From the NCBI GenBank assembly GCA_947647555.1, contig CANSKT010000003.1:7987-71986 (forward strand): a DNA stretch of 64,000 nt, in the 5' to 3' direction. A model generated the notes under the pieces. The model was not told the DNA's origin, ran no database searches, and saw only the letters and a list, made by a program, of their open reading frames with translations. The translations under genes were made by a program, and so were the position numbers. Below are positions 1-64,000 of the stretch, piece by piece. The stretch's first letter is position 1; every line of letters starts with the position of its first letter. The DNA is from an uncultured Peptococcaceae bacterium (lineage in GTDB: Bacteria > Bacillota > Dehalobacteriia > UBA4068 > UBA4997).

Positions 1-389
1 GGCAATACGCGCCCCTGAATTGCCAAAAGCGCAGAAAGACGCTGCGTGGCCTCCGCAATATCCACACCATCGGCCTGCATAATCGCCGCCAGCAGAATAT
101 TGCCCACATTATGGCCGCAAAGCGTGCTATCATCAGGGAAACGATAACAAAGCAATCTTTCCATCTCCGGCTCACTGCGGCTTAAAGCCAGCAAACAACT
201 GCGCACATCGCCCGGCGGCTGCATGCCAAAATCCGCGCGCAGCTTGCCGCTGCTGCCGCCGTTATCCGTCATCGCCACCACGGCCGTCGGCGCACAGCCC
301 AAACCTTTCAGCACACGCAGCAGATTGCCCAGACCAGTTCCGCCGCCAATCGCTACAATATGCAAATCCTCGGCATTCTTATATTTCAT
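1..389 (-). CDS. yvcK: YvcK/CofD-family gluconeogenesis factor, N-terminal part (gene runs off the left edge)
   Basis: Reverse-complement translation from the ATG at 389 gives MKYKNAEDLHIVAIGGGTGLGNLLRVLKGL, the GGGTGL start typical of YvcK. The start overlaps the rapZ stop (TAATG). The rapZ-yvcK order is conserved in Firmicutes. Confidence 0.8.
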   Translation of the reverse strand, partial: MKYKNAEDLHIVAIGGGTGLGNLLRVLKGLGCAPTAVVAMTDNGGSSGKLRADFGMQPPGDVRSCLLALSRSEPEMERLLCYRFPDDSTLCGHNVGNILLAAIMQADGVDIAEATQRLSALLAIQGRVL

Positions 390-1270
390 TAAATTTTCCC
401 ACTCTCAACGTATTTCGGTAAATCCCGGTGTAAAACGCGAATATTAATGCCCTGATTTTGCGCAGCCAAAAGCCGCCGCCCCAATTCCTCGGCAATCGCC
501 ACCGAGCGGTGCCGGCCGCCCGTGCAGCCCACCGCAATACCCAAATGCTGTTTGCCCTCCGCCACATACTGCGGCAAAAGTTCCAGCAGCAAATCTGTAT
601 ATTTCAGCAGAAAACTCTGCGTCACCGGCCGCTCCAGCACAAAATCGCGCACCGGCGCGTCCTGGCCGCTTAAAGGCTTCAGTTCCGGCAAATAAAAGGG
701 GTTGGGCAAAAAGCGAACGTCCATCACCAAATCCACATCAATCGGCAAACCATATTTAAACCCGAAAGAAAGCAGACTAACCTGCAAACGCCCCTCCTCG
801 CCGCCTTGCAGCAACGCCGCCGCCTGTTCCTTAAAATCCTGCACTTTCAAACCGCTGCTGTCAATAATCAAATCAGCCTGACCGCGAATACCCTGCAAAC
901 GCTGGCGCTCCTCCTGAATACCCTCCAGCAGTCCGCCCCGATAAGCCAGTGGGTGCCGCCGCCGCGTTTCCTTATAGCGCCGCACCAGAATATCATCAGA
1001 AGCCTCAAGAAATATTATTTCATATTTGATGCCTTTATTCTTTAATTCCTGTAAAACCAGGGTTAAATCCTGAAAAAATTTGCCGCCGCGCACATCGGCC
1101 ACCAACGCCACCTTATTATATTCAGACTGCGCCTGACAAATCAACTCCACAAATTTTATAAACAGGTTGGGCGGCAGATTATCCACACAATAATAGCCCA
1201 TATCCTCCAAAACCTGTACAAAATTGGTCTTGCCTGCGCCGCTCATACCCGTAACGATTTTTAATTCCAT
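389..1270 (-). CDS. rapZ: RNase adapter / P-loop ATPase RapZ (YvcJ)
   Basis: 293-aa ORF with an N-terminal Walker A (MELKIVTGMSGAGKT) and a RapZ-like body. It is followed by yvcK. Confidence 0.9.
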   Translation of the reverse strand: MELKIVTGMSGAGKTNFVQVLEDMGYYCVDNLPPNLFIKFVELICQAQSEYNKVALVADVRGGKFFQDLTLVLQELKNKGIKYEIIFLEASDDILVRRYKETRRRHPLAYRGGLLEGIQEERQRLQGIRGQADLIIDSSGLKVQDFKEQAAALLQGGEEGRLQVSLLSFGFKYGLPIDVDLVMDVRFLPNPFYLPELKPLSGQDAPVRDFVLERPVTQSFLLKYTDLLLELLPQYVAEGKQHLGIAVGCTGGRHRSVAIAEELGRRLLAAQNQGINIRVLHRDLPKYVESGKI

Positions 1271-1373
1271 AATTTAACACCTTTGCACAATTTATTGCTC
1301 CGCATGGGGCGCAGATCTTCGACCCGCTCCGCTCATACCTGTAACTATTTTTAATTCCATAATTTAACACCTT
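1238..1373. repeat. Direct duplication (about 46 nt, 89-nt offset) of the rapZ RBS and first codons
   Basis: 1238-1284 (gccgctcatacccgtaacgatttttaattccataatttaacacctt) recurs at 1327-1373 with 3 mismatches. The second copy retains the RBS and an ATG and would encode MELKIVTGMSGAG plus 9 unrelated residues. Confidence 0.85.
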
Positions 1374-1377
1374 CTGA

Positions 1378-3249
1378 CTATCCCCGTTCATGCAAATAAG
1401 CATACAAACTACGCGCCGAACGCTTATTCATAGTATCCACCAGCGCCAACTCCTCCTCGCTGGCCGCCATAATATGCTCCAATGAGCCAAAAGCGTGCAG
1501 CAACGCCACTCGCCTGGCCGGACCAATCCCCGGCACATCATCAAGCGCACTGGCCTTTTGCCCTTTCTCACGTAGCCGCCGCTGATAGGTTATGCCAAAG
1601 CGGTGGGCTTCGTCACGCACACGCTGCAAAAGCTGCAACCCCGGGCTGCTTTTCGGCAGAATAATCGGCTCCGGGTCATGCGGCCGATACAGCCATTCAT
1701 CACTTTCCGCCAAACCAAAAACCGGAATTGTCCCCAACAAACCCAGCGTTTCCAAAATATCCACAGCCACCGCCAGCTGACCCTTGCCGCCGTCAATCAG
1801 CAGCAAATCCGGCCATTCCGCCATCGGTGCTTCTTCCAGCTTCAACTCGCCGGCTTTCAGCTGCTCGCGCTGGCTGATACCCCAGCCCATACGCCGCGCC
1901 ACCGCCTCGCGCATAGCCATATAGTCGTCGCCGTTGGTCTGCCCCTTGATGCGCATATGCCGATAAAGCGCTTTGGCCGGCTGACCGCCCTGAAACGTCA
2001 CCATAGCAGAAACCGTATACGTCCCCTGCCAATGGCTGTTATCAAAACATTCAATCCGCCAGGGCGCTTTGGGCAGATTAAGCGCCTGCTGCAATTCGGC
2101 CAAAGCCTCGCCACCAGCCGCCTTTTTATAACTCTGTTCCTCCAGTTCCCGGTTCAAAACCAACTCCGCATTATGCTGCACCAATTCCAGCAGCCGCTTT
2201 TTTTCACCAATCTTGGGCGCAAACAGATTAACCCGGCCGCCGCGCTTCTGGTTCAGCCAATCATTGAGCGTATCCATATCGGTCAGCGGCTCGCTCAAAC
2301 AGATTTCCGGCGGAATAAAATCAACGCCACTGTAATACTGACAAATAAAGGCTGAAAGAATATGCTCCGCCTGATTATCGCCATGATTATCCAGAAAGAA
2401 ATGTTCCCGGCCAACCACCTTGCCCTCGCGCACAAAAAATACCTGCACCGCCGCCAGACTTTCATCAGCGGCCAGCGCCACCGCCAGCATATCCCGGTTA
2501 TCGCTGCCGGCGTCCATATACTGCTTGCTTTGCACCAGCTTAATGGCGTTAATGCGGTCGCGCAGCTGGGCGGCCTCCTCAAAACGCAGTTCATCAGAAG
2601 CGCGCCGCATCTGCTCATTCAAGTCAGCCAGCATGCGGCTGCTTTTGCCCTCCAAAAACTGCACCACCTGCCGGCACATCTCCCGATAAGCCTGCTTATC
2701 CACCTTGCCGGTACAAGGCGCCAGACAACGGCCAATATGAAAATTCAGACAGGGACGTTTCTGTTGCCGAAAATTACGGTTGGTACAGGTACGCAACGGA
2801 AAAATCTCACGCAGCAGCTTCTCCGTGATGTGCATAGCGCCGGCGCTGACATACGGGCCAAAATAACGGCTGCCGTCGTTTTTCACCGAGCGCACCTCTA
2901 TCAGCCGCGGATATTCCTCGCTCATGGTCACCGCCAAATACGGATAATGCTTATCATCGCGCAGCATGATGTTGTATTTGGGCGCGTATTCTTTAATCAG
3001 ATTGCTTTCCAGCACCAGCGCTTCCGTGGCCGAGGATACCACAATCCACTCCAACTCCTCCACCACGCGCATCTGGGCGGCAGTTTTCGGCGCCAGCCGG
3101 CTCTCCGCCTGAAAATAGGAGCGCACTCGTTGCTTTAGGGATTTGGCCTTGCCCACATAGACCACCTGACCGTCCGCATCGCGCATAATATAAACGCCCG
3201 GACTGGCTGGCAGTTCTGCCAATTTTTCTTTTAATTTTGGATTTGCCAT
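1378..3249 (-). CDS. uvrC: Excinuclease ABC subunit C
   Basis: 623-aa ORF with a GIY-YIG N-terminus (GVYIMRD...VVYVGKAKSLKQRV) and a C-terminal HhH (VPGIGPARR). Confidence 0.95.
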   Translation of the reverse strand: MANPKLKEKLAELPASPGVYIMRDADGQVVYVGKAKSLKQRVRSYFQAESRLAPKTAAQMRVVEELEWIVVSSATEALVLESNLIKEYAPKYNIMLRDDKHYPYLAVTMSEEYPRLIEVRSVKNDGSRYFGPYVSAGAMHITEKLLREIFPLRTCTNRNFRQQKRPCLNFHIGRCLAPCTGKVDKQAYREMCRQVVQFLEGKSSRMLADLNEQMRRASDELRFEEAAQLRDRINAIKLVQSKQYMDAGSDNRDMLAVALAADESLAAVQVFFVREGKVVGREHFFLDNHGDNQAEHILSAFICQYYSGVDFIPPEICLSEPLTDMDTLNDWLNQKRGGRVNLFAPKIGEKKRLLELVQHNAELVLNRELEEQSYKKAAGGEALAELQQALNLPKAPWRIECFDNSHWQGTYTVSAMVTFQGGQPAKALYRHMRIKGQTNGDDYMAMREAVARRMGWGISQREQLKAGELKLEEAPMAEWPDLLLIDGGKGQLAVAVDILETLGLLGTIPVFGLAESDEWLYRPHDPEPIILPKSSPGLQLLQRVRDEAHRFGITYQRRLREKGQKASALDDVPGIGPARRVALLHAFGSLEHIMAASEEELALVDTMNKRSARSLYAYLHERG

Positions 3250-3309
3250 TTTTCTCTCTTGACTTCTATTTACTCAATATAAATGTTTCACAGTTAAGCA
3301 GATGCGCCA

Positions 3310-6195
3310 CTATTGCAGCTTTGAGCGCAAAAATTGCCCGGTATAGCTGCTCTCAACAGCAGCAATCTCCTCCGGCGTGCCGGTAGCCACAATCTGACCG
3401 CCCCGGCCGCCGCCCTCCGGCCCTAGGTCAATAATATAATCCGCGCATTTGATTACGTCCAGATTATGCTCAATCACCAGCACCGTGTTGCCGGCCTCAA
3501 CCAGACGATTAAGCACCTCCAGCAGCTTTTTAATATCAGCAATATGCAGGCCGGTAGTAGGCTCGTCCAGAATATAAAAACTCTGCCCCTGACTGCGCCG
3601 GGAAAGTTCCGACGCCAGCTTAATGCGCTGCGCCTCGCCGCCGGAAAGGGTAGTGCCGCTCTGCCCCAGCTGAATATAACCCAGTCCCACGTCCTGCAAA
3701 ACCTGCAATTTATGCGCAATCCGCGGCACATTGGCAAAAAACTCGTTGGCTTCGTCCACCGTCATCGCCAAAACGTCGGCAATACTCTTGCCCTTATATT
3801 TAATATCCAGCGTTTCCCGATTATAGCGCTGTCCCTTGCAGACCTCACAAGGCACGTAAACATCAGGCAAAAAATGCATCTCAATTTTAATAATACCGTC
3901 GCCCTTACAGGCCTCGCAACGGCCGCCGCTGACGTTAAAGCTAAAACGCCCCGGTTTATAGCCGCGCATTTTGGCCTCCGGCAACTGCGCATACAAATCG
4001 CGTATAAGACTGAACAGACCGGTGTAAGTGGCCGGATTGGAGCGCGGTGTGCGGCCAATCGGGCTTTGGTCAATATCAATTACCTTTTCCAGATTTTCCA
4101 GCCCGTCAATCTGGCGGAACTTGCCCGGCTTGGTGTGAGCGCGGTTCAGCCGATTAGCCAGTGTTTTATACAAAATTTCATTGATAAGCGTACTTTTACC
4201 GCTGCCGGAAACCCCGGTTACACAAATAAATTTACCCAGCGGCAGTTCCACATCAATATTTTTCAGATTATTTTCAGTGCAGCCCCAAAGCTTCAGCATT
4301 TTACCGCTGCCAGGCCGCCGCAACTGCGGCACCTCAATCTGCTGTTTGCCGCTTAAATATTGGCCGGTGATAGAAGAAGCGCAACGCATTACCTGCTGCG
4401 GCGTGCCGCTGGCCACCACCTGGCCGCCGTTGCGCCCGGCGCCAGGGCCAATATCCACCAGATAATCAGCCGCCAGCATCGTTTCATCGTCATGCTCCAC
4501 CACAATCACGGTATTGCCCAAATCGCGCAGACGTTTCAGCGTGGCAATCAGCTGACAGTTATCGCGTTGGTGCAGGCCAATGCTCGGCTCGTCCAGAATA
4601 TACAGCACGCCCACCAATGATGAGCCAATCTGGGTAGCCAGCCTGATGCGCTGCGCCTCGCCGCCGGAAAGAGTGGAAGCCGCCCGGGAAAGCGTCAGAT
4701 AATCCAGCCCCACATTTACCAAAAACTCCAACCGCGCTTTGATTTCCTTAAGCACCATATGCACAATGCTCTCCTCGCGCTCCGATAGCTGCAAGCCGGC
4801 AAAAAATTGCTGCGCTTCAAAAATTGTCATCTCGCTCAAATGATGAATATTCAATTCCTGCGGCCGCCCCTGCTCATCCAGATAGGTCAGCGTAACAGCC
4901 AGAACCTCCGGCTTCAGGCGCGCGCCATGACAATCCGGGCAGGGACTTTCCACCATATATTTTTCAATTTCCTCGCGGATAAAATCAGATTCTGTTTCCT
5001 GATAACGCCGTTCCAAATTGGTAATCATGCCCTCCCAGGGCGCGTTAACAAATTTTTCCCGGTGGTTATAATCAATATACTTAAAGGCCAGTTTCTCCTT
5101 GCCGGTGCCATACAAAATCAGCTGCAAATGCTCCGGCGATAACTCGCGCAAAGGCACGTCCAGAGAAAAACCATAATGTTTGGACATGGCCTCGATAAAG
5201 CGGAACCACCAGCTGGAAAAGTTTTCGCTCCAATGCGCCAAAGCCCCCTCGCGCAGAGAAAGTTCATCGCTGACTACCAGCAGGCTGGCGTCCACCTTCA
5301 TACGAAAGCCCAGACCAGAACAGCTGGGGCAAGCGCCGTAAGGATTATTGAAAGAAAACATGCGCGGCGTTAACTCGTCCAAACTGATACCACAATCCGG
5401 ACAGGCCAGATTTTTATTAAATTTCAGTTCCTGTATCGCGTTGATTTCCTGACCGTCCTGGTCAAGCTGCTTCTGCTCAGTCAGAACCAAAAGCTGACCG
5501 CCGGCCAACTCCATAGCCGTTTCAATCGACTCCGCCAGCCGTTTGGCCACGTCCGGCCGCACCACCAGGCGGTCAACCACAACTTCCACCGAATGTTTTT
5601 GCTGCTTGTTAACCTTAATTTCATCGTCCAGTGAATAAATTTGCCCGTCCACGCGCACGCGCAAATAACCGTCGCTTTTAATATCCGCAAAAAGCCGCTG
5701 AAACTCACCCTTGCGGCCGCTAATCATCGGCGCCAAAACCTGCAAACGCGTTCCCTCGTCCAACGCCAGCAGCGTATCTACAATCTGGTCAACCGTCTGC
5801 TGACTGATTGGCTTGCCGCATTTAGGACAATGCGGTTTGCCCACGCGCGCAAAAAGCAGACGCAAATAATCATGAATTTCCGTAACCGTACCAACGGTAG
5901 AGCGCGGATTGCGGTTGGTTGTTTTCTGGTCAATAGCAATCGCCGGGGACAAGCCCTCAATCACATCAACCGCCGGCTTTTCCATCTGACCCAAAAACAG
6001 GCGCGCATATGATGACAAACTTTCCATATACCGGCGCTGACCCTCGGCATAAATGGTATCAAAAGCCAAAGAACTCTTGCCGCTGCCAGAAAGGCCGGTT
6101 ATCACCACCAGCTTGTTGCGCGGCAGTTTAACGTCAATATTCTGTAAATTATGCTGTCTGGCCCCTTTAACATAAATATATTCCTGTTTAGCCAT
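3310..6195 (-). CDS. uvrA: Excinuclease ABC subunit A
   Basis: 961-aa ORF with two ABC modules ([18 protein letters not shown]) and CxxC zinc modules. Length is typical of UvrA. Confidence 0.95.
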
Positions 6196-6266
6196 ATTTT
6201 ATATTCTCTCCTATATTTATCACATTTATTTTTTATTATTATATCATTATATCACAAAAGTCAACA

Positions 6267-6280
6267 CGAACACAAGTACG
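6267..6280. promoter_or_regulatory. Putative LexA (Cheo-type) box upstream of uvrA
   Basis: CGAACACAAGTACG matches GAAC-N4-GTTC with one mismatch. It lies about 75 nt upstream of the uvrA start, next to a TTGACT -35-like hexamer on the minus strand. Confidence 0.4.
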
Positions 6281-6309
6281 CCATACAGGATTTTTTATAT
6301 AAAAGCAAA

Positions 6310-6342
6310 CGCCGGCGATTTTCATGCATACGCCGGCGTTTT
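6310..6342 (-). terminator. Rho-independent terminator after the 6362-7048 gene
   Basis: AACGCCGGCG ... CGCCGGCGTT stem flanked by A and T runs. Confidence 0.6.
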
Positions 6343-6361
6343 TTATTTTCACGTTGTCTAA

Positions 6362-7048
6362 TCAAATTTCGTTTGAATCATAGGAATGTTGGCAATTCAA
6401 AAAGGCAATTTCCTCGCCGTTTTCGTCCAAAAAGGCATAATAAGTACGATAAGCTCCGCGTTTGCTGCCCTCTGGCGGCTGAATATTCGGCATAATCAGC
6501 ATTGCCGGGCATTTATCTACTTCCAGTTCCTCAATCAGCTGCCAACTCTCGTCAGGCTTTTCACAGCGCAAGTCTTCCTTTTTATAAAACAGTTTTATCT
6601 GGCGCAGATTTTCTGCTTTGCTTAAAAACAAATAGTAATATCCCTGCGGATCTTCGCTGTTAATACCATAATTGGTTATTACTCTAACGCTGGCCAACTC
6701 TGGAATATCCACCCTAGAGCAATAGTAATTCCGCCCAACAAAAATATAATTGCCGTAATGCTCCTTGAATTCCGCCACATCATAATCAGCAGCGTCCACG
6801 CCTTTCTGTAAGGCATAAGCCACAAACACCCGGTCATCTAACTTTTGTATATCCATAATATCCAGTTCGTCCGGGTTAATCGTCCGCCCTTTTTTAGCAT
6901 ACTCCGCGCATATAAATTTGCGAAAAAATTCCGGCGACATAACCTCAGCTTCGCTATATTCTTTGGACAGTTCCAGATGAAAAATTAACAGCAAAATCAA
7001 CGCAAAAGGTGTTATAACCCAAAGCCAGTTTTTAAGACTGTCCCTCAT
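6362..7048 (-). CDS. Membrane-anchored hypothetical protein (paralog of 7089-7661)
   Basis: The ORF track gives 6362-7096. The likely start is MRDSLKNWLWVITPFALILLL (ATG at 7048), by alignment with the paralog start MKGNVQNWLWVFLPFVLLL. There is one N-terminal TM helix and no family I recognise. Confidence 0.6.
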   Translation of the reverse strand: MRDSLKNWLWVITPFALILLLIFHLELSKEYSEAEVMSPEFFRKFICAEYAKKGRTINPDELDIMDIQKLDDRVFVAYALQKGVDAADYDVAEFKEHYGNYIFVGRNYYCSRVDIPELASVRVITNYGINSEDPQGYYYLFLSKAENLRQIKLFYKKEDLRCEKPDESWQLIEELEVDKCPAMLIMPNIQPPEGSKRGAYRTYYAFLDENGEEIAFLNCQHSYDSNEI

Positions 7049-7088
7049 TGTAATACAACAACAACCTTTCATTACTATTACAATAATT

Positions 7089-7661
7089 TTAATCATACAT
7101 ATCCAGCTGCAAATAGTCTATTTCCCTGCCCTCGCAGTCAAAGAATGAATACCTGCCGCTTGGCCGCTGCGGATAAACCACCATAACCGGGTTGCCGTCA
7201 AACTCATATTCCCAATCAGGATATGTGCCTTGCCAAAACTTTAATTTGCGCACATCTTCTGATTTATTCATAAAAACCAGATAATCCCCACGTGGCTCAT
7301 CAGTAGAAAACTCTCCATAGGCCAGACCATCACAACGGCTGAACACATAAGCGTTTTTTTTAACAGAAAAAATATAATTTTGGCCCCTTTGCCGGAACTC
7401 CAGTGTACCAAAATTTTTGCTGTCCAAACAATAGCCGACAACTATTACGTCATCAACCTTTTGAACACCAATAATTTCCACATCATCTTTGTTAACGCTC
7501 TGACCATATTTACCATAAGCCTTTTGTACCATTTCCCGGCAAAACTCCGGCGTAATTTCTGCTTCAGAATACCGCCTGTCGATACCGGCATAAAACAAAA
7601 CCGCCAGCAGCAATACAAACGGCAGAAAAACCCAAAGCCAGTTTTGAACATTGCCTTTCAT
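7089..7661 (-). CDS. Membrane-anchored hypothetical protein (paralog of 6362-7048)
   Basis: 190-aa ORF with an N-terminal TM helix and shared motifs (NWLWV, YSEAE(I/V), VVGYxL/FVAYAL) with the downstream gene. Confidence 0.6.
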   Translation of the reverse strand: MKGNVQNWLWVFLPFVLLLAVLFYAGIDRRYSEAEITPEFCREMVQKAYGKYGQSVNKDDVEIIGVQKVDDVIVVGYCLDSKNFGTLEFRQRGQNYIFSVKKNAYVFSRCDGLAYGEFSTDEPRGDYLVFMNKSEDVRKLKFWQGTYPDWEYEFDGNPVMVVYPQRPSGRYSFFDCEGREIDYLQLDMYD

Positions 7662-7671
7662 TTAATACACC

Positions 7672-8361
7672 TCACGCCGGCTCCACCGCCAAAACCTGCA
7701 AAACATGGCCGTTCACCTGAAAACGCACATTAAATCCGGCAAAACTCAAGCCATAAACGCGTTCCACCTCCTGCCGGCCGGCATGATAGGCCGGGCGTGG
7801 GTCCTGCGCCAGAACCGCCAGCAGCGCCGGCTGTTTCTCTGCCGGCAGCTTTTGCAGCAATTCCGGCGGTGCAATAACCTGCAAAGCGTCCGGCGGCCCG
7901 GCAAAACCACCCTGCGCCTGCGGCACCGCGTCGGCATAAGGCACATATGGCTTAATATCCAAAATCGGCGTGCCGTTCAAAATATCCGCGCCGCTCACCA
8001 GCAACCCATGCTCATTAACCTCCAGCAGACGCACCACGGAAAGTCCCAACGGATTGGGACGGTTAGGCGAACGAGTGGCAAAGACCCCAACGCGCTGATT
8101 ACCGCCCAAACGCGGCGGCCGCACTGTTGGCGACCAGCCCTCTGACCAAAACTCGGAGAACAGCCAGATTAACCAGATATGCGAGAAGCCGTCCAATCCG
8201 CGAAAAGCCTCCGGCCGCTGATATTCCGGCCGCAGCACCACGCGAGAGGTAACCTCCGGCACCAGCCCACTCTGCCGCGGTATGCCGAACTTACCGTCAT
8301 AATCGTTGTAAATATGGCCAATAACCTGCAATTTTATTTCATTTTTTGCTTGCTTATCCAT
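7672..8361 (-). CDS. trmO: tRNA (t6A37-N6)-methyltransferase TrmO (TsaA/YaeB family)
   Basis: 229-aa ORF. It carries VIGHIYNDYDGKFGIPRQSG and RPNPLGLSVVRLLEV, motifs typical of TsaA-like proteins. Confidence 0.85.
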   Translation of the reverse strand: MDKQAKNEIKLQVIGHIYNDYDGKFGIPRQSGLVPEVTSRVVLRPEYQRPEAFRGLDGFSHIWLIWLFSEFWSEGWSPTVRPPRLGGNQRVGVFATRSPNRPNPLGLSVVRLLEVNEHGLLVSGADILNGTPILDIKPYVPYADAVPQAQGGFAGPPDALQVIAPPELLQKLPAEKQPALLAVLAQDPRPAYHAGRQEVERVYGLSFAGFNVRFQVNGHVLQVLAVEPA

Positions 8362-8368
8362 AATTTAT

Positions 8369-9019
8369 TCACATGTTTTTCAAAATTTCATCAAGCAACG
8401 GCAGCAATTCCGGCTCCACCAACTCGTCATGATATTTTTCCAGCAAACTTTTAATATATTCCTGCAAGGCTTCCACTTTCAGCCAAACGTCCTCGCGCAC
8501 CTCTGGCGGCAAATCGGCCTCAAAACGCTCCTGCAACTTTGTATAAGCGTCCGTAACCTGCTGATTTAAGGCAGTATAGTCCAAATAATCATCATCAGTC
8601 ATCGGCACCTGTTGTTTCATTTTCTGCGCATAATCAATAATCCATACTGCCATGTCATGCTCCGGATTGCTTTCATCAGCCGCAGCCGCCACAAACTCCT
8701 GATAACGCACTGTCATTTTCTCTCTAACCTCGTCCAGGCTCTCCGCCAGTCCCAGTTCCTCGGCCTCCCAAACCACGGCGCGCATAACCGCCAGCGCCGT
8801 CAGAGCTTCAATATCGTCAAATTCATCATCAGGGCCGTTTTCAAGCATACAGCGCTTCAAATAATCAATGTCCGCCTGCCGGATTTGGCCGCTCTCTGAC
8901 TGCATAAATTTAAATTCATTCTCAGACTGCTTAACGTCTGCACCATCATCAGCGCAGGCGGCAAGCGCCGCCAGCATAATCAATGCCAGCAGCGCCGCCC
9001 AAATTTTGTTTATTTTCAT
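8369..9019 (-). CDS. Lipoprotein, function unknown
   Basis: Signal peptide with a lipobox (MKINKIWAALLALIMLAALAAC) followed by an acidic helical body. The start is taken at the ATG at 9019; the ORF is open to 9031. Confidence 0.6.
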   Translation of the reverse strand: MKINKIWAALLALIMLAALAACADDGADVKQSENEFKFMQSESGQIRQADIDYLKRCMLENGPDDEFDDIEALTALAVMRAVVWEAEELGLAESLDEVREKMTVRYQEFVAAAADESNPEHDMAVWIIDYAQKMKQQVPMTDDDYLDYTALNQQVTDAYTKLQERFEADLPPEVREDVWLKVEALQEYIKSLLEKYHDELVEPELLPLLDEILKNM

Positions 9020-9031
9020 TAATTGCACCAA

Positions 9032-10330
<1,299 letters not shown>

Positions 10331-10375
10331 TTATTTCCTGTTTCTTCTATAATATATATTGATTTTTCCAGATTT

Positions 10376-11899
10376 TTAATATTGCAAAAGGCTGTGCCCG
10401 GTCATCTCCGCCGGCTGGGTTACGCCCAAAAGCTCCAGCAATGTCGGCGCCAAATCGCATAGCGCGCCGCCCTCGGCCAGCTTGGCACCGCCGGCGTTAT
10501 TAGCCACATAAATCAACGGCACCGGTGAGGTGGTATGCGCCGTTACCGGCTTGCCCTCCTCATCAAGCAGACGCTCCACATTGCCATGGTCGGCCGTCAC
10601 CAAAAGCTGGCCGTCCACCGCCCGGATAGCTTCAACAATCTGCCCCAGACAATTATCGACAATTTCCACAGCCTTAACCGCCGCCGGAATAATACCAGTA
10701 TGCCCCACCATATCCGGATTGGCCAAATTTAAAATTATCAGATCAAATTCACCGCCGCGGATAGCCTCCACCACCCGACGGCAAACCTCCGGCGCGCTCA
10801 TTTCCGGCTGCAAATCATAGGTTGCCACCTTCGGCGAGGGTATCAGAATACGCTCCTCGCCGGGATTGGGTTCTTCAATACCGCCGTTAAAGAAAAATGT
10901 AACATGCGCATACTTTTCCGTTTCTGCAATACGCAGCTGCTTCAAACCGGCCGCCGCCGCCACCTCGCCCAGGGTTTGAGCCGGCGGCCGGCGCAAAAAG
11001 GCCACCGGCAAATTAAACGTCGCGTCATATTCCGTCATGCAGCAATAATGCAGGCTCGGCACAACCGACCGCGCAAATTCGGCAAAATCCGGCTCGGTCA
11101 GTGCTCGGGTAATCTCGCGCGCCCGGTCCGCCCGGAAATTATAGAAAACAACCGCATCGCCGTCCTGTAAAGTGCAGTCATAATCGGCCGGCAGAACCGG
11201 CTCCACAAATTCGTCCGTCACATCGGCCGCATAGCTGTCCTTAACTGCCGCCACCAAATTCGCCGCCTTGAGAGCCTCGCCCAGCACCATAGCGCGCCAG
11301 GCACGCTCAACTCTATCCCAACGCTTATCCCGGTCCATCGCCCAAAAACGTCCGCAAACCAGACCAATCCGGCCATAACCGGTCTGCGCCAGCTGCGCCT
11401 GCAACTTTTGCAGATAGCCCAGACCGCTAGTGGGCGGCACATCGCGTCCGTCCATAAAGCAATGCACAAAAACCTCCGGCACGCCCTGCGCTTCGGCCAG
11501 ACGCAGCAGCGCCAGCAAATGCTCATAATGACTATGTACGCCGCCATCAGAAAGCAGCCCCAGCAAATGCAAACGGCCGGAGCCTTTAAGCGCCGCCTGA
11601 CAAGCCGCCAGCAGCGCCGGATTTTGCGCAAAATCGCCGTCAGCAATGGCCTTATCAATCGCTGTCAAATCCTGATAGACCACGCGCCCGGCGCCAATAT
11701 TCAAATGGCCAACCTCTGAATTGCCCATCAGACCGTCCGGCAGACCAACCGCCAAACCGCTGGCCGCCAACTGCGTATGAGGACACTCCTGCCAAAGCGC
11801 ATTAAAATTGGGCAGCTGCGCCTTTGACAGCGCATCACCCGGCAGACCGGTGGGCATGCCCCAGCCGTCCAAAATGCAAAGCATTACGGGTTTTTTCAT
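10376..11899 (-). CDS. gpmI: 2,3-bisphosphoglycerate-independent phosphoglycerate mutase
   Basis: 507-aa ORF (MLCILDGWG..., NSEVGHLNIGAGR) sitting in the glycolytic operon. Confidence 0.95.
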   Translation of the reverse strand: MKKPVMLCILDGWGMPTGLPGDALSKAQLPNFNALWQECPHTQLAASGLAVGLPDGLMGNSEVGHLNIGAGRVVYQDLTAIDKAIADGDFAQNPALLAACQAALKGSGRLHLLGLLSDGGVHSHYEHLLALLRLAEAQGVPEVFVHCFMDGRDVPPTSGLGYLQKLQAQLAQTGYGRIGLVCGRFWAMDRDKRWDRVERAWRAMVLGEALKAANLVAAVKDSYAADVTDEFVEPVLPADYDCTLQDGDAVVFYNFRADRAREITRALTEPDFAEFARSVVPSLHYCCMTEYDATFNLPVAFLRRPPAQTLGEVAAAAGLKQLRIAETEKYAHVTFFFNGGIEEPNPGEERILIPSPKVATYDLQPEMSAPEVCRRVVEAIRGGEFDLIILNLANPDMVGHTGIIPAAVKAVEIVDNCLGQIVEAIRAVDGQLLVTADHGNVERLLDEEGKPVTAHTTSPVPLIYVANNAGGAKLAEGGALCDLAPTLLELLGVTQPAEMTGHSLLQY

Positions 11900-11925
11900 A
11901 TTATAATATACCTCTTTATTTCTGC

Positions 11926-12693
11926 TTATTCAACCGCGGCCATCACAATCTTATCAAAAGCCGCCGCGTCCAGGGAAGAACCGCCCACCAGCGCGCCGTC
12001 CACATCATCGCAGATTAACAGGCCGCTAATATTTTCCGGCGTAACGCCGCCGCCATACAAAATCCGAATATCATCAGCTATATCGCCGGCGCGTTCACGC
12101 AAAATCTGACGAATATAACCGCAGGCCTCCTGCGCGTCGGCCGTTGTGGCCGCCTGCTTGGTGCCAATCGCCCAAACCGGCTCATAAGCCACCACAATTT
12201 CCTGCTGATTATCCCAAAAATTCAGGCTCTCATAAAGCTGCGCTTCCAGCCACTGGCGCAACAAACCACCACGGCGTACGCTGATGCTCTCGCCCACGCA
12301 GATAATCGGCGTCATACCGGCATTAACCGCCGCGCCGCATTTGCGAGAAACCATTTCACTGGACTCCTGCAACAACACACGGCGTTCAGAATGGCCGCAA
12401 ATTACATATTTGGTCTGAAACTCCTGCAACATCGCGGCAGAAATCTCGCCGGTGAAAGCGCCTTTTTCCTGCCAGAAAATATTCTGCGCCCCCAGACCCA
12501 TAACCGCGCCCAGCCGCTGGCGCTCCTGATAAAGCGCATAAAGCGCCGTGAAAGGCGCGCAAACCGCAACCTCCACCAAATCCTTTTCTGCGGCCTTTTC
12601 AGCAGCCATTCCATAAAAATCGTTCAACCAGCTTATGGCCTCCGCCGCTGTTTTATTCATCTTCCAGTTTGCCGCCAGCAAGGTTTTTCTCAT
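11926..12693 (-). CDS. tpiA: Triosephosphate isomerase
   Basis: 255-aa ORF with ANWKMN, CGHSERR and AYEPVWAIGT motifs. Confidence 0.95.
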   Translation of the reverse strand: MRKTLLAANWKMNKTAAEAISWLNDFYGMAAEKAAEKDLVEVAVCAPFTALYALYQERQRLGAVMGLGAQNIFWQEKGAFTGEISAAMLQEFQTKYVICGHSERRVLLQESSEMVSRKCGAAVNAGMTPIICVGESISVRRGGLLRQWLEAQLYESLNFWDNQQEIVVAYEPVWAIGTKQAATTADAQEACGYIRQILRERAGDIADDIRILYGGGVTPENISGLLICDDVDGALVGGSSLDAAAFDKIVMAAVE

Positions 12694-12726
12694 ATTCTAT
12701 ACCACCCGTTAATTATATTATTGCTT

Positions 12727-13926
12727 TTATTCCTCTGCTTCCAGCAGAACGTCCACGCCAGGCAAACGCCGCCCCTCCAGATATTCCAAAGTGGAACCGC
12801 CGCCGGTGGAAACATGTGTAATCATATAGTTTACGCCAACCTGGTCAATCGCCGCCAGAGAATCACCGCCACCCACAATCGTGGAACCCTGTGATTTGGC
12901 GCAGGCAACCGCAATCGCCTCGGTGCCTTTCGCAAAATTGGGCATCTCAAAAACGCCCATCGGGCCGTTCCAGATAACAGTGGCCGCACTGCGGATAATC
13001 GCGGAATAGGTGTTAATCGTCTTTTCACCCATATCCAGCGCCATCCAGCCCTCCGGCACCTCGCCCACGCCCATGTTGCGGTAATGCGCATCATTATCAA
13101 ACTTATCCGCCACAATCAAATCGTCTGGCAGCACAATCTTCTTTTCAATATCGTTCTGCAAAAGTTCGCGCACCAATTCCACATAATCCTCGGAAAGTTT
13201 GGAAGCGCCCATATTATGCCCCATTGCATGCAGGAAAGTGTTGGCCATAGCGCCGCCAATCAGCAGTCTATCCACCTTGGGCAACAGATTTTTAATCACG
13301 CCGATTTTATCGCTAACCTTAGCGCCGCCCATAATCGCCACACAGGGACGGTAAGGCGCCGTTAAAATTTTGCTCATCATCACCAAATCTTTTTCCAGCA
13401 GCAGGCCGGAAACCGCCGGCAGATACTCGGCAATCGCAGCAATAGAAGCATGCGCCCGATGCACGGTGCCAAAAGCGTCGTTTACATAAATTTCGCCCAG
13501 TTTAGCCAGCTTGGCCGCAAAGCCCTTATCGTTGGCCTCCTCCTCACGATAAAAACGCAGGTTTTCCAACAACAAAACTTCACCGGGCTGCAAAGCCTGC
13601 GCCATCTCCTCGGCCTTGGGGCCAATACAGTCCTCACAGAAATTAACTTTGGTATCCAAAAGCCGCGTCAGATAAGGCACCAGATTAGCCAAAGAATATT
13701 TCATATTCCGTTCGCCTTTCGGCCGCCCCAAATGGCTCATCAAAACCACGCTGGCGCCGCGTTTCAGCAGATAATGCAGAGTAGGCAAAGTGCCGTTAAT
13801 CCGCGTTAAATCTGTCGGCTCGCCTTTGTCATCTCGCGGCACATTATAATCAACACGCATCAGAATACGTTTGCCACAAACATCAATATCACGAATTGTT
13901 TTTTTATGATAAGTTGCAATAGCCAT
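12727..13926 (-). CDS. pgk: Phosphoglycerate kinase
   Basis: 399-aa ORF with [15 protein letters not shown] and GGGDS motifs. Confidence 0.95.
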
Positions 13927-13963
13927 TTTTAATCTCCCCTTTTTTAACAGCAGATAAATGCGC

Positions 13964-14000
13964 CAAAAGTATCGGTTATAATTTATAACCGATACTTTTG
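13964..14000 (-). terminator. Perfect 17-bp hairpin between gap and pgk (attenuator or processing element)
   Basis: The inverted repeat is CAAAAGTATCGGTTATAA-T-TTATAACCGATACTTTTG. Confidence 0.6.
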
Positions 14001-14013
14001 TTCAATTAGCATA

Positions 14014-15138
<1,125 letters not shown>

Positions 15139-15207
15139 TTAAAAGGCAACTTTTGTTTTTATTCCATATTATTGTATTCTATATTCATTTTACCATAACT
15201 ATAAAAA

Positions 15208-15242
15208 AAGTGCAACTCTTTTTATAGAAAAGAGTTGCACTT
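15208..15242 (-). terminator. Terminator after the solute-binding protein gene
   Basis: AAGTGCAACTCTTTT-tatag-AAAAGAGTTGCACTT stem flanked by A and T runs. Confidence 0.7.
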
Positions 15243-15248
15243 AATATA

Positions 15249-16559
15249 TTACTCAGGCAATGTTTCAGCCTGCAAACGGTCAAACTCTGCCATACATTCA
15301 TCAACCGTAGCGCCGGCCAGCAGCTGCCGCACCACCAGACAGATATTACCCCATTGCTCCAGCTTCATATTAGCATTGGAGCCCAAAACATAAACATTTT
15401 CTTCAATCCGGTCATTCAGCGGCTTCAAAGACGGCACACAATCCACCCTGACATTTTCAGAGGGCGAAATGACCCGATTAATTTCCGCATAGATTTGCAA
15501 AGCCTCGTCAGAAGTTATCACATCAAGAACGGCCATCGCGTCCTCGGCATGTTCTGCATTAATGCCCACGCCAAAACCGGTCATTGATATAACCGGCATC
15601 TGCCCCTGGTGTGAGGGGAAACCGATAACCTGCATTTCAAAATCCGTGCCGCCATAGGCAGTTTCAGCATTAGCCGCGCCCCAATAGGCCATCACAATCG
15701 GCGTTACCTGGGCCCGAAAATCCGCGCCCTCGCCCTCAATCGCCTCGCTGTTCAGGGCTTTTTCCGTATCAATATAACCGTTGTCAATCAACTGCTGCAA
15801 AAATTCAAAGCCTGGGCGCATATAATCGCTATATTTACGCTCGCCGCTGTTCAGCGCCGCAATTTCAGCCTCAACGTCGCCGCCATTATACAAATCGGCA
15901 TACGCAATCGCCAGCACAAAGGTTTCCAGCCACCAACGATTAGCGCCAATCGGCGTTTCATAACCGTTTTTCTGAAGCACCCGACAACATTCCAAAAATT
16001 CCTCCGGCGTATTGGGCAATTCCAGATTGCAGGCGTCAAATATATCCTTATTAATGAACAGACCATAAGCCACAACCTCCTGCGGCACGGCCACCAGCTT
16101 GCCGTCCACCATATTGGCCGTCAGCACAACATCGCGCAGATTTTGTGTGCAGGCCAGCCCGGATAAATCCATCAGCTCGCCCTCCGCCGCCAGCGCCATA
16201 ATGATGTCGGGATTTAACAAATATAAATCGTCCATATCGTTGCGCGCTCTGTCCAAAAGCACCTCATCGTAAGTTTTATCTTTGCTATCCTCCGCCGTAT
16301 AGGTACGATATGCCACGCGCACGCCCAGGCGCTCCTCTGCCAAAAGTATTGTCATATCCGCTGCGCTTCTGGCCACATTTTCCACATTGGGGTCAGTTTT
16401 TTCCATAGGACTAAACAAGTTAACAATCCTGATGTCACTTTCAGAAGAAATAATCATACTCGTGTCATCTTTAGGCCCACCGCAGGCCGCAAGCATAAAC
16501 AGCGTCAGCAGCGCCAGCCCGGCCGCCAGGCATTTTCTGGTGTTAAACTTTTTCTTCAT
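15249..16559 (-). CDS. ABC-type extracellular solute-binding lipoprotein (family 1, sugar-type)
   Basis: 436-aa ORF with a lipobox (LFMLAAC) and an overall SBP_bac_1-like sequence. Confidence 0.75.
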   Translation of the reverse strand: MKKKFNTRKCLAAGLALLTLFMLAACGGPKDDTSMIISSESDIRIVNLFSPMEKTDPNVENVARSAADMTILLAEERLGVRVAYRTYTAEDSKDKTYDEVLLDRARNDMDDLYLLNPDIIMALAAEGELMDLSGLACTQNLRDVVLTANMVDGKLVAVPQEVVAYGLFINKDIFDACNLELPNTPEEFLECCRVLQKNGYETPIGANRWWLETFVLAIAYADLYNGGDVEAEIAALNSGERKYSDYMRPGFEFLQQLIDNGYIDTEKALNSEAIEGEGADFRAQVTPIVMAYWGAANAETAYGGTDFEMQVIGFPSHQGQMPVISMTGFGVGINAEHAEDAMAVLDVITSDEALQIYAEINRVISPSENVRVDCVPSLKPLNDRIEENVYVLGSNANMKLEQWGNICLVVRQLLAGATVDECMAEFDRLQAETLPE

Positions 16560-16563
16560 CTAT

Positions 16564-19146
16564 CTATGCCTCCCGTTTAGTATATTGTTTTATAACTTTT
16601 TTCAGCAAATCAACATCAATCGGTTTCGCCACATGTGCATTCATACCAGCATCTAAAGCGGCCTTTTCATCTTCCGCAAAGGCGTTCGCCGTCATGGCAA
16701 TAATCGGAATTTCCCGGGCGTCGTCACGCATCAAAGCCCGGATAGCCCTGGTTGCGTCATAACCGTTCATAACCGGCATTTGCACGTCCATTAAAATCGC
16801 GTCAAATTCAGCAAGCGAGGCCTGCGCAAAGCGCTCCACAGCCAGCTGGCCATTTTCCACAATTTCACAACTGGCCCCCTCCATATCCAAAATCTCCGTT
16901 AAAATTTCAGCATTAATCTCATTATCCTCTGCGGCCAGAAAATGCAATCCCTCTAAATTATCTTCTATTTCCGGTTCCAAATCTTCCTTTTCATCTTCAC
17001 CGGATTGCATAATCAAAAGCCGCTCCTTAAAGGCCGACACAAAGAACGGTTTATTGAGAATATCCACATTCTCAATTTCCAGCGCAGCCTCCAACCCCTC
17101 CGTATCATAAGCCGCCAAGCAGAAAATCGGCATGCTCTCCGGCAGAAAACTACGCAGCTGCTTTAAGGCCGACAATCCAGCCAAATCAGGCAAACACCAG
17201 TCCAGCAGAACAATCTGATAACTCTGTCCGGCGGCCAACAACTGCCGAGCCTCCGGTAAATCCAGCGCCAAGTCCACCTCAACGCCCATATCGTCCATCA
17301 AGGTTTTAATATTATCGCCCGTTTCAGCATCTTCCACCACGGCCAAAATACGTCTGATACCACTTTCCGCCCAGAACTTCCGCTCCATCTGTACCTCTGG
17401 AATACGAAATTCCAAATCCACCTTAAACAGGCTGCCCTTATTGACCTCACTGCTTACGTCAATGCTGCCGCCCATCAGTTCCACAATATTCTTGGTAATC
17501 GCCATGCCCAGACCCGTACCCTGTACCTTGTTGGTAGTGCTGTTCTCGGCGCGCGTAAAGGCTTCAAAAATTGTCGCCAGATATTCCGGAGTCATGCCAT
17601 AACCATTATCCTCAACCTCAATGCGAATATGCTCATATTGGTTGGAGCGCTGCTTCTGTCCAATAATTCTGAACCAGATAGTACCGCCATTTGGCGTATA
17701 TTTAACCGCATTAGAAAGCAGATTAATCAAAATCTGGTTCATTCTGGTTTCATCGCCCAACAGATACTCATGCTTAATTCCAGTAACCTCAACATAAAAT
17801 TCCTGCTGTTTGGCCTTGGCCATTGGCTGAATAATCGCATCAACAGAAGCCACCAGGTCATTCAGGGTAAACTCCTCAATATTAAGTACAACCTTGCCGC
17901 TTTCAATTTTAGAAACATCTAAAACATCATTAATAAGACTGAGTAAATGCTGACCAGAAGCCATAATTTTGCTGGTATAATCCCGAACCTTAACCGGATT
18001 TTCCGCTTCTGTTGTCAGCAAACGCGCAAAGCCCAAAACCGCATTCATTGGCGTGCGGATATCATGCGACATATTGGAAAGAAACATCGTTTTGGAATTG
18101 CTGGCAATCTGCGCCGCCAACAAGGCTTCAGACAACTGTTTATTATGTATCTCTCGTTCTGTTTCCCGTTCCCGGGCTATTTTTTGCTGCTGACGCTGAC
18201 TAAAATAATACAAAAGACAGCAAATGAAGAATGCCAGTAACATTGACACTACAACCAGAATAAGATTATGATTAACCGTTTTACCCTCCTGCTGAATGGC
18301 TTCAACCGGCACATAACCAATCAGGAAAATATTGCCGTCATTAACCGACCACATATAATTAAGCGCATGCACACCCCGAATATAATGATAAAACAAAATA
18401 TTCTGATTGTTGATTAAACAATCCTTTACTTCAGCTCTGAGGGAGTCATCTATAATATTATTGGCACGGTAAAAATCGTCCAAATTCAAATGCCCGGCAC
18501 TACGCTTGCCCATACCCTCCGGCTTTAAAACAAAACGCTCGCTTTCAGCGTCCATGATATAAAGCGTGGCCTGCGCATTATAAAAGCCCTCTGGCAGGAA
18601 ACGATCAATAAAATCATAGGTATATTCCATATAAAGCGTGGCAATTTCCTGGCCGTCTTTCCGCACCGGACATTTAATGGAATAAGCCCAGGTGCCCATA
18701 TAGTTCACATATGATTGCGAAACCGACAGACCGTTTATCACATTTTCAGCCGAAAAATCCAGTTCATCAGCCGAAAAAACCTCATCAATATTGGAAACGC
18801 CCTGCGTCTGGCCAGCCATAATTAATGAAATTTTAGCTATTGTCCGGTTTTTTTCATAATTACGAACATATTCTTCCGGGTTATCCACGCGCGCCAGTTC
18901 CTGCGCAATCAGCATTTGAAATTCTGTTTCATTATTAAAAATTGACTCTATGGTACACTTAATTAAATCCAGACTCTCACTCAGGTTCTGGATTGCGGAA
19001 TCAGACATTTCACGTGATATTTTCTGGGATATCGAAAAAACAAGCGTTCCTAAAATACAAAAAATTAATATAATAGGTAGAAAAAAATAAATGCCCTTAT
19101 TTTTTTTGATTTGATTTATCGGCTCTTTCATTACTAAAGACCCCAT
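16564..19146 (-). CDS. Hybrid sensor histidine kinase with two receiver domains
   Basis: 860-aa ORF. It has two TM segments flanking a periplasmic-type domain, an H-box (FLSNMSHDIRTPMNAV), N and G boxes, and two REC domains (LLDWCLPDL, ILMDVQMPVMNG). Confidence 0.9.
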   Translation of the reverse strand: MGSLVMKEPINQIKKNKGIYFFLPIILIFCILGTLVFSISQKISREMSDSAIQNLSESLDLIKCTIESIFNNETEFQMLIAQELARVDNPEEYVRNYEKNRTIAKISLIMAGQTQGVSNIDEVFSADELDFSAENVINGLSVSQSYVNYMGTWAYSIKCPVRKDGQEIATLYMEYTYDFIDRFLPEGFYNAQATLYIMDAESERFVLKPEGMGKRSAGHLNLDDFYRANNIIDDSLRAEVKDCLINNQNILFYHYIRGVHALNYMWSVNDGNIFLIGYVPVEAIQQEGKTVNHNLILVVVSMLLAFFICCLLYYFSQRQQQKIARERETEREIHNKQLSEALLAAQIASNSKTMFLSNMSHDIRTPMNAVLGFARLLTTEAENPVKVRDYTSKIMASGQHLLSLINDVLDVSKIESGKVVLNIEEFTLNDLVASVDAIIQPMAKAKQQEFYVEVTGIKHEYLLGDETRMNQILINLLSNAVKYTPNGGTIWFRIIGQKQRSNQYEHIRIEVEDNGYGMTPEYLATIFEAFTRAENSTTNKVQGTGLGMAITKNIVELMGGSIDVSSEVNKGSLFKVDLEFRIPEVQMERKFWAESGIRRILAVVEDAETGDNIKTLMDDMGVEVDLALDLPEARQLLAAGQSYQIVLLDWCLPDLAGLSALKQLRSFLPESMPIFCLAAYDTEGLEAALEIENVDILNKPFFVSAFKERLLIMQSGEDEKEDLEPEIEDNLEGLHFLAAEDNEINAEILTEILDMEGASCEIVENGQLAVERFAQASLAEFDAILMDVQMPVMNGYDATRAIRALMRDDAREIPIIAMTANAFAEDEKAALDAGMNAHVAKPIDVDLLKKVIKQYTKREA

Positions 19147-19302
19147 TTCCCTGCTTAAGTCCAGCTATACCTAACAAGGCAAATAGCACCTAAATTTGTC
19201 CAATCTGTTCAAGATAAAATTATACTATATTATACCATAGAAAAAATAATTTTGCACCTATATTTTTATAATTTGCTTAAATAAATTCTAACATTCGCAA
19301 AA

Positions 19303-19330
19303 GAAGCCGCCTGTTAAACAGACGGCTTCT
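19303..19330 (-). terminator. Terminator downstream of tRNA-Pro
   Basis: AGAAGCCG ... CGGCTTCT stem followed by a T run on the minus strand. Confidence 0.55.
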
Positions 19331-19363
19331 TTATTGTGTAGTTATTTCATACATACACCAAGG

Positions 19364-19440
19364 TGGTCGAGGTGACAGGATTCGAACCTGCGGCCTCTGC
19401 GTCCCGAACGCAGCGCTCTACCAAACTGAGCCACACCTCG
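19364..19440 (-). tRNA. tRNA-Pro (anticodon CGG)
   Basis: The reverse complement folds as a cloverleaf: acceptor CGAGGTG/CACCTCG, D arm GCTC/GAGC, anticodon stem CTGCG/CGCAG with loop TTCGGGA, and T arm GCAGG-TTCGAAT-CCTGT. The CCA end is encoded. Length is 77 nt. Confidence 0.92.
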
Positions 19441-19452
19441 CCAACGCAGATT

Positions 19453-19481
19453 ATTATACCACACAAGGCTATTTTTGTCAA
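19453..19481 (-). promoter_or_regulatory. Consensus sigma-A promoter for tRNA-Pro
   Basis: The minus strand reads TTGACA, a 17-nt spacer, then TATAAT, ending about 12 nt before the tRNA 5-prime end. Confidence 0.75.
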
Positions 19482-19503
19482 TAATAAATTTTTAAAAAAA
19501 TGC

Positions 19504-19532
19504 TTGACATTACCCGGGGTTTATGATATTAT
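19504..19532 (+). promoter_or_regulatory. Sigma-A promoter for the amino-acid ABC operon
   Basis: TTGACA, a 17-nt spacer, then TATTAT. It is divergent from the tRNA promoter. Confidence 0.65.
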
Positions 19533-19614
19533 CACTTTAGCGAAATAAAGCAGATTTTGCTTCGGCAATTTCTACTATTTTTATTTTTACCAAAAGAAAG
19601 TGAGCGATTACAAA

Positions 19615-20478
19615 ATGAAGAAAAGTTTAATGAAGAAATTTTTGCTGGTTTTAAGCTGTCTGTTGGCTATGGGGCTGTTAGCCGCCTGCTCTGACTCTGA
19701 TAAAAAACAGGACGCAAACAATGCTAATAATCAGCAGAATGAAACTGAACTGACCGGTTGGGCCTACATAGAAAATAAAGGCGAGTTAATTGTCGGCCTG
19801 GACGACGCCTTTGCGCCGATGGGTTTCCGCGATGAGGACGGCAATCTGGTGGGCTTTGATATTGACTTGGCCAACGCCGCCGGCGAATATCTTGGTCTTA
19901 ATGTTACTTTCAAGCCTATCGACTGGGACGCCAAGGATATGGAGCTTTCCTCCAAACGCATTGACTGCATCTGGAACGGCATGTCAGTTCTGCCGGAGCG
20001 TATTGAGGCTTATTCTCTGACTAAAAAATATTTGAACAACAAAATCGTAATCATGACCTTAGACCCGGAACTGAATATTACATCTACCGCGGATTTGGCT
20101 AATGTAACTCTGGGCACGCAGGTTAGCAGTGCGGCGCTCTCCACCATGCAGGCAAACCCGGATTGGAGCACCTTTGAAGCTAATGTTACCGAATACGCTA
20201 CTTATGACGAAGCCATTCTGGCTATGCAAGGCGGCCGCGTACAAGCTATTGTGGTTGACCAGGTGCTGGGCGAATACAAAAACGCCAACATGGATAATGC
20301 GATGAGCGTTTGTGATTTTGGCTTTGGCGACGACTTCTACGCTATCGGCTGCCGCAAGGGTGAAACTGATGTGGCTGATAAAATTAATGAAGCTATTCAG
20401 GCTTTGATTGATAACGGCAAGGCTGCGGAAATTTCTGAAAAATGGTTCGGCACCAATATTGTTATTCTGGTGGATTAA
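19615..20478 (+). CDS. Polar amino-acid ABC transporter substrate-binding lipoprotein
   Basis: Lipobox LLAAC and an SBP_bac_3-like body (DDAFAPMGFRD, IDCIWNGMS). The ATG at 19615 follows GAAAGTGAG; the ORF track starts at GTG 19600. Confidence 0.85.
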   Translation: MKKSLMKKFLLVLSCLLAMGLLAACSDSDKKQDANNANNQQNETELTGWAYIENKGELIVGLDDAFAPMGFRDEDGNLVGFDIDLANAAGEYLGLNVTFKPIDWDAKDMELSSKRIDCIWNGMSVLPERIEAYSLTKKYLNNKIVIMTLDPELNITSTADLANVTLGTQVSSAALSTMQANPDWSTFEANVTEYATYDEAILAMQGGRVQAIVVDQVLGEYKNANMDNAMSVCDFGFGDDFYAIGCRKGETDVADKINEAIQALIDNGKAAEISEKWFGTNIVILVD

Positions 20479-20507
20479 ACCTATAACTTAATTGATAATA
20501 ACAACCC

Positions 20508-20544
20508 CAGTTCAACAGTGCCTTTGCCGGGCGCTGTTGAACTG
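20508..20544 (+). other. Intercistronic stem-loop between the SBP and permease genes
   Basis: 11-bp stem (CAGTTCAACAG ... CTGTTGAACTG) with a weak T tail. Such hairpins commonly stabilise or partially terminate the SBP message. Confidence 0.5.
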
Positions 20545-20567
20545 CTTTGGAATAAAGGATTTTTGCT

Positions 20568-21266
20568 ATGGATTTTCTGGCTGATTTTACAGACTGGCTG
20601 TCCGCCAACCTGAATTATGCAGAACTAATTCTGCCCTCGCTGCTAAAAGGCACCCTCATGACTATCAAGGTGTTTCTGGTCACCCTGATTTTTTCCATTC
20701 CACTGGGTCTGCCGCTGGCGCTGGGCAGTGAAAGCCGCTGGTGGCCAATACGCTGGTTCTGCCGTTTCTATGTTTTCATTTTCCGCGGCACGCCGCTGAT
20801 GTTGCAGCTGTTTTTTGTCTATTTTATTCTGCCTATCTACACCGGCTTGATGATTGACGCAGTAACCTCGGCCATGATTACTTTTGTGCTGAATTATGCC
20901 GCTTATCTCTCAGAAATTTACCGCGGCGGCATTAAATCCATTGACCGGGGGCAATATGAAGCCGCCGCCTGTCTGGGGTTAAGTCGCACGCAGACTATTT
21001 GCGGCATTGTACTGCCGCAAATGATTCGTGTAGTACTGCCGGCCGTGGGCAATGAGATGATTACACTGGTTAAAGATACCTCGCTGGTTTATGCGCTGGG
21101 TGTAACAGAGTTGCTAAAAGCCTCTCGCGCCGCCGTAAACCGCGACGGCAACCTGATGGCCTATCTGCTGGCCGCCATCATTTACCTGATACTGACTTTT
21201 GCCCTAACCAAACTGCAAAGTTATTTGGAAAAACGCTTTTCCCGGCATGAACAGAGGAGTGAGTAA
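20568..21266 (+). CDS. Amino-acid ABC transporter permease (HisMQ/GlnP type)
   Basis: 232-aa ORF, multi-TM, carrying an EAA-like loop ([22 protein letters not shown]). Confidence 0.88.
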
Positions 21267-21268
21267 CC

Positions 21269-22033
21269 ATGGCCGCCTTACTGGAATTAAACAATATTTG
21301 CAAACGCTTTGGCAATGTGCAGGCGCTAAACGATGTATCCCTGCATGTTGCCAAAGGAGAAACCGTGGCAATCATCGGTCCCTCCGGTTCCGGCAAAAGT
21401 ACCCTGCTGCGCTCCGTCAACTATCTGGAAAAAATAACCTCTGGAGAAATTATCATCAACGGCCGGACGCTGGTAACCTCTCCACAGGGTAAGCCGGAAT
21501 ATCTGCCAGAAAAAGAAATACGCCGAATTTGCAGTGAAATCGGCATGATTTTCCAGCATTTTAACCTTTTTCCGCATATGACCGCGCTGGCGAATATCAC
21601 CTACGCGCCGATTAAGGTAAAAAAACAGCCCGCCGACGAAGCCACGGCCGAGGCCAAACGCCTTTTAGAAATGGTAGGACTGGCCGACAAAGCCGAGCGT
21701 TATCCGGCGCAGCTTTCCGGCGGCCAGAAACAACGCGTCGCTATTGCGCGCGGACTGGCCATGCAGCCAGAATTAATGCTCTTCGACGAGCCAACCTCGG
21801 CGCTGGACCCGGAAATTACCGGCGAGGTATTAAACGTGATGAAAACCCTGGCCGAGCAACGCATGACTATGCTGGTGGTAACGCATGAAATGGGCTTTGC
21901 CCGGGAGGTGGCAGACCGGGTTATCTTCATGGCCGACGGCTCTATTATTGAACAGGGTTCGCCTCGAGATATTTTTGATAATCCGCAAAGTGAGCGCCTG
22001 AAAAACTTTTTAAGTTCCGTTATTCATAATTAA
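21269..22033 (+). CDS. Amino-acid ABC transporter ATP-binding protein (GlnQ type)
   Basis: Walker A (GPSGSGKST), signature (LSGGQKQR) and Walker B ([12 protein letters not shown]). Confidence 0.92.
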
Positions 22034-22042
22034 AAGCAAAAA

Positions 22043-22077
22043 CAAGCCAGCCCCAAGATGAGCCGGCTTGTTTTTTT
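22043..22077. terminator. Bidirectional terminator between convergent operons
   Basis: CAAGCC ... GGCTTG stem followed by TTTTTTT. Confidence 0.5.
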
Positions 22078-22087
22078 ATATGAACAT

Positions 22088-23098
22088 TTACTCCCAAATC
22101 TGCGGCTGACTGGCTAAATCAATTTTTATTACCGTACCCTCGTCAAGCACAGAATGTGCCCAAATGCGATGTCCCAAATTAGCGCAAATACGCTGACAGA
22201 GATACAAACCCAAACCGCTGGCTTTCTGCTGACCGGGCAAGCTGACCGTATCAAGCGCCCGGCCGTTTTGACCGGTATAGCCCTGGTCAAAAATGCGCGC
22301 CAAATCCTCCGGCGCAATGCCAATGCCAGTATCCGCCACGCAAAGAGTAAGCGGCGGCTCCAGCGAAATAGTAATTGTATTTTCCCGGGGCGGTGCAACA
22401 TCTGGCGTATATTTCAAAGCGTTAGCCAGAACCTGCTCCAGCACAAAAAGCAGCCAGCGCGCGTCCGTCAGGGCGCTCACGCCAAAGGGCTGGTAATTCA
22501 GACGCAGACGACGGCGAATAAACTGGGGCGCAAAATGGCGCACCGCCTGCTGCACCACATCGTCCAAATCCGTCTGCCGAATAACATAATCGCTGGCCTT
22601 GGCCTCCAAATGCAAATAGGTCAACAGCATTTCCACATAACTTTCAATCTCCTGCACCTGCTCCAGCGGCTCGCCTTGCAGCTGTAAACGCAGCGCCGCC
22701 AGCGGCGTTTTAATCTGATGTCCCCAAACGGTAAAATAATCTGTCATATTGCGACAAACCGCCTGCGTCGCTTCCAGCTGCTGCTGTTTATAATCGCAGA
22801 CTTCCATAAAAATATCGTGCCAGTCCTGTTCCAACAAATTTTTAGGCGGCGGCAGCTGGTGATAATCCACCTGTAAAACCGCACTCAGCCCCTGCATTGC
22901 CAAATGCAGGCGCCGCCAACGCCAATAATCGACTGCCACAAACAACAGGCTAACCAGCAGACAAACCAGCAGCGCATAAAACAGTGTGAAAAGCGGCAGC
23001 TGATAAAGCCAAAAAATAGCAAACAGAAGCAGCGCCAAAATCGGCGGCAGAAGCAGGCCCAACAAATGATTTTGCAAATACTTCAGGAAAATCTGCAT
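22088..23098 (-). CDS. Intramembrane-sensing histidine kinase (BceS/GraS-like)
   Basis: 336-aa ORF. Two N-terminal TM helices have almost no external loop, followed by an H-box (WGHQIKTPLAAL) and HATPase motifs. Confidence 0.8.
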   Translation of the reverse strand: MQIFLKYLQNHLLGLLLPPILALLLFAIFWLYQLPLFTLFYALLVCLLVSLLFVAVDYWRWRRLHLAMQGLSAVLQVDYHQLPPPKNLLEQDWHDIFMEVCDYKQQQLEATQAVCRNMTDYFTVWGHQIKTPLAALRLQLQGEPLEQVQEIESYVEMLLTYLHLEAKASDYVIRQTDLDDVVQQAVRHFAPQFIRRRLRLNYQPFGVSALTDARWLLFVLEQVLANALKYTPDVAPPRENTITISLEPPLTLCVADTGIGIAPEDLARIFDQGYTGQNGRALDTVSLPGQQKASGLGLYLCQRICANLGHRIWAHSVLDEGTVIKIDLASQPQIWE

Positions 23099-23128
23099 AT
23101 TGCCGCCGCCTTTCTGTTTTTGACTAAA

Positions 23129-23800
23129 TTAAAGGATAACATAACCCAGACCTTTTTTGGTGCTGATAAAATCCGTCAGGCCAATCGCGTCCAGCTTTTT
23201 GCGCAGGCGCGCCACACTGACCGTCAGCGTATTTTCATCAATAAAACTGTTTGTTTCCCAAAGCCGCTCCATTAAAGTGTTACGGCTGACTACACTGCCC
23301 TGATTTTCCAGTAAAACCTGTAAAATGCGCAGGTCATTTTTGCTTAAATCCAATCGCTGTTCCTGATAAGTCAGGCTTGCATTGCCAATATTCAGCTTGG
23401 CGCCCCGGTGCTGCAAGGCAACGGTCTGACCCGTAAAATTATAGGCCCGGCGCAGCGCCGCCTGAATTTTCGCCGTCAACACGGTTAAATCAAACGGCTT
23501 GGCAATAAAATCATCAGCGCCCTGATTGATAGCCATTACAATATTCAAATTATCAGCCGCCGAAGAAATGAAGATTATCGGCACCCTGGAAATTTGACGA
23601 ATTTGTTCACACCAATGATAACCGTTAAAATACGGCAGAGAAATATCCAGCAGCACCAGTTGGGGGTCATATGCTAAAAACTCGGCCAGAATATCCCGGA
23701 AATTACTGGCCGTCTTAATTTCCAACCCCCAAGCCGTAATGTGGCGGCAAATGGCCTGCGCAATAGCCCGGTCATCTTCCACCAGCAAAATTTTATACAT
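23129..23800 (-). CDS. OmpR-family response regulator (BceR/GraR-like)
   Basis: 223-aa ORF with a REC domain (LLVEDD, LLDISLPYFNG, KPFD) and a winged-helix C-terminus. Confidence 0.9.
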   Translation of the reverse strand: MYKILLVEDDRAIAQAICRHITAWGLEIKTASNFRDILAEFLAYDPQLVLLDISLPYFNGYHWCEQIRQISRVPIIFISSAADNLNIVMAINQGADDFIAKPFDLTVLTAKIQAALRRAYNFTGQTVALQHRGAKLNIGNASLTYQEQRLDLSKNDLRILQVLLENQGSVVSRNTLMERLWETNSFIDENTLTVSVARLRKKLDAIGLTDFISTKKGLGYVIL

Positions 23801-23975
23801 AAACGCCCCTCCTCGTTCCTATATTTTAACAATTTTTAAAACAAAAAGCAAGCCCACACCTTACGGCGCAGGCTTGCACTTTTCTTTCAATTCTATCTGT
23901 CTTACCTAAATTGCAACAAATAATAGCGGCCCTCCACTCATAGAAACGCGGCTGTTATTTTATAGGCCAAAAAGC

Positions 23976-24004
23976 TTGACAAATTGCCTGTATATGTATA
24001 AAAT
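23976..24004 (+). promoter_or_regulatory. Sigma-A promoter upstream of the ybaK-like gene
   Basis: TTGACA, a 17-nt spacer, then TAAAAT. Confidence 0.6.
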
Positions 24005-24091
24005 AAACAGATAGTCTATTAAAAAGCTAGGTAATAAAATTTTAAGCATAAAAAGCAATTACCGCAATTTCTTACAGGAGGTATAAACATA

Positions 24092-24571
24092 ATGTTAGAA
24101 AAAGTTAAACAGTATTTAACAAGTCAGGGACTGGCCGACCGTATTCTGGAATTTACAGAACCGGGAGCCAGCGCCACGGTAGAAATGGCGGCCAAAGCCG
24201 TTGGCTGTGAGCCGGCGCATATCGCCAAAAGTCTGGCTTTTATTGAGCCGGAAAACGGCTGTCTGTTAATTGTGGCGGCTGGCGACGCCAAAGTTGACAA
24301 CTCTCGCTTCAAGCAGGAATTTGGTTTCAAAGCCAAAATGCTGCCGGCCGCTGATGCCGAGAGCGTAATCGGCCATGCAGTGGGCGGCGTTTGTCCCTTT
24401 GCCATAAATCCCGGTGTTAAAGTGTATCTTGACGAATCACTGCGCCGTTTTACAACCGTTTATCCGGCCGCCGGCAACAGCAGCAGCGCGGTGCGCTTAA
24501 ATCTGGAAGAATTGGAACGCCTGAGCAACAGTCAGAAATGGGTCAATGTCTGCAAAGGTTGGCAGGATTAA
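24092..24571 (+). CDS. YbaK/ProX-type aminoacyl-tRNA deacylase domain protein
   Basis: 159-aa ORF. The GHAVGGVCPF motif and its size are typical of YbaK/EbsC family proteins. Confidence 0.75.
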   Translation: MLEKVKQYLTSQGLADRILEFTEPGASATVEMAAKAVGCEPAHIAKSLAFIEPENGCLLIVAAGDAKVDNSRFKQEFGFKAKMLPAADAESVIGHAVGGVCPFAINPGVKVYLDESLRRFTTVYPAAGNSSSAVRLNLEELERLSNSQKWVNVCKGWQD

Positions 24572-24601
24572 ATAAATATGAACAATTAAGGATATTATAA
24601 T

Positions 24602-25252
24602 ATGAAAGAAAAATATTTTCCCACACTTTTAGCTGATTTTATTTATGCCGTTTTGGCCGGTCTGGCCATTGGCCTGGGCGGCGCCGTTTTTCTGGCCATT
24701 GACAACAAAATTCTCGGCGCCCTGTTCTTCACCGTTGGCCTGTTTACCGTCTGCGTTAACGGCTTCAACCTGTTCACCGGCAAGGTGGGCTATACCTGGG
24801 GACAACCCCCGTCATACCTGCTGTTTCTGCTGGTGGTTTGGCTGGGCAATCTGCTCGGCACCTGTGCGGTGGCCGCGCTGTTAAACCTGACGCGTTTGTC
24901 ATCAGCCTTTGCCGAAAAAGCCGGCAGTATAGCCGCGGTTAAGCTGGCCGACGGCGCTTTAAGCATTTTTGTGCTTGCTGTTTTTTGTAATATATTAATG
25001 TATATTGCCGTTGACGGTTTCCGCAGTAACGGCCATGAACTGGGCAAATATCTGGGTCTGTTCTTTGGCGTAGCCGTTTTTATTATCTGCGGCTTTGAAC
25101 ACTGCGTTGCTAACATGTTTTATTTTGCCATGGCCGGCGCATGGAACGCCCACACCTGGCTTTGGCTGCTGATTATGACGCTGGGCAACGCCGTTGGCGG
25201 CTTACTGCTGCCCGGCTGCCGTATATTAAAAGACAAATTGCAGAATTTATAA
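24602..25252 (+). CDS. Formate/nitrite transporter (FNT) family protein, short form
   Basis: 216-aa ORF with about six TM helices. It carries the FNT-like motifs GFNLFTGK and GFEHCVANMFYF. Confidence 0.75.
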   Translation: MKEKYFPTLLADFIYAVLAGLAIGLGGAVFLAIDNKILGALFFTVGLFTVCVNGFNLFTGKVGYTWGQPPSYLLFLLVVWLGNLLGTCAVAALLNLTRLSSAFAEKAGSIAAVKLADGALSIFVLAVFCNILMYIAVDGFRSNGHELGKYLGLFFGVAVFIICGFEHCVANMFYFAMAGAWNAHTWLWLLIMTLGNAVGGLLLPGCRILKDKLQNL

Positions 25253-25300
25253 AATATAGTCAATTCTGGCAAAATGCAGAAAATGAGGTGATTTAAAAAG

Positions 25301-26032
25301 ATGTTAGAATTAAAAAATATATATTTTCAGGCTGCTGACCGTGATATTCTGCATGACGTCAGCCTGCAAATTGCTGATAACCGTTTTGTAGTAATAACCG
25401 GCCCCAATGGCAGTGGCAAAACCACGCTGGCCCGGTTGATTATGGGTATTGAAAAGCCCAGTCAGGGTCAGATAATTTTCAACGGCCAGGATATTACAGA
25501 TTTGGGGATAACCGAGCGTGCCCGGCTGGGTTTAAGCTTTGCCTTTCAGCAGCCGGTTCGTTTCAAAGGTTTAACCGTAACCGATTTAATTTCTCTGGCC
25601 GCCGGCACGGATAAAAAACTTTCCACCGCAGAGGTTTGCGAATACCTTTCTGAAGTAGGTTTATGCGCCCGTGATTATGTCAATCGGGAGGTAGACGGCA
25701 AACTTTCCGGCGGCGAATTAAAACGCATAGAAATTGCCGGTCTGCTGGCGCGCGGCGACCAAACCAAACTGGCCGTATTCGACGAGCCAGAAGCAGGCAT
25801 TGACCTCTGGAGTTTTAACAATCTGATTGAAGTTTTTACCAATCTGCGCACTCAAAGCGCCGCAAGCATAATCGTAATCTCACATCAGGAGCGCATCTTG
25901 GCGATTACCGATGAATTGATAGTACTTTCCGGCGGTCAAATTGCCAGCCAGGGCAAACGGGAAACCATTCTGCCCCAGCTTATCAATATTGATTACAAAT
26001 ACAGCTGCAAAGGAGGGGCGCGCAATGACTAA
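25301..26032 (+). CDS. sufC: SufC-like ABC ATPase
   Basis: Walker A (GPNGSGKTT), LSGGELKR and FDEPEAGID motifs. It is translationally coupled to a SufB/D-family gene. Confidence 0.75.
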   Translation: MLELKNIYFQAADRDILHDVSLQIADNRFVVITGPNGSGKTTLARLIMGIEKPSQGQIIFNGQDITDLGITERARLGLSFAFQQPVRFKGLTVTDLISLAAGTDKKLSTAEVCEYLSEVGLCARDYVNREVDGKLSGGELKRIEIAGLLARGDQTKLAVFDEPEAGIDLWSFNNLIEVFTNLRTQSAASIIVISHQERILAITDELIVLSGGQIASQGKRETILPQLINIDYKYSCKGGARND

Positions 26033-26954
26033 ACAACTGGACGGCATCACCAGAAACCTGCTGACCGCCGTGGCGGATTTGCATGACACGCCCAGCGGCG
26101 CCTATAACCTGCGCCTGAACGGCCAATCCGGCGGCCGGCGCAGCACCACCAACATTCAAATTACCACCAAAGAGGACAAGCCCGGCATTGACGTGCACAT
26201 CAAGCCCGGCACGGTCAATGAAAGCGTGCATATTCCGGTGGTATTGAGTGAAAGCGGCCTGACAGAAACGGTTTACAATGATTTCTATATCGGCGAGGGC
26301 GCTGATGTGATAATCGTGGCCGGCTGTGGTATTCATAACGGCGGCGCGGACAAAGCCGAGCATGACGGACTGCACCGTTTCTTTGTCGGCCGTGGTGCGC
26401 GCGTGCGCTATATTGAAAAACATTACGGCGAGGGCGACGGCAGCGGTCAGCGCATTATGAACCCACACACGGTGGCAGAATTAGCACCGGACTCCTACCT
26501 GGAAATGGAAACTGTACAGATTAAAGGCGTAGATTCCACCATTCGCCGCACCGACGCTATTTTGCAAAACGGCGCTACACTGGTGGTTAAGGAAAAAATT
26601 ATGACCCACGGCAACCAGCTGGCAGAAACGCATTTTAATGTGGAAATGAACGGAGCCGGCGCAGCTTGCAGCGTTTCATCTCGTTCCGTGGCGGCTGGCC
26701 AAAGCCAGCAGATATTCTGCTCCAACATTGTCGGTAATGCGCCTTGCAACGGACATTCAGAATGTGACGGCATTATCATGGACTCTGCCAAAATATCCGC
26801 CATTCCGGAAATTGTTGCCAATCATCTGGACGCCAGTTTAATTCATGAAGCAGCCATCGGCAAAATTGCCGGTGAACAGATATTAAAACTGCAAACATTA
26901 GGTTTAACTGAAGCAGAGGCAGAAGCCCAAATAATTAGCGGCTTCTTAAAATAA
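26025..26954 (+). CDS. SufB/SufD-family Fe-S assembly protein
   Basis: The start MTKQLDG (ATG 26025) overlaps the sufC stop; the ORF track starts at 25941. The C-terminus LIHEAAIGKIAGEQILKLQTLGLTEAEAEAQIISGFL is the SufBD signature region. Confidence 0.75.
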   Translation: MTKQLDGITRNLLTAVADLHDTPSGAYNLRLNGQSGGRRSTTNIQITTKEDKPGIDVHIKPGTVNESVHIPVVLSESGLTETVYNDFYIGEGADVIIVAGCGIHNGGADKAEHDGLHRFFVGRGARVRYIEKHYGEGDGSGQRIMNPHTVAELAPDSYLEMETVQIKGVDSTIRRTDAILQNGATLVVKEKIMTHGNQLAETHFNVEMNGAGAACSVSSRSVAAGQSQQIFCSNIVGNAPCNGHSECDGIIMDSAKISAIPEIVANHLDASLIHEAAIGKIAGEQILKLQTLGLTEAEAEAQIISGFLK

Positions 26955-27104
26955 TTTTTTTCGGGCATATCGGTTTTTTCTCAAAAAAACTTATTTACAG
27001 ACCTGCCGAAATATGCTAAAATATAAGAAACAGTCCGAGTTTTTGCCGAAAGAGGGAGATACAGTTACATTGGGAGTTTCCAAAACAAAGGGTGAATAGA
27101 CTAT

Positions 27105-27569
27105 ATGGATAACATTGATTTGGTCATATTAAAAATTTTACAGGACAACGGGCGTGAAACAGCCTCCAGCATCAGCAAACGCATACATCTTTCCGTTTCT
27201 GCCGTGCTGGATAGAATTCATAAGCTGGAGGAAAACGGTGTTGTAAAAAAATATACCGTACTGTTAGATTCGCGCAAGTTAGGTTATGATGTATTGGCTG
27301 TGATGGAAGTGCGTTTAGAACACCCGCGCTTTTATGATAGCTTTGTAGAGGCGGTGCAGGGCAACCCAAATATCGTGGATTGCTATTATCTTACAGGGGA
27401 TTTTGATTTTAACCTGAAAATTTGCTGTCGTTCTTCAGAGGAGTTAGAAGATTTGCATCGTTTTGTAAAAGAAATCCCCGGTGTTTCCGGCACAATCACA
27501 CATTATGTACTGAAAGAAGTAAAGAATATCTATGAGGTATCGCCCACAGGAACAGATGAAGCCATCTAA
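27105..27569 (+). CDS. Lrp/AsnC-family transcriptional regulator
   Basis: 154-aa ORF with an N-terminal HTH (DLVILKILQDNGRETASSISKRIHLSVSAV) and a RAM-type C-terminal domain. Confidence 0.88.
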   Translation: MDNIDLVILKILQDNGRETASSISKRIHLSVSAVLDRIHKLEENGVVKKYTVLLDSRKLGYDVLAVMEVRLEHPRFYDSFVEAVQGNPNIVDCYYLTGDFDFNLKICCRSSEELEDLHRFVKEIPGVSGTITHYVLKEVKNIYEVSPTGTDEAI

Positions 27570-27818
27570 CCCGGGCGAATAGCCAAAACACAGCTAAAGC
27601 TTGATGATGTCTTAAGGATAAAACTCTGGGCTAACTGCAAAAAAAAATAATAATACCGGTGCTTACCCCAAGCGCCGGTATTTATTGTATGAATAACCTA
27701 ACGCCGCCGTTTTGCAAAAAAAGCGCCGTTAGGTTATTTTGTCGGCAAATACATTGACAAACACCGCCTAAAAAACTATAATAATAATAAAAACACATTC
27801 TGAAAGGAGGCATTTTTT

Positions 27819-28721
27819 ATGAACTTAACAATCATGGGCTCTGTTAATTCCTATACCAAAACCATGAAATTACAAACCCAGTGGCAGATTAAACAAAAAA
27901 ACGGCGATTATAACAGCCATAAAAAAACGCTGGAAGAATGGGTAAACACTACCAGGCAGGCGCTGAAAAAAGGCCAGCTTGGCATAGACGATGATGAAGA
28001 AAAAAGTCAGCAAAAAATGCGCTCCATCATGAATAAGCTATACAACGGCAAAAAGCTGACCGATGAGGAGCGGCGTTACCTGCGGATAAAAAACCCTCAA
28101 GCCTATGCCAAAATGTGTTTTACGGAACAGGAACAAAAAGCTTATGAGCGCAGACTACGGCGCTGTCGCACCAAAGAAGAAGTGCAGCGCTTAAAAATGA
28201 CCTGTCTGGCTTCCTCCTTAAGCACTGTTAACGCCGTAGCCAACAATCCGCATATCTCAACAGAAAAAAAGCTGGAGGTCTGCATGCAGGAGAAAATCCG
28301 CTGTGATAAATTGCAGGCCAGCACTCGTGCATTTGTCCGCAGCGGCGCCTATCATCGCCTGCCCAGCGAGGTAGAGTTAGCCAAAAACAAACACAAAAAA
28401 CCGATAATCCAGACCAAACCTTTGCCCAAACCACCGGAAAAACCAGAAGAACCGGACATTGAAAAACCAGCGGAACCAAAACCGCCAGAAATACCAGGCC
28501 AACCAGAAACTGAAAAACCCGGCCAACCGGGCGTTGACTCCAAACCGGAAAATCCCGGTCCCAACCCTCAACCGGACCGCCCAGCCAACACACCCGGCAA
28601 TACAAAACCTGAACAGCCTAAAATATATCGGAGTAAAAGACAGGCGGCACACGCAGCTTACGCTGCCATTTATCATGCGGCGCAGCCTTCCGGACTGCCA
28701 GCCTTGAATATTCAGGCCTAA
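27819..28721 (+). CDS. Hypothetical protein with a Lys/Glu-rich helical N-half and a proline-rich (KPxxP) C-terminal tract
   Basis: 300-aa ORF preceded by AAAGGAGG. The tract PKPPEKPEEPDIEKPAEPKPPEIPGQPETEKPGQPG... is present. I recognise no family. Confidence 0.55.
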   Translation: MNLTIMGSVNSYTKTMKLQTQWQIKQKNGDYNSHKKTLEEWVNTTRQALKKGQLGIDDDEEKSQQKMRSIMNKLYNGKKLTDEERRYLRIKNPQAYAKMCFTEQEQKAYERRLRRCRTKEEVQRLKMTCLASSLSTVNAVANNPHISTEKKLEVCMQEKIRCDKLQASTRAFVRSGAYHRLPSEVELAKNKHKKPIIQTKPLPKPPEKPEEPDIEKPAEPKPPEIPGQPETEKPGQPGVDSKPENPGPNPQPDRPANTPGNTKPEQPKIYRSKRQAAHAAYAAIYHAAQPSGLPALNIQA

Positions 28722-28736
28722 AATTACCATAAATAA

Positions 28737-28768
28737 AAGGCATATCGTTTAAACAGACGATATGCCTT
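28737..28768. terminator. Bidirectional terminator between convergent genes
   Basis: 12-bp stem (AAGGCATATCGT ... ACGATATGCCTT). Confidence 0.7.
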
Positions 28769-28791
28769 GTTAATTGCCAAATTATGTTAGA

Positions 28792-29706
28792 TTATGAACA
28801 CTGCAAAATCAGCCAGACGTTATCAAAATTAAGCGCTGCCAAATCCTGCTTTTTTATCCAGAAATAAATATGACCCACATCACCGAACATCAACTCAAAA
28901 TCGCCGTCTTCCACCGTTCCCATCTGAAACAGCAAAAGCCAATCCTGGCTGGCCTGCTCAATCTCTGCCTGCAAGTTCTCCGCCATTTCCTGCGGCTCGC
29001 CATCGTAAATACCCCGAGAAACTTTCTCGCACTGAAATTCCATCGGATTTTGAATAACATTCGGCCAGCCAAGCAGCTTGGTAGTTTCACTCCAACCGTC
29101 CTCCGGTGGTATGCAGCCATACTCCGCGCGCATTTCTTCATAATCGTCCCAATCCAGATTATCGGCCTCCTCCGGAAACTGCCGAGGAATATCCTGCGTC
29201 GGCGGTAAATACATAAAATTACCACAATCCGGCAGTTCTGTTCCATTCGTCAGCTTCACCACAAATTCCGGAAGCTGATAATCCTGCTCCAAATCAGCCG
29301 GAAATTCACAACGCGCAAAAACCGAAGTATCCGCAAAATAATAAACCCGAGCGCAGCCTTTATCTGTTGGGTCAAAACCCCATTTCTCTGTATACAGCTC
29401 ATAAAAGAAAGTCAGCAGACCCGTTTTCGGTAACAAATTCTCTTTATCAAATTCCGCTGCCTCGGCCAAATTAATCTGCGCCATAAAAGTCAGCGGCCGA
29501 TTAACCGGAGTTTCATCAAGATAGCCCTTGCCCTCATAATAAGGCCAAACAAAATCCGCCGGCAAATCAGGCCGGCCGCCAATCTTGCTCCGCCCCACGG
29601 CAACGGGCTCCGCCGCTGGTTGATAGGCCAGATATACGGCATTCCTTTGCAGCTGCTCAAACATCGTAAACATGGCCTGCTTAAAATCATGCGCCATATT
29701 TATCAC
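28792..29706 (-). CDS. DUF1963 (YwqG-family) protein
   Basis: 304-aa ORF. The SKIGGRPDLPADFVWP and LTFMAQINLAE pattern is typical of YwqG-like proteins. Confidence 0.7.
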   Translation of the reverse strand: MINMAHDFKQAMFTMFEQLQRNAVYLAYQPAAEPVAVGRSKIGGRPDLPADFVWPYYEGKGYLDETPVNRPLTFMAQINLAEAAEFDKENLLPKTGLLTFFYELYTEKWGFDPTDKGCARVYYFADTSVFARCEFPADLEQDYQLPEFVVKLTNGTELPDCGNFMYLPPTQDIPRQFPEEADNLDWDDYEEMRAEYGCIPPEDGWSETTKLLGWPNVIQNPMEFQCEKVSRGIYDGEPQEMAENLQAEIEQASQDWLLLFQMGTVEDGDFELMFGDVGHIYFWIKKQDLAALNFDNVWLILQCS

Positions 29707-29709
29707 CCC

Positions 29710-30033
29710 TTACAAAATCATTTCAATAATTCGCTCTGAAATAAACACTACCGCGCTGGCCGCAACCGCCACAAACAACAGGCTCTTTTCCCGATAAGCA
29801 AAGAATAGCGCCGTCAAACCGCCCAAAACCGCCGCCGCCACATAAGTGGTAGAGGTAAAAATCGCCGGCACGGTCATTGCGCCCAAAACAGCATAAGGCA
29901 CATAATACAAAAAGGAACGCAGAAAATTATTGGTAATTTTTTTGGTAAACAACACCAGCGGCAGTAACCGAATTAAATACGTAACCAGCGCCATAACGCC
30001 AATATAGGCCAGCAAAGATGCATTACTCATCAA
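29710..30033 (-). CDS. azlD: Branched-chain amino-acid exporter small subunit AzlD
   Basis: 107-aa hydrophobic ORF overlapping the end of azlC. Confidence 0.8.
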   Translation of the reverse strand: MMSNASLLAYIGVMALVTYLIRLLPLVLFTKKITNNFLRSFLYYVPYAVLGAMTVPAIFTSTTYVAAAVLGGLTALFFAYREKSLLFVAVAASAVVFISERIIEMIL

Positions 30034-30733
30034 ACTCGGCCTCCTTCAGCGGAAAACGCCAGGCCGCAAAAACCGCCGCCAGCAATGTGCAGATTATAAT
30101 GATAAAGCCGCTGCCCAAGCCGACAAAAACCGGCAGCCATTGCAGCAGACAGCTTAAAGCCACCGCCAACAGAATAACCACCACAATCGCCCTGTTCTGT
30201 TTGGCCGGTGGAATAATAATCGCCAGAAACATACCATAAATAGCAATACCCAGCGCCGAGGCCAAAGAAGCCGGCAGAAAATCCCCGGCTGCCGCGCCAA
30301 ACAGCGTACCAGCCGCCCAGCCAAGATATGGCATACAAATCAAACCGAACATATAAGCCCGGCCAACCTCGCCCGGCCGCCCGGCCGCCACAGCAAAAAC
30401 CTCGTCCGTATTGACAAAGGCAATCAAAAAACGGTCACACAGACGCACCGTAGCGTCAAGTTTCTGGGAAAGCGAAAGGCTCATCAAAGCATAACGCATA
30501 TTAATAATCAACTGGGAAAGTGCAATCTCCAACAAAGAACCACAGGCCGCAATAACCTGCAAACCGGCAAACTGCCCGGCAGAGGTCACATTGCTCATCG
30601 AAATTAAAACCGGCGACCAAAGCGGCAGCCCAAGCGCCACCGCCGCCAAACCAAAGGTAAAGGCCACCGAAAAATAGCCCAAACCAATCGGCACGCCGTC
30701 ATGCAACCCTTTAGTAAAATTATTATTAATCAT
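30023..30733 (-). CDS. azlC: Branched-chain amino-acid exporter AzlC
   Basis: 236-aa multi-TM ORF with AzlC-like sequence (GVPIGLGYFSVAFTFG). Confidence 0.82.
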   Translation of the reverse strand: MINNNFTKGLHDGVPIGLGYFSVAFTFGLAAVALGLPLWSPVLISMSNVTSAGQFAGLQVIAACGSLLEIALSQLIINMRYALMSLSLSQKLDATVRLCDRFLIAFVNTDEVFAVAAGRPGEVGRAYMFGLICMPYLGWAAGTLFGAAAGDFLPASLASALGIAIYGMFLAIIIPPAKQNRAIVVVILLAVALSCLLQWLPVFVGLGSGFIIIICTLLAAVFAAWRFPLKEAEFDE

Positions 30734-30742
30734 ATCTTAAAA

Positions 30743-31963
30743 TCAATAGAAATCAGGATTAAACAGCTTTTGCAAAAGACTAATACCGTCCGGCAACAAC
30801 AGGTTCTGCGCAGCCGCGCGTGCTTCATCATGCACCACAGAATTAGTCATAACATGGTGGCGACTGTCAAACAAAACAAATGGCACAGCGTCCCGAGCAT
30901 GTGTACGAATTTTCAGCGGCGTAAAATGGTCAGGCAAAATAAGCATACGATAATCCTCGCCCATAGCCTGCATGGCCTCCAAAATCGGCGGTATTGTTTC
31001 AGTATCAATATGTTCAATCGCGCTGATTTTCTTTTGCAGCAAACCCTGATGCCCACTTTCGTCCGGAGCCTCAATATGCACATACACAAAATCGCCGCCG
31101 CCTTTCAGATAAGCCGCCGCCAACTCGCCTTTACCACGGAAATCCGTATCCACACTGCCCGTAGCCGAAGAAAGATATAAAACGTCCATACCGGCGGAAA
31201 GACCAATGCCGCGCAGCAAATCAACCGCGCTGATAATGCCGCCCTTTAACTGCCAACGCTCATTAAACACTGGCAAAACCGGCTTAACACCCGGCCCCCA
31301 AAGCCAGATAGCATTCGCATAACCCTCGCCTTTGGCCGCCTTGGCCAGATTATAAGGCTGACGCGCCAAAATCTCACCGGCACGCTGCATATAAGCCAGC
31401 ATGGCCTCCGCGCTCTCGCCCTGCGGCAAATGGTCGCCAATCCGCTCGCCCAGCATATCATGAGGCGGCGTATAAGTAGTATCATTTTTTGCGCCGCGGC
31501 AAAGCAGCAAATGCCGATAAGAAACCCCCGGAAAAATGGTCTGCTGCTCATTGTTCATCTCGGCCGCCACCGCCTTAATCAGCTCAACCGCGTCCACCGT
31601 GGCAATCTCACCGCCGGAATAATCCAGCATACGCCGGTCAGCATAATTTGGCTCATCAGATAACTGCACCAGATTAGCGCGCAGCGTTAAATCGCCGTCA
31701 TTCAGCGGCACTCCGGCCGAAACCGCCTCCAAAGAAGAACGCCCTTTATAAAACTGCTCCGGCGGATAGCCCAGAATAGAAAGGTTAGCCACATCAGAAC
31801 CAGGCGTAAACTGCGGCGGCACCGTCTGGCAAAGACCAGTAACGCCCCCGGCCGCCATCGCATTAATATGCGGCTTATTCGCCACGCTCATCGGCGTTTT
31901 GCCGTCCAACTCCGGACAAGGCCAGTCCGCCATGCCGTCCGCCAAAATCACAACATATTTCAT
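30743..31963 (-). CDS. Archaeal-type cofactor-independent phosphoglycerate mutase family protein (ApgM / proposed homoserine kinase type)
   Basis: 406-aa ORF. MKYVVILADGMADWP...GKTPMSVANKPHINAMA...PGSDVANLSILGY is the metalloenzyme-superfamily ApgM pattern. Confidence 0.8.
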   Translation of the reverse strand: MKYVVILADGMADWPCPELDGKTPMSVANKPHINAMAAGGVTGLCQTVPPQFTPGSDVANLSILGYPPEQFYKGRSSLEAVSAGVPLNDGDLTLRANLVQLSDEPNYADRRMLDYSGGEIATVDAVELIKAVAAEMNNEQQTIFPGVSYRHLLLCRGAKNDTTYTPPHDMLGERIGDHLPQGESAEAMLAYMQRAGEILARQPYNLAKAAKGEGYANAIWLWGPGVKPVLPVFNERWQLKGGIISAVDLLRGIGLSAGMDVLYLSSATGSVDTDFRGKGELAAAYLKGGGDFVYVHIEAPDESGHQGLLQKKISAIEHIDTETIPPILEAMQAMGEDYRMLILPDHFTPLKIRTHARDAVPFVLFDSRHHVMTNSVVHDEARAAAQNLLLPDGISLLQKLFNPDFY

Positions 31964-31975
31964 AAAATCATCTCC

Positions 31976-33301
31976 CTATTGCTTTTTATTTTTATGCTGA
32001 AACCACGGCTCCGGCAAGTCGTCCCCATTACCGGTCGGGTTAAGATACTTTTTACCCTGCAATTCAGCCGGCAGATATTGCTGCTGCACATAACCGCCAA
32101 ACTCATGCGCATATTTATAGCCCAAACCATGTCCAAACTGCTTGGCGCCCGGATAGCTGGAATCACGCAAATGGCGTGGTACGGCAAAATCACCCAGCTT
32201 ATCCACGTCCGCCAGCGCCGCGTCAATCCCCATATAAGCGCTGTTGCTCTTAGGCGCGCGCGCCACATAAACCGCCGCCATGGCCAAAGGAATACGCGCC
32301 TCCGGCCAACCGACAAAATGCACCGCGTCCATACAGGCCGTAGCCACCTGCAAAGCCCGAGGGTCGGCCAACCCCACGTCCTCCGCCGCACAAATAATAA
32401 TTCGCCGACAGATAAATTCCGGCTGCTCACCGGCTCTAATCATGCGCGCCAGATAATGCAGAACCGCGTCAGGGTCAGAACCACGCATACTTTTAATAAA
32501 AGCAGAAATCACATCATAATGATTATCCCCCTGCTTATCATAATGCAGTGCCTTCTGCTGAATACTCTCCGCCGCCACCTCCAGCGTAATATGCCGGACC
32601 CCGTCCGCTGCCGGCGGCGTCGTCAAAACCGCCAATTCCAAAGCATTATAAGCATTGCGAGCGTCCCCGGCGGCAGATTCGGCAATATGCGCCAAAGCCT
32701 GCTCCTGCAAATCCACTTGATAATTGCCCAAACCGCGTTCCTTATCCTGCAAAGCCTGCAAAAGCAAGGCCCGAATATGCGGCGGCCGCAGCGGCTCCAG
32801 CCGAAAAATGCGTGAGCGAGAAAGCAGCGCGCTGTTAACCTCAAAATACGGATTTTCCGTAGTCGCGCCAATCAAAATCACCGTACCGTCCTCAACCGCT
32901 GGCAAAAGCGCATCTTGCTGTCCCTTGTTAAAACGGTGGATTTCATCAATAAACAAAACCGTGCGCATATTGTAAAGTTCCAGATTTTCCTTGGCCGCCT
33001 GCAAAACCGCCCGAATATCATTAACCCCGGTTCCCACCGCAGATAGCTGTTTAAAATCGCTGCTGGTGCTGTTGGCAATTACTCGCGCCAAAGAAGTCTT
33101 GCCCACGCCCGGCGGCCCATAAAAAATAAGGGAAGAAAGCTGGTCGGCTTCAATCGCCCGGCGCAGCAAGCGCCCCGGCGCCAAAATCTGCTCCTGCCCG
33201 GCATACTCCGCCAAACTGCGCGGCCGCATACGCGCCGCCAAAGGCGCCGCCCGTCTACGGTTCTGCTCCGCCTGCGCGCTAAACAAATTAGGCTGATTCA
33301 T
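31976..33301 (-). CDS. rarA: Replication-associated recombination protein A (MgsA/RarA)
   Basis: 441-aa ORF with an AAA+ Walker A (GPPGVGKTS) and a MgsA C-terminal domain. Confidence 0.92.
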   Translation of the reverse strand: MNQPNLFSAQAEQNRRRAAPLAARMRPRSLAEYAGQEQILAPGRLLRRAIEADQLSSLIFYGPPGVGKTSLARVIANSTSSDFKQLSAVGTGVNDIRAVLQAAKENLELYNMRTVLFIDEIHRFNKGQQDALLPAVEDGTVILIGATTENPYFEVNSALLSRSRIFRLEPLRPPHIRALLLQALQDKERGLGNYQVDLQEQALAHIAESAAGDARNAYNALELAVLTTPPAADGVRHITLEVAAESIQQKALHYDKQGDNHYDVISAFIKSMRGSDPDAVLHYLARMIRAGEQPEFICRRIIICAAEDVGLADPRALQVATACMDAVHFVGWPEARIPLAMAAVYVARAPKSNSAYMGIDAALADVDKLGDFAVPRHLRDSSYPGAKQFGHGLGYKYAHEFGGYVQQQYLPAELQGKKYLNPTGNGDDLPEPWFQHKNKKQ

Positions 33302-33375
33302 ACCTCAAATCCCCCCTTAATAAATATGCAGATAACCAACATTTAAGCCAGACCGGCCTAAAGCGGCTCCTATAA

Positions 33376-34365
33376 CTACAAACCCTTGCGCAACTGCGCC
33401 AGAAAATCATCAAAATCCGCCGGCAAAGGCGCTTCCAGACTGATTTTCTCCTCTGTAATCGGGTGAACAAACTCCAGCCGCGCCGAATGCAGCAGCATAC
33501 CCACGTCAGGCGTATTCCGCGGCCCATAAAGCCTGTCCCCCACCAAAGGATAACCAAGATACTTCATATGTACGCGTATCTGGTGAGTGCGTCCGGTTTC
33601 CAGCTTGCAACGTACCAGCGTAAACTGCCCCAAACGCTCCAAAACCTGATAATGCGTAACCGCATGCCGGCCAGCGCCCGGCAAAACCGCCATCTTTTTG
33701 CGGTCTTTCGGACTGCGCCCCAACGGAGCGTCAATCGTGCCGCCCGGCTCAGCCATGCTGCCATGCAAAAGCGCCAGATACCAACGGTTAACCGCGCCCT
33801 CATGCCAGCCCGCCGCCAGCCTCTGATGTGCCAAATCACTTTTCGCCACGATAATCAGTCCGGTTGTATCCTTGTCCAAACGGTGCACAATACCCGGCCG
33901 CAAAACCCCATTAATACCAGACAAATCGTGGCAATGCGCCAGCAGGGCATTAACCAGCGTTCCCTGCCAGTTGCCGGCCGCCGGGTGAACCACCATGCCG
34001 CGTGGCTTATTCACCACCAACACGTCCGCGTCCTCAAAGACCACGTCCAGAGGAATATCCTCCGGCTCCGCCTGCAAAAGCTGCGGCTCCGGCAGGCTGA
34101 CCCAAATTTCATCGCCAACATTCAGCTGATAATTAGGCTTGGGCGCAAAAACCGCGCCGCCGGCAGGGCGCAGCTGAACCGCGCCCTGTTTCAGCAGCTT
34201 CTGCCAAAAAGAGCGCGATTTTCCCTCCGCCAACTCCGCCGAATTTTCCGTCAAAAAGCGGTCAATCCGCTGCCCGGCCGCCAACTCCGGCGCCAGAAAA
34301 TATAATTCCTGATTTAATTCACCGTCCAGCAATTCGCTGTTTATTTCCTGCTTATATAAATCCAT
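33376..34365 (-). CDS. rluD: RluD-type 23S rRNA pseudouridine synthase
   Basis: 329-aa ORF with an S4-like N-terminus and the catalytic motif HRLDKDTTGL. Confidence 0.88.
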   Translation of the reverse strand: MDLYKQEINSELLDGELNQELYFLAPELAAGQRIDRFLTENSAELAEGKSRSFWQKLLKQGAVQLRPAGGAVFAPKPNYQLNVGDEIWVSLPEPQLLQAEPEDIPLDVVFEDADVLVVNKPRGMVVHPAAGNWQGTLVNALLAHCHDLSGINGVLRPGIVHRLDKDTTGLIIVAKSDLAHQRLAAGWHEGAVNRWYLALLHGSMAEPGGTIDAPLGRSPKDRKKMAVLPGAGRHAVTHYQVLERLGQFTLVRCKLETGRTHQIRVHMKYLGYPLVGDRLYGPRNTPDVGMLLHSARLEFVHPITEEKISLEAPLPADFDDFLAQLRKGL

Positions 34366-34395
34366 ATGTTTTCCAAAATCCTGTTATTTTTTTGC

Positions 34396-34860
34396 TTATT
34401 TTTTATCAAGCTGCTTTTCCTGCCGCTCCTCCAGCAAAATCAGCACCGCCAACACGGCCACGCCGCAGCAAAGCAGAATATCAGCCACATTAAACACCGG
34501 CCAATGCGGCAACTCAAGAAAATCCACCACATACCCCAAGCGAAAGCGGTCAAACATATTGCCCAACGCCCCAGAGATTATCACACTCAAAGCCAGACGC
34601 TGCCCCCAATGCTCCGGAGAGGTCAGAAAAAACCAAACCAGCAGCAGCGCCAGCAGCAGAACGGAAAAAATTGCCAGCGCAAACGTGCTGTCGCGGAACA
34701 TACTCCAGGCCGCGCCGGTATTCTGCACATGATGCAGACGCAGCAAGGAACCCAAAACATCTTGGCTGGCGCCCAAAGGCAGGCTTTGCACCACCAGCCA
34801 TTTGCTAAGTTGGTCCAAAGCCAGCCCCAATATAATTATCACAACAAAAATCATTATCAA
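34396..34860 (-). CDS. lspA: Lipoprotein signal peptidase II
   Basis: 154-aa ORF with four TM helices and NTGAAWSMF and FNVADI motifs. Confidence 0.92.
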   Translation of the reverse strand: MIMIFVVIIILGLALDQLSKWLVVQSLPLGASQDVLGSLLRLHHVQNTGAAWSMFRDSTFALAIFSVLLLALLLVWFFLTSPEHWGQRLALSVIISGALGNMFDRFRLGYVVDFLELPHWPVFNVADILLCCGVAVLAVLILLEERQEKQLDKK

Positions 34861-34893
34861 ACCTCTTTTGCCAAACCAATACAGCGCCGTTTT

Positions 34894-35136
34894 TTAAACC
34901 AATCCCTTGGCTCGCTGCACGCTCTCAATATACTGCAATAATTGAGCAATAAAATCACCAATAATCGGGATACCCAAATCCACCAGCAAATTAAGTAAAT
35001 AAAGCGCCAGCGCACTAAGCAGAAAGAAGCCCAGTGCAAAGCCCATACCGCGATAAATGCCGGCCAGAAAATGGCGCATAAAAAAGCCCAGCCGACGGCG
35101 CAGCGTTTTCTTTTCCAAACCTAATTTTTTTAACAT
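34894..35136 (-). CDS. Small two-TM membrane protein (DUF5665-like)
   Basis: 80-aa ORF with a basic N-terminus followed by two hydrophobic helices. Confidence 0.55.
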   Translation of the reverse strand: MLKKLGLEKKTLRRRLGFFMRHFLAGIYRGMGFALGFFLLSALALYLLNLLVDLGIPIIGDFIAQLLQYIESVQRAKGLV

Positions 35137-35227
35137 AATTTATATTATATCATACAAATAAAAAAAATACACCTTTTTTTACAAATTAACCGCTCAAATT
35201 CAGAAATAAAACCAGCCTGTTCAGGGC

Positions 35228-35839
35228 TTATTCCGCCTGCACGCTCAAAAATGGAATATGCGCAATTTCATCATAGCCCACTTCAATCTGCGCATCACGC
35301 AAATCCTGCAAACGAACATAATTAAATCCCTGCTTTTCAATAGCCTGCACATTTTTCAAAACGCCGTTCAGGCGAATTTTAAGCTGCTTTTCCAATTCTT
35401 CCGCCTCCTCGCCAATTCCAGAATTATTATCATTCATAATACCCTTAGCAATAAACTGCAAAGGGTCAATCATTGAGGGATAACTATAACTGCCCTTATG
35501 TACCTCCAAATGCAAATGCCGGCCGGTCACATTCCCCGTAGCGCCCTCAATGCCCAAAACTGTATCTTCCTGCACCGTCTGGCCAACACGCACATAAACC
35601 GTGCGCAAATGCGCATAAAGCGTAATGTAGCCGTCCGCATGGCGCAAATAAACACAGTTACCATAACTGCCGCCATGGCTCACGCGCAACACCTCGCCGG
35701 CATACAAAGGATACACCAGACCGTCCCCACCAAAACTCATGGAAATAAAATCCTGGCCACTGTGCCAACCGGCCTTCCAAAAACGCCCTTTCGCGCCATA
35801 GCGCGTCCCCAGGCGATATTTATCAAAAGGATAACGCAT
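35228..35839 (-). CDS. M23-family metallopeptidase, putative lysin, with a C-terminal wall-binding-like segment
   Basis: 203-aa ORF with M23 motifs (GWHSGQDF, GRHLHLEVH). The C-terminal LKIRLNGVLKNVQAIEKQGFNYVRLQDL resembles a stalk (Cu-amine-oxidase N-like) repeat. It follows the holin. Confidence 0.8.
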   Translation of the reverse strand: MRYPFDKYRLGTRYGAKGRFWKAGWHSGQDFISMSFGGDGLVYPLYAGEVLRVSHGGSYGNCVYLRHADGYITLYAHLRTVYVRVGQTVQEDTVLGIEGATGNVTGRHLHLEVHKGSYSYPSMIDPLQFIAKGIMNDNNSGIGEEAEELEKQLKIRLNGVLKNVQAIEKQGFNYVRLQDLRDAQIEVGYDEIAHIPFLSVQAE

Positions 35840-35889
35840 TTTTCTCTCCTCTCGCTCCTGTCTATTTTTAATATTTAACTTTTTACAAT

Positions 35890-36120
35890 TTATTTGCCGC
35901 CCAGATAGCCGTCCGCCTGATTTTTGTCCAAATCAACAGCGGCATTATCTCTCTGAACATTTTTACCGAAAAAAAAGCCCAGAACCAGCATCACCGCGCT
36001 GCTAAAAAGTTCGCTGACCTCCCGGCCGCTCAAAGTCATAATACACAAAACCAGAACCAGCGCCAGCGTCACCAGACTTTTAACGTCCAAAAGCCGGGCC
36101 AGTTTTTGTAAAATCATCAT
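35890..36120 (-). CDS. Putative holin
   Basis: 76-aa ORF with two TM helices and a charged C-terminus, immediately upstream of the lysin. Confidence 0.6.
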   Translation of the reverse strand: MMILQKLARLLDVKSLVTLALVLVLCIMTLSGREVSELFSSAVMLVLGFFFGKNVQRDNAAVDLDKNQADGYLGGK

Positions 36121-36173
36121 TTAATGTCCTCCTCTATATTATATTCCTCTTATAGCGCAATGTCCCTCAAAGC

Positions 36174-37232
36174 TTAAACACAAAAACCCAAACTAATACC
36201 ATAAGTACCCTCGCAGCGATAAAAACCCGGCTGCAAAATATCCGGCTGCATCACTAAAAAATTTTCCTTGCCGTTCGGTCCGGAAATATTATTACGCAGC
36301 CAATAAATTGTAGATTTATTCGGCGTATGCCCACAGCGATAATATTCATACTGCTGCCCAAAACAATAATCATTAATTAGTCTGCTGTAACCGCAAAGTT
36401 CATAATCAGAAAAGAAAAACAGCTTTTCCTTGGTGGTCTTGCCAATATTATTACCCGTAACCGCCGTATATTTATTCACCTGCTTAATCACCGTGCGCAA
36501 GTCGCCCGGCATAGACTGCAAAATAGCCGGCAGCTGCACGGTTCGCATATTAGTCTGCTCCCAGGTATTAGCAAAATAAATATTTTCGTCCATAAAATAA
36601 TTGGCCGGCGTTGCTGATTTCATCTGAAAGGTAATACCAGCGCGCTCCTGTCCGGCCTTAGCCGCCGTCAACACATCATGCGCAAAACCGATAATCTGCA
36701 TATCATATGTGCCCAAACTGCTGCTAACGCTTTTAGTATCGCCCAGCGCATAAGCCTCCCTAGCCAGACCAGCCGCTGAAAGCTTGGCAATATAAGCCCA
36801 GGGAGAAGCCGCCAGCGTAGGCGCCGCCAAAACGCGCGTCTGACCAATATGCTCCAAACGTACCTCCCGGGAATAGGTCTTATTAGCATAAACATACATC
36901 ATCTGCCAGGTCCCCAGCGCGGAAACAGAAGCCGTCAGTTCCATAGTATCGCCCACCGTGCCGGAAAAAGAAAGCTGCCCCTGCTGTAACATAACCTGCG
37001 TATTAGGCGGCGCCCAAATTTCAAAAGAAATCAAACTCCGCTGCAACAACAAAGTAATATCTCTCTGCGCCTCCGTCATGCTGCCATTAAGCGTATCAGC
37101 CAAAGTTTTAGCCTGCTCGCCAATTTTAAGCTGTGTATCAATCTTATCCGCATTCTCATTAAAATCCTGAATATTATAATATTCCGAAGCCGCCGGTTTT
37201 TTCAATTTATAATTAGGCGTATAGGTTGCCAT
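36174..37232 (-). CDS. Tail fibre / receptor-binding protein
   Basis: 352-aa ORF. The N-terminus MATYTPNYKLKKPAASEYYNIQDFNENADKID is the conserved fibre-attachment motif of XkdV-like proteins. The C-terminus (KLFFFSDYEL...YWLRN...GISLGFCV) resembles DUF6273. Confidence 0.75.
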   Translation of the reverse strand: MATYTPNYKLKKPAASEYYNIQDFNENADKIDTQLKIGEQAKTLADTLNGSMTEAQRDITLLLQRSLISFEIWAPPNTQVMLQQGQLSFSGTVGDTMELTASVSALGTWQMMYVYANKTYSREVRLEHIGQTRVLAAPTLAASPWAYIAKLSAAGLAREAYALGDTKSVSSSLGTYDMQIIGFAHDVLTAAKAGQERAGITFQMKSATPANYFMDENIYFANTWEQTNMRTVQLPAILQSMPGDLRTVIKQVNKYTAVTGNNIGKTTKEKLFFFSDYELCGYSRLINDYCFGQQYEYYRCGHTPNKSTIYWLRNNISGPNGKENFLVMQPDILQPGFYRCEGTYGISLGFCV

Positions 37233-37774
37233 CAGTTCAACACCTCCTCTCTAATTTCCCGATGCCGCAGCGCCGCCAGCTGCTGATGCGTATAAACGGC
37301 AATCCGGCCATAGGTATTATATAAAAGCTGCAAATCCAGTTGCAAATTAGCCGGCAGAACACGCTGCAAAAGTTCGCGCAAAGCCGGCGCGCAGCCCTTT
37401 GCACTCAATTCCAGAAAAACATGCAACGTATAAGCCGCCGCGTCCAGCGTCAAAATATATTCGCCCTCCGGCAGACTGGCCGCCAAAAGTTCACGCAGCC
37501 GCGTCATGGTAAAAGGCAGTTGTTCATTCAAACGCAGCAAAACCGCATGCCGCCGCTCCGCCAAACTCAATGTTTCCCGGCCGGAAAGCTGCAAAAGCTT
37601 TTCCCAGCGCTCAATACCATATTCGCCGGCCTGCATAATCATCTGCTCAAGCAAAACCTGCTCCACATGCTGCCAGGCCAAAGTAAAATAAGGCTGCTCC
37701 ACCGTCAAAACCTGAGCCACGTCCTGAATTTGCAAAGCCACCGGCGGCAAATAACTGTCCAATTTATTCGCCAT
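37232..37774 (-). CDS. XkdU/YmfQ-like baseplate protein (DUF2313)
   Basis: 180-aa ORF (YLPPV...GIERWEKLLQL) positioned after the baseplate J gene. Confidence 0.7.
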   Translation of the reverse strand: MANKLDSYLPPVALQIQDVAQVLTVEQPYFTLAWQHVEQVLLEQMIMQAGEYGIERWEKLLQLSGRETLSLAERRHAVLLRLNEQLPFTMTRLRELLAASLPEGEYILTLDAAAYTLHVFLELSAKGCAPALRELLQRVLPANLQLDLQLLYNTYGRIAVYTHQQLAALRHREIREEVLN

Positions 37775-37777
37775 AAT

Positions 37778-38848
37778 TTATTGCACCACCACCTGACCCC
37801 TGACGGGAATTTCATCAGCCGCCAGCAACAAATTAGCCGCCCGGCCATTAAAAGTCAAACCGCTAACGTCCAAAACCCCATTTAACTGCAAAATACGCGC
37901 CTCCAGCTGACTGACGCGCACCGTCAAATAAGCGGCCGCGCCCCATTCAGCCGCCAAATCCGCAAAATACTCGTCTATACAACCGGCAACCGCCGCCTGC
38001 ACGTCCGCCAGCTGCCAGCCCTCGCGCAGACTAACCTGCAAACTGACCGCCACACTTTTCGCTTTAGCCGCCGCCACCGTAACCACATGACCAATCGGCG
38101 CCAGCCCCAACCCGGCGCCCTGCGTCGGCGGCGGGTCAAAAAGCATCTGCACACGCTGCACCAGCGCACTATCCGGCACGCCCAGTTTCTCATTCAACAG
38201 AATCAGTTTAACCGTACCGCCGCCCTGCCAGGCCGCCTGAACCTTAGCCGCACCCACGCCGGCAATGCCCTCGGCCTTATTTACATAATCCGCCACATTG
38301 CCGCCAAAACTCTGCTCCAACAAATCTTTTAAATAACGCGCCCGAAAAGCCTCGGTACTTTCCTCGTCCTCGCCCGGTACCAAAATGCGCTCCAACTCGG
38401 CCTTGCTTAAACCGTTCAGATATTCCAGCGGCACCATATGACCAATATAAGCGTTAGGCTGGCTGCCAGCCTGCTCACATTCCAACTCATAAAAATTATC
38501 GTCCAGCTTATCCACCACACGCCAATTAAAACGGTCGCAGCAAAAACGCGTACCCAGCGGAACCTGCGCGCCAGAAGCCAGTTCAATCCGCCCCAAAGCC
38601 CGGGCGGCGCTGGCCGCACGCGGCGCAAGCCCCCTCTCGCTGGCGCGCAGCACCAGATAAGGCCGGGAAGCCGTATCCGCAAACCCCTCCTGCAAAACCT
38701 GCTCCAAACCCCGGTAAAGTTGCGCCAACTCCCAGGCCGCCGGAGCCAGCGCGTCCCAAATCAGACTGCCCTCGCGCTTATCCACCGGGCTGTTAACCTG
38801 TTTCAGCATATCCGCCAGAATTTTCTCATATGTCATACTCTCATACAT
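37778..38848 (-). CDS. Baseplate J-like protein (XkdT)
   Basis: The start MYESMTYEKILADML (ATG 38848) follows AAGGGGG; the ORF track extends to 38905. The sequence is baseplate_J-like and sits between XkdS- and XkdU-like genes. Confidence 0.8.
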   Translation of the reverse strand: MYESMTYEKILADMLKQVNSPVDKREGSLIWDALAPAAWELAQLYRGLEQVLQEGFADTASRPYLVLRASERGLAPRAASAARALGRIELASGAQVPLGTRFCCDRFNWRVVDKLDDNFYELECEQAGSQPNAYIGHMVPLEYLNGLSKAELERILVPGEDEESTEAFRARYLKDLLEQSFGGNVADYVNKAEGIAGVGAAKVQAAWQGGGTVKLILLNEKLGVPDSALVQRVQMLFDPPPTQGAGLGLAPIGHVVTVAAAKAKSVAVSLQVSLREGWQLADVQAAVAGCIDEYFADLAAEWGAAAYLTVRVSQLEARILQLNGVLDVSGLTFNGRAANLLLAADEIPVRGQVVVQ

Positions 38849-38926
38849 TTCCAGTTTACCCCCTTTCGCCGTCAGCCCTCCCCGGCAAACCAACAGCAAT
38901 ATCAAATCACCGCTCTGCTCAGGCTT

Positions 38927-39292
38927 TTATAACAAGACCTCCGTTTCCAACGCCAATTCTCCATAGATGCTTTTCACCACAAAACGGCAGGCCAAACGAC
39001 TGCCCTGCTGCTTAAACTTAAAATCCTCAACCGCCAAAATGCGCTCATCACGCAGCAAAGCCTCGCGCAGCCGCCTTTCCGCCTCCGGTATCACATAAGC
39101 CGAGGGCCGACCAAAAAGACCGGCCAACTCAACCCCATAATCCCCGGAATAAACCGGCCAACGGCCAGCCTCGGTCTGCAAAAGCAGAAAAACCGCCTGC
39201 CGCAGCGCCTCCAAACCGTCAGTCATACCGCGCAGCACACAGCCACGGCCGGAAAGGTTGCTCATGGCATAGGTTCTGGTTTCCTCCGTCAT
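38927..39292 (-). CDS. XkdS-like baseplate protein (DUF2634)
   Basis: 121-aa ORF with the pattern GLEALRQAVFLLLQTEAGRWPVYSGDYGVEL. Confidence 0.7.
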   Translation of the reverse strand: MTEETRTYAMSNLSGRGCVLRGMTDGLEALRQAVFLLLQTEAGRWPVYSGDYGVELAGLFGRPSAYVIPEAERRLREALLRDERILAVEDFKFKQQGSRLACRFVVKSIYGELALETEVLL

Positions 39293-39331
39293 CGGCCATC
39301 TCCCCTTTTCAGCGCTTCAGCCCCTTGCCGC

Positions 39332-39799
39332 TTACATGCCAGCCAAATCATTAAATTTCTCCGGAATTTCAAAATCTTCAAAGGTAAAACGCATTTCTTC
39401 CTCCAAATATTCGTCATCAGCGCTGAACTTGGCCAAAACGCCGCCGTCCAGATTGCAGTCTTTCAAAATAACTGTCTGCCGGCCCACGCTGCTCACCGGG
39501 TCTTCATTGGTAATCTGGATATCAAAATACATATCCTCGCCGCTTTCCTTAAAGCGATACAACAGCTCCCGAAAAATAGAACTGTTATAATGAAAAGTCG
39601 CCTTGCCAGAGCCGCTCCAGCTAACCCCCTTATTGCCGCGCCCCACGCGTCCCAAAACCGGAACCTGCATTTTCTTCTTCTCAATGCTGGCCTCCAGATT
39701 AATAGCCTGCATAAATTTATAACGCCGCCCGTCCAGCGTCACATAACATTCCGCCAGCCCGGCGCTTAAAGCGTCCCAGGCGTTCATAGTTGTTGCCAT
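39332..39799 (-). CDS. Contractile-tail tube protein (XkdM-like)
   Basis: 155-aa ORF directly after the sheath gene, with XkdM-like motifs (VLGRVGRGNKGVSWSGSGKATFHYNSS, DIQITNEDP). Confidence 0.82.
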   Translation of the reverse strand: MATTMNAWDALSAGLAECYVTLDGRRYKFMQAINLEASIEKKKMQVPVLGRVGRGNKGVSWSGSGKATFHYNSSIFRELLYRFKESGEDMYFDIQITNEDPVSSVGRQTVILKDCNLDGGVLAKFSADDEYLEEEMRFTFEDFEIPEKFNDLAGM

Positions 39800-39817
39800 A
39801 TCCTAAAATCCCCCTTT

Positions 39818-41125
39818 TTAAGCAAAAGTAACCGTTAAATACAGCTGCGACATCGCATTTGTCACGTTTAAATAAACACCGATAACCACCGATTTTTTAT
39901 TCTCGCCCGGAGCCACCGTAACATCAGCCGTATCAAAACTTTCAATAGCACGCAGTCCCTCCAGCTTGCGGAAATAAGCCACCACATCGCCCCAAAGACT
40001 GATACGCCCGGCGTTATCATTCGGCACAATACCCAAATAACGCTGATAAAACAAACCAGATAAATCCAAAACAATCTGGTCCAAAACGCGAATAGTCTGA
40101 TTAAAACGCCGGTCCTCCTGACCGCTTTCCTGCCAGCCCTGCAAAGAGTTAACGTCCTCTAAAACGCGCAGTTCACCATGCAGACGGTGCAAAACCAAAC
40201 GCCCGGCCAACAATGCCTGCTGTAACTCACGCTGTCCGCTCAAAGCAGCAACCTTAATCTCGCCGTCATAAACCGCATTAGTCAGCGTAGCATTAACCGC
40301 ACAGCCAGCCTCCGCGCCCAAAAGCCAATAAACGCTGGCGCTGGCCGCCAAACCCTCCTCCTGCGCCGGATAGCCAACAGAAATCACGCCCTCATAATTG
40401 GCCGCAAAATCATAAAGCACCGTCTGGAATTTGCGGCCATTCTCCTCGCGCTGCTCCCGTGTATATTTCAGCAAAAGCGTCTTAACCGCATTATCCATGC
40501 TCAAACAGCCCAAAACATTAAATTCATATTCTCCCAGCAAATCCAGCATCTTCTGATATTCTTCAGAAGCCACCGCCGCCTTATTAGTACCGCCGGTCAG
40601 CTGCAAATAACTGCCGTCCGTCAATTCCGCGCCGCTTTTCCAGCAGACAAAATCATTATCCTGCAAGTCGACCGCGCTGGCCACCTGCTGGCTGTCCACT
40701 TCCTGCCCGGCCAAAAAAGTCAAAACCACAAAACCGTTCTCGGCCTCCGGGTCAGCGTCCACCTTAATCACCAAAGCATTGCCTCGCTCGCCGCTATATT
40801 TCGCCTCGCATAAAGCGCAACTCGCTTTAACGCCGCTATTTAAGCGATAAAAATAACAGCTGCCGGCATGCAAAAACAAATCGCGCAAACCTTTCAATGC
40901 ATCTTCGCCATAAGCATACCCAAACAGACCCTGAGCGCGCGTGCGGAACTCCCCGGCGTCCAGATAAAAAACCTCGCCGTCCGGCCCCCAGTCCAACTCC
41001 AAACCCAAAGCCGCCACGCCGCGGTCAGAAAGATTAGAACCAACCCGACCCTGCTGGTTAACATTAACATAAACACCCGGCAAAATTTTATTTTGCGTCA
41101 CAAAACTGCCGCCACCAAATGACAT
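39818..41125 (-). CDS. Contractile-tail sheath protein (XkdK-like)
   Basis: 435-aa ORF. The N-terminus SFVTQNKILPGVYVNV is typical of phage sheath proteins. Confidence 0.88.
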   Translation of the reverse strand: MSFGGGSFVTQNKILPGVYVNVNQQGRVGSNLSDRGVAALGLELDWGPDGEVFYLDAGEFRTRAQGLFGYAYGEDALKGLRDLFLHAGSCYFYRLNSGVKASCALCEAKYSGERGNALVIKVDADPEAENGFVVLTFLAGQEVDSQQVASAVDLQDNDFVCWKSGAELTDGSYLQLTGGTNKAAVASEEYQKMLDLLGEYEFNVLGCLSMDNAVKTLLLKYTREQREENGRKFQTVLYDFAANYEGVISVGYPAQEEGLAASASVYWLLGAEAGCAVNATLTNAVYDGEIKVAALSGQRELQQALLAGRLVLHRLHGELRVLEDVNSLQGWQESGQEDRRFNQTIRVLDQIVLDLSGLFYQRYLGIVPNDNAGRISLWGDVVAYFRKLEGLRAIESFDTADVTVAPGENKKSVVIGVYLNVTNAMSQLYLTVTFA

Positions 41126-41141
41126 ATGCTGTCACCCTCCT

Positions 41142-41663
41142 TTATTTTTCAATTTTTTTATTAATATCCGCCGCCATATCATCAAGCGGCCCAATAGCCA
41201 AAAACTGCATTAAATCAGCGCCCTCCGGCGGCAGACTCAATTTATCGGCCGCCTCCAATTCCAGCGTCGTATAATAAACATATTTGGCCTGAAAACACAA
41301 ATACTCATTGCCGGCCTGCCAGTGCAAATCATGCCCCCGATAAGCGCGCAGCCGGCCGCACAATTCCGCCATACCACGCACAAGCCCCTCGCCAATGCGT
41401 TCCTGTTCCGCCAAACCGCTCCATGCACCGTTCGGCTTTTCAGCCGCCGCCTTAGACGGCCGGGGATAATAATGCAAAGTCAAATCCATCTCCCGGCGCA
41501 CCCGTCCACAGGGCCAAAGCTGACGACGCAGCGCCGGCGGCGGTAAATAAAAGCAGGGCGTTCGCTCGCCCTGCAAAAGCCGGCCAAAATAAACCGGCCC
41601 CACCTCGCCGCCCGGAAAAAGCTGGCGCAGCTTAGTCGCCGCCGCCCACAAAAAATCCTGCAA
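41142..41663 (-). CDS. Head-tail joining / tail-completion protein (XkdJ-position), function inferred by position
   Basis: 173-aa ORF with a TTG start 9 nt after AAAGGGG, lying between the connector genes and the sheath. Confidence 0.5.
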   Translation of the reverse strand: MQDFLWAAATKLRQLFPGGEVGPVYFGRLLQGERTPCFYLPPPALRRQLWPCGRVRREMDLTLHYYPRPSKAAAEKPNGAWSGLAEQERIGEGLVRGMAELCGRLRAYRGHDLHWQAGNEYLCFQAKYVYYTTLELEAADKLSLPPEGADLMQFLAIGPLDDMAADINKKIEK

Positions 41664-41680
41664 AACTCATCAACCCCTTT

Positions 41681-42079
41681 TCAGGCGCGCTCGTCCAAAA
41701 GCCGCACCATAACCTCCATATGTGTCGGATAACAGGCCGCCTGTCCACTGCACGCCAACCAATAAACCTGCCCCCATTGCTCAACGCGCACCCGACTACC
41801 AGCCGGCAAGGTCAAACCCGGCTCGGCCGGCGGCAAAAACAGTTGAAAACGCGCCTCCACGCCGCTGCCGTCCGCCGCGCTGTCCGTTCTGGCCGGCTCA
41901 TTCTGACCAAAAGCCAAATAACAGGGCAAATCAGACCAGTCGGCCAACGGCTGCCAAAACTCGCCGCAGCAAACACCGGCCACTTCCTGAACCTGTAAAG
42001 CATAAACCGTGCAAACACCGACCAAAAGCTGGCGCAGCTGTTGCCGCGCCGCCGCATATGCAGCGTCCATTATCGTCAT
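41681..42079 (-). CDS. Head-tail adaptor (XkdH/I-position), function inferred by position
   Basis: The start is taken at MTIMDAAYAAARQQL (ATG 42079), downstream of AGGGGG. The ORF track extends to 42217, which would overlap the upstream gene by 116 nt. Confidence 0.5.
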   Translation of the reverse strand: MTIMDAAYAAARQQLRQLLVGVCTVYALQVQEVAGVCCGEFWQPLADWSDLPCYLAFGQNEPARTDSAADGSGVEARFQLFLPPAEPGLTLPAGSRVRVEQWGQVYWLACSGQAACYPTHMEVMVRLLDERA

Positions 42080-42101
42080 GTATGCCATACCCCCTATCTC
42101 G

Positions 42102-42533
42102 CTAATAAACAGAACGCCAGGCGCACAGCGCCGCCCTGGCGGAATGAAGCAAATCGGCCGCCAACCCCTCGGCACGGCTTTTTTCGTCAACACCACTCCT
42201 CTGGCTGCCGCCGCCAAAGCCCCAGGCCGCGTCCCCCAAACGTAGCGAGGTCAGGCTGGGCATAACCGCCAAACTTTCCGGTGCCAAAGCCAATCGAGAT
42301 TGCAAAAAATAAGCGGCGGCCAAATCCAAAAACGCAGAAACCAGCGGCAGTTCCGCCTTCTCCGCCTGCGGCAGACGATTACAAAACTGCTCCACAAAAG
42401 CAACCGCCCGGCTCAAAGCCAACTCAAGCGCCGCCTGCTCCAATCCGAACGCCGCTTCGTTGTCCTCCTCCGCAAACAGATAGCCCAAAGCCATCAAACG
42501 CCGGCGCAGTTCGTCCAAATCCGCTATCATCAT
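42102..42533 (-). CDS. gp6-like head-tail connector (YqbG/DUF3199-like)
   Basis: 143-aa ORF with an ATGA start-stop overlap with the capsid gene. Its helical acidic N-half is typical of connector proteins. Confidence 0.6.
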   Translation of the reverse strand: MMIADLDELRRRLMALGYLFAEEDNEAAFGLEQAALELALSRAVAFVEQFCNRLPQAEKAELPLVSAFLDLAAAYFLQSRLALAPESLAVMPSLTSLRLGDAAWGFGGGSQRSGVDEKSRAEGLAADLLHSARAALCAWRSVY

Positions 42534-43528
42534 ACCTGCTCACTGCCGGCATTAACGCCGCCCGTCGCCAAACCGGTAATCGAAGCATGCAAAAAGGCCG
42601 GGCCATGCGCCAAACCAATCTGACCATAAAGCTGAATTTTATCCGCCGCGCCGGTTTTCGCCAATTCTTCCTCAAACAAAACACCCTTGCCCGGCACCGC
42701 CTGAAAAACCGGAGCCAAATGCGCCACATCGGCAATCAGCACACTATCCGCCGGCATAAAGCGATCCCAACAAACCCCCAGCCGGCAAAAATCCGTTTCC
42801 AGTTCGGTAATATTCAGACCGCCCACCTGACGCTGGCTGGGCGTATAAACCGGCGTGCCGTTAAACTGCGAAGCATAAATTTCTGATAAAGCCTGCTTCT
42901 GATAGGCCGGCAAAAACATCACCATGTTGCTGAAATAAGCGCCATTATCCGCCATTTCGCGGAAAATCTGCTGCAACATGGCCTTGCTCAAAGGCGCGCC
43001 CTTAGCGTCCAGCGTCGTGCCGCCGCGGCAAAGTTCCAGCAGCCCCCGAGTCTTATTGGCCTCGTTGCTGCTGGCCGCGCGCTTAAACTGGCCGTTAATA
43101 AAACTGTGCTCAACATCACGGGCAATTTTAATCAGCTTATGCTGTACCTGAAAAGCCCTCTCGTCCGCCACCGGGTCGCCCTCCAAACCGGCCGTGTTCA
43201 AACCCTGCATACGTCCCACATTGCTTTGCTTGGCATAAGTCAAATTAATAATCTCCTGATGAATTTGCACAACATTACTCTCCTGCGAGCGCGCCGCCAT
43301 AACCGCCTCCGGAGCCACCGCAGCCGCCGATTCAGAAATTTCCGGTTGGGCCGCCTCCGGATAATCAAAAAGCACCGCCGTCGGAAATTCAAAATTGCTG
43401 GTCATACGTCCGCCGGAAAGCCCACCAATCATCGCCAAAAGCGGAGTCTGCATCGCGTCCGCAGAAAAAAGTTCGCCGGCATAATTAGGCAAATTCCAAA
43501 CCGTTCCCATCTCACTTACTTGTGTCAT
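42530..43528 (-). CDS. Major capsid protein
   Basis: 332-aa ORF after the scaffold gene. The N-terminal WNLPNYAGELF...TPLLAMIGG pattern is seen in HK97-fold capsid families. Confidence 0.8.
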   Translation of the reverse strand: MTQVSEMGTVWNLPNYAGELFSADAMQTPLLAMIGGLSGGRMTSNFEFPTAVLFDYPEAAQPEISESAAAVAPEAVMAARSQESNVVQIHQEIINLTYAKQSNVGRMQGLNTAGLEGDPVADERAFQVQHKLIKIARDVEHSFINGQFKRAASSNEANKTRGLLELCRGGTTLDAKGAPLSKAMLQQIFREMADNGAYFSNMVMFLPAYQKQALSEIYASQFNGTPVYTPSQRQVGGLNITELETDFCRLGVCWDRFMPADSVLIADVAHLAPVFQAVPGKGVLFEEELAKTGAADKIQLYGQIGLAHGPAFLHASITGLATGGVNAGSEQV

Positions 43529-43588
43529 TATTAAATCAATCCTTTCTTAAAAAAATACCCAAACCCAACCCACCACTTAAAAAATTTT

Positions 43589-44029
43589 TTATAAGATAAT
43601 TCCCTGTGCAGCCGCTTCCTGCTTAATCTTAATCGCCTCAACGCCCTCGGCCTGCGCCAAACGCAGACCAAAAGCGCCGTCCGCACCATAAACATCAGTC
43701 ATATCGCCGGCCGCCTGCGGCTGCAAACCCAGCCAATGATAATCCTGCTCCTGCCGTTCCGGCGCAAACAAAAAAGCGGTGTCCGAACGCCGACGCAGTT
43801 CCCGAATTTGCTGCCGCAGACGCTCCGCCCAATCCGCCGCCTGAAAATCCAAAACCGACCAATCCAGCAAGGCCATAGCCGCTGGCAAACTTCTAGCGCC
43901 AGCCTCGGCCAACAAACGCTCCGCCGTCATTTCCAGCTTCAAGCGCTCATACTCCGCCCGGCTCACCATCTCCGGCTTATTTTCAACCGCATTTTCGGCT
44001 TTATTTTTTCGCTCATTTTCCTGCATATT
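43589..44029 (-). CDS. Capsid scaffolding protein (DUF4355-like)
   Basis: The start MQENERKNKAEN (ATG 44029) follows AAGGAGGG; the ORF track extends to 44089. It is a charged coiled-coil protein upstream of the capsid gene. Confidence 0.7.
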   Translation of the reverse strand, partial: NMQENERKNKAENAVENKPEMVSRAEYERLKLEMTAERLLAEAGARSLPAAMALLDWSVLDFQAADWAERLRQQIRELRRRSDTAFLFAPERQEQDYHWLGLQPQAAGDMTDVYGADGAFGLRLAQAEGVEAIKIKQEAAAQGIIL

Positions 44030-44042
44030 TCCCTCCTTATAT

Positions 44043-44207
44043 TTAACTATTTTGCTGCAAAATTTCCATTTCCCGTTGCAGGCCGGCAATCACAAAGGCA
44101 CGCTCGGCGGCGCTCAACTGCATAAATTCGCCAGGCCGCCAACCCCAGCGCAAAAGCGCCAGCCAGGCGGCGCATACCTCCCAATCGCCGGCCTTAATCA
44201 GTTTTTT
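44043..44207 (-). other. -1 programmed frameshift site (A AAA AAC) and 52-codon extension of the tail chaperone
   Basis: The minus strand reads GCA AAA AAC TGA at 44209-44198. The -1 frame stays open from 44201 to a TAA at 44045-44043, encoding LIKAGDWEVCAAWLALLRWGWRPGEFMQLSAAERAFVIAGLQREMEILQQNS. Confidence 0.55.
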
Positions 44208-44605
44208 GCTGCCGCCAAATGAGCCTCCGCCGTCCGGCTCTGCAAATTCAAGCGTTCAAAAGCCTGCTGCAAAGCCTGATACTCCCCCGGTGAAAGCATT
44301 TTCAACAGCAGCTGTTCCGCACCCAAAACGCCATAACTGTCCTGCAACTCAACACTGTTCAAATCCGGCCAAACCACAGATTTTACCAACAACTGCAAAA
44401 AAATATCGTTAAAGCGAACCTTATGCCCAATTTCCTCCTGCCGCGCCGCCGCCAGTAAAAGTTCCTGCCAGTCGGCCGCCGTCAGCGGCTGCAACTCCCA
44501 AAGCTGCGGCTGCCCCTGCTCGTCCACAAAACGCTCAGAAACCAGCAGGCGCAAATTCTCGCGCGGCGTACTGGCCGCCAAAAAAGCCGTCAAATCCCTG
44601 CTCAT
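44198..44605 (-). CDS. Tail assembly chaperone (XkdN-like)
   Basis: 135-aa ORF. SERFVDEQGQPQLWELQPLT and VVWPDLNSVELQDSYGVLGAEQLLLKML match the XkdN family pattern. Confidence 0.8.
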   Translation of the reverse strand: MSRDLTAFLAASTPRENLRLLVSERFVDEQGQPQLWELQPLTAADWQELLLAAARQEEIGHKVRFNDIFLQLLVKSVVWPDLNSVELQDSYGVLGAEQLLLKMLSPGEYQALQQAFERLNLQSRTAEAHLAAAKN

Positions 44606-44641
44606 TAAACAATTCCCCCCTCTCCCATAATCTCATAAACA

Positions 44642-45556
44642 TCAAACCAAAGACGCGCTTCCCAACAAAGCCTCAATATCTTCACGCAAGCGCTCCGCCA
44701 CCAAATCGGTCAGCATATCAACATCAGCCCCGGCCGCCAACGGTTCCGGCTCCACACCGGGTATCTTCAAAACCTCCGAGCGCGCAGATGTCAAATGCGC
44801 TGGTATGTTTGCCGATATTTCCGTCAGCATTTCCGACGATGCATCTGCCGCCGTCAGCGGCTGCATCGGCTCATTTTCAGCCGATTTAACCAAATCGGTG
44901 GAAAAAATTGGCTCCGGCCATAACGAGGAAACAATATTTTCCCCTGCCGTTTCAACTTTGTCTGCTGCTTCAGCCTGATTATTTATTTTCTCTTTTGGCT
45001 TAACAGCCGATTTTATCTTTACTTCCGATTTACGCCCCATACCCGATTTACTTTTTGTTTCTGCCCCTCTGTGCGCCTTTCGCCCAGACAAAGCTAAAGA
45101 AAGCACTGCCGCATCATCTTGAGCAAACAAATCCTCCGGCCATATTGCGTCAGGAGAATCCAAATCCGGTAATAATTCCGCACCAACCTCGCTTAAATCA
45201 GCCGCTGTGCTTTTCCATAAATTATCCCTTTCCTCCTGAAGCGCCCTCTCCGTACTGTTTAACATTGGCGCAGTTGAGGTTAAACGACGCTTGCCGCGCT
45301 GATATAAATTATTAAAACGCTGGCTCACCACAGCCGCAGAATAGCCATTTGCCTGCACCAAAGGCGAATTTATACCCAATAACAAGCGAAGATCCCGTTC
45401 ACTCGGCCGCTCTCCCGGGGCGGCCTCGTTCACCAGTCGGAGCAAATTCGCGCCGGCCAGCTGACCCCAACTGTCAAACGCCGCCGCCTGCCGCTGCCAT
45501 ACACGCCCCTGCTGTAAGCGCGCCAGCCATTCACTCAAAAAACTTTCCCCATTCAT
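44642..45556 (-). CDS. Low-complexity protein of unknown role (possible very short tape-measure substitute)
   Basis: About 304 aa from the ATG at 45556; the ORF track starts at 45568. It has an Ala/Leu-rich N-part, a Lys-rich middle (KSKSGMGRKSEVKIKSAVKPKEK) and an acidic C-part. I recognise no family. Confidence 0.5.
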   Translation of the reverse strand: MNGESFLSEWLARLQQGRVWQRQAAAFDSWGQLAGANLLRLVNEAAPGERPSERDLRLLLGINSPLVQANGYSAAVVSQRFNNLYQRGKRRLTSTAPMLNSTERALQEERDNLWKSTAADLSEVGAELLPDLDSPDAIWPEDLFAQDDAAVLSLALSGRKAHRGAETKSKSGMGRKSEVKIKSAVKPKEKINNQAEAADKVETAGENIVSSLWPEPIFSTDLVKSAENEPMQPLTAADASSEMLTEISANIPAHLTSARSEVLKIPGVEPEPLAAGADVDMLTDLVAERLREDIEALLGSASLV

Positions 45557-45564
45557 ATCCGACC

Positions 45565-45930
45565 TCACACCTCGTCCAATTCCGTTGCATAATAACGGCT
45601 AACAATCACATAAGCCTGCCCACCCTGAACACAGGCCAACAAAACGCGGTCATTCAATTCCAAATTATGATAGACCCGATAAATTTTATCTTTTAAATAA
45701 CGCTCATCGTCCTGCCGCCGCTCCACAAAACCAATCACCGAGTCCGTCAAAATCAGTTCTTCCTCCGGCACCAAAAGCCGCTGCTCCAGCATAATCTGCA
45801 AAGGACTTTCATTCACAACTCGCCCAAAGGCAAAGCTGACTGCCGGCAGACTGTCCGCCGCCCGTTTGGCCAAACCAATCAGCGCGTCTGTCAAAGCTGC
45901 TGTCTGCAAAATTTTTCCCCCTCTCGCCAA
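45565..45930 (-). CDS. XkdR-like protein (DUF2577)
   Basis: SPLQIMLEQRLLVPEEELILTDSV and DRVLLACVQGGQAYVIVSR match the DUF2577 pattern. The true start is possibly TTG 45909, after GAGGGGG. Confidence 0.7.
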   Translation of the reverse strand: MARGGKILQTAALTDALIGLAKRAADSLPAVSFAFGRVVNESPLQIMLEQRLLVPEEELILTDSVIGFVERRQDDERYLKDKIYRVYHNLELNDRVLLACVQGGQAYVIVSRYYATELDEV

Positions 45931-45936
45931 CAGGTT

Positions 45937-46383
45937 TTATAAATTACCAACATATTTCTGACAAACTTTCTCCACATATTCGCGCAAACGCAAAGCCACG
46001 CGCACATCAAAGCCCAAATCGGCCGCTTCCAAAACCTGATAATCCTCCAAACTCACCAGCATACTGGTATTAAAAATCTCCTCGCCATTCGGCAGAGAGC
46101 GATAAATAATCAGCCGCCGCGCCTCACCGCTGGCCGCCCATTCCGCCAGCCGATTTAAATAATAAATTGGTTTATAAACGCGCACCCCATTGCGCAGCAG
46201 CGGCGAGTCCTCAAAATAAGGCAGCAGCAACTCAAAACTGATTTCGCGCAAACCGGCCGGCCGCAAAAGGTTCAACTCGGTGCCGTCCGCCAGCTGCACC
46301 AGCTGATTATTCTGGCGCAACCGCAGCGTATATTTTTCCGGCGCCAGCGGCAACTCCAGCTCGCCAATAAAATAATGATACAT
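45937..46383 (-). CDS. XkdP-like protein lacking the LysM domain
   Basis: 148-aa ORF. ELELPLAPEKY...LNLLRPAGLREISFELLLP...VSLEDYQVLE resembles the non-LysM domain of XkdP-type proteins. Confidence 0.55.
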   Translation of the reverse strand: MYHYFIGELELPLAPEKYTLRLRQNNQLVQLADGTELNLLRPAGLREISFELLLPYFEDSPLLRNGVRVYKPIYYLNRLAEWAASGEARRLIIYRSLPNGEEIFNTSMLVSLEDYQVLEAADLGFDVRVALRLREYVEKVCQKYVGNL

Positions 46384-46453
46384 CTTTCACCCCTCCCTGA
46401 ATTCTATATATATGCCAATCATTCCAATTAGAACGCCCCAAACAGGCACAGCA

Positions 46454-47401
46454 CTACTGTAATTCCAAACTTAAATTCATCAAACAATTTCCCTGTTCAA
46501 TCAGATGCTCCGCCCGCTTAACCAGCGCCCAGCAATCAACCAACTGCTCGCCCAGATTTAAACGCACGCCCACCATACTGCCGCCGCGCACCATAATATT
46601 GCCCGGAGCCTGCAAAACCAGCAGACTTTCCTGCCGCTGACGATACAGCTGTAAAAGTTCCTGCGCCCGGCTATAAGTCTGCTGTTTAGCGTCCGCGTTT
46701 TTGCTTACCAGCTGCAAAACGCCCCAATCGGCAATTTTGCCGCCGTCCTCGGCCACAAACTCCTTGCGCAGCCCCTTGCGCTTATCCTCATAAATTACCT
46801 TAACCCGATTATAGGTCTTTTCATCAATCGAGGTAGCATATTCATAGCCGCCAATACAATCCGCCGCCAACAGAATATTAACGCGCATATCCCAGCAGCT
46901 TTGCAGACAAACCGCACCACAATCATCATAAACAAAATAACGCCGCCCCTTGGCCTGCCAGACCTCGGCCAAAACCTCCGCCAGCATATCCAGATACCTG
47001 CGGTTATCAAAACTATGCGCCGCCAAACGCAGTCCACAATCCGCCACCTTACCCAGCTGCATATTATTCTCACTGCAAATACGCCGCAGCAAATCACCCG
47101 GCGTAAAATCGCGCAGCATGCAGCAATCACGGTTCTGCAAATAACGCAGCTGGTCATAAGCGCGCACCTGAATAAGTTCCGGCTGCCGCCGTCGCTTGCT
47201 AAAAACCCGGCCGACAAAAACCGTCTGTCCGTCCAGACGCAAACGCACCGGCGCGCCCTCCAAAAAGTTCAACATGCCGTTTTTAACCACCACAAAATCC
47301 AAAACAGCCGCCGCATTAGCCGCGCGCTGCAAACGCAAACCGCTCAAAACCTGCGGCCGCAGCCAGTTCTTGCCGTCATAAATCAACAAATCAACCTGCA
47401 T
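46454..47401 (-). CDS. XkdQ/YqbQ-like baseplate hub (gpD-like) protein
   Basis: The start MQVDLLIYDGKNW (ATG 47401) follows GGAGG and overlaps the portal stop. AYDQLRYL, FVYDD, SIDEKTYNRVKV, WGVLQL and VRGGS are XkdQ-like motifs. Confidence 0.8.
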   Translation of the reverse strand: MQVDLLIYDGKNWLRPQVLSGLRLQRAANAAAVLDFVVVKNGMLNFLEGAPVRLRLDGQTVFVGRVFSKRRRQPELIQVRAYDQLRYLQNRDCCMLRDFTPGDLLRRICSENNMQLGKVADCGLRLAAHSFDNRRYLDMLAEVLAEVWQAKGRRYFVYDDCGAVCLQSCWDMRVNILLAADCIGGYEYATSIDEKTYNRVKVIYEDKRKGLRKEFVAEDGGKIADWGVLQLVSKNADAKQQTYSRAQELLQLYRQRQESLLVLQAPGNIMVRGGSMVGVRLNLGEQLVDCWALVKRAEHLIEQGNCLMNLSLELQ

Positions 47402-48854
47402 GCCGAGCCTCCTGCACCGCCAGCCGTCGCATCTCATTTTCCACATCATTCACCCAGGGGTGCTGCGCAATAACCGATTTTTCAGAAAGTAAACCAACCG
47501 ACTTCAAACAATTATCAATAGCCTCACTTTCATCAATCATAATATCGCGGTTAAAAATCAGCCGCCAACCACAAGAAAGAAAATCACCCTGACCACTAAG
47601 CGCCAGATACCGCTTAACAAACCAAAGCAATTCGGCAAAACTGGCCTGCCATTCCGTTTCCAAATCGTTAGCGTCCAGACAAATATCGCTATACATAGAT
47701 TTAATATTCATCTCATTCGCTGCCCGATAAGCCCGGTCAAGCTTGGAATCAAACCCCAAACCATTCTCGATAATCGCGCGCTGCAAAAGTTCCAAAATAG
47801 CCTGATAATTGCCGGCGTTCACATCAACAGAAAGCGTATCAATACCACCCTCCGCGCCGTCAATCGTCTTAACCTTAACCGCACCATAAGCAGCCAGATT
47901 ATGCCGAAACTCGGCCAAATCCGTGCCGTCATAATTCTTAATCACCAAAACCGTATTATGCATATCCTCCTGCATAACATTTTCAAAAGCAGAAAGCATG
48001 GTGTTAAGCGCGTCCTGCAAAGATTTCACCCGACAAATAAGCGGCCGCTCACTCTCATTCAGCTTAAAAGGAATAAGCGGCACGCGCTGCCAGTTAAAGC
48101 CCAAAACGCTCCCGTCCGCACTCACGCGCTGCAAATACGGTCTGGCCTGCCCCAGGGACAATTCAGCCTCGCCCCAGGCCCAGGGTATCAACCGCCCCAA
48201 CCCCGGCTCCCAACCAAACAGGCGCACGCCATTCAAACCATAAACCTCCACGCCCCAAACCGTCTGTAAACGCCCCTGCCGCCAGATTTCCCGGCCAAAA
48301 AAGCGCAGCGCCCCAGTCAGGCGTGTATGTTCAGCATCTGCCCAAAAGGGCAAAATCTCATGCCCGGCAAACCGGGCAAAAGCCAGCCGCCCCTCCCCGT
48401 CAAGATATGGATAAAGCCAGGCAATTCCCTGATTATAACAGTCCTTGCCCAACCGCTTCAGCAACCGCATAAAAGGCCGGTCAAAAATCCGCCCCAAAGC
48501 GTCGGCAAACTCCGAGCAATCACTCTCCCAACTGATAGGCTGCCCCAGCATGTAATTGGTTTTCTGATTAACCAGCTTGGCATACTGATTGTTAATCAGG
48601 CGATTATTCGGCAAATTAGGCGCCGGCTCAAGCTGACCGCCGCGCCCAATCACCATGCGCCGCTGACGCAGAATATCCTGCTGCCCGGCAAAATAAGCCT
48701 CCCCGGTCAACATCTGCCGGCGCTTGTCAGAGGTCAGCCAACGCCCCAACTCCCAGCCCAAAACCTGCAATTCCGCTGGCTGCTCGGGTTTCTCGCCCAA
48801 CAAAAAACCGCCGGCTGAACCCAGCCTGCGGCAAATCTCGCTAATCTTTTTCAT
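47391..48854 (-). CDS. Portal protein (SPP1 Gp6-like)
   Basis: 487-aa ORF. LTSDKRRQMLTGEAYFAGQQDI and NNRLINNQYAKLVNQKTNYMLGQPI follow the SPP1-family portal pattern. Confidence 0.88.
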   Translation of the reverse strand: MKKISEICRRLGSAGGFLLGEKPEQPAELQVLGWELGRWLTSDKRRQMLTGEAYFAGQQDILRQRRMVIGRGGQLEPAPNLPNNRLINNQYAKLVNQKTNYMLGQPISWESDCSEFADALGRIFDRPFMRLLKRLGKDCYNQGIAWLYPYLDGEGRLAFARFAGHEILPFWADAEHTRLTGALRFFGREIWRQGRLQTVWGVEVYGLNGVRLFGWEPGLGRLIPWAWGEAELSLGQARPYLQRVSADGSVLGFNWQRVPLIPFKLNESERPLICRVKSLQDALNTMLSAFENVMQEDMHNTVLVIKNYDGTDLAEFRHNLAAYGAVKVKTIDGAEGGIDTLSVDVNAGNYQAILELLQRAIIENGLGFDSKLDRAYRAANEMNIKSMYSDICLDANDLETEWQASFAELLWFVKRYLALSGQGDFLSCGWRLIFNRDIMIDESEAIDNCLKSVGLLSEKSVIAQHPWVNDVENEMRRLAVQEARHAG

Positions 48855-48885
48855 TTATTTTTTCTTTCCCCCCTGTTTAGCTTTC

Positions 48886-48920
48886 TTGACGATACTATTC
48901 TAACACACAACAACCGGACA
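48886..48920 (-). promoter_or_regulatory. Copy A of a conserved 35-nt element (extended -10-like TGTTAGAAT) upstream of the portal gene
   Basis: 29 of 35 positions are identical to 50514-50548. The minus strand reads TGTCCGGTTGTTGTGTGTTAGAATAGTATCGTCAA. Confidence 0.5.
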
Positions 48921-48945
48921 TTCCATGACATCTTTTCCCCAACGC

Positions 48946-50205
48946 CTAACTAAAGCTAAAACTATCTCGCAGCAACAAATCTTCCGCCGCATAACGCATC
49001 GCGTCCATCAAATGATTATTACAATCCGCCGGCACATTCAGCAACCGGCCATTTTTATCTGCCTGCCAGTTATAAGCGCTGATTTCCGCCAAAAAATTCC
49101 GGCAGCGCGGAGCCACCAGAATTTCAAAATCCTGTAAAAAATCAATACCATGCCGCACGCTGTCCGGCCCCTTACGCGCCGGTTTAATCCGCTCAATACC
49201 AAGCTCGCGCAGCCGGTCAATGCTCTTCGGCTCGGCGCTATCCGCGCAAATTCGCTCCTTGGCATACCCCCTGCGCTCAATTTCCGCATAAATCTGCTCA
49301 TTACTAAGCCCACGCTGATAAATTTCATCAAAAACAAAAATACGCCGCGCAGCCAAATCCACCAGACCGCAAAACAGCGCCGTTTCATCATTCACATAAC
49401 CAAAATCCAAACCAAAAATACTGCACATCTGCGGTTGAGCACGCAAAGCAGACAAATCAAAATCCACCTCGCGCCAGTTCTCAAAAATCAGCCCTTCCGC
49501 CACGCCCCATTCCCCCAAACCGGCCACCCGATAACGCCGGGGGTTCTGGCGCGCCATGTTAACAAAAACCTGCCGATCAGCCTCGTCCAAAAACTCATTG
49601 CAGCGATAATCCACCGTCTTAGCCAGAATATCCGGGCAGGCCGGGCCGTCAAAAAAACGCCGCTTCAGCCAGTGTCGCTCATTCCAGGGATTAAAGGTCA
49701 GCGTCAGCTGCTTAAAAGGAGCTGGCCCACGAATACTTTCGTCCAAAATTGCAAAATCTTCTTCCCGGCTTACTTCAAAAGCCTCCTCCAGCCAAAGAAA
49801 ACAAAGCTGCCCCTGCGGCGCCACAATAGATGTAATTTTGTGTGGGTCGTCCAAACCCCGAAAAAAAATCTTCTGCCCCGTCGGCAGATAAGTCATCTCC
49901 AAAGGATCCTCCCGCAGCTGCCAAACAGTGCTCAAACCCAACTGCTGCACCGCCCAGACAAGTTCCGCATAACAGGAATTGCGCAAAGAACGATACGTCC
50001 TGCGCACCACCAACAAATTGGTCTGCGGTATATGTACCAAACGCCAGATAAAATTCAAAGCCGTTGTTTTCGATTTTTTACTGGCCCTGCCCCCCTTAAC
50101 AACCCGATAGCGTCCGGTAAAATGCCAAAAATCCCGATAACCACCGCCCACCAAATGCGGTAAATAAATATCCTGCAAATCTCCAACCCCTCCTTTCCCA
50201 GGCAT
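48946..50205 (-). CDS. Terminase large subunit (PBSX/XtmB type)
   Basis: 419-aa ORF with a Walker A-like KGGRASKKSKT, followed by terminase ATPase and nuclease regions. Confidence 0.9.
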   Translation of the reverse strand: MPGKGGVGDLQDIYLPHLVGGGYRDFWHFTGRYRVVKGGRASKKSKTTALNFIWRLVHIPQTNLLVVRRTYRSLRNSCYAELVWAVQQLGLSTVWQLREDPLEMTYLPTGQKIFFRGLDDPHKITSIVAPQGQLCFLWLEEAFEVSREEDFAILDESIRGPAPFKQLTLTFNPWNERHWLKRRFFDGPACPDILAKTVDYRCNEFLDEADRQVFVNMARQNPRRYRVAGLGEWGVAEGLIFENWREVDFDLSALRAQPQMCSIFGLDFGYVNDETALFCGLVDLAARRIFVFDEIYQRGLSNEQIYAEIERRGYAKERICADSAEPKSIDRLRELGIERIKPARKGPDSVRHGIDFLQDFEILVAPRCRNFLAEISAYNWQADKNGRLLNVPADCNNHLMDAMRYAAEDLLLRDSFSFS

Positions 50206-50208
50206 CTC

Positions 50209-50475
50209 TCAATCCGTCAAATCGTCCTCGCCCCAAATCCGCACCGCCAAAGTCTTGCCCGTATTCTGCGCCTTATCAGAAAAAAGGTGTTGGCTGCGCC
50301 CCAAAAGTTCCGCCGCCTTAGTGCGCTCGCTAACTTTCGGCCCGTCCAACCGAACCTGAACTTCGCCGCCCTTTTGCGTTTCATGCCGGTCATGCACCTC
50401 GCCGCGCATCACCTCGGTTAAAAACTGCATAATTTCGGTTTTACAGGCCACCGCTCGCCGCTTTTTCTCAACCAT
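50209..50475 (-). CDS. Truncated small terminase subunit (oligomerisation core only)
   Basis: 88-aa ORF with a good RBS (GGAAAGGAGA). EIMQFLTEVMRGEV...RTKAAELLGRSQHLFSDK matches the central and C-terminal part of Terminase_2-type TerS. No N-terminal HTH is encoded. Confidence 0.7.
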   Translation of the reverse strand: MVEKKRRAVACKTEIMQFLTEVMRGEVHDRHETQKGGEVQVRLDGPKVSERTKAAELLGRSQHLFSDKAQNTGKTLAVRIWGEDDLTD

Positions 50476-50513
50476 AAAAATCTCCTTTCCCTGCCAAAAT
50501 TTTTAAACAATTT

Positions 50514-50548
50514 TTGATGCTATTATTCTAGCACACATCAATCGGACA
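50514..50548 (-). promoter_or_regulatory. Copy B of the conserved 35-nt element (TGCTAGAAT extended -10-like) upstream of terS
   Basis: The minus strand reads TGTCCGATTGATGTGTGCTAGAATAATAGCATCAA, about 40 nt upstream of the terS start. Confidence 0.5.
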
Positions 50549-50640
50549 AAACAGGACGTCAACAAAATTTTTTTTCACGCATAAAAACACCAGCGCCGGA
50601 CAAACTATCTTTACAAAATAGATATTCAGGAGGTAAAATC

Positions 50641-50814
50641 ATGACGACCAAAGAACTGCTCTATATTGAAGACGCCCTCGGCCATGCGCAGTATTTCCAA
50701 AGCAAATGCCAGGAAACACTTGGCCAGCTGCAAGATGCCGATTTAAAAACCTGCGTACAGCAAATGGCACAGAAAAACCAGCAAATTTATCAAAGCTTTT
50801 TCAGTTTATTATAG
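50641..50814 (+). CDS. Small CotF-associated spore coat-like protein
   Basis: 57-aa ORF below the track cut-off. It begins AGGAGGTAAAATC-ATG and encodes MTTKELLYIEDALGHAQYFQSKCQE.... It is paired with the CotF-like gene. Confidence 0.55.
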   Translation: MTTKELLYIEDALGHAQYFQSKCQETLGQLQDADLKTCVQQMAQKNQQIYQSFFSLL

Positions 50815-50824
50815 GAGGCCGCCC

Positions 50825-51091
50825 ATGACTAACAATAATGATAAAAACCTGATGGAAAATATGCTGCTGCTGGAAAAAGGCGTGTGCGACCTCTATATGC
50901 ACGGCGCCATAGAGTCCTCCACAGCCAACGTCCATCAAACCTTTAACAGCGCCCTGAACAATTCCCTCGCCATTCAAGACAGCATTTACAGTAAAATGTC
51001 GGCCAAAGGCTGGTACGCCCCGGAACAGGCCGAACAAAATAAAATAAATTCTGTAAAACAAAAATTCTGTTGCAGCCAGGGCGCTAATTAA
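50825..51091 (+). CDS. Coat F domain spore coat protein
   Basis: 88-aa ORF. MLLLEKGVCDLYMHGAIESSTANVHQTFNSALNNSLAIQDSIYSKMSAKGWY is a Coat_F pattern. Confidence 0.7.
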   Translation: MTNNNDKNLMENMLLLEKGVCDLYMHGAIESSTANVHQTFNSALNNSLAIQDSIYSKMSAKGWYAPEQAEQNKINSVKQKFCCSQGAN

Positions 51092-51253
51092 GGCTGCACA
51101 CCCACATTCTGAAGCCTAAAGAAAAATTAGCCGAACCCTCAATAAAAAAGGTTCGGCTAATTTTTTTATGTATTTTATTGGCCCTTTTACGGCTTACCAT
51201 AATAATATTACCTAAACAACAGCGCAAATTGTAAACTAAAATCAAATAATCAG

Positions 51254-51282
51254 TTGACAAACCCTCGCGTCAATGCTATAAT
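51254..51282 (+). promoter_or_regulatory. Consensus sigma-A promoter of bioA
   Basis: TTGACA, a 17-nt spacer, then TATAAT. Confidence 0.7.
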
Positions 51283-51314
51283 TGTAAACAATATAGCAAC
51301 AAACTTGTTTACAA
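51282..51314. promoter_or_regulatory. BirA operator (bioO)
   Basis: Perfect 10-bp inverted repeat (TTGTAAACAA-N13-TTGTTTACAA) overlapping the -10 region and transcription start. It matches the TGTAAAC/GTTTACA half-sites of Firmicute BirA sites. Confidence 0.7.
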
Positions 51315-51335
51315 ACAAAATGAGGTGATTATAAA

Positions 51336-52520
51336 ATGATTTGGTATCCCTATGAACAAATGAAAACCATGCGCCAGCCCTACAAAATTCTGGACGCCAA
51401 CGGCGTTTATCTTTACACCCACGACCAAAAACTGATTGACTCTGTCAGTTCCTGGTGGTGCATGATTCATGGCTATAAACACCCAGAGTTAACCGCGGCG
51501 CTAAAAAAACAGGCGGACAATTTTTGTCACGTAATGCTGGGCGGCTTAACACATGAACCCGTACAGCAGCTTTCCGCCAAATTACAGGAGTTTCTGCCCG
51601 GTGATTTGGATTATTGCTTTTTCTCAGACTCCGGCAGCGTCGCGGTAGAGGTTTCGCTCAAAATGGCGCTGCAATACAACACCAATCAGGGACGCAAAAG
51701 GCCGCTGGTGCTGGCGCTGGAACATGCCTATCATGGCGATACATTCAAAGCCATGGAAGTCGGCGATGATGAAGACTATCATTTTGCTTTTGAAGAAAAA
51801 AGCGGCGTAGTGCATATCCCCACACAAATCCCGGCTCTGGAGGCCGCTTTTGAGCAATATCATGACCAGCTGAACTGCTTTATTGTAGAACCGCTATTGC
51901 AGGGAGCCGGCGGCATGCTGATGTATAACATCGACTTTTTACAACGCGCCCGGCAGCTTTGCGACGAATATGATGTGTTACTGATTTTCGATGAGGTAGC
52001 CACTGGCTTTGGCCGCACTGGCAACCGCTTTGTAGCCGACCTTGTTCTGCCGGACATTCTGGTACTGGGCAAAGCGCTTACCGGCGGTTATATCGGCCAT
52101 GCCGCAACCGTTGCCAACCATAAAGTTTTCAACGCCTTTTACAGCGATAACGACCGCCACGCCCTAATGCACGGCCCCACTTTCATGGGCAATGCCCTGG
52201 CCTGTGCCGTCGCCCTGAAAGGCATAGAAATTTTTGAACGCGAAGATTATATGAGCAAAATCCAACACATCGAGGAAGTATCCCGGCGCGAACTGGCCGG
52301 TCTGAGCGACCCACGCATTAAAGATGTGCGCGTAATGGGCGGCTGCGCCTGCATCGAAGTCTATGACAGCGCCACCCTGGAGGGCTTCCAGCAGTTCGCC
52401 TATGAACGCGGCGTTTTCTGCCGCCCCTTCCTGCGCTATATGTATTCCATGGTGCCCTACATCATCAAAGACGATGAATTAATCAAAATTTTCGATACCA
52501 TGAAATCCTGGTTTGTTTAA
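51336..52520 (+). CDS. bioA: Adenosylmethionine-8-amino-7-oxononanoate aminotransferase
   Basis: 394-aa class-III aminotransferase (SSWWCMIHGYKHPEL, FDEVATGFGRTG), placed behind a BirA operator. Confidence 0.85.
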   Translation: MIWYPYEQMKTMRQPYKILDANGVYLYTHDQKLIDSVSSWWCMIHGYKHPELTAALKKQADNFCHVMLGGLTHEPVQQLSAKLQEFLPGDLDYCFFSDSGSVAVEVSLKMALQYNTNQGRKRPLVLALEHAYHGDTFKAMEVGDDEDYHFAFEEKSGVVHIPTQIPALEAAFEQYHDQLNCFIVEPLLQGAGGMLMYNIDFLQRARQLCDEYDVLLIFDEVATGFGRTGNRFVADLVLPDILVLGKALTGGYIGHAATVANHKVFNAFYSDNDRHALMHGPTFMGNALACAVALKGIEIFEREDYMSKIQHIEEVSRRELAGLSDPRIKDVRVMGGCACIEVYDSATLEGFQQFAYERGVFCRPFLRYMYSMVPYIIKDDELIKIFDTMKSWFV

Positions 52521-52636
52521 GATATTGACAAACTATGTTAGGTAGTACTGCTATTTGATTTTTTCTTTATAGAATAGAATTGCTTTCCTGCATAATAGTT
52601 TAACCTCACTCAGGATTGCCAAGGCTTTAAAAAATA

Positions 52637-52666
52637 TTGACAATCGCAGAATAATTGTGCTATAAT
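52637..52666 (+). promoter_or_regulatory. Promoter of the candidate antisense sRNA
   Basis: TTGACA, an 18-nt spacer, then TATAAT with an extended -10 TG (TGcTATAAT). Confidence 0.55.
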
Positions 52667-52672
52667 AAAAGC

Positions 52673-52758
52673 ACAAAGAGCTGACCCCCAAATCGGGTCA
52701 GCCCCCCAAAGTTTAGCTAAAAATAGCCGCGACCATTGCTGACTGGGCGGCTATTTTT
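52673..52758 (+). ncRNA. Candidate antitoxin sRNA (about 85 nt) convergent with the small toxin-like ORF
   Basis: It starts just after the promoter and has no ORF. It contains a hairpin GCTGACCC/GGGTCAGC (52680-52702) and a terminator ATAGCCGC/GCGGCTAT followed by TTTTT (52723-52758), which overlaps the stop codon of the minus-strand ORF. Confidence 0.35.
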
Positions 52759-52846
52759 GTTTGCCATGATTTAATATAAACTCGGCAACCTGTATGCCAA
52801 GCTGAATGGCTTGCATAACTATGACCGCTATGTTTAACCAAAGCAT
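52751..52846 (-). CDS. 31-aa hydrophobic peptide, type I toxin-like
   Basis: GAGGAGGTGATGCA precedes the ATG. The peptide is MLWLNIAVIVMQAIQLGIQVAEFILNHGKQK, one TM helix plus a basic tail. The SD can pair with an upstream CCTCCTC. Confidence 0.4.
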   Translation of the reverse strand: MLWLNIAVIVMQAIQLGIQVAEFILNHGKQK

Positions 52847-52983
52847 TGCATCACCTCCTCGCCGTACATTATGAGGAGGGACCCAATCCCTCATTCTTAC
52901 AACTTTCCACCTTTCACAAGATGTAATTGTGTACTCATGAGGGCTAACCGCCAATTTGCATTTCAACTCTTTGTGTAATTCAT

Positions 52984-53012
52984 ACTATACCACAGGTATT
53001 GTTTATTTTCAA
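52984..53012 (-). promoter_or_regulatory. Promoter of the toxin-like mRNA
   Basis: The minus strand reads TTGAAA, a 17-nt spacer, then TATAGT with an upstream TG. It would give a leader of about 130 nt. Confidence 0.5.
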
Positions 53013-53129
53013 CTAATTATTATAAATTATTATCTTTATAAAAACAGCAAAACAATCGCTGCCCCTTTTCAATAAAGGTGCAGCGATTGTTCATGAATGA
53101 CATTATAATTTATCACATAGCAAGCGTAA

Positions 53130-54173
<1,044 letters not shown>

Positions 54174-54205
54174 TTATTTAAAAGTTACTGACAAACAATA
54201 TTATA

Positions 54206-54607
54206 TTACAGGCGGCCAATAATCCAGGTAATCAGAGTATTAGCCAAAGAAATAACAACGCTGGCCACGATTGCCGAGCCAAAACCGGCCACCGAGCAGC
54301 CAGGAATTAACCATACCACCAGCCAAAGCATAAAACCGTTAAGCACCAGCGCAAACACACCAAAGGTGAGTATCGTCAGCGGCAAGGCCGCCAGCTGTAA
54401 AACAGGCTTAACGCTCAAATTAAGCAAAGTGAATAAAACCGCCGCTAAAAGCAGGGAAAGCAGGCTGCCAAAATTCAAGCCGCCCACCAGCCGCTCCGCC
54501 AGCAGCATAGCCAGCGCATTCATCATCGCCACAATCAGAAGCCGCTGATAATCCGGTCCCGGACGCACATAATTGCCCCGATTGTCTATATAACCATCTC
54601 TGCGCAA
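54206..54607 (-). CDS. DUF360 / phage-holin-4-family membrane protein (YvlD-like)
   Basis: Four TM helices. The probable start is TTG 54607, 6 nt after GGAGGG; the ORF track extends to 54631. Confidence 0.65.
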   Translation of the reverse strand: MRRDGYIDNRGNYVRPGPDYQRLLIVAMMNALAMLLAERLVGGLNFGSLLSLLLAAVLFTLLNLSVKPVLQLAALPLTILTFGVFALVLNGFMLWLVVWLIPGCSVAGFGSAIVASVVISLANTLITWIIGRL

Positions 54608-54831
54608 AAAAAGCCCTCCTTCTCCCAACAATTTTTAAGTTTTTTGAAAATATTAATTGTTTTTTTGTGTCTTATTGGCTAAAATAAGTTTAGCCTTATT
54701 TTAGCATTATTATTGATAAAATGCAAGACCAGTGAAGCGATTATTTATATTTATAATGTATTCATGCAAGTTTTTTATTAATAATAAATATTCTCAAAAA
54801 AATATATAGCCAAAAACAGGAGGAAAAAAAC

Positions 54832-55950
54832 ATGCAGGACCCACGTATTCAACAGCTGGCGCATAATCTGGTAAATTATTCCACGCGCGTACAGCCCGGC
54901 GAAAAAGTGCTCATTGAAATTAACGGCGAGGCCACAGAGCTGGCCTGCGCGCTGGTAGAAGAAGTTTACCGCGCCGGAGGTCTGCCGTTCGTCAGCCAAA
55001 AGCAGGAGGAAATCAAAGAAACATTGCTGCAAAACTGTACGCAGCAACAGCTGGAATTAATTGCCAAATATGAAGCCGCACGCATGCAGGACATGCAGGC
55101 TTATATTGGCGTGCGCGCCGGCGATAACAGCTTCGCCATGGCCGCACTGCCGCCGGAAAAAGTAGAAATGTATAACAAATTCTGGCAAAAACCGGTGCAT
55201 ATGGATATCCGCGTGCCGCATACCAAATGGGTAATTCTGCGCTGGCCCAATCACAGCATGGCGCAGCTGGCGCAAATGCCAACCAGCCGCTTTGAAGATT
55301 ACTTCTTCAGCGTCTGCAACCTGGATTACAGCAAATTAAGCCGCGCTATGGACGCACTGGTGGAACTGATGAACCGCACCGACCGGGTGGATATTAAAGG
55401 CCCCCAGGTTGACCTGCATTTCAGCATTAAGGATATCCCGGCTATCAAATGCGCCGGCGATTGCAATATCCCAGACGGCGAGGTCTATTCCGCGCCTGTG
55501 CGCAATTCTGTCAACGGTGAAATAACTTACAATACCCCCTCGCTTTATCAGGGAACGGTTTTTGACCAAATCCATTTTCGCTTCGCAGAGGGCAAAATTG
55601 TGGCCGCCGACGCCGGCCGCCACACAGAAAAACTGAACCGTATTTTAGATACCGACGAGGGCGCGCGCTATATCGGTGAATTTGCGCTGGGACTCAATCC
55701 CAATGTCACCGTGCCGATTTATGACATTCTGTTTGATGAAAAAATCAGCGGCAGTTTCCATTTCACCCCCGGCGACTGCTACGACGACGCGCCCAACGGC
55801 AACAGCAGCAGTATTCACTGGGATTTAGTCAACGTGCAAACCCCGGAAATGGGCGGCGGTGAAATCTGGTTCGACGGCCAGCTGGTGCGCAAGGACGGCC
55901 GCTTTGTGATACCAGAATTAGAGTGTCTGAACCCGGAAAAATTAGTTTAA
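54832..55950 (+). CDS. M29-family aminopeptidase (PepS/AmpS)
   Basis: 372-aa ORF with N-terminal and C-terminal M29-like sequence (GEFALGLNP...HFTPG). Confidence 0.85.
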
Positions 55951-56409
55951 TAACACCACGGCCTGCGCCGCAATTCCCTCTTCATGGCCCACAAAGCCCA
56001 ATTTCTCGGTGGTAGTGGCTTTCAAGCCAACCGCACCAATCTCCAAACCCAACACGCCGGCAATATTCTCTCGCATTTGCTCAATATGCGGCGCCAGCTT
56101 GGGGCGCTCCGCCATGATTACCACGTCCACATTGCCAACCTGCCAGCCCTCACGGTGCAGCATATCCGCCACCTGCCGCAGCAGCTGCAAGCTGTCTGCG
56201 CCGGCGTATTTGGGGTCATTATCCGGAAACAGCCGGCCAATATCCGGCAGAGCCGCCGCGCCCAAAAGCGCGTCCATCAAAGCATGACAAAGCACGTCCG
56301 CATCAGAATGGCCCAACAGCCCCAGCGTATGCGGTATTTTCACGCCGCCCAAAATCAACGCTCTGTCCGCCGCCAACCTATGCACATCATAACCAATACC
56401 AATCCGCAT
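55942..56409 (-). CDS. ispF: 2-C-methyl-D-erythritol 2,4-cyclodiphosphate synthase
   Basis: 155-aa ORF with [12 protein letters not shown] and [11 protein letters not shown] motifs. Confidence 0.95.
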
Positions 56410-56410
56410 T

Positions 56411-57133
56411 TTAACCCTCCTCGGTCAAAATCAGCTGTGCCAGCTGCAAATCACGCGGCGTGGTAATTTTAATATTATCCGCACTGCCGCGCACCAAAGC
56501 CACACGGCCGCCGCCGTTAGCCGCCAGCAGCGCCGCATCATCAGTAAAATCCTTATCCATGGTGGAATAGGCTTCAATAAAAGGCTCAATCGCAAAAACC
56601 TGCGGCGTCAGCGCACGCCAAAGCAAATCGCGAGGCGGCGTAGCTTCAATCGCTCCCACCACAGCGCCGGCCGATTTATCCGGCGCTGCTTCATTTGCCG
56701 CCAGCAATTTAATAGTATCGGTAACCGGCGCAGCCAAAACAGCGCCCACATAATCCGGCAGACTGGCCGCCTGTAAAACCGCCTGCCAATCAGCCATTTG
56801 CAGCAGCGGCCGCGCAGCGTCATGCACCGCCACCAACTCCGCCGTGCAGCTGATATAAGGCAGAGCCGCCGCCACTGAACGCAGACGAGTACTGCCGCCA
56901 GCCACCACCAAACCGGCCTTTTGTAAGCGCAGTTGTGCAATCAGCTGCTCCGTCTGAGCAATCTCCGCCGCCTGCGCCACCACAATAACCTGATTAACCT
57001 GCGGCGCCTGCTCAAAAAACGCCAAAGAATATTGCAGCAGCGGCTTGCCATTTAAAGACAGCCAGATTTTATTAATCGCCGCCCCCATGCGCTGACCCTG
57101 CCCAGCCGCCAGTAATATAACCGTAACCTGCAT
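56411..57133 (-). CDS. ispD: 2-C-methyl-D-erythritol 4-phosphate cytidylyltransferase
   Basis: 240-aa ORF ([19 protein letters not shown]) directly upstream of ispF. Confidence 0.92.
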
Positions 57134-57298
57134 ATGAACACCATTCTTTTATATATTTTTTATATTTTTATATATATCTTTTATTATTATTTTTTTATTT
57201 ACTTTATCTTTTTTACTAGATGCTTATATAACTATTTAACTATACAGCACTAACCCCAGTCCCCCTCAACCTACCTCTGGCATGCCAAAGATTTAAAG

Positions 57299-58402
57299 TC
57301 ATTTGGGACGGGCAAAAATCATGCGGCCAGTGGCTGTTTGTAAAACACTGCTGACCTCCGCCTTGATTTTGCGGCCGATATGCTGCCGGCCGTTCTCCAC
57401 CACAATCATTGTGCCGTCTGGCAGATAAGCCAGCCCCTGATTAGGCTCCTTACCCTGATGCACAATTTCCACTGAAATAACCTCGCCCGGCAGCCAAACC
57501 GCTTTCAGGGCGTTGGCCAACTCATTAACATTCAGAATATGCACGCCCTGCACCTGCGCCACCTTGGCCAGATTAAAATCATTGGTCAGCACCGAACCCT
57601 TTAAGTCCTGCGCCAAACGCAGCAGCTTATTGTCAACCTCATTGATATCTGGATAATCCACGTCCATAATTACCACACGACCAGGCAACTCCTTTTGCAG
57701 GCGGTTCAAAATATCCAGACCACGGCGGCCGCGGTTGCGCTTCAAAACGTCCTGTAAATCGGCAATATGGCGCAACTCATCTAAGACAAAATTCGGCACA
57801 ACCAACTGCCCCTCCAGAAAACCCAGCCGACAAATATCCGCCATGCGGCCGTCAATTATAGCGCTGGTATCTACAACTTTGGCCCCCGCCGCCTGACTGC
57901 CCGTAACATGCATATTTTTGCCCAAAGCACCAGTATTGCGCCAGTTCAGCAGACTGGCCAGTTCTGTACGCTTACGATAGGCCACCAAAATGCCCAGATA
58001 AGCAAAAAACAGCAGCGAAGTCATGGAAATATAGGGGCCGATTACCTGTATCTTGCCAACCACAGTGTTTAAAAGGCTGGCAATAATCAGGCCGATAATC
58101 AAACCCAATACCACACAACAGATATCCAACACCGGCATTTTAAAAATATGATTGACAAATTTGGCAAAAATACCAGAAATAACATTGAACAGCGGCGGCA
58201 GTAAAAAGGCCGCAATCATCACGCCCAAAAATGTGGTTACAAAAATAGCCAGACCACGCTCAAACGATTCCATACCATCGGAAAATCTAAAAGCCAGCCA
58301 AAAAACGCCCGCTCCAATCAGCAGATAAATTAAAGCATAAAAAAAATAAGATAATCTACGACGCCAGGCCGGGGGTGTGACCGCGTCCTTTTTGGTTTCC
58401 AT
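57299..58402 (-). CDS. yacL: PIN/TRAM-domain membrane protein YacL
   Basis: N-terminal TM helices, a PIN domain (VVDTSAIIDGR) and a C-terminal TRAM. The start METKKD (ATG 58402) follows GGAGGA. The yacL-ispD-ispF order matches Bacillus. Confidence 0.85.
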   Translation of the reverse strand: METKKDAVTPPAWRRRLSYFFYALIYLLIGAGVFWLAFRFSDGMESFERGLAIFVTTFLGVMIAAFLLPPLFNVISGIFAKFVNHIFKMPVLDICCVVLGLIIGLIIASLLNTVVGKIQVIGPYISMTSLLFFAYLGILVAYRKRTELASLLNWRNTGALGKNMHVTGSQAAGAKVVDTSAIIDGRMADICRLGFLEGQLVVPNFVLDELRHIADLQDVLKRNRGRRGLDILNRLQKELPGRVVIMDVDYPDINEVDNKLLRLAQDLKGSVLTNDFNLAKVAQVQGVHILNVNELANALKAVWLPGEVISVEIVHQGKEPNQGLAYLPDGTMIVVENGRQHIGRKIKAEVSSVLQTATGRMIFARPK

Positions 58403-58654
58403 ATTTATCCTCCGTTTTTCCAATCAATAAACAGCAGCGCAAAAACAATATCACAAGCAAAACAATTCTATACCCAAAAGGGAAAATCCTGCCAGCCGGC
58501 TTAAATATACAGCGACATACCTTTTTAGGCATTTTTTTCAGCCTGCAACCAGCGGTTGACAGCTTGTCCGGCCTGGTTGGTTGCCTGCAACCAACGAAAA
58601 ATATATAATTAAACCAGAGCGAAAACAAAAACTTATCATTCAGGAGGTCACACC

Positions 58655-59371
58655 ATGAACCCTATAACAATGGACACAAGCAGGGAAAACAAAACCCGAA
58701 CGCCGGAAACAACACTGGCCGGGCGTATTCAACAGCTGCGCCGCCAGCGCGGTATCTCGCAGGAGGAACTGGCCGGAGCCGTTAATGTATCCCGACAGGC
58801 CGTTTCCAAATGGGAGAGCGCCCAGACCCAGCCAGAGTTGGAAAAGCTGCTGGCTTTGAGCGATTTTTTTCAGGTCAGCACCGATTATTTGTTAAAAGGA
58901 GAGCCGACAGCGCCGGAGCCGCCGAGCATAACGCCCGTCGCCAGACCCAGCGCCCCAGGCCGCAGCCGACAGCTGTTTGTAATTAACGCCACCCTTTTTA
59001 ATTACATCGGCCTGCTTTTAGGCTGGGGACTTTGGGATTACTGGCAGCTTTCCATTTGCTCCCTGTTCAGCGTTGCCATGACGATGATTGGCGCGGCCGT
59101 GCTGGCCGTTGGTTTAAACACCGCACCAGAGGCGCAGGAACGCCGCCGGCTTTGGCGCGGCTTCTGGTGCTGGAACATCTGGCCGATTGCCCAGCTGGCG
59201 TTGGGTCTGCTATATAGCGCGCTTTCCACCGGCGGTCAGGTTTTGGCTCCAATTATCTCTCATTATTATGTTGGCTGGGCCGGCATTGGCCTTTTCGTTT
59301 TCTGCTGGGGCGCCTGGCTGATTATCTGCTTAAGCGTCTGGCGCAACTGCCGCAGCAAGCTGCATCAATAA
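58655..59371 (+). CDS. XRE-family HTH protein with C-terminal membrane domain
   Basis: 238-aa ORF with an HTH_3 motif (IQQLRRQRGISQEELAGAVNVSRQAVSKWE), a Pro-rich linker and four or five TM helices. Confidence 0.8.
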   Translation: MNPITMDTSRENKTRTPETTLAGRIQQLRRQRGISQEELAGAVNVSRQAVSKWESAQTQPELEKLLALSDFFQVSTDYLLKGEPTAPEPPSITPVARPSAPGRSRQLFVINATLFNYIGLLLGWGLWDYWQLSICSLFSVAMTMIGAAVLAVGLNTAPEAQERRRLWRGFWCWNIWPIAQLALGLLYSALSTGGQVLAPIISHYYVGWAGIGLFVFCWGAWLIICLSVWRNCRSKLHQ

Positions 59372-59430
59372 GCATAATTATCCGTCCGGGCGCATATATA
59401 TGCTAAAAACTCTCAAAGAGGTGCTCCCTG

Positions 59431-60267
59431 ATGCGGATAAAAAAATCGCCATACCCTCCGGCCACAGACCAGCCAGCCGTCTGGCTGTTAGGCCTGCGCC
59501 CTGCCGCCGCAACACCAAAACGCCCCAAGCGGCTGGACAGATTTCGCCAATGGCTGCACCGCTGGTTAAGCCGCATCTGGCCGCAGAGATTAACGCAAAA
59601 CATCGGCCGACTGCCCGACGACACGCCGGTCAATCTGCTGGAACTGCCCTATACCAAAGAGGAGTTTCGCTACCTGCCCTTATTACAACGCCGCCAGCAG
59701 TTACAGCACGCGCTGTACTGGCTAACCTCGCCCAACAAACAGACGGGCGGCATTCTGCAAATCGGCATGCCCTTAAACCTGCAAACTCTCTTGCCTGCCG
59801 CCGAGCGCCCCACCAATCTGGCCGACGGCTGGCAGCTGGCCGCCCGGGAATTTATTCGCCAAATGGCAGCAGAGTCAGGCGGTCTGCAAGCTAAACAGAT
59901 AGCGATTTTGGGCGTGGAGGCCGCCAGCCTGGCTGAGCAGCATATTTGCGAAGCACTGTTGGCCGCAGGCAGCCGTCCCATTTTATATGGCAGTCACGCG
60001 CTGGGACTGGCCGAGCATTATTATCAAAAATATGGCATTGCCATACCTGTTTTCGGCGCGCGCAAGGCAATCCGCAGCAGCCAGATTATTCTGGTCTTAA
60101 AAGGCCGTCCCCAAACCGCAGCGGTTAATAACAGCAGCAAAAGCGTCTTTTATTTTCGGGAGCCGCATGTCAGCGTGCCGGGCAGTTTTCGGGGCCGTTT
60201 CAGCTTCGGCAGTTTCCCGGCCGGACAGGCCGCCGCCCTGTTTCAGCATATAACTCTTGACAAATAG
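59431..60267 (+). CDS. Hypothetical protein (basic, Arg/Pro-rich N-terminus)
   Basis: 278-aa ORF with an RBS (AAGAGGTG) 8 nt upstream. I recognise no family. Confidence 0.5.
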   Translation: MRIKKSPYPPATDQPAVWLLGLRPAAATPKRPKRLDRFRQWLHRWLSRIWPQRLTQNIGRLPDDTPVNLLELPYTKEEFRYLPLLQRRQQLQHALYWLTSPNKQTGGILQIGMPLNLQTLLPAAERPTNLADGWQLAAREFIRQMAAESGGLQAKQIAILGVEAASLAEQHICEALLAAGSRPILYGSHALGLAEHYYQKYGIAIPVFGARKAIRSSQIILVLKGRPQTAAVNNSSKSVFYFREPHVSVPGSFRGRFSFGSFPAGQAAALFQHITLDK

Positions 60268-60285
60268 CAGCGGCAATATTATAAT
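60257..60285 (+). promoter_or_regulatory. Consensus sigma-A promoter in front of the greA leader
   Basis: TTGACA, a 17-nt spacer, then TATAAT. It overlaps the stop codon of the upstream ORF. Confidence 0.6.
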
Positions 60286-60305
60286 AGTAAGAATAGAAAT
60301 AATAT

Positions 60306-60343
60306 ACAAGCATCTGGGTAAGATGCTTGTTGTTTGTTATTTT
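60306..60343 (+). terminator. Intrinsic terminator/attenuator between that promoter and greA
   Basis: 10-bp stem (ACAAGCATCT-gggta-AGATGCTTGT) followed by TGTTTGTTATTTT. Confidence 0.65.
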
Positions 60344-60366
60344 ATACAAATATGGAGGTATTTTAA

Positions 60367-60837
60367 ATGGCAGAAAAAGAGGTTTTACTCACCAAAGAGG
60401 GCTTGGAAAAGCTGGAGGCCGAGCTTGATAACCTGAAAAACGTAAAACGTATTGAGGTTGCCCAGCGCATTAAAATCGCGATTGGTTTTGGTGACCTTAG
60501 CGAGAACTCTGAATATGAGGATGCCAAAAATGAACAGGCGATGGTTGAAGGCCAGATTGTGGAGTTGGAAAACAAAATCCGCAATGCGCGCGTGATTGAA
60601 ACCCAGGCCAACTCCAACACAGTCAACATTGGCTCCACCGTGCGTCTGCTGCACATGGCGCGCAACATGGAAATGGAATATACTATCGTCGGCTCCACGG
60701 AGTCAGACCCGGCCAAACGCCGCATTTCCAACGAAAGCCCGGTTGGCGAGGCCATTATTGGCCACAAAAAAGGCGATGTTGTACAGGTTGCGGCTCCCAA
60801 AGGCGCATTGCAATACAAAATTTTGGAAATCAGCTAA
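60367..60837 (+). CDS. greA: Transcription elongation factor GreA
   Basis: 156-aa ORF (LTKEGLEKLEAELDNLK, GDLSENSEYEDAK). Confidence 0.95.
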   Translation: MAEKEVLLTKEGLEKLEAELDNLKNVKRIEVAQRIKIAIGFGDLSENSEYEDAKNEQAMVEGQIVELENKIRNARVIETQANSNTVNIGSTVRLLHMARNMEMEYTIVGSTESDPAKRRISNESPVGEAIIGHKKGDVVQVAAPKGALQYKILEIS

Positions 60838-60892
60838 AAGAACCGCAAATATTCCTTATTTTTCATAAATATAAAACTGGAAGTGATTTATC

Positions 60893-62833
60893 TTGGCAAA
60901 AGAACAGCAAAATACACCGGCCACCGAGGAACAGGAGCAAGTTCAGGTTAAAGAAATTGAAGTGCGCCGCCAAAAGCTGGACGCCCTGCGTGAGCGCGGC
61001 ATAGACCCTTTTGGTGCGGCTTTTAACGCCAGCCATACCACCAGCCAGGCGTTGGCCGAATTTGACGATGAACAGCCTGAAAAAACCGTAAAAATTGCCG
61101 GCCGCATTATGTCTAAACGCGGTCAGGGCAAGGTTTCCTTTTTAGACCTGCATGACCAGTCCGGCAAGATGCAAATTTACGTAAAAATTGACGAAGTCGG
61201 CGAAGAGCAATTCTCCTTGCTGAAGCTGCTGGACGTTGGCGATATTATCGGCGTTGCCGGCCCGGTTTTCCGCACCCAACGCGGCGAGATTTCCGTCCGC
61301 GCGCAGCAGTTAACCGTACTCAGCAAAAGCCTGCACCCCCTGCCGGAAAAATGGCACGGCTTAAAGGACGTGGAACTGCGCTATCGTCAGCGCTATGTTG
61401 ATTTAATTGTCAACCCGGAAGTTAAGGATACTTTCATCAAACGCAGCCTGATTATCAGCGCTGTGCGCGATTATCTGAACGGACAGGGCTTTTTGGAAGT
61501 GGAAACGCCCACCATGCACAACATTCCCGGCGGCGCGGCGGCACGCCCGTTCATCACTCACCACAACGCGCTGAATATTGACCTCTACATGCGCATAGCC
61601 CTGGAGTTATACCTCAAGCGTCTGATTGTCGGCGGTCTGGAAAAAGTTTATGAGATTGGCCGCGTATACCGCAACGAGGGTCTGGATTACAAGCATAATC
61701 CGGAATTTACCCTGCTGGAACTCTATCAGGCGTACAGCGATTATCAGGGCATGATGGAGCTGACCGAAAACATGGTGGCGCAGGTAGCGCAAAAAGTTTT
61801 GGGTACCATGCAAATTACTTATGAGGATACGCAAATTGATTTAACTCCGCCCTGGAACCGCATGACAATGCAGGAGGCTGTGTTGAAATTCAGCGGCGTA
61901 GATTTTGCCCAGGTGCCGGACGATGCAGCCGCCCAGGCGCTGGCCAAAGAGCATCATATCGTTATTGAGCCGCATTTCACCAAAGGCAAAATCCTCTCTC
62001 TATTCTTTGACGCTTACGTGGAGGAGCATTTAATCCAGCCTACTTTCATCACCGATTATCCGATTGAAATTTCACCACTGGCTAAAAAGCATACGGACGA
62101 CCCCAACATGGTTTATCGTTTTGAAGCCTTTGTTTATGGCCGCGAGTTAGCCAACGCTTTCTCAGAGTTAAACGACCCCATTGACCAGCGTGAGCGCTTT
62201 ATGCAGCAAATGCTGGAGCGCGAGCGCGGCGACGAAGAAGCCAACATGCTGGACGAAGATTATGTAAACGCCCTGGAATATGGTATGCCGCCCACCGGTG
62301 GCTTGGGCATTGGCATGGATCGGCTGGTCATGTTGCTGACTAACGCTTCATCAATTCGCGATGTTCTCCTTTTCCCGGCCATGCGGCCCTTAAACGGCGC
62401 TAAAGAAGAAAACAATGTAATTTCTGAAGCTGTTGCAGAAGCCGAGCCGGAAAAGATTGATTTTTCAAAGGTAGAGATTGAGCCTTTATTTAAGGATTTC
62501 GTTGATTTTGAAACATTCAGCAAGTCAGATTTTCGAGCCGTAAAGGTTCTGGCCTGTGAAGCAGTACCCAAATCCAAAAAGCTGTTGAAATTCACCTTAG
62601 ATGACGGTACGGCTGAGAACAGAATAATTTTAAGCGGTATTCACGAATATTATGAACCGGAAGAATTGCTTGGCAAAACTTGCATTGCCATCACCAACCT
62701 GCCGCCAAGAAAAATGATGGGGATTGACTCCTGCGGTATGCTGATTAGTGCCGTTCATAATGAAGAAGGCGCAGAAAAACTCCATCTTCTGATGGTGGAC
62801 AACCACATTCCTGCCGGCGCTAAACTTTACTAA
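60893..62833 (+). CDS. lysS: Lysine--tRNA ligase (class II) fused to a C-terminal Trbp111/EMAPII-type tRNA-binding domain
   Basis: 646-aa ORF with a TTG start. The LysRS core ends near [12 protein letters not shown]. The last 130 aa or so ([27 protein letters not shown]...[21 protein letters not shown]) resemble the MetRS C-terminal tRNA_bind domain. Confidence 0.9.
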
Positions 62834-62861
62834 AACGTAAAATTTATACAATAGCGCAAAA

Positions 62862-62894
62862 AAGCAACGACTACTAAAAAAGTAGTCGTTGCTT
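62862..62894. terminator. Bidirectional terminator between lysS and the convergent gene
   Basis: 14-bp stem (AAGCAACGACTACT-aaaaa-AGTAGTCGTTGCTT) flanked by A and T runs. Confidence 0.8.
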
Positions 62895-62896
62895 TT

Positions 62897-64000
62897 TTAA
62901 TACAAACGCTGCCAGCCCTCTATGTTATCCCATTCTTTCAGTATCTCCGGCAACTCATCAAGCGTCAGATACCATTTGCCGTCGCTGCAAATCAGATATT
63001 CCGTATATTCCTCCGGCACCGGCTGACCGGGAACATGCACATATAACTCAAAGTCGGCATAAACACTGCCGTCCTGCCGTAAAAAATCATAACCCGTCAG
63101 CAGATAATAACAATCCGGATTATCCAAATCAGGGAACACACCCAAATTCTCCTCCGCCGGCGCGTCTGTCTCCTCAAAGCAGGCCGCAAAAATTTCAGCA
63201 TACATTTGTTGCGCCAAATGCGGCCTGTCCAGCTGCATACTAAAAATTTCATTAGTCATGCGCACATGGCGCACCACCTTAGTCACCGACTGCTCCGGCC
63301 GCGCGATATCCACACGCAAACTATTCTCGTCCCATTGCAAATCCAAATCAAACAACCGCGCCACAAAGCGCAGCGGCAAATAGGTTCTGCCCTCTCGCTC
63401 CTGCGCCGGTACGTCCAAAATGCAATACTGCTGCCCGTCCTGCAAAACTGCGCTCTCATTCAGGCGCAAAGAATACGTATGCCGCCCCGAGCGCAGAGTA
63501 ATCCGCTGTGTAGCGTCCTTGTATTCCAGCGGCAACTCAAACAAATCGCAAATATCACGCAACGGCAGCAATACGCGCCCCTTGCGCAGCCAGCCCTCCG
63601 CCGCCAGCTTTTCGCCGTCCAGATAAATCGCAATATCTTCATCGGCCGGCGGCGCAACTCTTGGTAACCGCCCCAGATAAGCATCTTCCAGCAACCAAAA
63701 GCCCTGTATATTTGTCAACCGTAAAGATGATGTATCAATTTTGGCCGTTGGGTCAAGCACAACTCCGGTCAAATCTCGCTTATGTACATCAGTAGTCTCG
63801 CGCAGCAACTGCCAATTCTGGCCGTCAAAAAGATACAAACAGTTACAATCATAAACCAGCGCCACACTATGTTTCTGCCAGGCAGCTTCACGCACCTGCG
63901 GCACAAATCTGTTTTCATTAAAATTATAAAATGTATCACTGTTTCCGGCCAAATCATCTCGCTTCACCGCGGAAAGCAAATATTTTACTTCGCCCTCATA
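62897..64000 (-). CDS. Copper-amine-oxidase-N-like (stalk) domain protein, possibly continuing beyond the window
   Basis: The repeats IYLDGEKL...KGRVLLPLRDICDLFELPLEY and GRTYLPLRFVARLFDLDLQWD are present. The frame stays open to position 64000; the track start at 63979 is a TTG. Confidence 0.65.
   Translation of the reverse strand, partial: YEGEVKYLLSAVKRDDLAGNSDTFYNFNENRFVPQVREAAWQKHSVALVYDCNCLYLFDGQNWQLLRETTDVHKRDLTGVVLDPTAKIDTSSLRLTNIQGFWLLEDAYLGRLPRVAPPADEDIAIYLDGEKLAAEGWLRKGRVLLPLRDICDLFELPLEYKDATQRITLRSGRHTYSLRLNESAVLQDGQQYCILDVPAQEREGRTYLPLRFVARLFDLDLQWDENSLRVDIARPEQSVTKVVRHVRMTNEIFSMQLDRPHLAQQMYAEIFAACFEETDAPAEENLGVFPDLDNPDCYYLLTGYDFLRQDGSVYADFELYVHVPGQPVPEEYTEYLICSDGKWYLTLDELPEILKEWDNIEGWQRLY

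Follow-up and report, generated by a model that had tools for sequence, protein, structure and literature searches.

A chromosomally fixed 15-kb cluster of head, contractile-tail and lysis genes in gut bacteria, probably encoding a host-owned DNA-packaging particle

PBSX, the defective prophage or phibacin of Bacillus subtilis, is about 28 kb long, with regulators of its own (Xre, Xpf), the canonical gene order and a tape measure, XkdO, of roughly 1300 aa. RcGTA has a non-contractile, siphovirus-type tail and keeps its lysis and accessory genes at separate loci. Gene transfer agents are multi-locus systems: FpGTA of Faecalibacterium is split between a 10.5-kb and a 5.5-kb operon separated by about 125 kb, and its particles and their 8.4-8.9-kb packaged DNA have been demonstrated experimentally; in FpGTA, as in RcGTA, the small terminase is reported to be without a DNA-binding domain (PMC12946183).

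The locus described here is a single 15.2-kb block at positions 35228-50475 of the window (the whole 64-kb stretch of DNA analysed), where 21 intact, closely packed phage structural, packaging and lysis genes, annotated by profile matches, lie on the minus strand. All 21 co-oriented ORFs are found where an earlier, sequence-only reading had placed them, most with profile matches, and the flanks it named are verified in the same way: DUF5665-lspA-rluD-rarA (rarA/mgsA) on one side; a 57-aa ORF, CotF (a cotF pair) and bioA (TIGR00508, 481 bits, cutoff 405) on the other. Integrase, recombinase, repressor and replication genes, none of which that reading had seen in or beside the block, are absent from the entire window, as are tRNA genes, near the cluster or elsewhere; the window's sole Xre-type HTH protein is encoded at 58655-59371, 8 kb from the cluster. 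No att-like repeat was seen: the longest direct repeat common to both borders is 11 nt, inside the range for shuffled flanks (mean 9.4, maximum 13), in agreement with the earlier reading. The host-like composition, first judged by eye, was borne out by calculation, with GC 0.521 and GC3 0.574 in the cluster against 0.512 and 0.573 in host genes, and an RSCU correlation between the two of r = 0.87. Regulators, and perhaps more structural genes, may lie outside the window. Read along the minus strand, the features are:

50525-50557, minus strand: promoter-like element, GTCCTG..TGTCCG-N9-TGcTAGAAT, extended -10 with conserved upstream block
50209-50475, minus strand: small terminase TerS (g21), 88 aa; Pfam Terminase_2 and PHROG 51, C-terminal parts
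48946-50205, minus strand: large terminase TerL (g20), PBSX family; Terminase_3 (E 2e-50) and Terminase_3C
47391-48854, minus strand: portal (g19), SPP1 Gp6-like; PF05133, E 4.5e-63, full-length
46454-47401, minus strand: baseplate hub (g18), YqbQ/XkdQ-like; PF24032, E 1.2e-70
45937-46383, minus strand: XkdP-like baseplate protein (g17) without LysM; PHROG 380/5184
45565-45930, minus strand: XkdR-like protein (g16, DUF2577), putative spike or hub component; PF10844, E 1.4e-15
44642-45556, minus strand: acidic low-complexity 304-aa protein (g15), proposed miniaturised tape-measure remnant
44043-44605, minus strand: tail assembly chaperone (g14, XkdN-like) with frameshift extension; PF08890, E 2e-20
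43589-44029, minus strand: scaffolding protein (g13); weak PF06810 match, E 0.0015
42530-43528, minus strand: major capsid protein (g12), SU10/DUF5309 type; PF17236, E 1.2e-57
42102-42533, minus strand: head-tail connector candidate (g11); weak PHROG 442 adaptor match, syntenic in relatives
41681-42088, minus strand: head-tail adaptor (g10); PHROG 615, E 1.4e-8; likely start 42088
41142-41663, minus strand: tail terminator (g9); PF20765, E 5e-5, at threshold
39818-41125, minus strand: contractile tail sheath (g8); four domains, PF17482, PF04984, PF17481, PF22671
39332-39799, minus strand: tail tube (g7), DUF2001; PF09393, E 9e-48
38927-39292, minus strand: sheath initiator (g6), gp25/XkdS-like; PF10934, E 1e-24
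37778-38848, minus strand: baseplate J/XkdT-like protein (g5); PF04865, E 1e-48; likely ATG 38848
37232-37774, minus strand: baseplate Mu gp48/XkdU-like protein (g4); PF10076, E 4e-22
36174-37232, minus strand: putative tail fibre or receptor-binding protein (g3); position after baseplate genes
35890-36120, minus strand: putative holin (g2), 76 aa; two hydrophobic segments, directly before lysin
35228-35839, minus strand: M23 peptidoglycan endopeptidase (g1), putative endolysin; PF01551, E 4e-20

Profile annotation upholds the earlier gene list for TerL, portal, capsid, sheath, tube, baseplate and M23 enzyme, and weakly for TerS and scaffold; fibre and holin were called only from position, size and hydrophobic segments, and the list had overlooked the frameshifting tail chaperone, the XkdP-like gene and the tape-measure remnant. 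Nor is the arrangement canonical. Compared with PBSX and related prophages, the genes run in a permuted order, with the hub gene displaced to lie right after the portal, likewise in L001-L009, and several probable start codons sit 3' of the longest-ORF starts (for g18, 47401 and 47449 respectively; the likely ATG of g13 is at 44029). TerL also matches TIGR01547 (165 bits, cutoff 105), and ATPase and nuclease motifs are readable in its translation. The g13 gene is directly 5' of the capsid gene, and its homologue in L084 has a precomputed Phage_scaffold match; the L084 orthologues of g9 and g3 are annotated as tail terminator and as carrying DUF6273, respectively, a domain of g3 homologues. The capsid search found 1743 homologues, the g10 orthologue in L001 is 135 aa, the putative holin matches PHROG 13256 (unknown function; E 4e-13), and the M23 gene closes the cluster in all complete group-A loci.

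Three proteins are reduced. The TerS match is weak and confined to the C-terminal part of the family (Terminase_2 positions 55-138 of 141, PHROG 51 positions 144-229 of 261), and when g21 is aligned with full-length relatives its N-terminal HTH DNA-binding domain proves to be missing. Those related prophages in the sample whose TerS is of this type keep the domain; it is gone from the window's clade, from L017 and L021 of group B and from L015 of group D, and L009 lacks a TerS gene altogether. Groups B, C and D have g17 homologues of 209-240 aa, the one in L014 ending in a C-terminal LysM domain. The third, g15, immediately upstream of the tail chaperone gene, has no match in Pfam or PHROG. 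Every group-A locus has a 259-340 aa counterpart in this slot, with a conserved C-terminal motif, VD[LIV]D..L..VAERL..IE..L.S; the C-terminal chain connects group A with group B (hhalign probability 72%, P 3e-5) and groups B and D with canonical tape measures (95%, E 2e-8), while a group-A-only HMM falls below significance against group B and against canonical tape measures. AF2 gave no confident fold for g15 (pLDDT 34), and the gene evolves fastest of the cluster (omega 0.45). These profile links give moderate support to g15 being a tape measure shrunken from 697-939 aa to about 300 aa; with a tape measure this short and, it appears, disordered, a contractile tail may assemble abnormally. The neighbouring chaperone gene has a zero-frame ORF (44198-44605) with a -1 slippery site, A_AAA_AAC, at 44207-44201; the shifted frame encodes GGSKKLIKAGDWEV... 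and stops at 44045-44043, and groups A, B and C all conserve this extension.

At least ten species-level MAGs from the gut (all genomes compared are MAGs) carry this cluster beside lspA-rluD-rarA with its genes arranged alike. Strain specificity and att sites, which the sequence-only reading had named as counting against it, were not observed, nor were mobility genes within the 64 kb. L001-L009 and L084/L085, assembled independently from the guts of mice, goats, rabbits and chickens, share the permuted 21-gene order and the DUF5665-lspA-rluD-rarA flank; the upstream neighbour varies by subclade (cotF, D-glutamate cyclase genes or an EamA-like gene). In the nearest outgroup (RluD 61% identical) DUF5665-lspA-rluD...rarA is present without the cluster, and sister lineages in other gut Clostridia have related reductions. 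Strong purifying selection acts on the cluster, which has diverged at synonymous sites as far as its flanks: NG86 omega is 0.116, 0.164 and 0.215 (0.12-0.22 overall) at dS 0.148, 0.90 and 1.08, against 0.024, 0.114 and 0.109 at dS 0.185, 0.84 and 0.96 in the flanks. Capsid, portal and TerL rank with the most tightly constrained genes (omega 0.03-0.14; capsid 0.03-0.12), tube identity is 79-100% across group A, and TerS has omega 0.09-0.28; g3 diverges more than any other structural gene whose homologues can be recognised (34-66% identity, omega 0.25-0.32). ORFs are intact across the sampled genomes except for a split sheath ORF in the L005 MAG, and the disruption expected of simple prophage decay is to that extent absent. 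Protein distances of element and flanks are correlated (r = 0.984, Mantel p about 2e-4), the host markers used being physically linked to the element. No group-A relative was found among 2.9 million viral contigs (best portal match 53%) or 50,697 phage records.

The promoter-like element 5' of TerS has the consensus GTGGAATGTCC in relatives. The motif is kept in 8 group-A loci, even beside a different upstream neighbour gene, and in L006 and L008 it comes after the terminator of the preceding host gene; we take it to be a putative promoter.

Judged from sequence, the block is most likely a host-owned DNA-packaging particle, PBSX- or gene-transfer-agent-like, rather than a live or decaying prophage, because in at least ten species of an uncultured gut Clostridia lineage the cluster has been passed on together with the chromosome. 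The sequence-only reading had favoured a host-controlled particle over a viable prophage, and the fixed locus, the selection, the lack of att sites and the absence from viral contigs all side with it. At a probability of about 0.72, we take the block to descend from a PBSX-type myovirus prophage and to be fixed in the chromosome and owned by the host, reduced to one ~15-kb operon making a DNA-filled, short-contractile-tailed, producer-lysing particle. The conserved promoter would drive the operon, presumably under the control of a host factor whose gene lies at another site. Procapsids would be built from portal, scaffold and SU10-type capsid protein and filled by TerL and a TerS without DNA-recognition domain in headful fashion, with little or no sequence preference. 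The baseplate would consist of the XkdQ hub, LysM-less XkdP, XkdR, gp25-like initiator, J, gp48 and fibre; the ~300-aa tape-measure remnant, the chaperone and its frameshift product would nucleate a short tube and sheath, capped by the terminator, and the adaptors would connect head and tail. Release would depend on the small holin and the M23 endopeptidase. At the target cell the outcome could be DNA delivery to kin, as by a gene transfer agent, or membrane puncture, as in PBSX-like killing; we lean towards a DNA-carrying role, since few genes are as constrained as those for capsid, portal and terminase.

The most serious competitor, though unlikely, is a domesticated locus selected for killing, PBSX- or phibacin-like, in which packaged DNA is an undelivered by-product. 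PBSX, the closest characterised relative by tail gene content and TerL family, packages 13-kb host DNA yet behaves as a bacteriocin (PMC7667829). Reduction or loss of tape measure and LysM, usually needed for DNA passage through the envelope, absence of the large minor-head gene found 3' of the portal in related prophages, and fast evolution of the fibre gene also fit killing. However, the constraint on capsid, portal and TerL is hard to square with a dispensable head, because headless R-type tailocins evolve readily, and the cluster holds no immunity or regulator genes.

More doubtful is that particle production is tied to sporulation (for example to mother-cell lysis or DNA release) rather than to an SOS or stationary-phase response. 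The head end does adjoin the cotF pair in the window's clade, spoIIAB-sigF-DUF6062 in L014 and L021, and spo0A in L012, but such adjacency is not universal (L006, L009, L017) and in so small a sample could be due to chance, and the conserved -10 resembles that of an extended sigma-A promoter rather than one for sigma E, F, G or K.

A very improbable reading is that of a phage or helper-dependent satellite that is still mobile, with the block as its structural module and its integration and replication genes elsewhere or missed. Only 64 kb of the genome is visible, Xre-type HTH gene included, but housekeeping genes separate that gene from the cluster, which keeps to one locus and co-diverges with its flanks in at least ten species, and is missing from the viral contig and phage collections; its site is empty in the outgroup, with no att scars. 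A slowly decaying, functionless cryptic prophage remnant, as loss of all lysogeny and replication genes and truncation of TerS, tape measure and XkdP might suggest, is strongly disfavoured on sequence grounds and the least probable reading: all 21 ORFs are intact in genomes with saturated synonymous sites (dS about 1), with omega 0.1-0.2, promoter and programmed frameshift are conserved, and the truncated genes are themselves constrained, TerS included.

The element has affinities with several known systems. Canonical temperate myovirus prophages of gut Clostridia (L022, L031, L036, L044-L047, L064, L067, and IMG/VR contigs of 37-44 kb) share with the element TerL (50-60%), portal (43-50%), capsid (49-69%), sheath, tube, baseplate and a chaperone with the same frameshift, but their genes follow the canonical order, their tape measure is 697-939 aa long, and the portal gene is followed by a large minor-head gene; they also have additional connector genes, a longer XkdP-like protein (240 aa in L036) and, where TerS is of the same type, a full-length one. 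PBSX likewise has a PBSX-family TerL, XkdK/M sheath and tube, XkdN chaperone, XkdP/Q/R/S/T/U-type baseplate and a lysis cassette, and is chromosomally fixed and not self-propagating in a Gram-positive spore-forming host (PMC7667829). The element differs from it in its 15.2-kb size, in having no regulator in the cluster and a tape-measure remnant of about 300 aa, in relocation of the Q-P-R-TMP-N block between portal and scaffold, and in its SU10-type capsid, SPP1-type portal, M23 lysin and TerS without N-domain. Of the size parallels drawn earlier, that with RcGTA (about 15 kb) holds, while that with PBSX makes the element look less derived than its permuted order, shrunken tape measure and truncated TerS show it to be.

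RcGTA and other alphaproteobacterial GTAs resemble the element in that their head-tail cluster of roughly 15 kb has neither replication nor integration genes, is inherited vertically under purifying selection, includes a TerS without DNA-binding domain (PMC12946183, PMC5721377) and presumably is expressed under host control; RcGTA occurs in Gram-negative hosts, the sequence relationship is at the generic phage-fold level only, and for RcGTA DNA transfer is proven whereas the element is known here from its genes. FpGTA (Nat Commun 2026, PMC12946183) shares the gut Bacillota setting, TerL, portal, scaffold, capsid, a TerS without DNA-binding domain, lack of replication genes and near-ubiquity in its host genus, but its published description sets it apart as podovirus-like, with no sheath or tube. 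R-type tailocins (diffocin and others of clostridia; PMC10538166, PMC4453579) are, like the element, domesticated contractile tails of Clostridia with XkdK/M-type sheath and tube; they are without capsid, portal and terminase, whereas the element has all three, highly constrained.

All 21 ORFs of the cluster (35228-50475, minus strand) proved to be present, co-oriented and separated by gaps of no more than about 110 nt; and profile searches identified packaging, head, tail, baseplate and lysis genes among them, as the sequence-only reading had proposed.

Genes of the cluster in order of transcription
1st, minus strand: TerS; weak profile match, limited to the C-terminal part of the family
2nd, minus strand: TerL of the PBSX family; TIGR01547 score exceeds the NCBI curated cutoff
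3rd, minus strand: portal, SPP1-type by profile search
4th, minus strand: YqbQ/XkdQ hub, by profile search
5th, minus strand: XkdP-like protein, by profile search
6th, minus strand: DUF2577/XkdR, by profile search
7th, minus strand: g15, acidic, 304 aa; profile searches assign no family
8th, minus strand: tail assembly chaperone, XkdN-type by profile search
9th, minus strand: scaffold, weak profile match
10th, minus strand: major capsid protein, SU10-type by profile search
After capsid, minus strand: two adaptor-like proteins, by profile search
After adaptors, minus strand: tail terminator, then sheath, then tube, by profile search
After tube, minus strand: gp25-like sheath initiator, baseplate J and Mu gp48/XkdU, by profile search
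After XkdU, minus strand: putative fibre
After fibre, minus strand: putative holin, a small two-segment membrane protein
Last gene, minus strand: M23 peptidase, by profile search

PBSX and related prophages carry, in this order, head genes, sheath, tube, XkdN, tape measure and XkdP-Q-R-S-T-U. In the window, Q-P-R-g15-N is inserted between portal and scaffold, and S-T-U come directly after tube. The possibility that this permuted order is an assembly artefact was rejected, as it recurs across more than 10 independent assemblies.

The cluster is flanked on one side by DUF5665-lspA-rluD-rarA and on the other by a 57-aa ORF, CotF and a bona fide bioA; profile searches thus bore out the lspA, rluD, rarA, CotF and bioA assignments made earlier, and the "coat gene pair" is the 57-aa ORF plus cotF. 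This ORF (50641-50814, plus strand) has its own ribosome-binding site, lies directly upstream of cotF and divergent from the TerS promoter region, and is kept in four related loci (L001-L004). The remainder of the 64-kb window is housekeeping: uvrAC, a glycolysis operon, transporters, two-component systems, ilvC, ispDF, greA and lysS. No integrase, recombinase, replication or lysogeny gene was found in the cluster or elsewhere in the 64 kb, and no HTH or sigma domain among the cluster ORFs or immediate flanks; the sole Xre/Cro-type HTH gene in the window (58655-59371, plus strand; 238 aa, HTH N-terminal) is 8 kb from the cluster, separated from it by ilvC, ispDF and a PIN/TRAM gene, and its NCBIfam hits all fall below cutoff. 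The cluster borders carry no direct or att-like repeats above chance, no Rfam family matches across 34-52 kb, and the only tRNA found, tRNA-Pro at 19364-19440 (19.4 kb), is not near the cluster. Base and codon composition, previously judged host-like by eye, agrees with that of host genes when computed. Three further stretches of the window were noted: 54206-54631 (minus strand) encodes, amid housekeeping genes, a 141-aa Phage_holin_4_2 family membrane protein that is probably of the host YvlD type and outside the element; 6362-7661 (minus strand) holds adjacent 244-aa and 190-aa ORFs without Pfam matches in a low-GC stretch (0.44); and a second low-GC stretch (0.41) extends over 17000-20000 around tRNA-Pro, with a hybrid histidine kinase gene on one side and an ABC transporter gene on the other.

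A comparative scan of one genome per species detected nine species-level MAGs with the cluster. They derive from the gut of mouse, goat, rabbit and chicken and are labelled Bacillota or Peptococcaceae by NCBI; among them is Ca. Avidehalobacter gallistercoris, whose genus GTDB places in Dehalobacteriia. All nine share the permuted order and the downstream flank, and two more genomes reached via RluD homologues have the same arrangement, for a total of at least 10 species. The expectation of a common lspA/cotF-bioA locus therefore held for one side: DUF5665-lspA-rluD-rarA is constant in the species of this lineage (group A), and the upstream neighbour varies by subclade, being cotF, D-glutamate-cyclase genes or an EamA-like gene. 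The nearest outgroup (RluD 61% identity) has DUF5665-lspA-rluD...rarA without phage genes; more distant relatives keep lspA-rluD and likewise have none.

Selection was estimated by pairwise Nei-Gojobori comparison of the concatenated cluster with its flanks. Omega for the cluster is 0.12-0.22, at dS equal to that of the flanks, which shows the purifying selection that the sequence-only reading had proposed to test for.

Divergence of cluster and flanks between the window and homologous loci
Window vs L001: cluster omega 0.116, dS 0.148; flank omega 0.024, dS 0.185
Window vs L003: cluster omega 0.164, dS 0.90; flank omega 0.114, dS 0.84
Window vs L002: cluster omega 0.215, dS 1.08; flank omega 0.109, dS 0.96

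Every cluster gene is constrained, most tightly tube, capsid, XkdP-like, sheath, portal and TerL, most loosely g15 and fibre. In one group-A locus (L005:8395-9691) two overlapping ORFs take the place of a single sheath gene, through either an assembly frameshift or pseudogene formation. Protein distances of the element (8 genes) and flank (3 genes) over 28 genome pairs are closely correlated (r = 0.984, Mantel p ~2e-4, slope 1.19). The lineage is absent from 2.9 million IMG/VR contigs, where the best portal match (53% identical) belongs to ordinary 37-44-kb phage contigs, and 50,697 phage records hold no close relative (capsid at most 38%, in actinophages; portal at most 48%). Selection, co-divergence and absence from viral collections together point to an element that was acquired once and has since been inherited vertically under selection. 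On this evolutionary evidence both simple decay and an active prophage are excluded, and the case for domestication is strong.

The element has wider kin. In a neighbour-joining tree built, without bootstrap, from TerL, portal, capsid and sheath, group A is sister to a group B, group D is next, and most canonical prophages, temperate myoviruses of gut Clostridia, fall outside. Group B comprises at least 11 species, Clostridia or Oscillospiraceae MAGs (L010-L014, L017, L018, L021, L042, L068, L078; e.g. L014:5476-20669). It has the canonical order with an empty tape-measure slot, the ~155 nt from XkdN to XkdP giving just room for a frameshift extension, and between TerL and portal lies an acidic remnant of 211-308 aa that ends in a tape-measure C-terminus. 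No integrase was seen in the examined 2-6 kb upstream of its TerS, where host genes adjoin: NMT1/ABC-spoIIAB-sigF-DUF6062 (L014, L021), spo0A (L012), or MerR regulator and flavodoxin genes (L017). Group D, from termite-gut Oscillospiraceae (L015, L025, L038, L066; e.g. L015:2149-20800), is ordered capsid, chaperone, 216-336-aa tape measure, baseplate, fibre, terminator, sheath; L015 has an 82-aa TerS and 977-aa and 212-aa genes inserted between TerL and portal, and in L038 the opposite strand carries rluD and lspA a few kb upstream. On this tree and these gene orders, the window element belongs to a set of related elements that have been reduced and have had their genes reshuffled in different ways.

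The longest ORF in the cluster is at most 487 aa, so there is no long, XkdO-like tape measure, and g15 is the sole candidate for one. In every related genome the same slot codes for an acidic, low-complexity protein of 259-340 aa whose C-terminus carries a conserved helix motif. A homologue search with g15 brought up no relative below 75% identity; an AF2 model from a shallow alignment gave no confident fold (pLDDT 34); and an HMM of the group-A C-terminus, run against the 5545 ORFs of all loci, was significant for group A only, the best match outside it being the group-B counterpart (E 0.6). The link from g15 to tape measures consequently runs through an indirect chain via groups B and D. The extreme C-termini of the short g15 counterparts in these two sister lineages resemble those of canonical 697-939-aa tape measures (hmmsearch E 7e-6 to 1e-3, 5545 ORFs; hhalign probability 95%), the group-D protein also retains the N-terminus and occupies the canonical slot, and g15 aligns with these counterparts at hhalign probability 72% (P 3e-5). 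Thus g15 is likely to be a miniaturised tape measure. The chaperone retains its programmed -1 frameshift (slippery site A_AAA_AAC at 44207-44201), and the 57-residue frameshift extension is conserved in all groups, which argues for a chaperone-client system still at work. In one group-A locus (L008:7310-7795), the space separating the chaperone gene from the g15 homologue is enlarged and filled with tandem coding-like units of ~39 aa (LSEVERTAEVADW...).

Other parts have been lost as well. The XkdP-like protein lacks the LysM domain present in its group-B homologue in L014. Canonical relatives also carry a large minor-head gene behind portal and some further small connectors, none of which the window cluster has. 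TerS, at 88 aa, aligns with the C-terminal part of full-length relatives and is missing the HTH N-domain, which, across the loci compared, is present in the sampled canonical prophages having the same TerS type and lost in the window clade, two group-B loci and one group-D locus, losses that we read as independent. In L009 (group A; 650-1057) the promoter motif is followed directly by TerL, with no TerS ORF or tblastn hit between, suggesting that TerS is wholly lost or relocated.

This promoter-like element, GTGGAATGTCC, 9-11 nt, TGnTAnAAT, precedes TerS or TerL throughout the group-A subclades and stays when the upstream neighbour changes. A search for the motif elsewhere in the window or loci revealed no regulon (0 window matches), and its spacing varies between loci; visual comparison with the consensus sequences of sporulation sigma factors and of the Spo0A box gave no convincing match. 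Sporulation genes adjoin the head end in three contexts: spoIIAB-sigF-DUF6062 (L014:2902-4647, L021:3318-5230), spo0A (L012:1151-1930) and the cotF pair (window 50641-51091); between L014 and L021, DUF6062 is 90% identical, the adjacent sigma factor just 65%. This adjacency may reflect a regulatory link, or chance.

Gene content, intactness and constraint are matters of observation, and the anatomy of the cluster supports a host-controlled operon; what we infer beyond this concerns expression, packaging specificity, tail length and effect on target cells. Procapsids would be assembled, then filled by headful packaging with little sequence preference; the tape-measure remnant and chaperones would serve to build a short contractile tail on the XkdQ-type hub; and, head having been joined to tail, the producer would be lysed via the holin and M23 endopeptidase. 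The missing TerS N-domain would be indirect support for the packaging of essentially random host DNA that is typical of GTAs. Loss of most of the tape measure, LysM and the minor head protein could be compatible with gene transfer or with killing. Strong constraint on capsid, portal and terminase suggests that a filled head matters, and so favours a PBSX- or GTA-like particle over a tailocin. The domesticated PBSX/GTA-like particle first proposed is supported by the fixed locus, the constraint and the element-flank co-divergence, its function being a prediction from sequence.

The element is a concrete candidate, testable by sequence, for GTA-like packaging in gut Clostridia, distinguished by its contractile tail, its stripped-down single operon and an evolutionary record that clearly points to ownership by the host. 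It and its relatives are also natural experiments in dispensable myovirus parts (most of the tape measure, the TerS DNA-binding domain, LysM), and the related lineages display three different gene-order reshuffles; such losses and reshuffles bear on tail-length control and on the usual conservation of phage gene order. A bolder idea, which we consider rather unlikely, is that groups A, B and D form one old family found across several orders of gut spore formers among the Clostridia. Its particles, encoded at fixed chromosomal sites, short-tailed, contractile and DNA-filled, would be true GTAs, possibly tied to sporulation regulators; such a family could account for "orphan" host-DNA packaging in Oscillospiraceae and Christensenellaceae.

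That packaging, GTA-like and abundant in gut Oscillospiraceae, Christensenellaceae and others, has been reported with the responsible clusters not identified, and one of the two studies adds a candidate from Coprocola, of 14 kb plus 3.6 kb (PMC12946183; bioRxiv 10.64898/2026.07.08.737213). Our literature searches found no description of the element or of any prophage-like particle in its clade, in line with the earlier supposition that none was known for this kind of organism. The element does not match an intact temperate prophage: no integrase, att site, repressor or replication module was found, and it occupies one and the same place in the species compared. Solventogenic clostridia are known to have domesticated R-type prophages and tailocins (PMC10538166); unlike an R-type tailocin, the element retains TerS, TerL, portal, scaffold and capsid, all constrained. 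As in GTAs, its particle genes are chromosomally fixed, vertically inherited and under purifying selection, with no replication, integration or lysogeny genes of their own in the 64-kb window. It resembles RcGTA in size, matching its head-tail cluster as had been noted, in having no replication genes and in its truncated TerS, but differs in tail type and phylogeny. For Gram-positive bacteria, PMC12946183 describes just two GTA or GTA-like systems, PBSX and the recently reported FpGTA of Faecalibacterium; the latter is podovirus-like with two operons (PMC12946183), whereas the element is contractile-tailed with a single operon. PBSX is the closest known system in tail and terminase families, and like the element it is a defective prophage that has become fixed in a spore-forming host: the two have in common PBSX-family TerL, sheath, tube, XkdN, YqbQ, DUF2577, sheath initiator, baseplate J and gp48 families. 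The head proteins differ, however, and the element does not share the canonical order, the long XkdO-like tape measure or the dedicated Xre repressor and Xpf-type sigma factor of PBSX. By its gene content and evolution, then, it would be a variant of the PBSX/GTA kind, with several unusual structural reductions.
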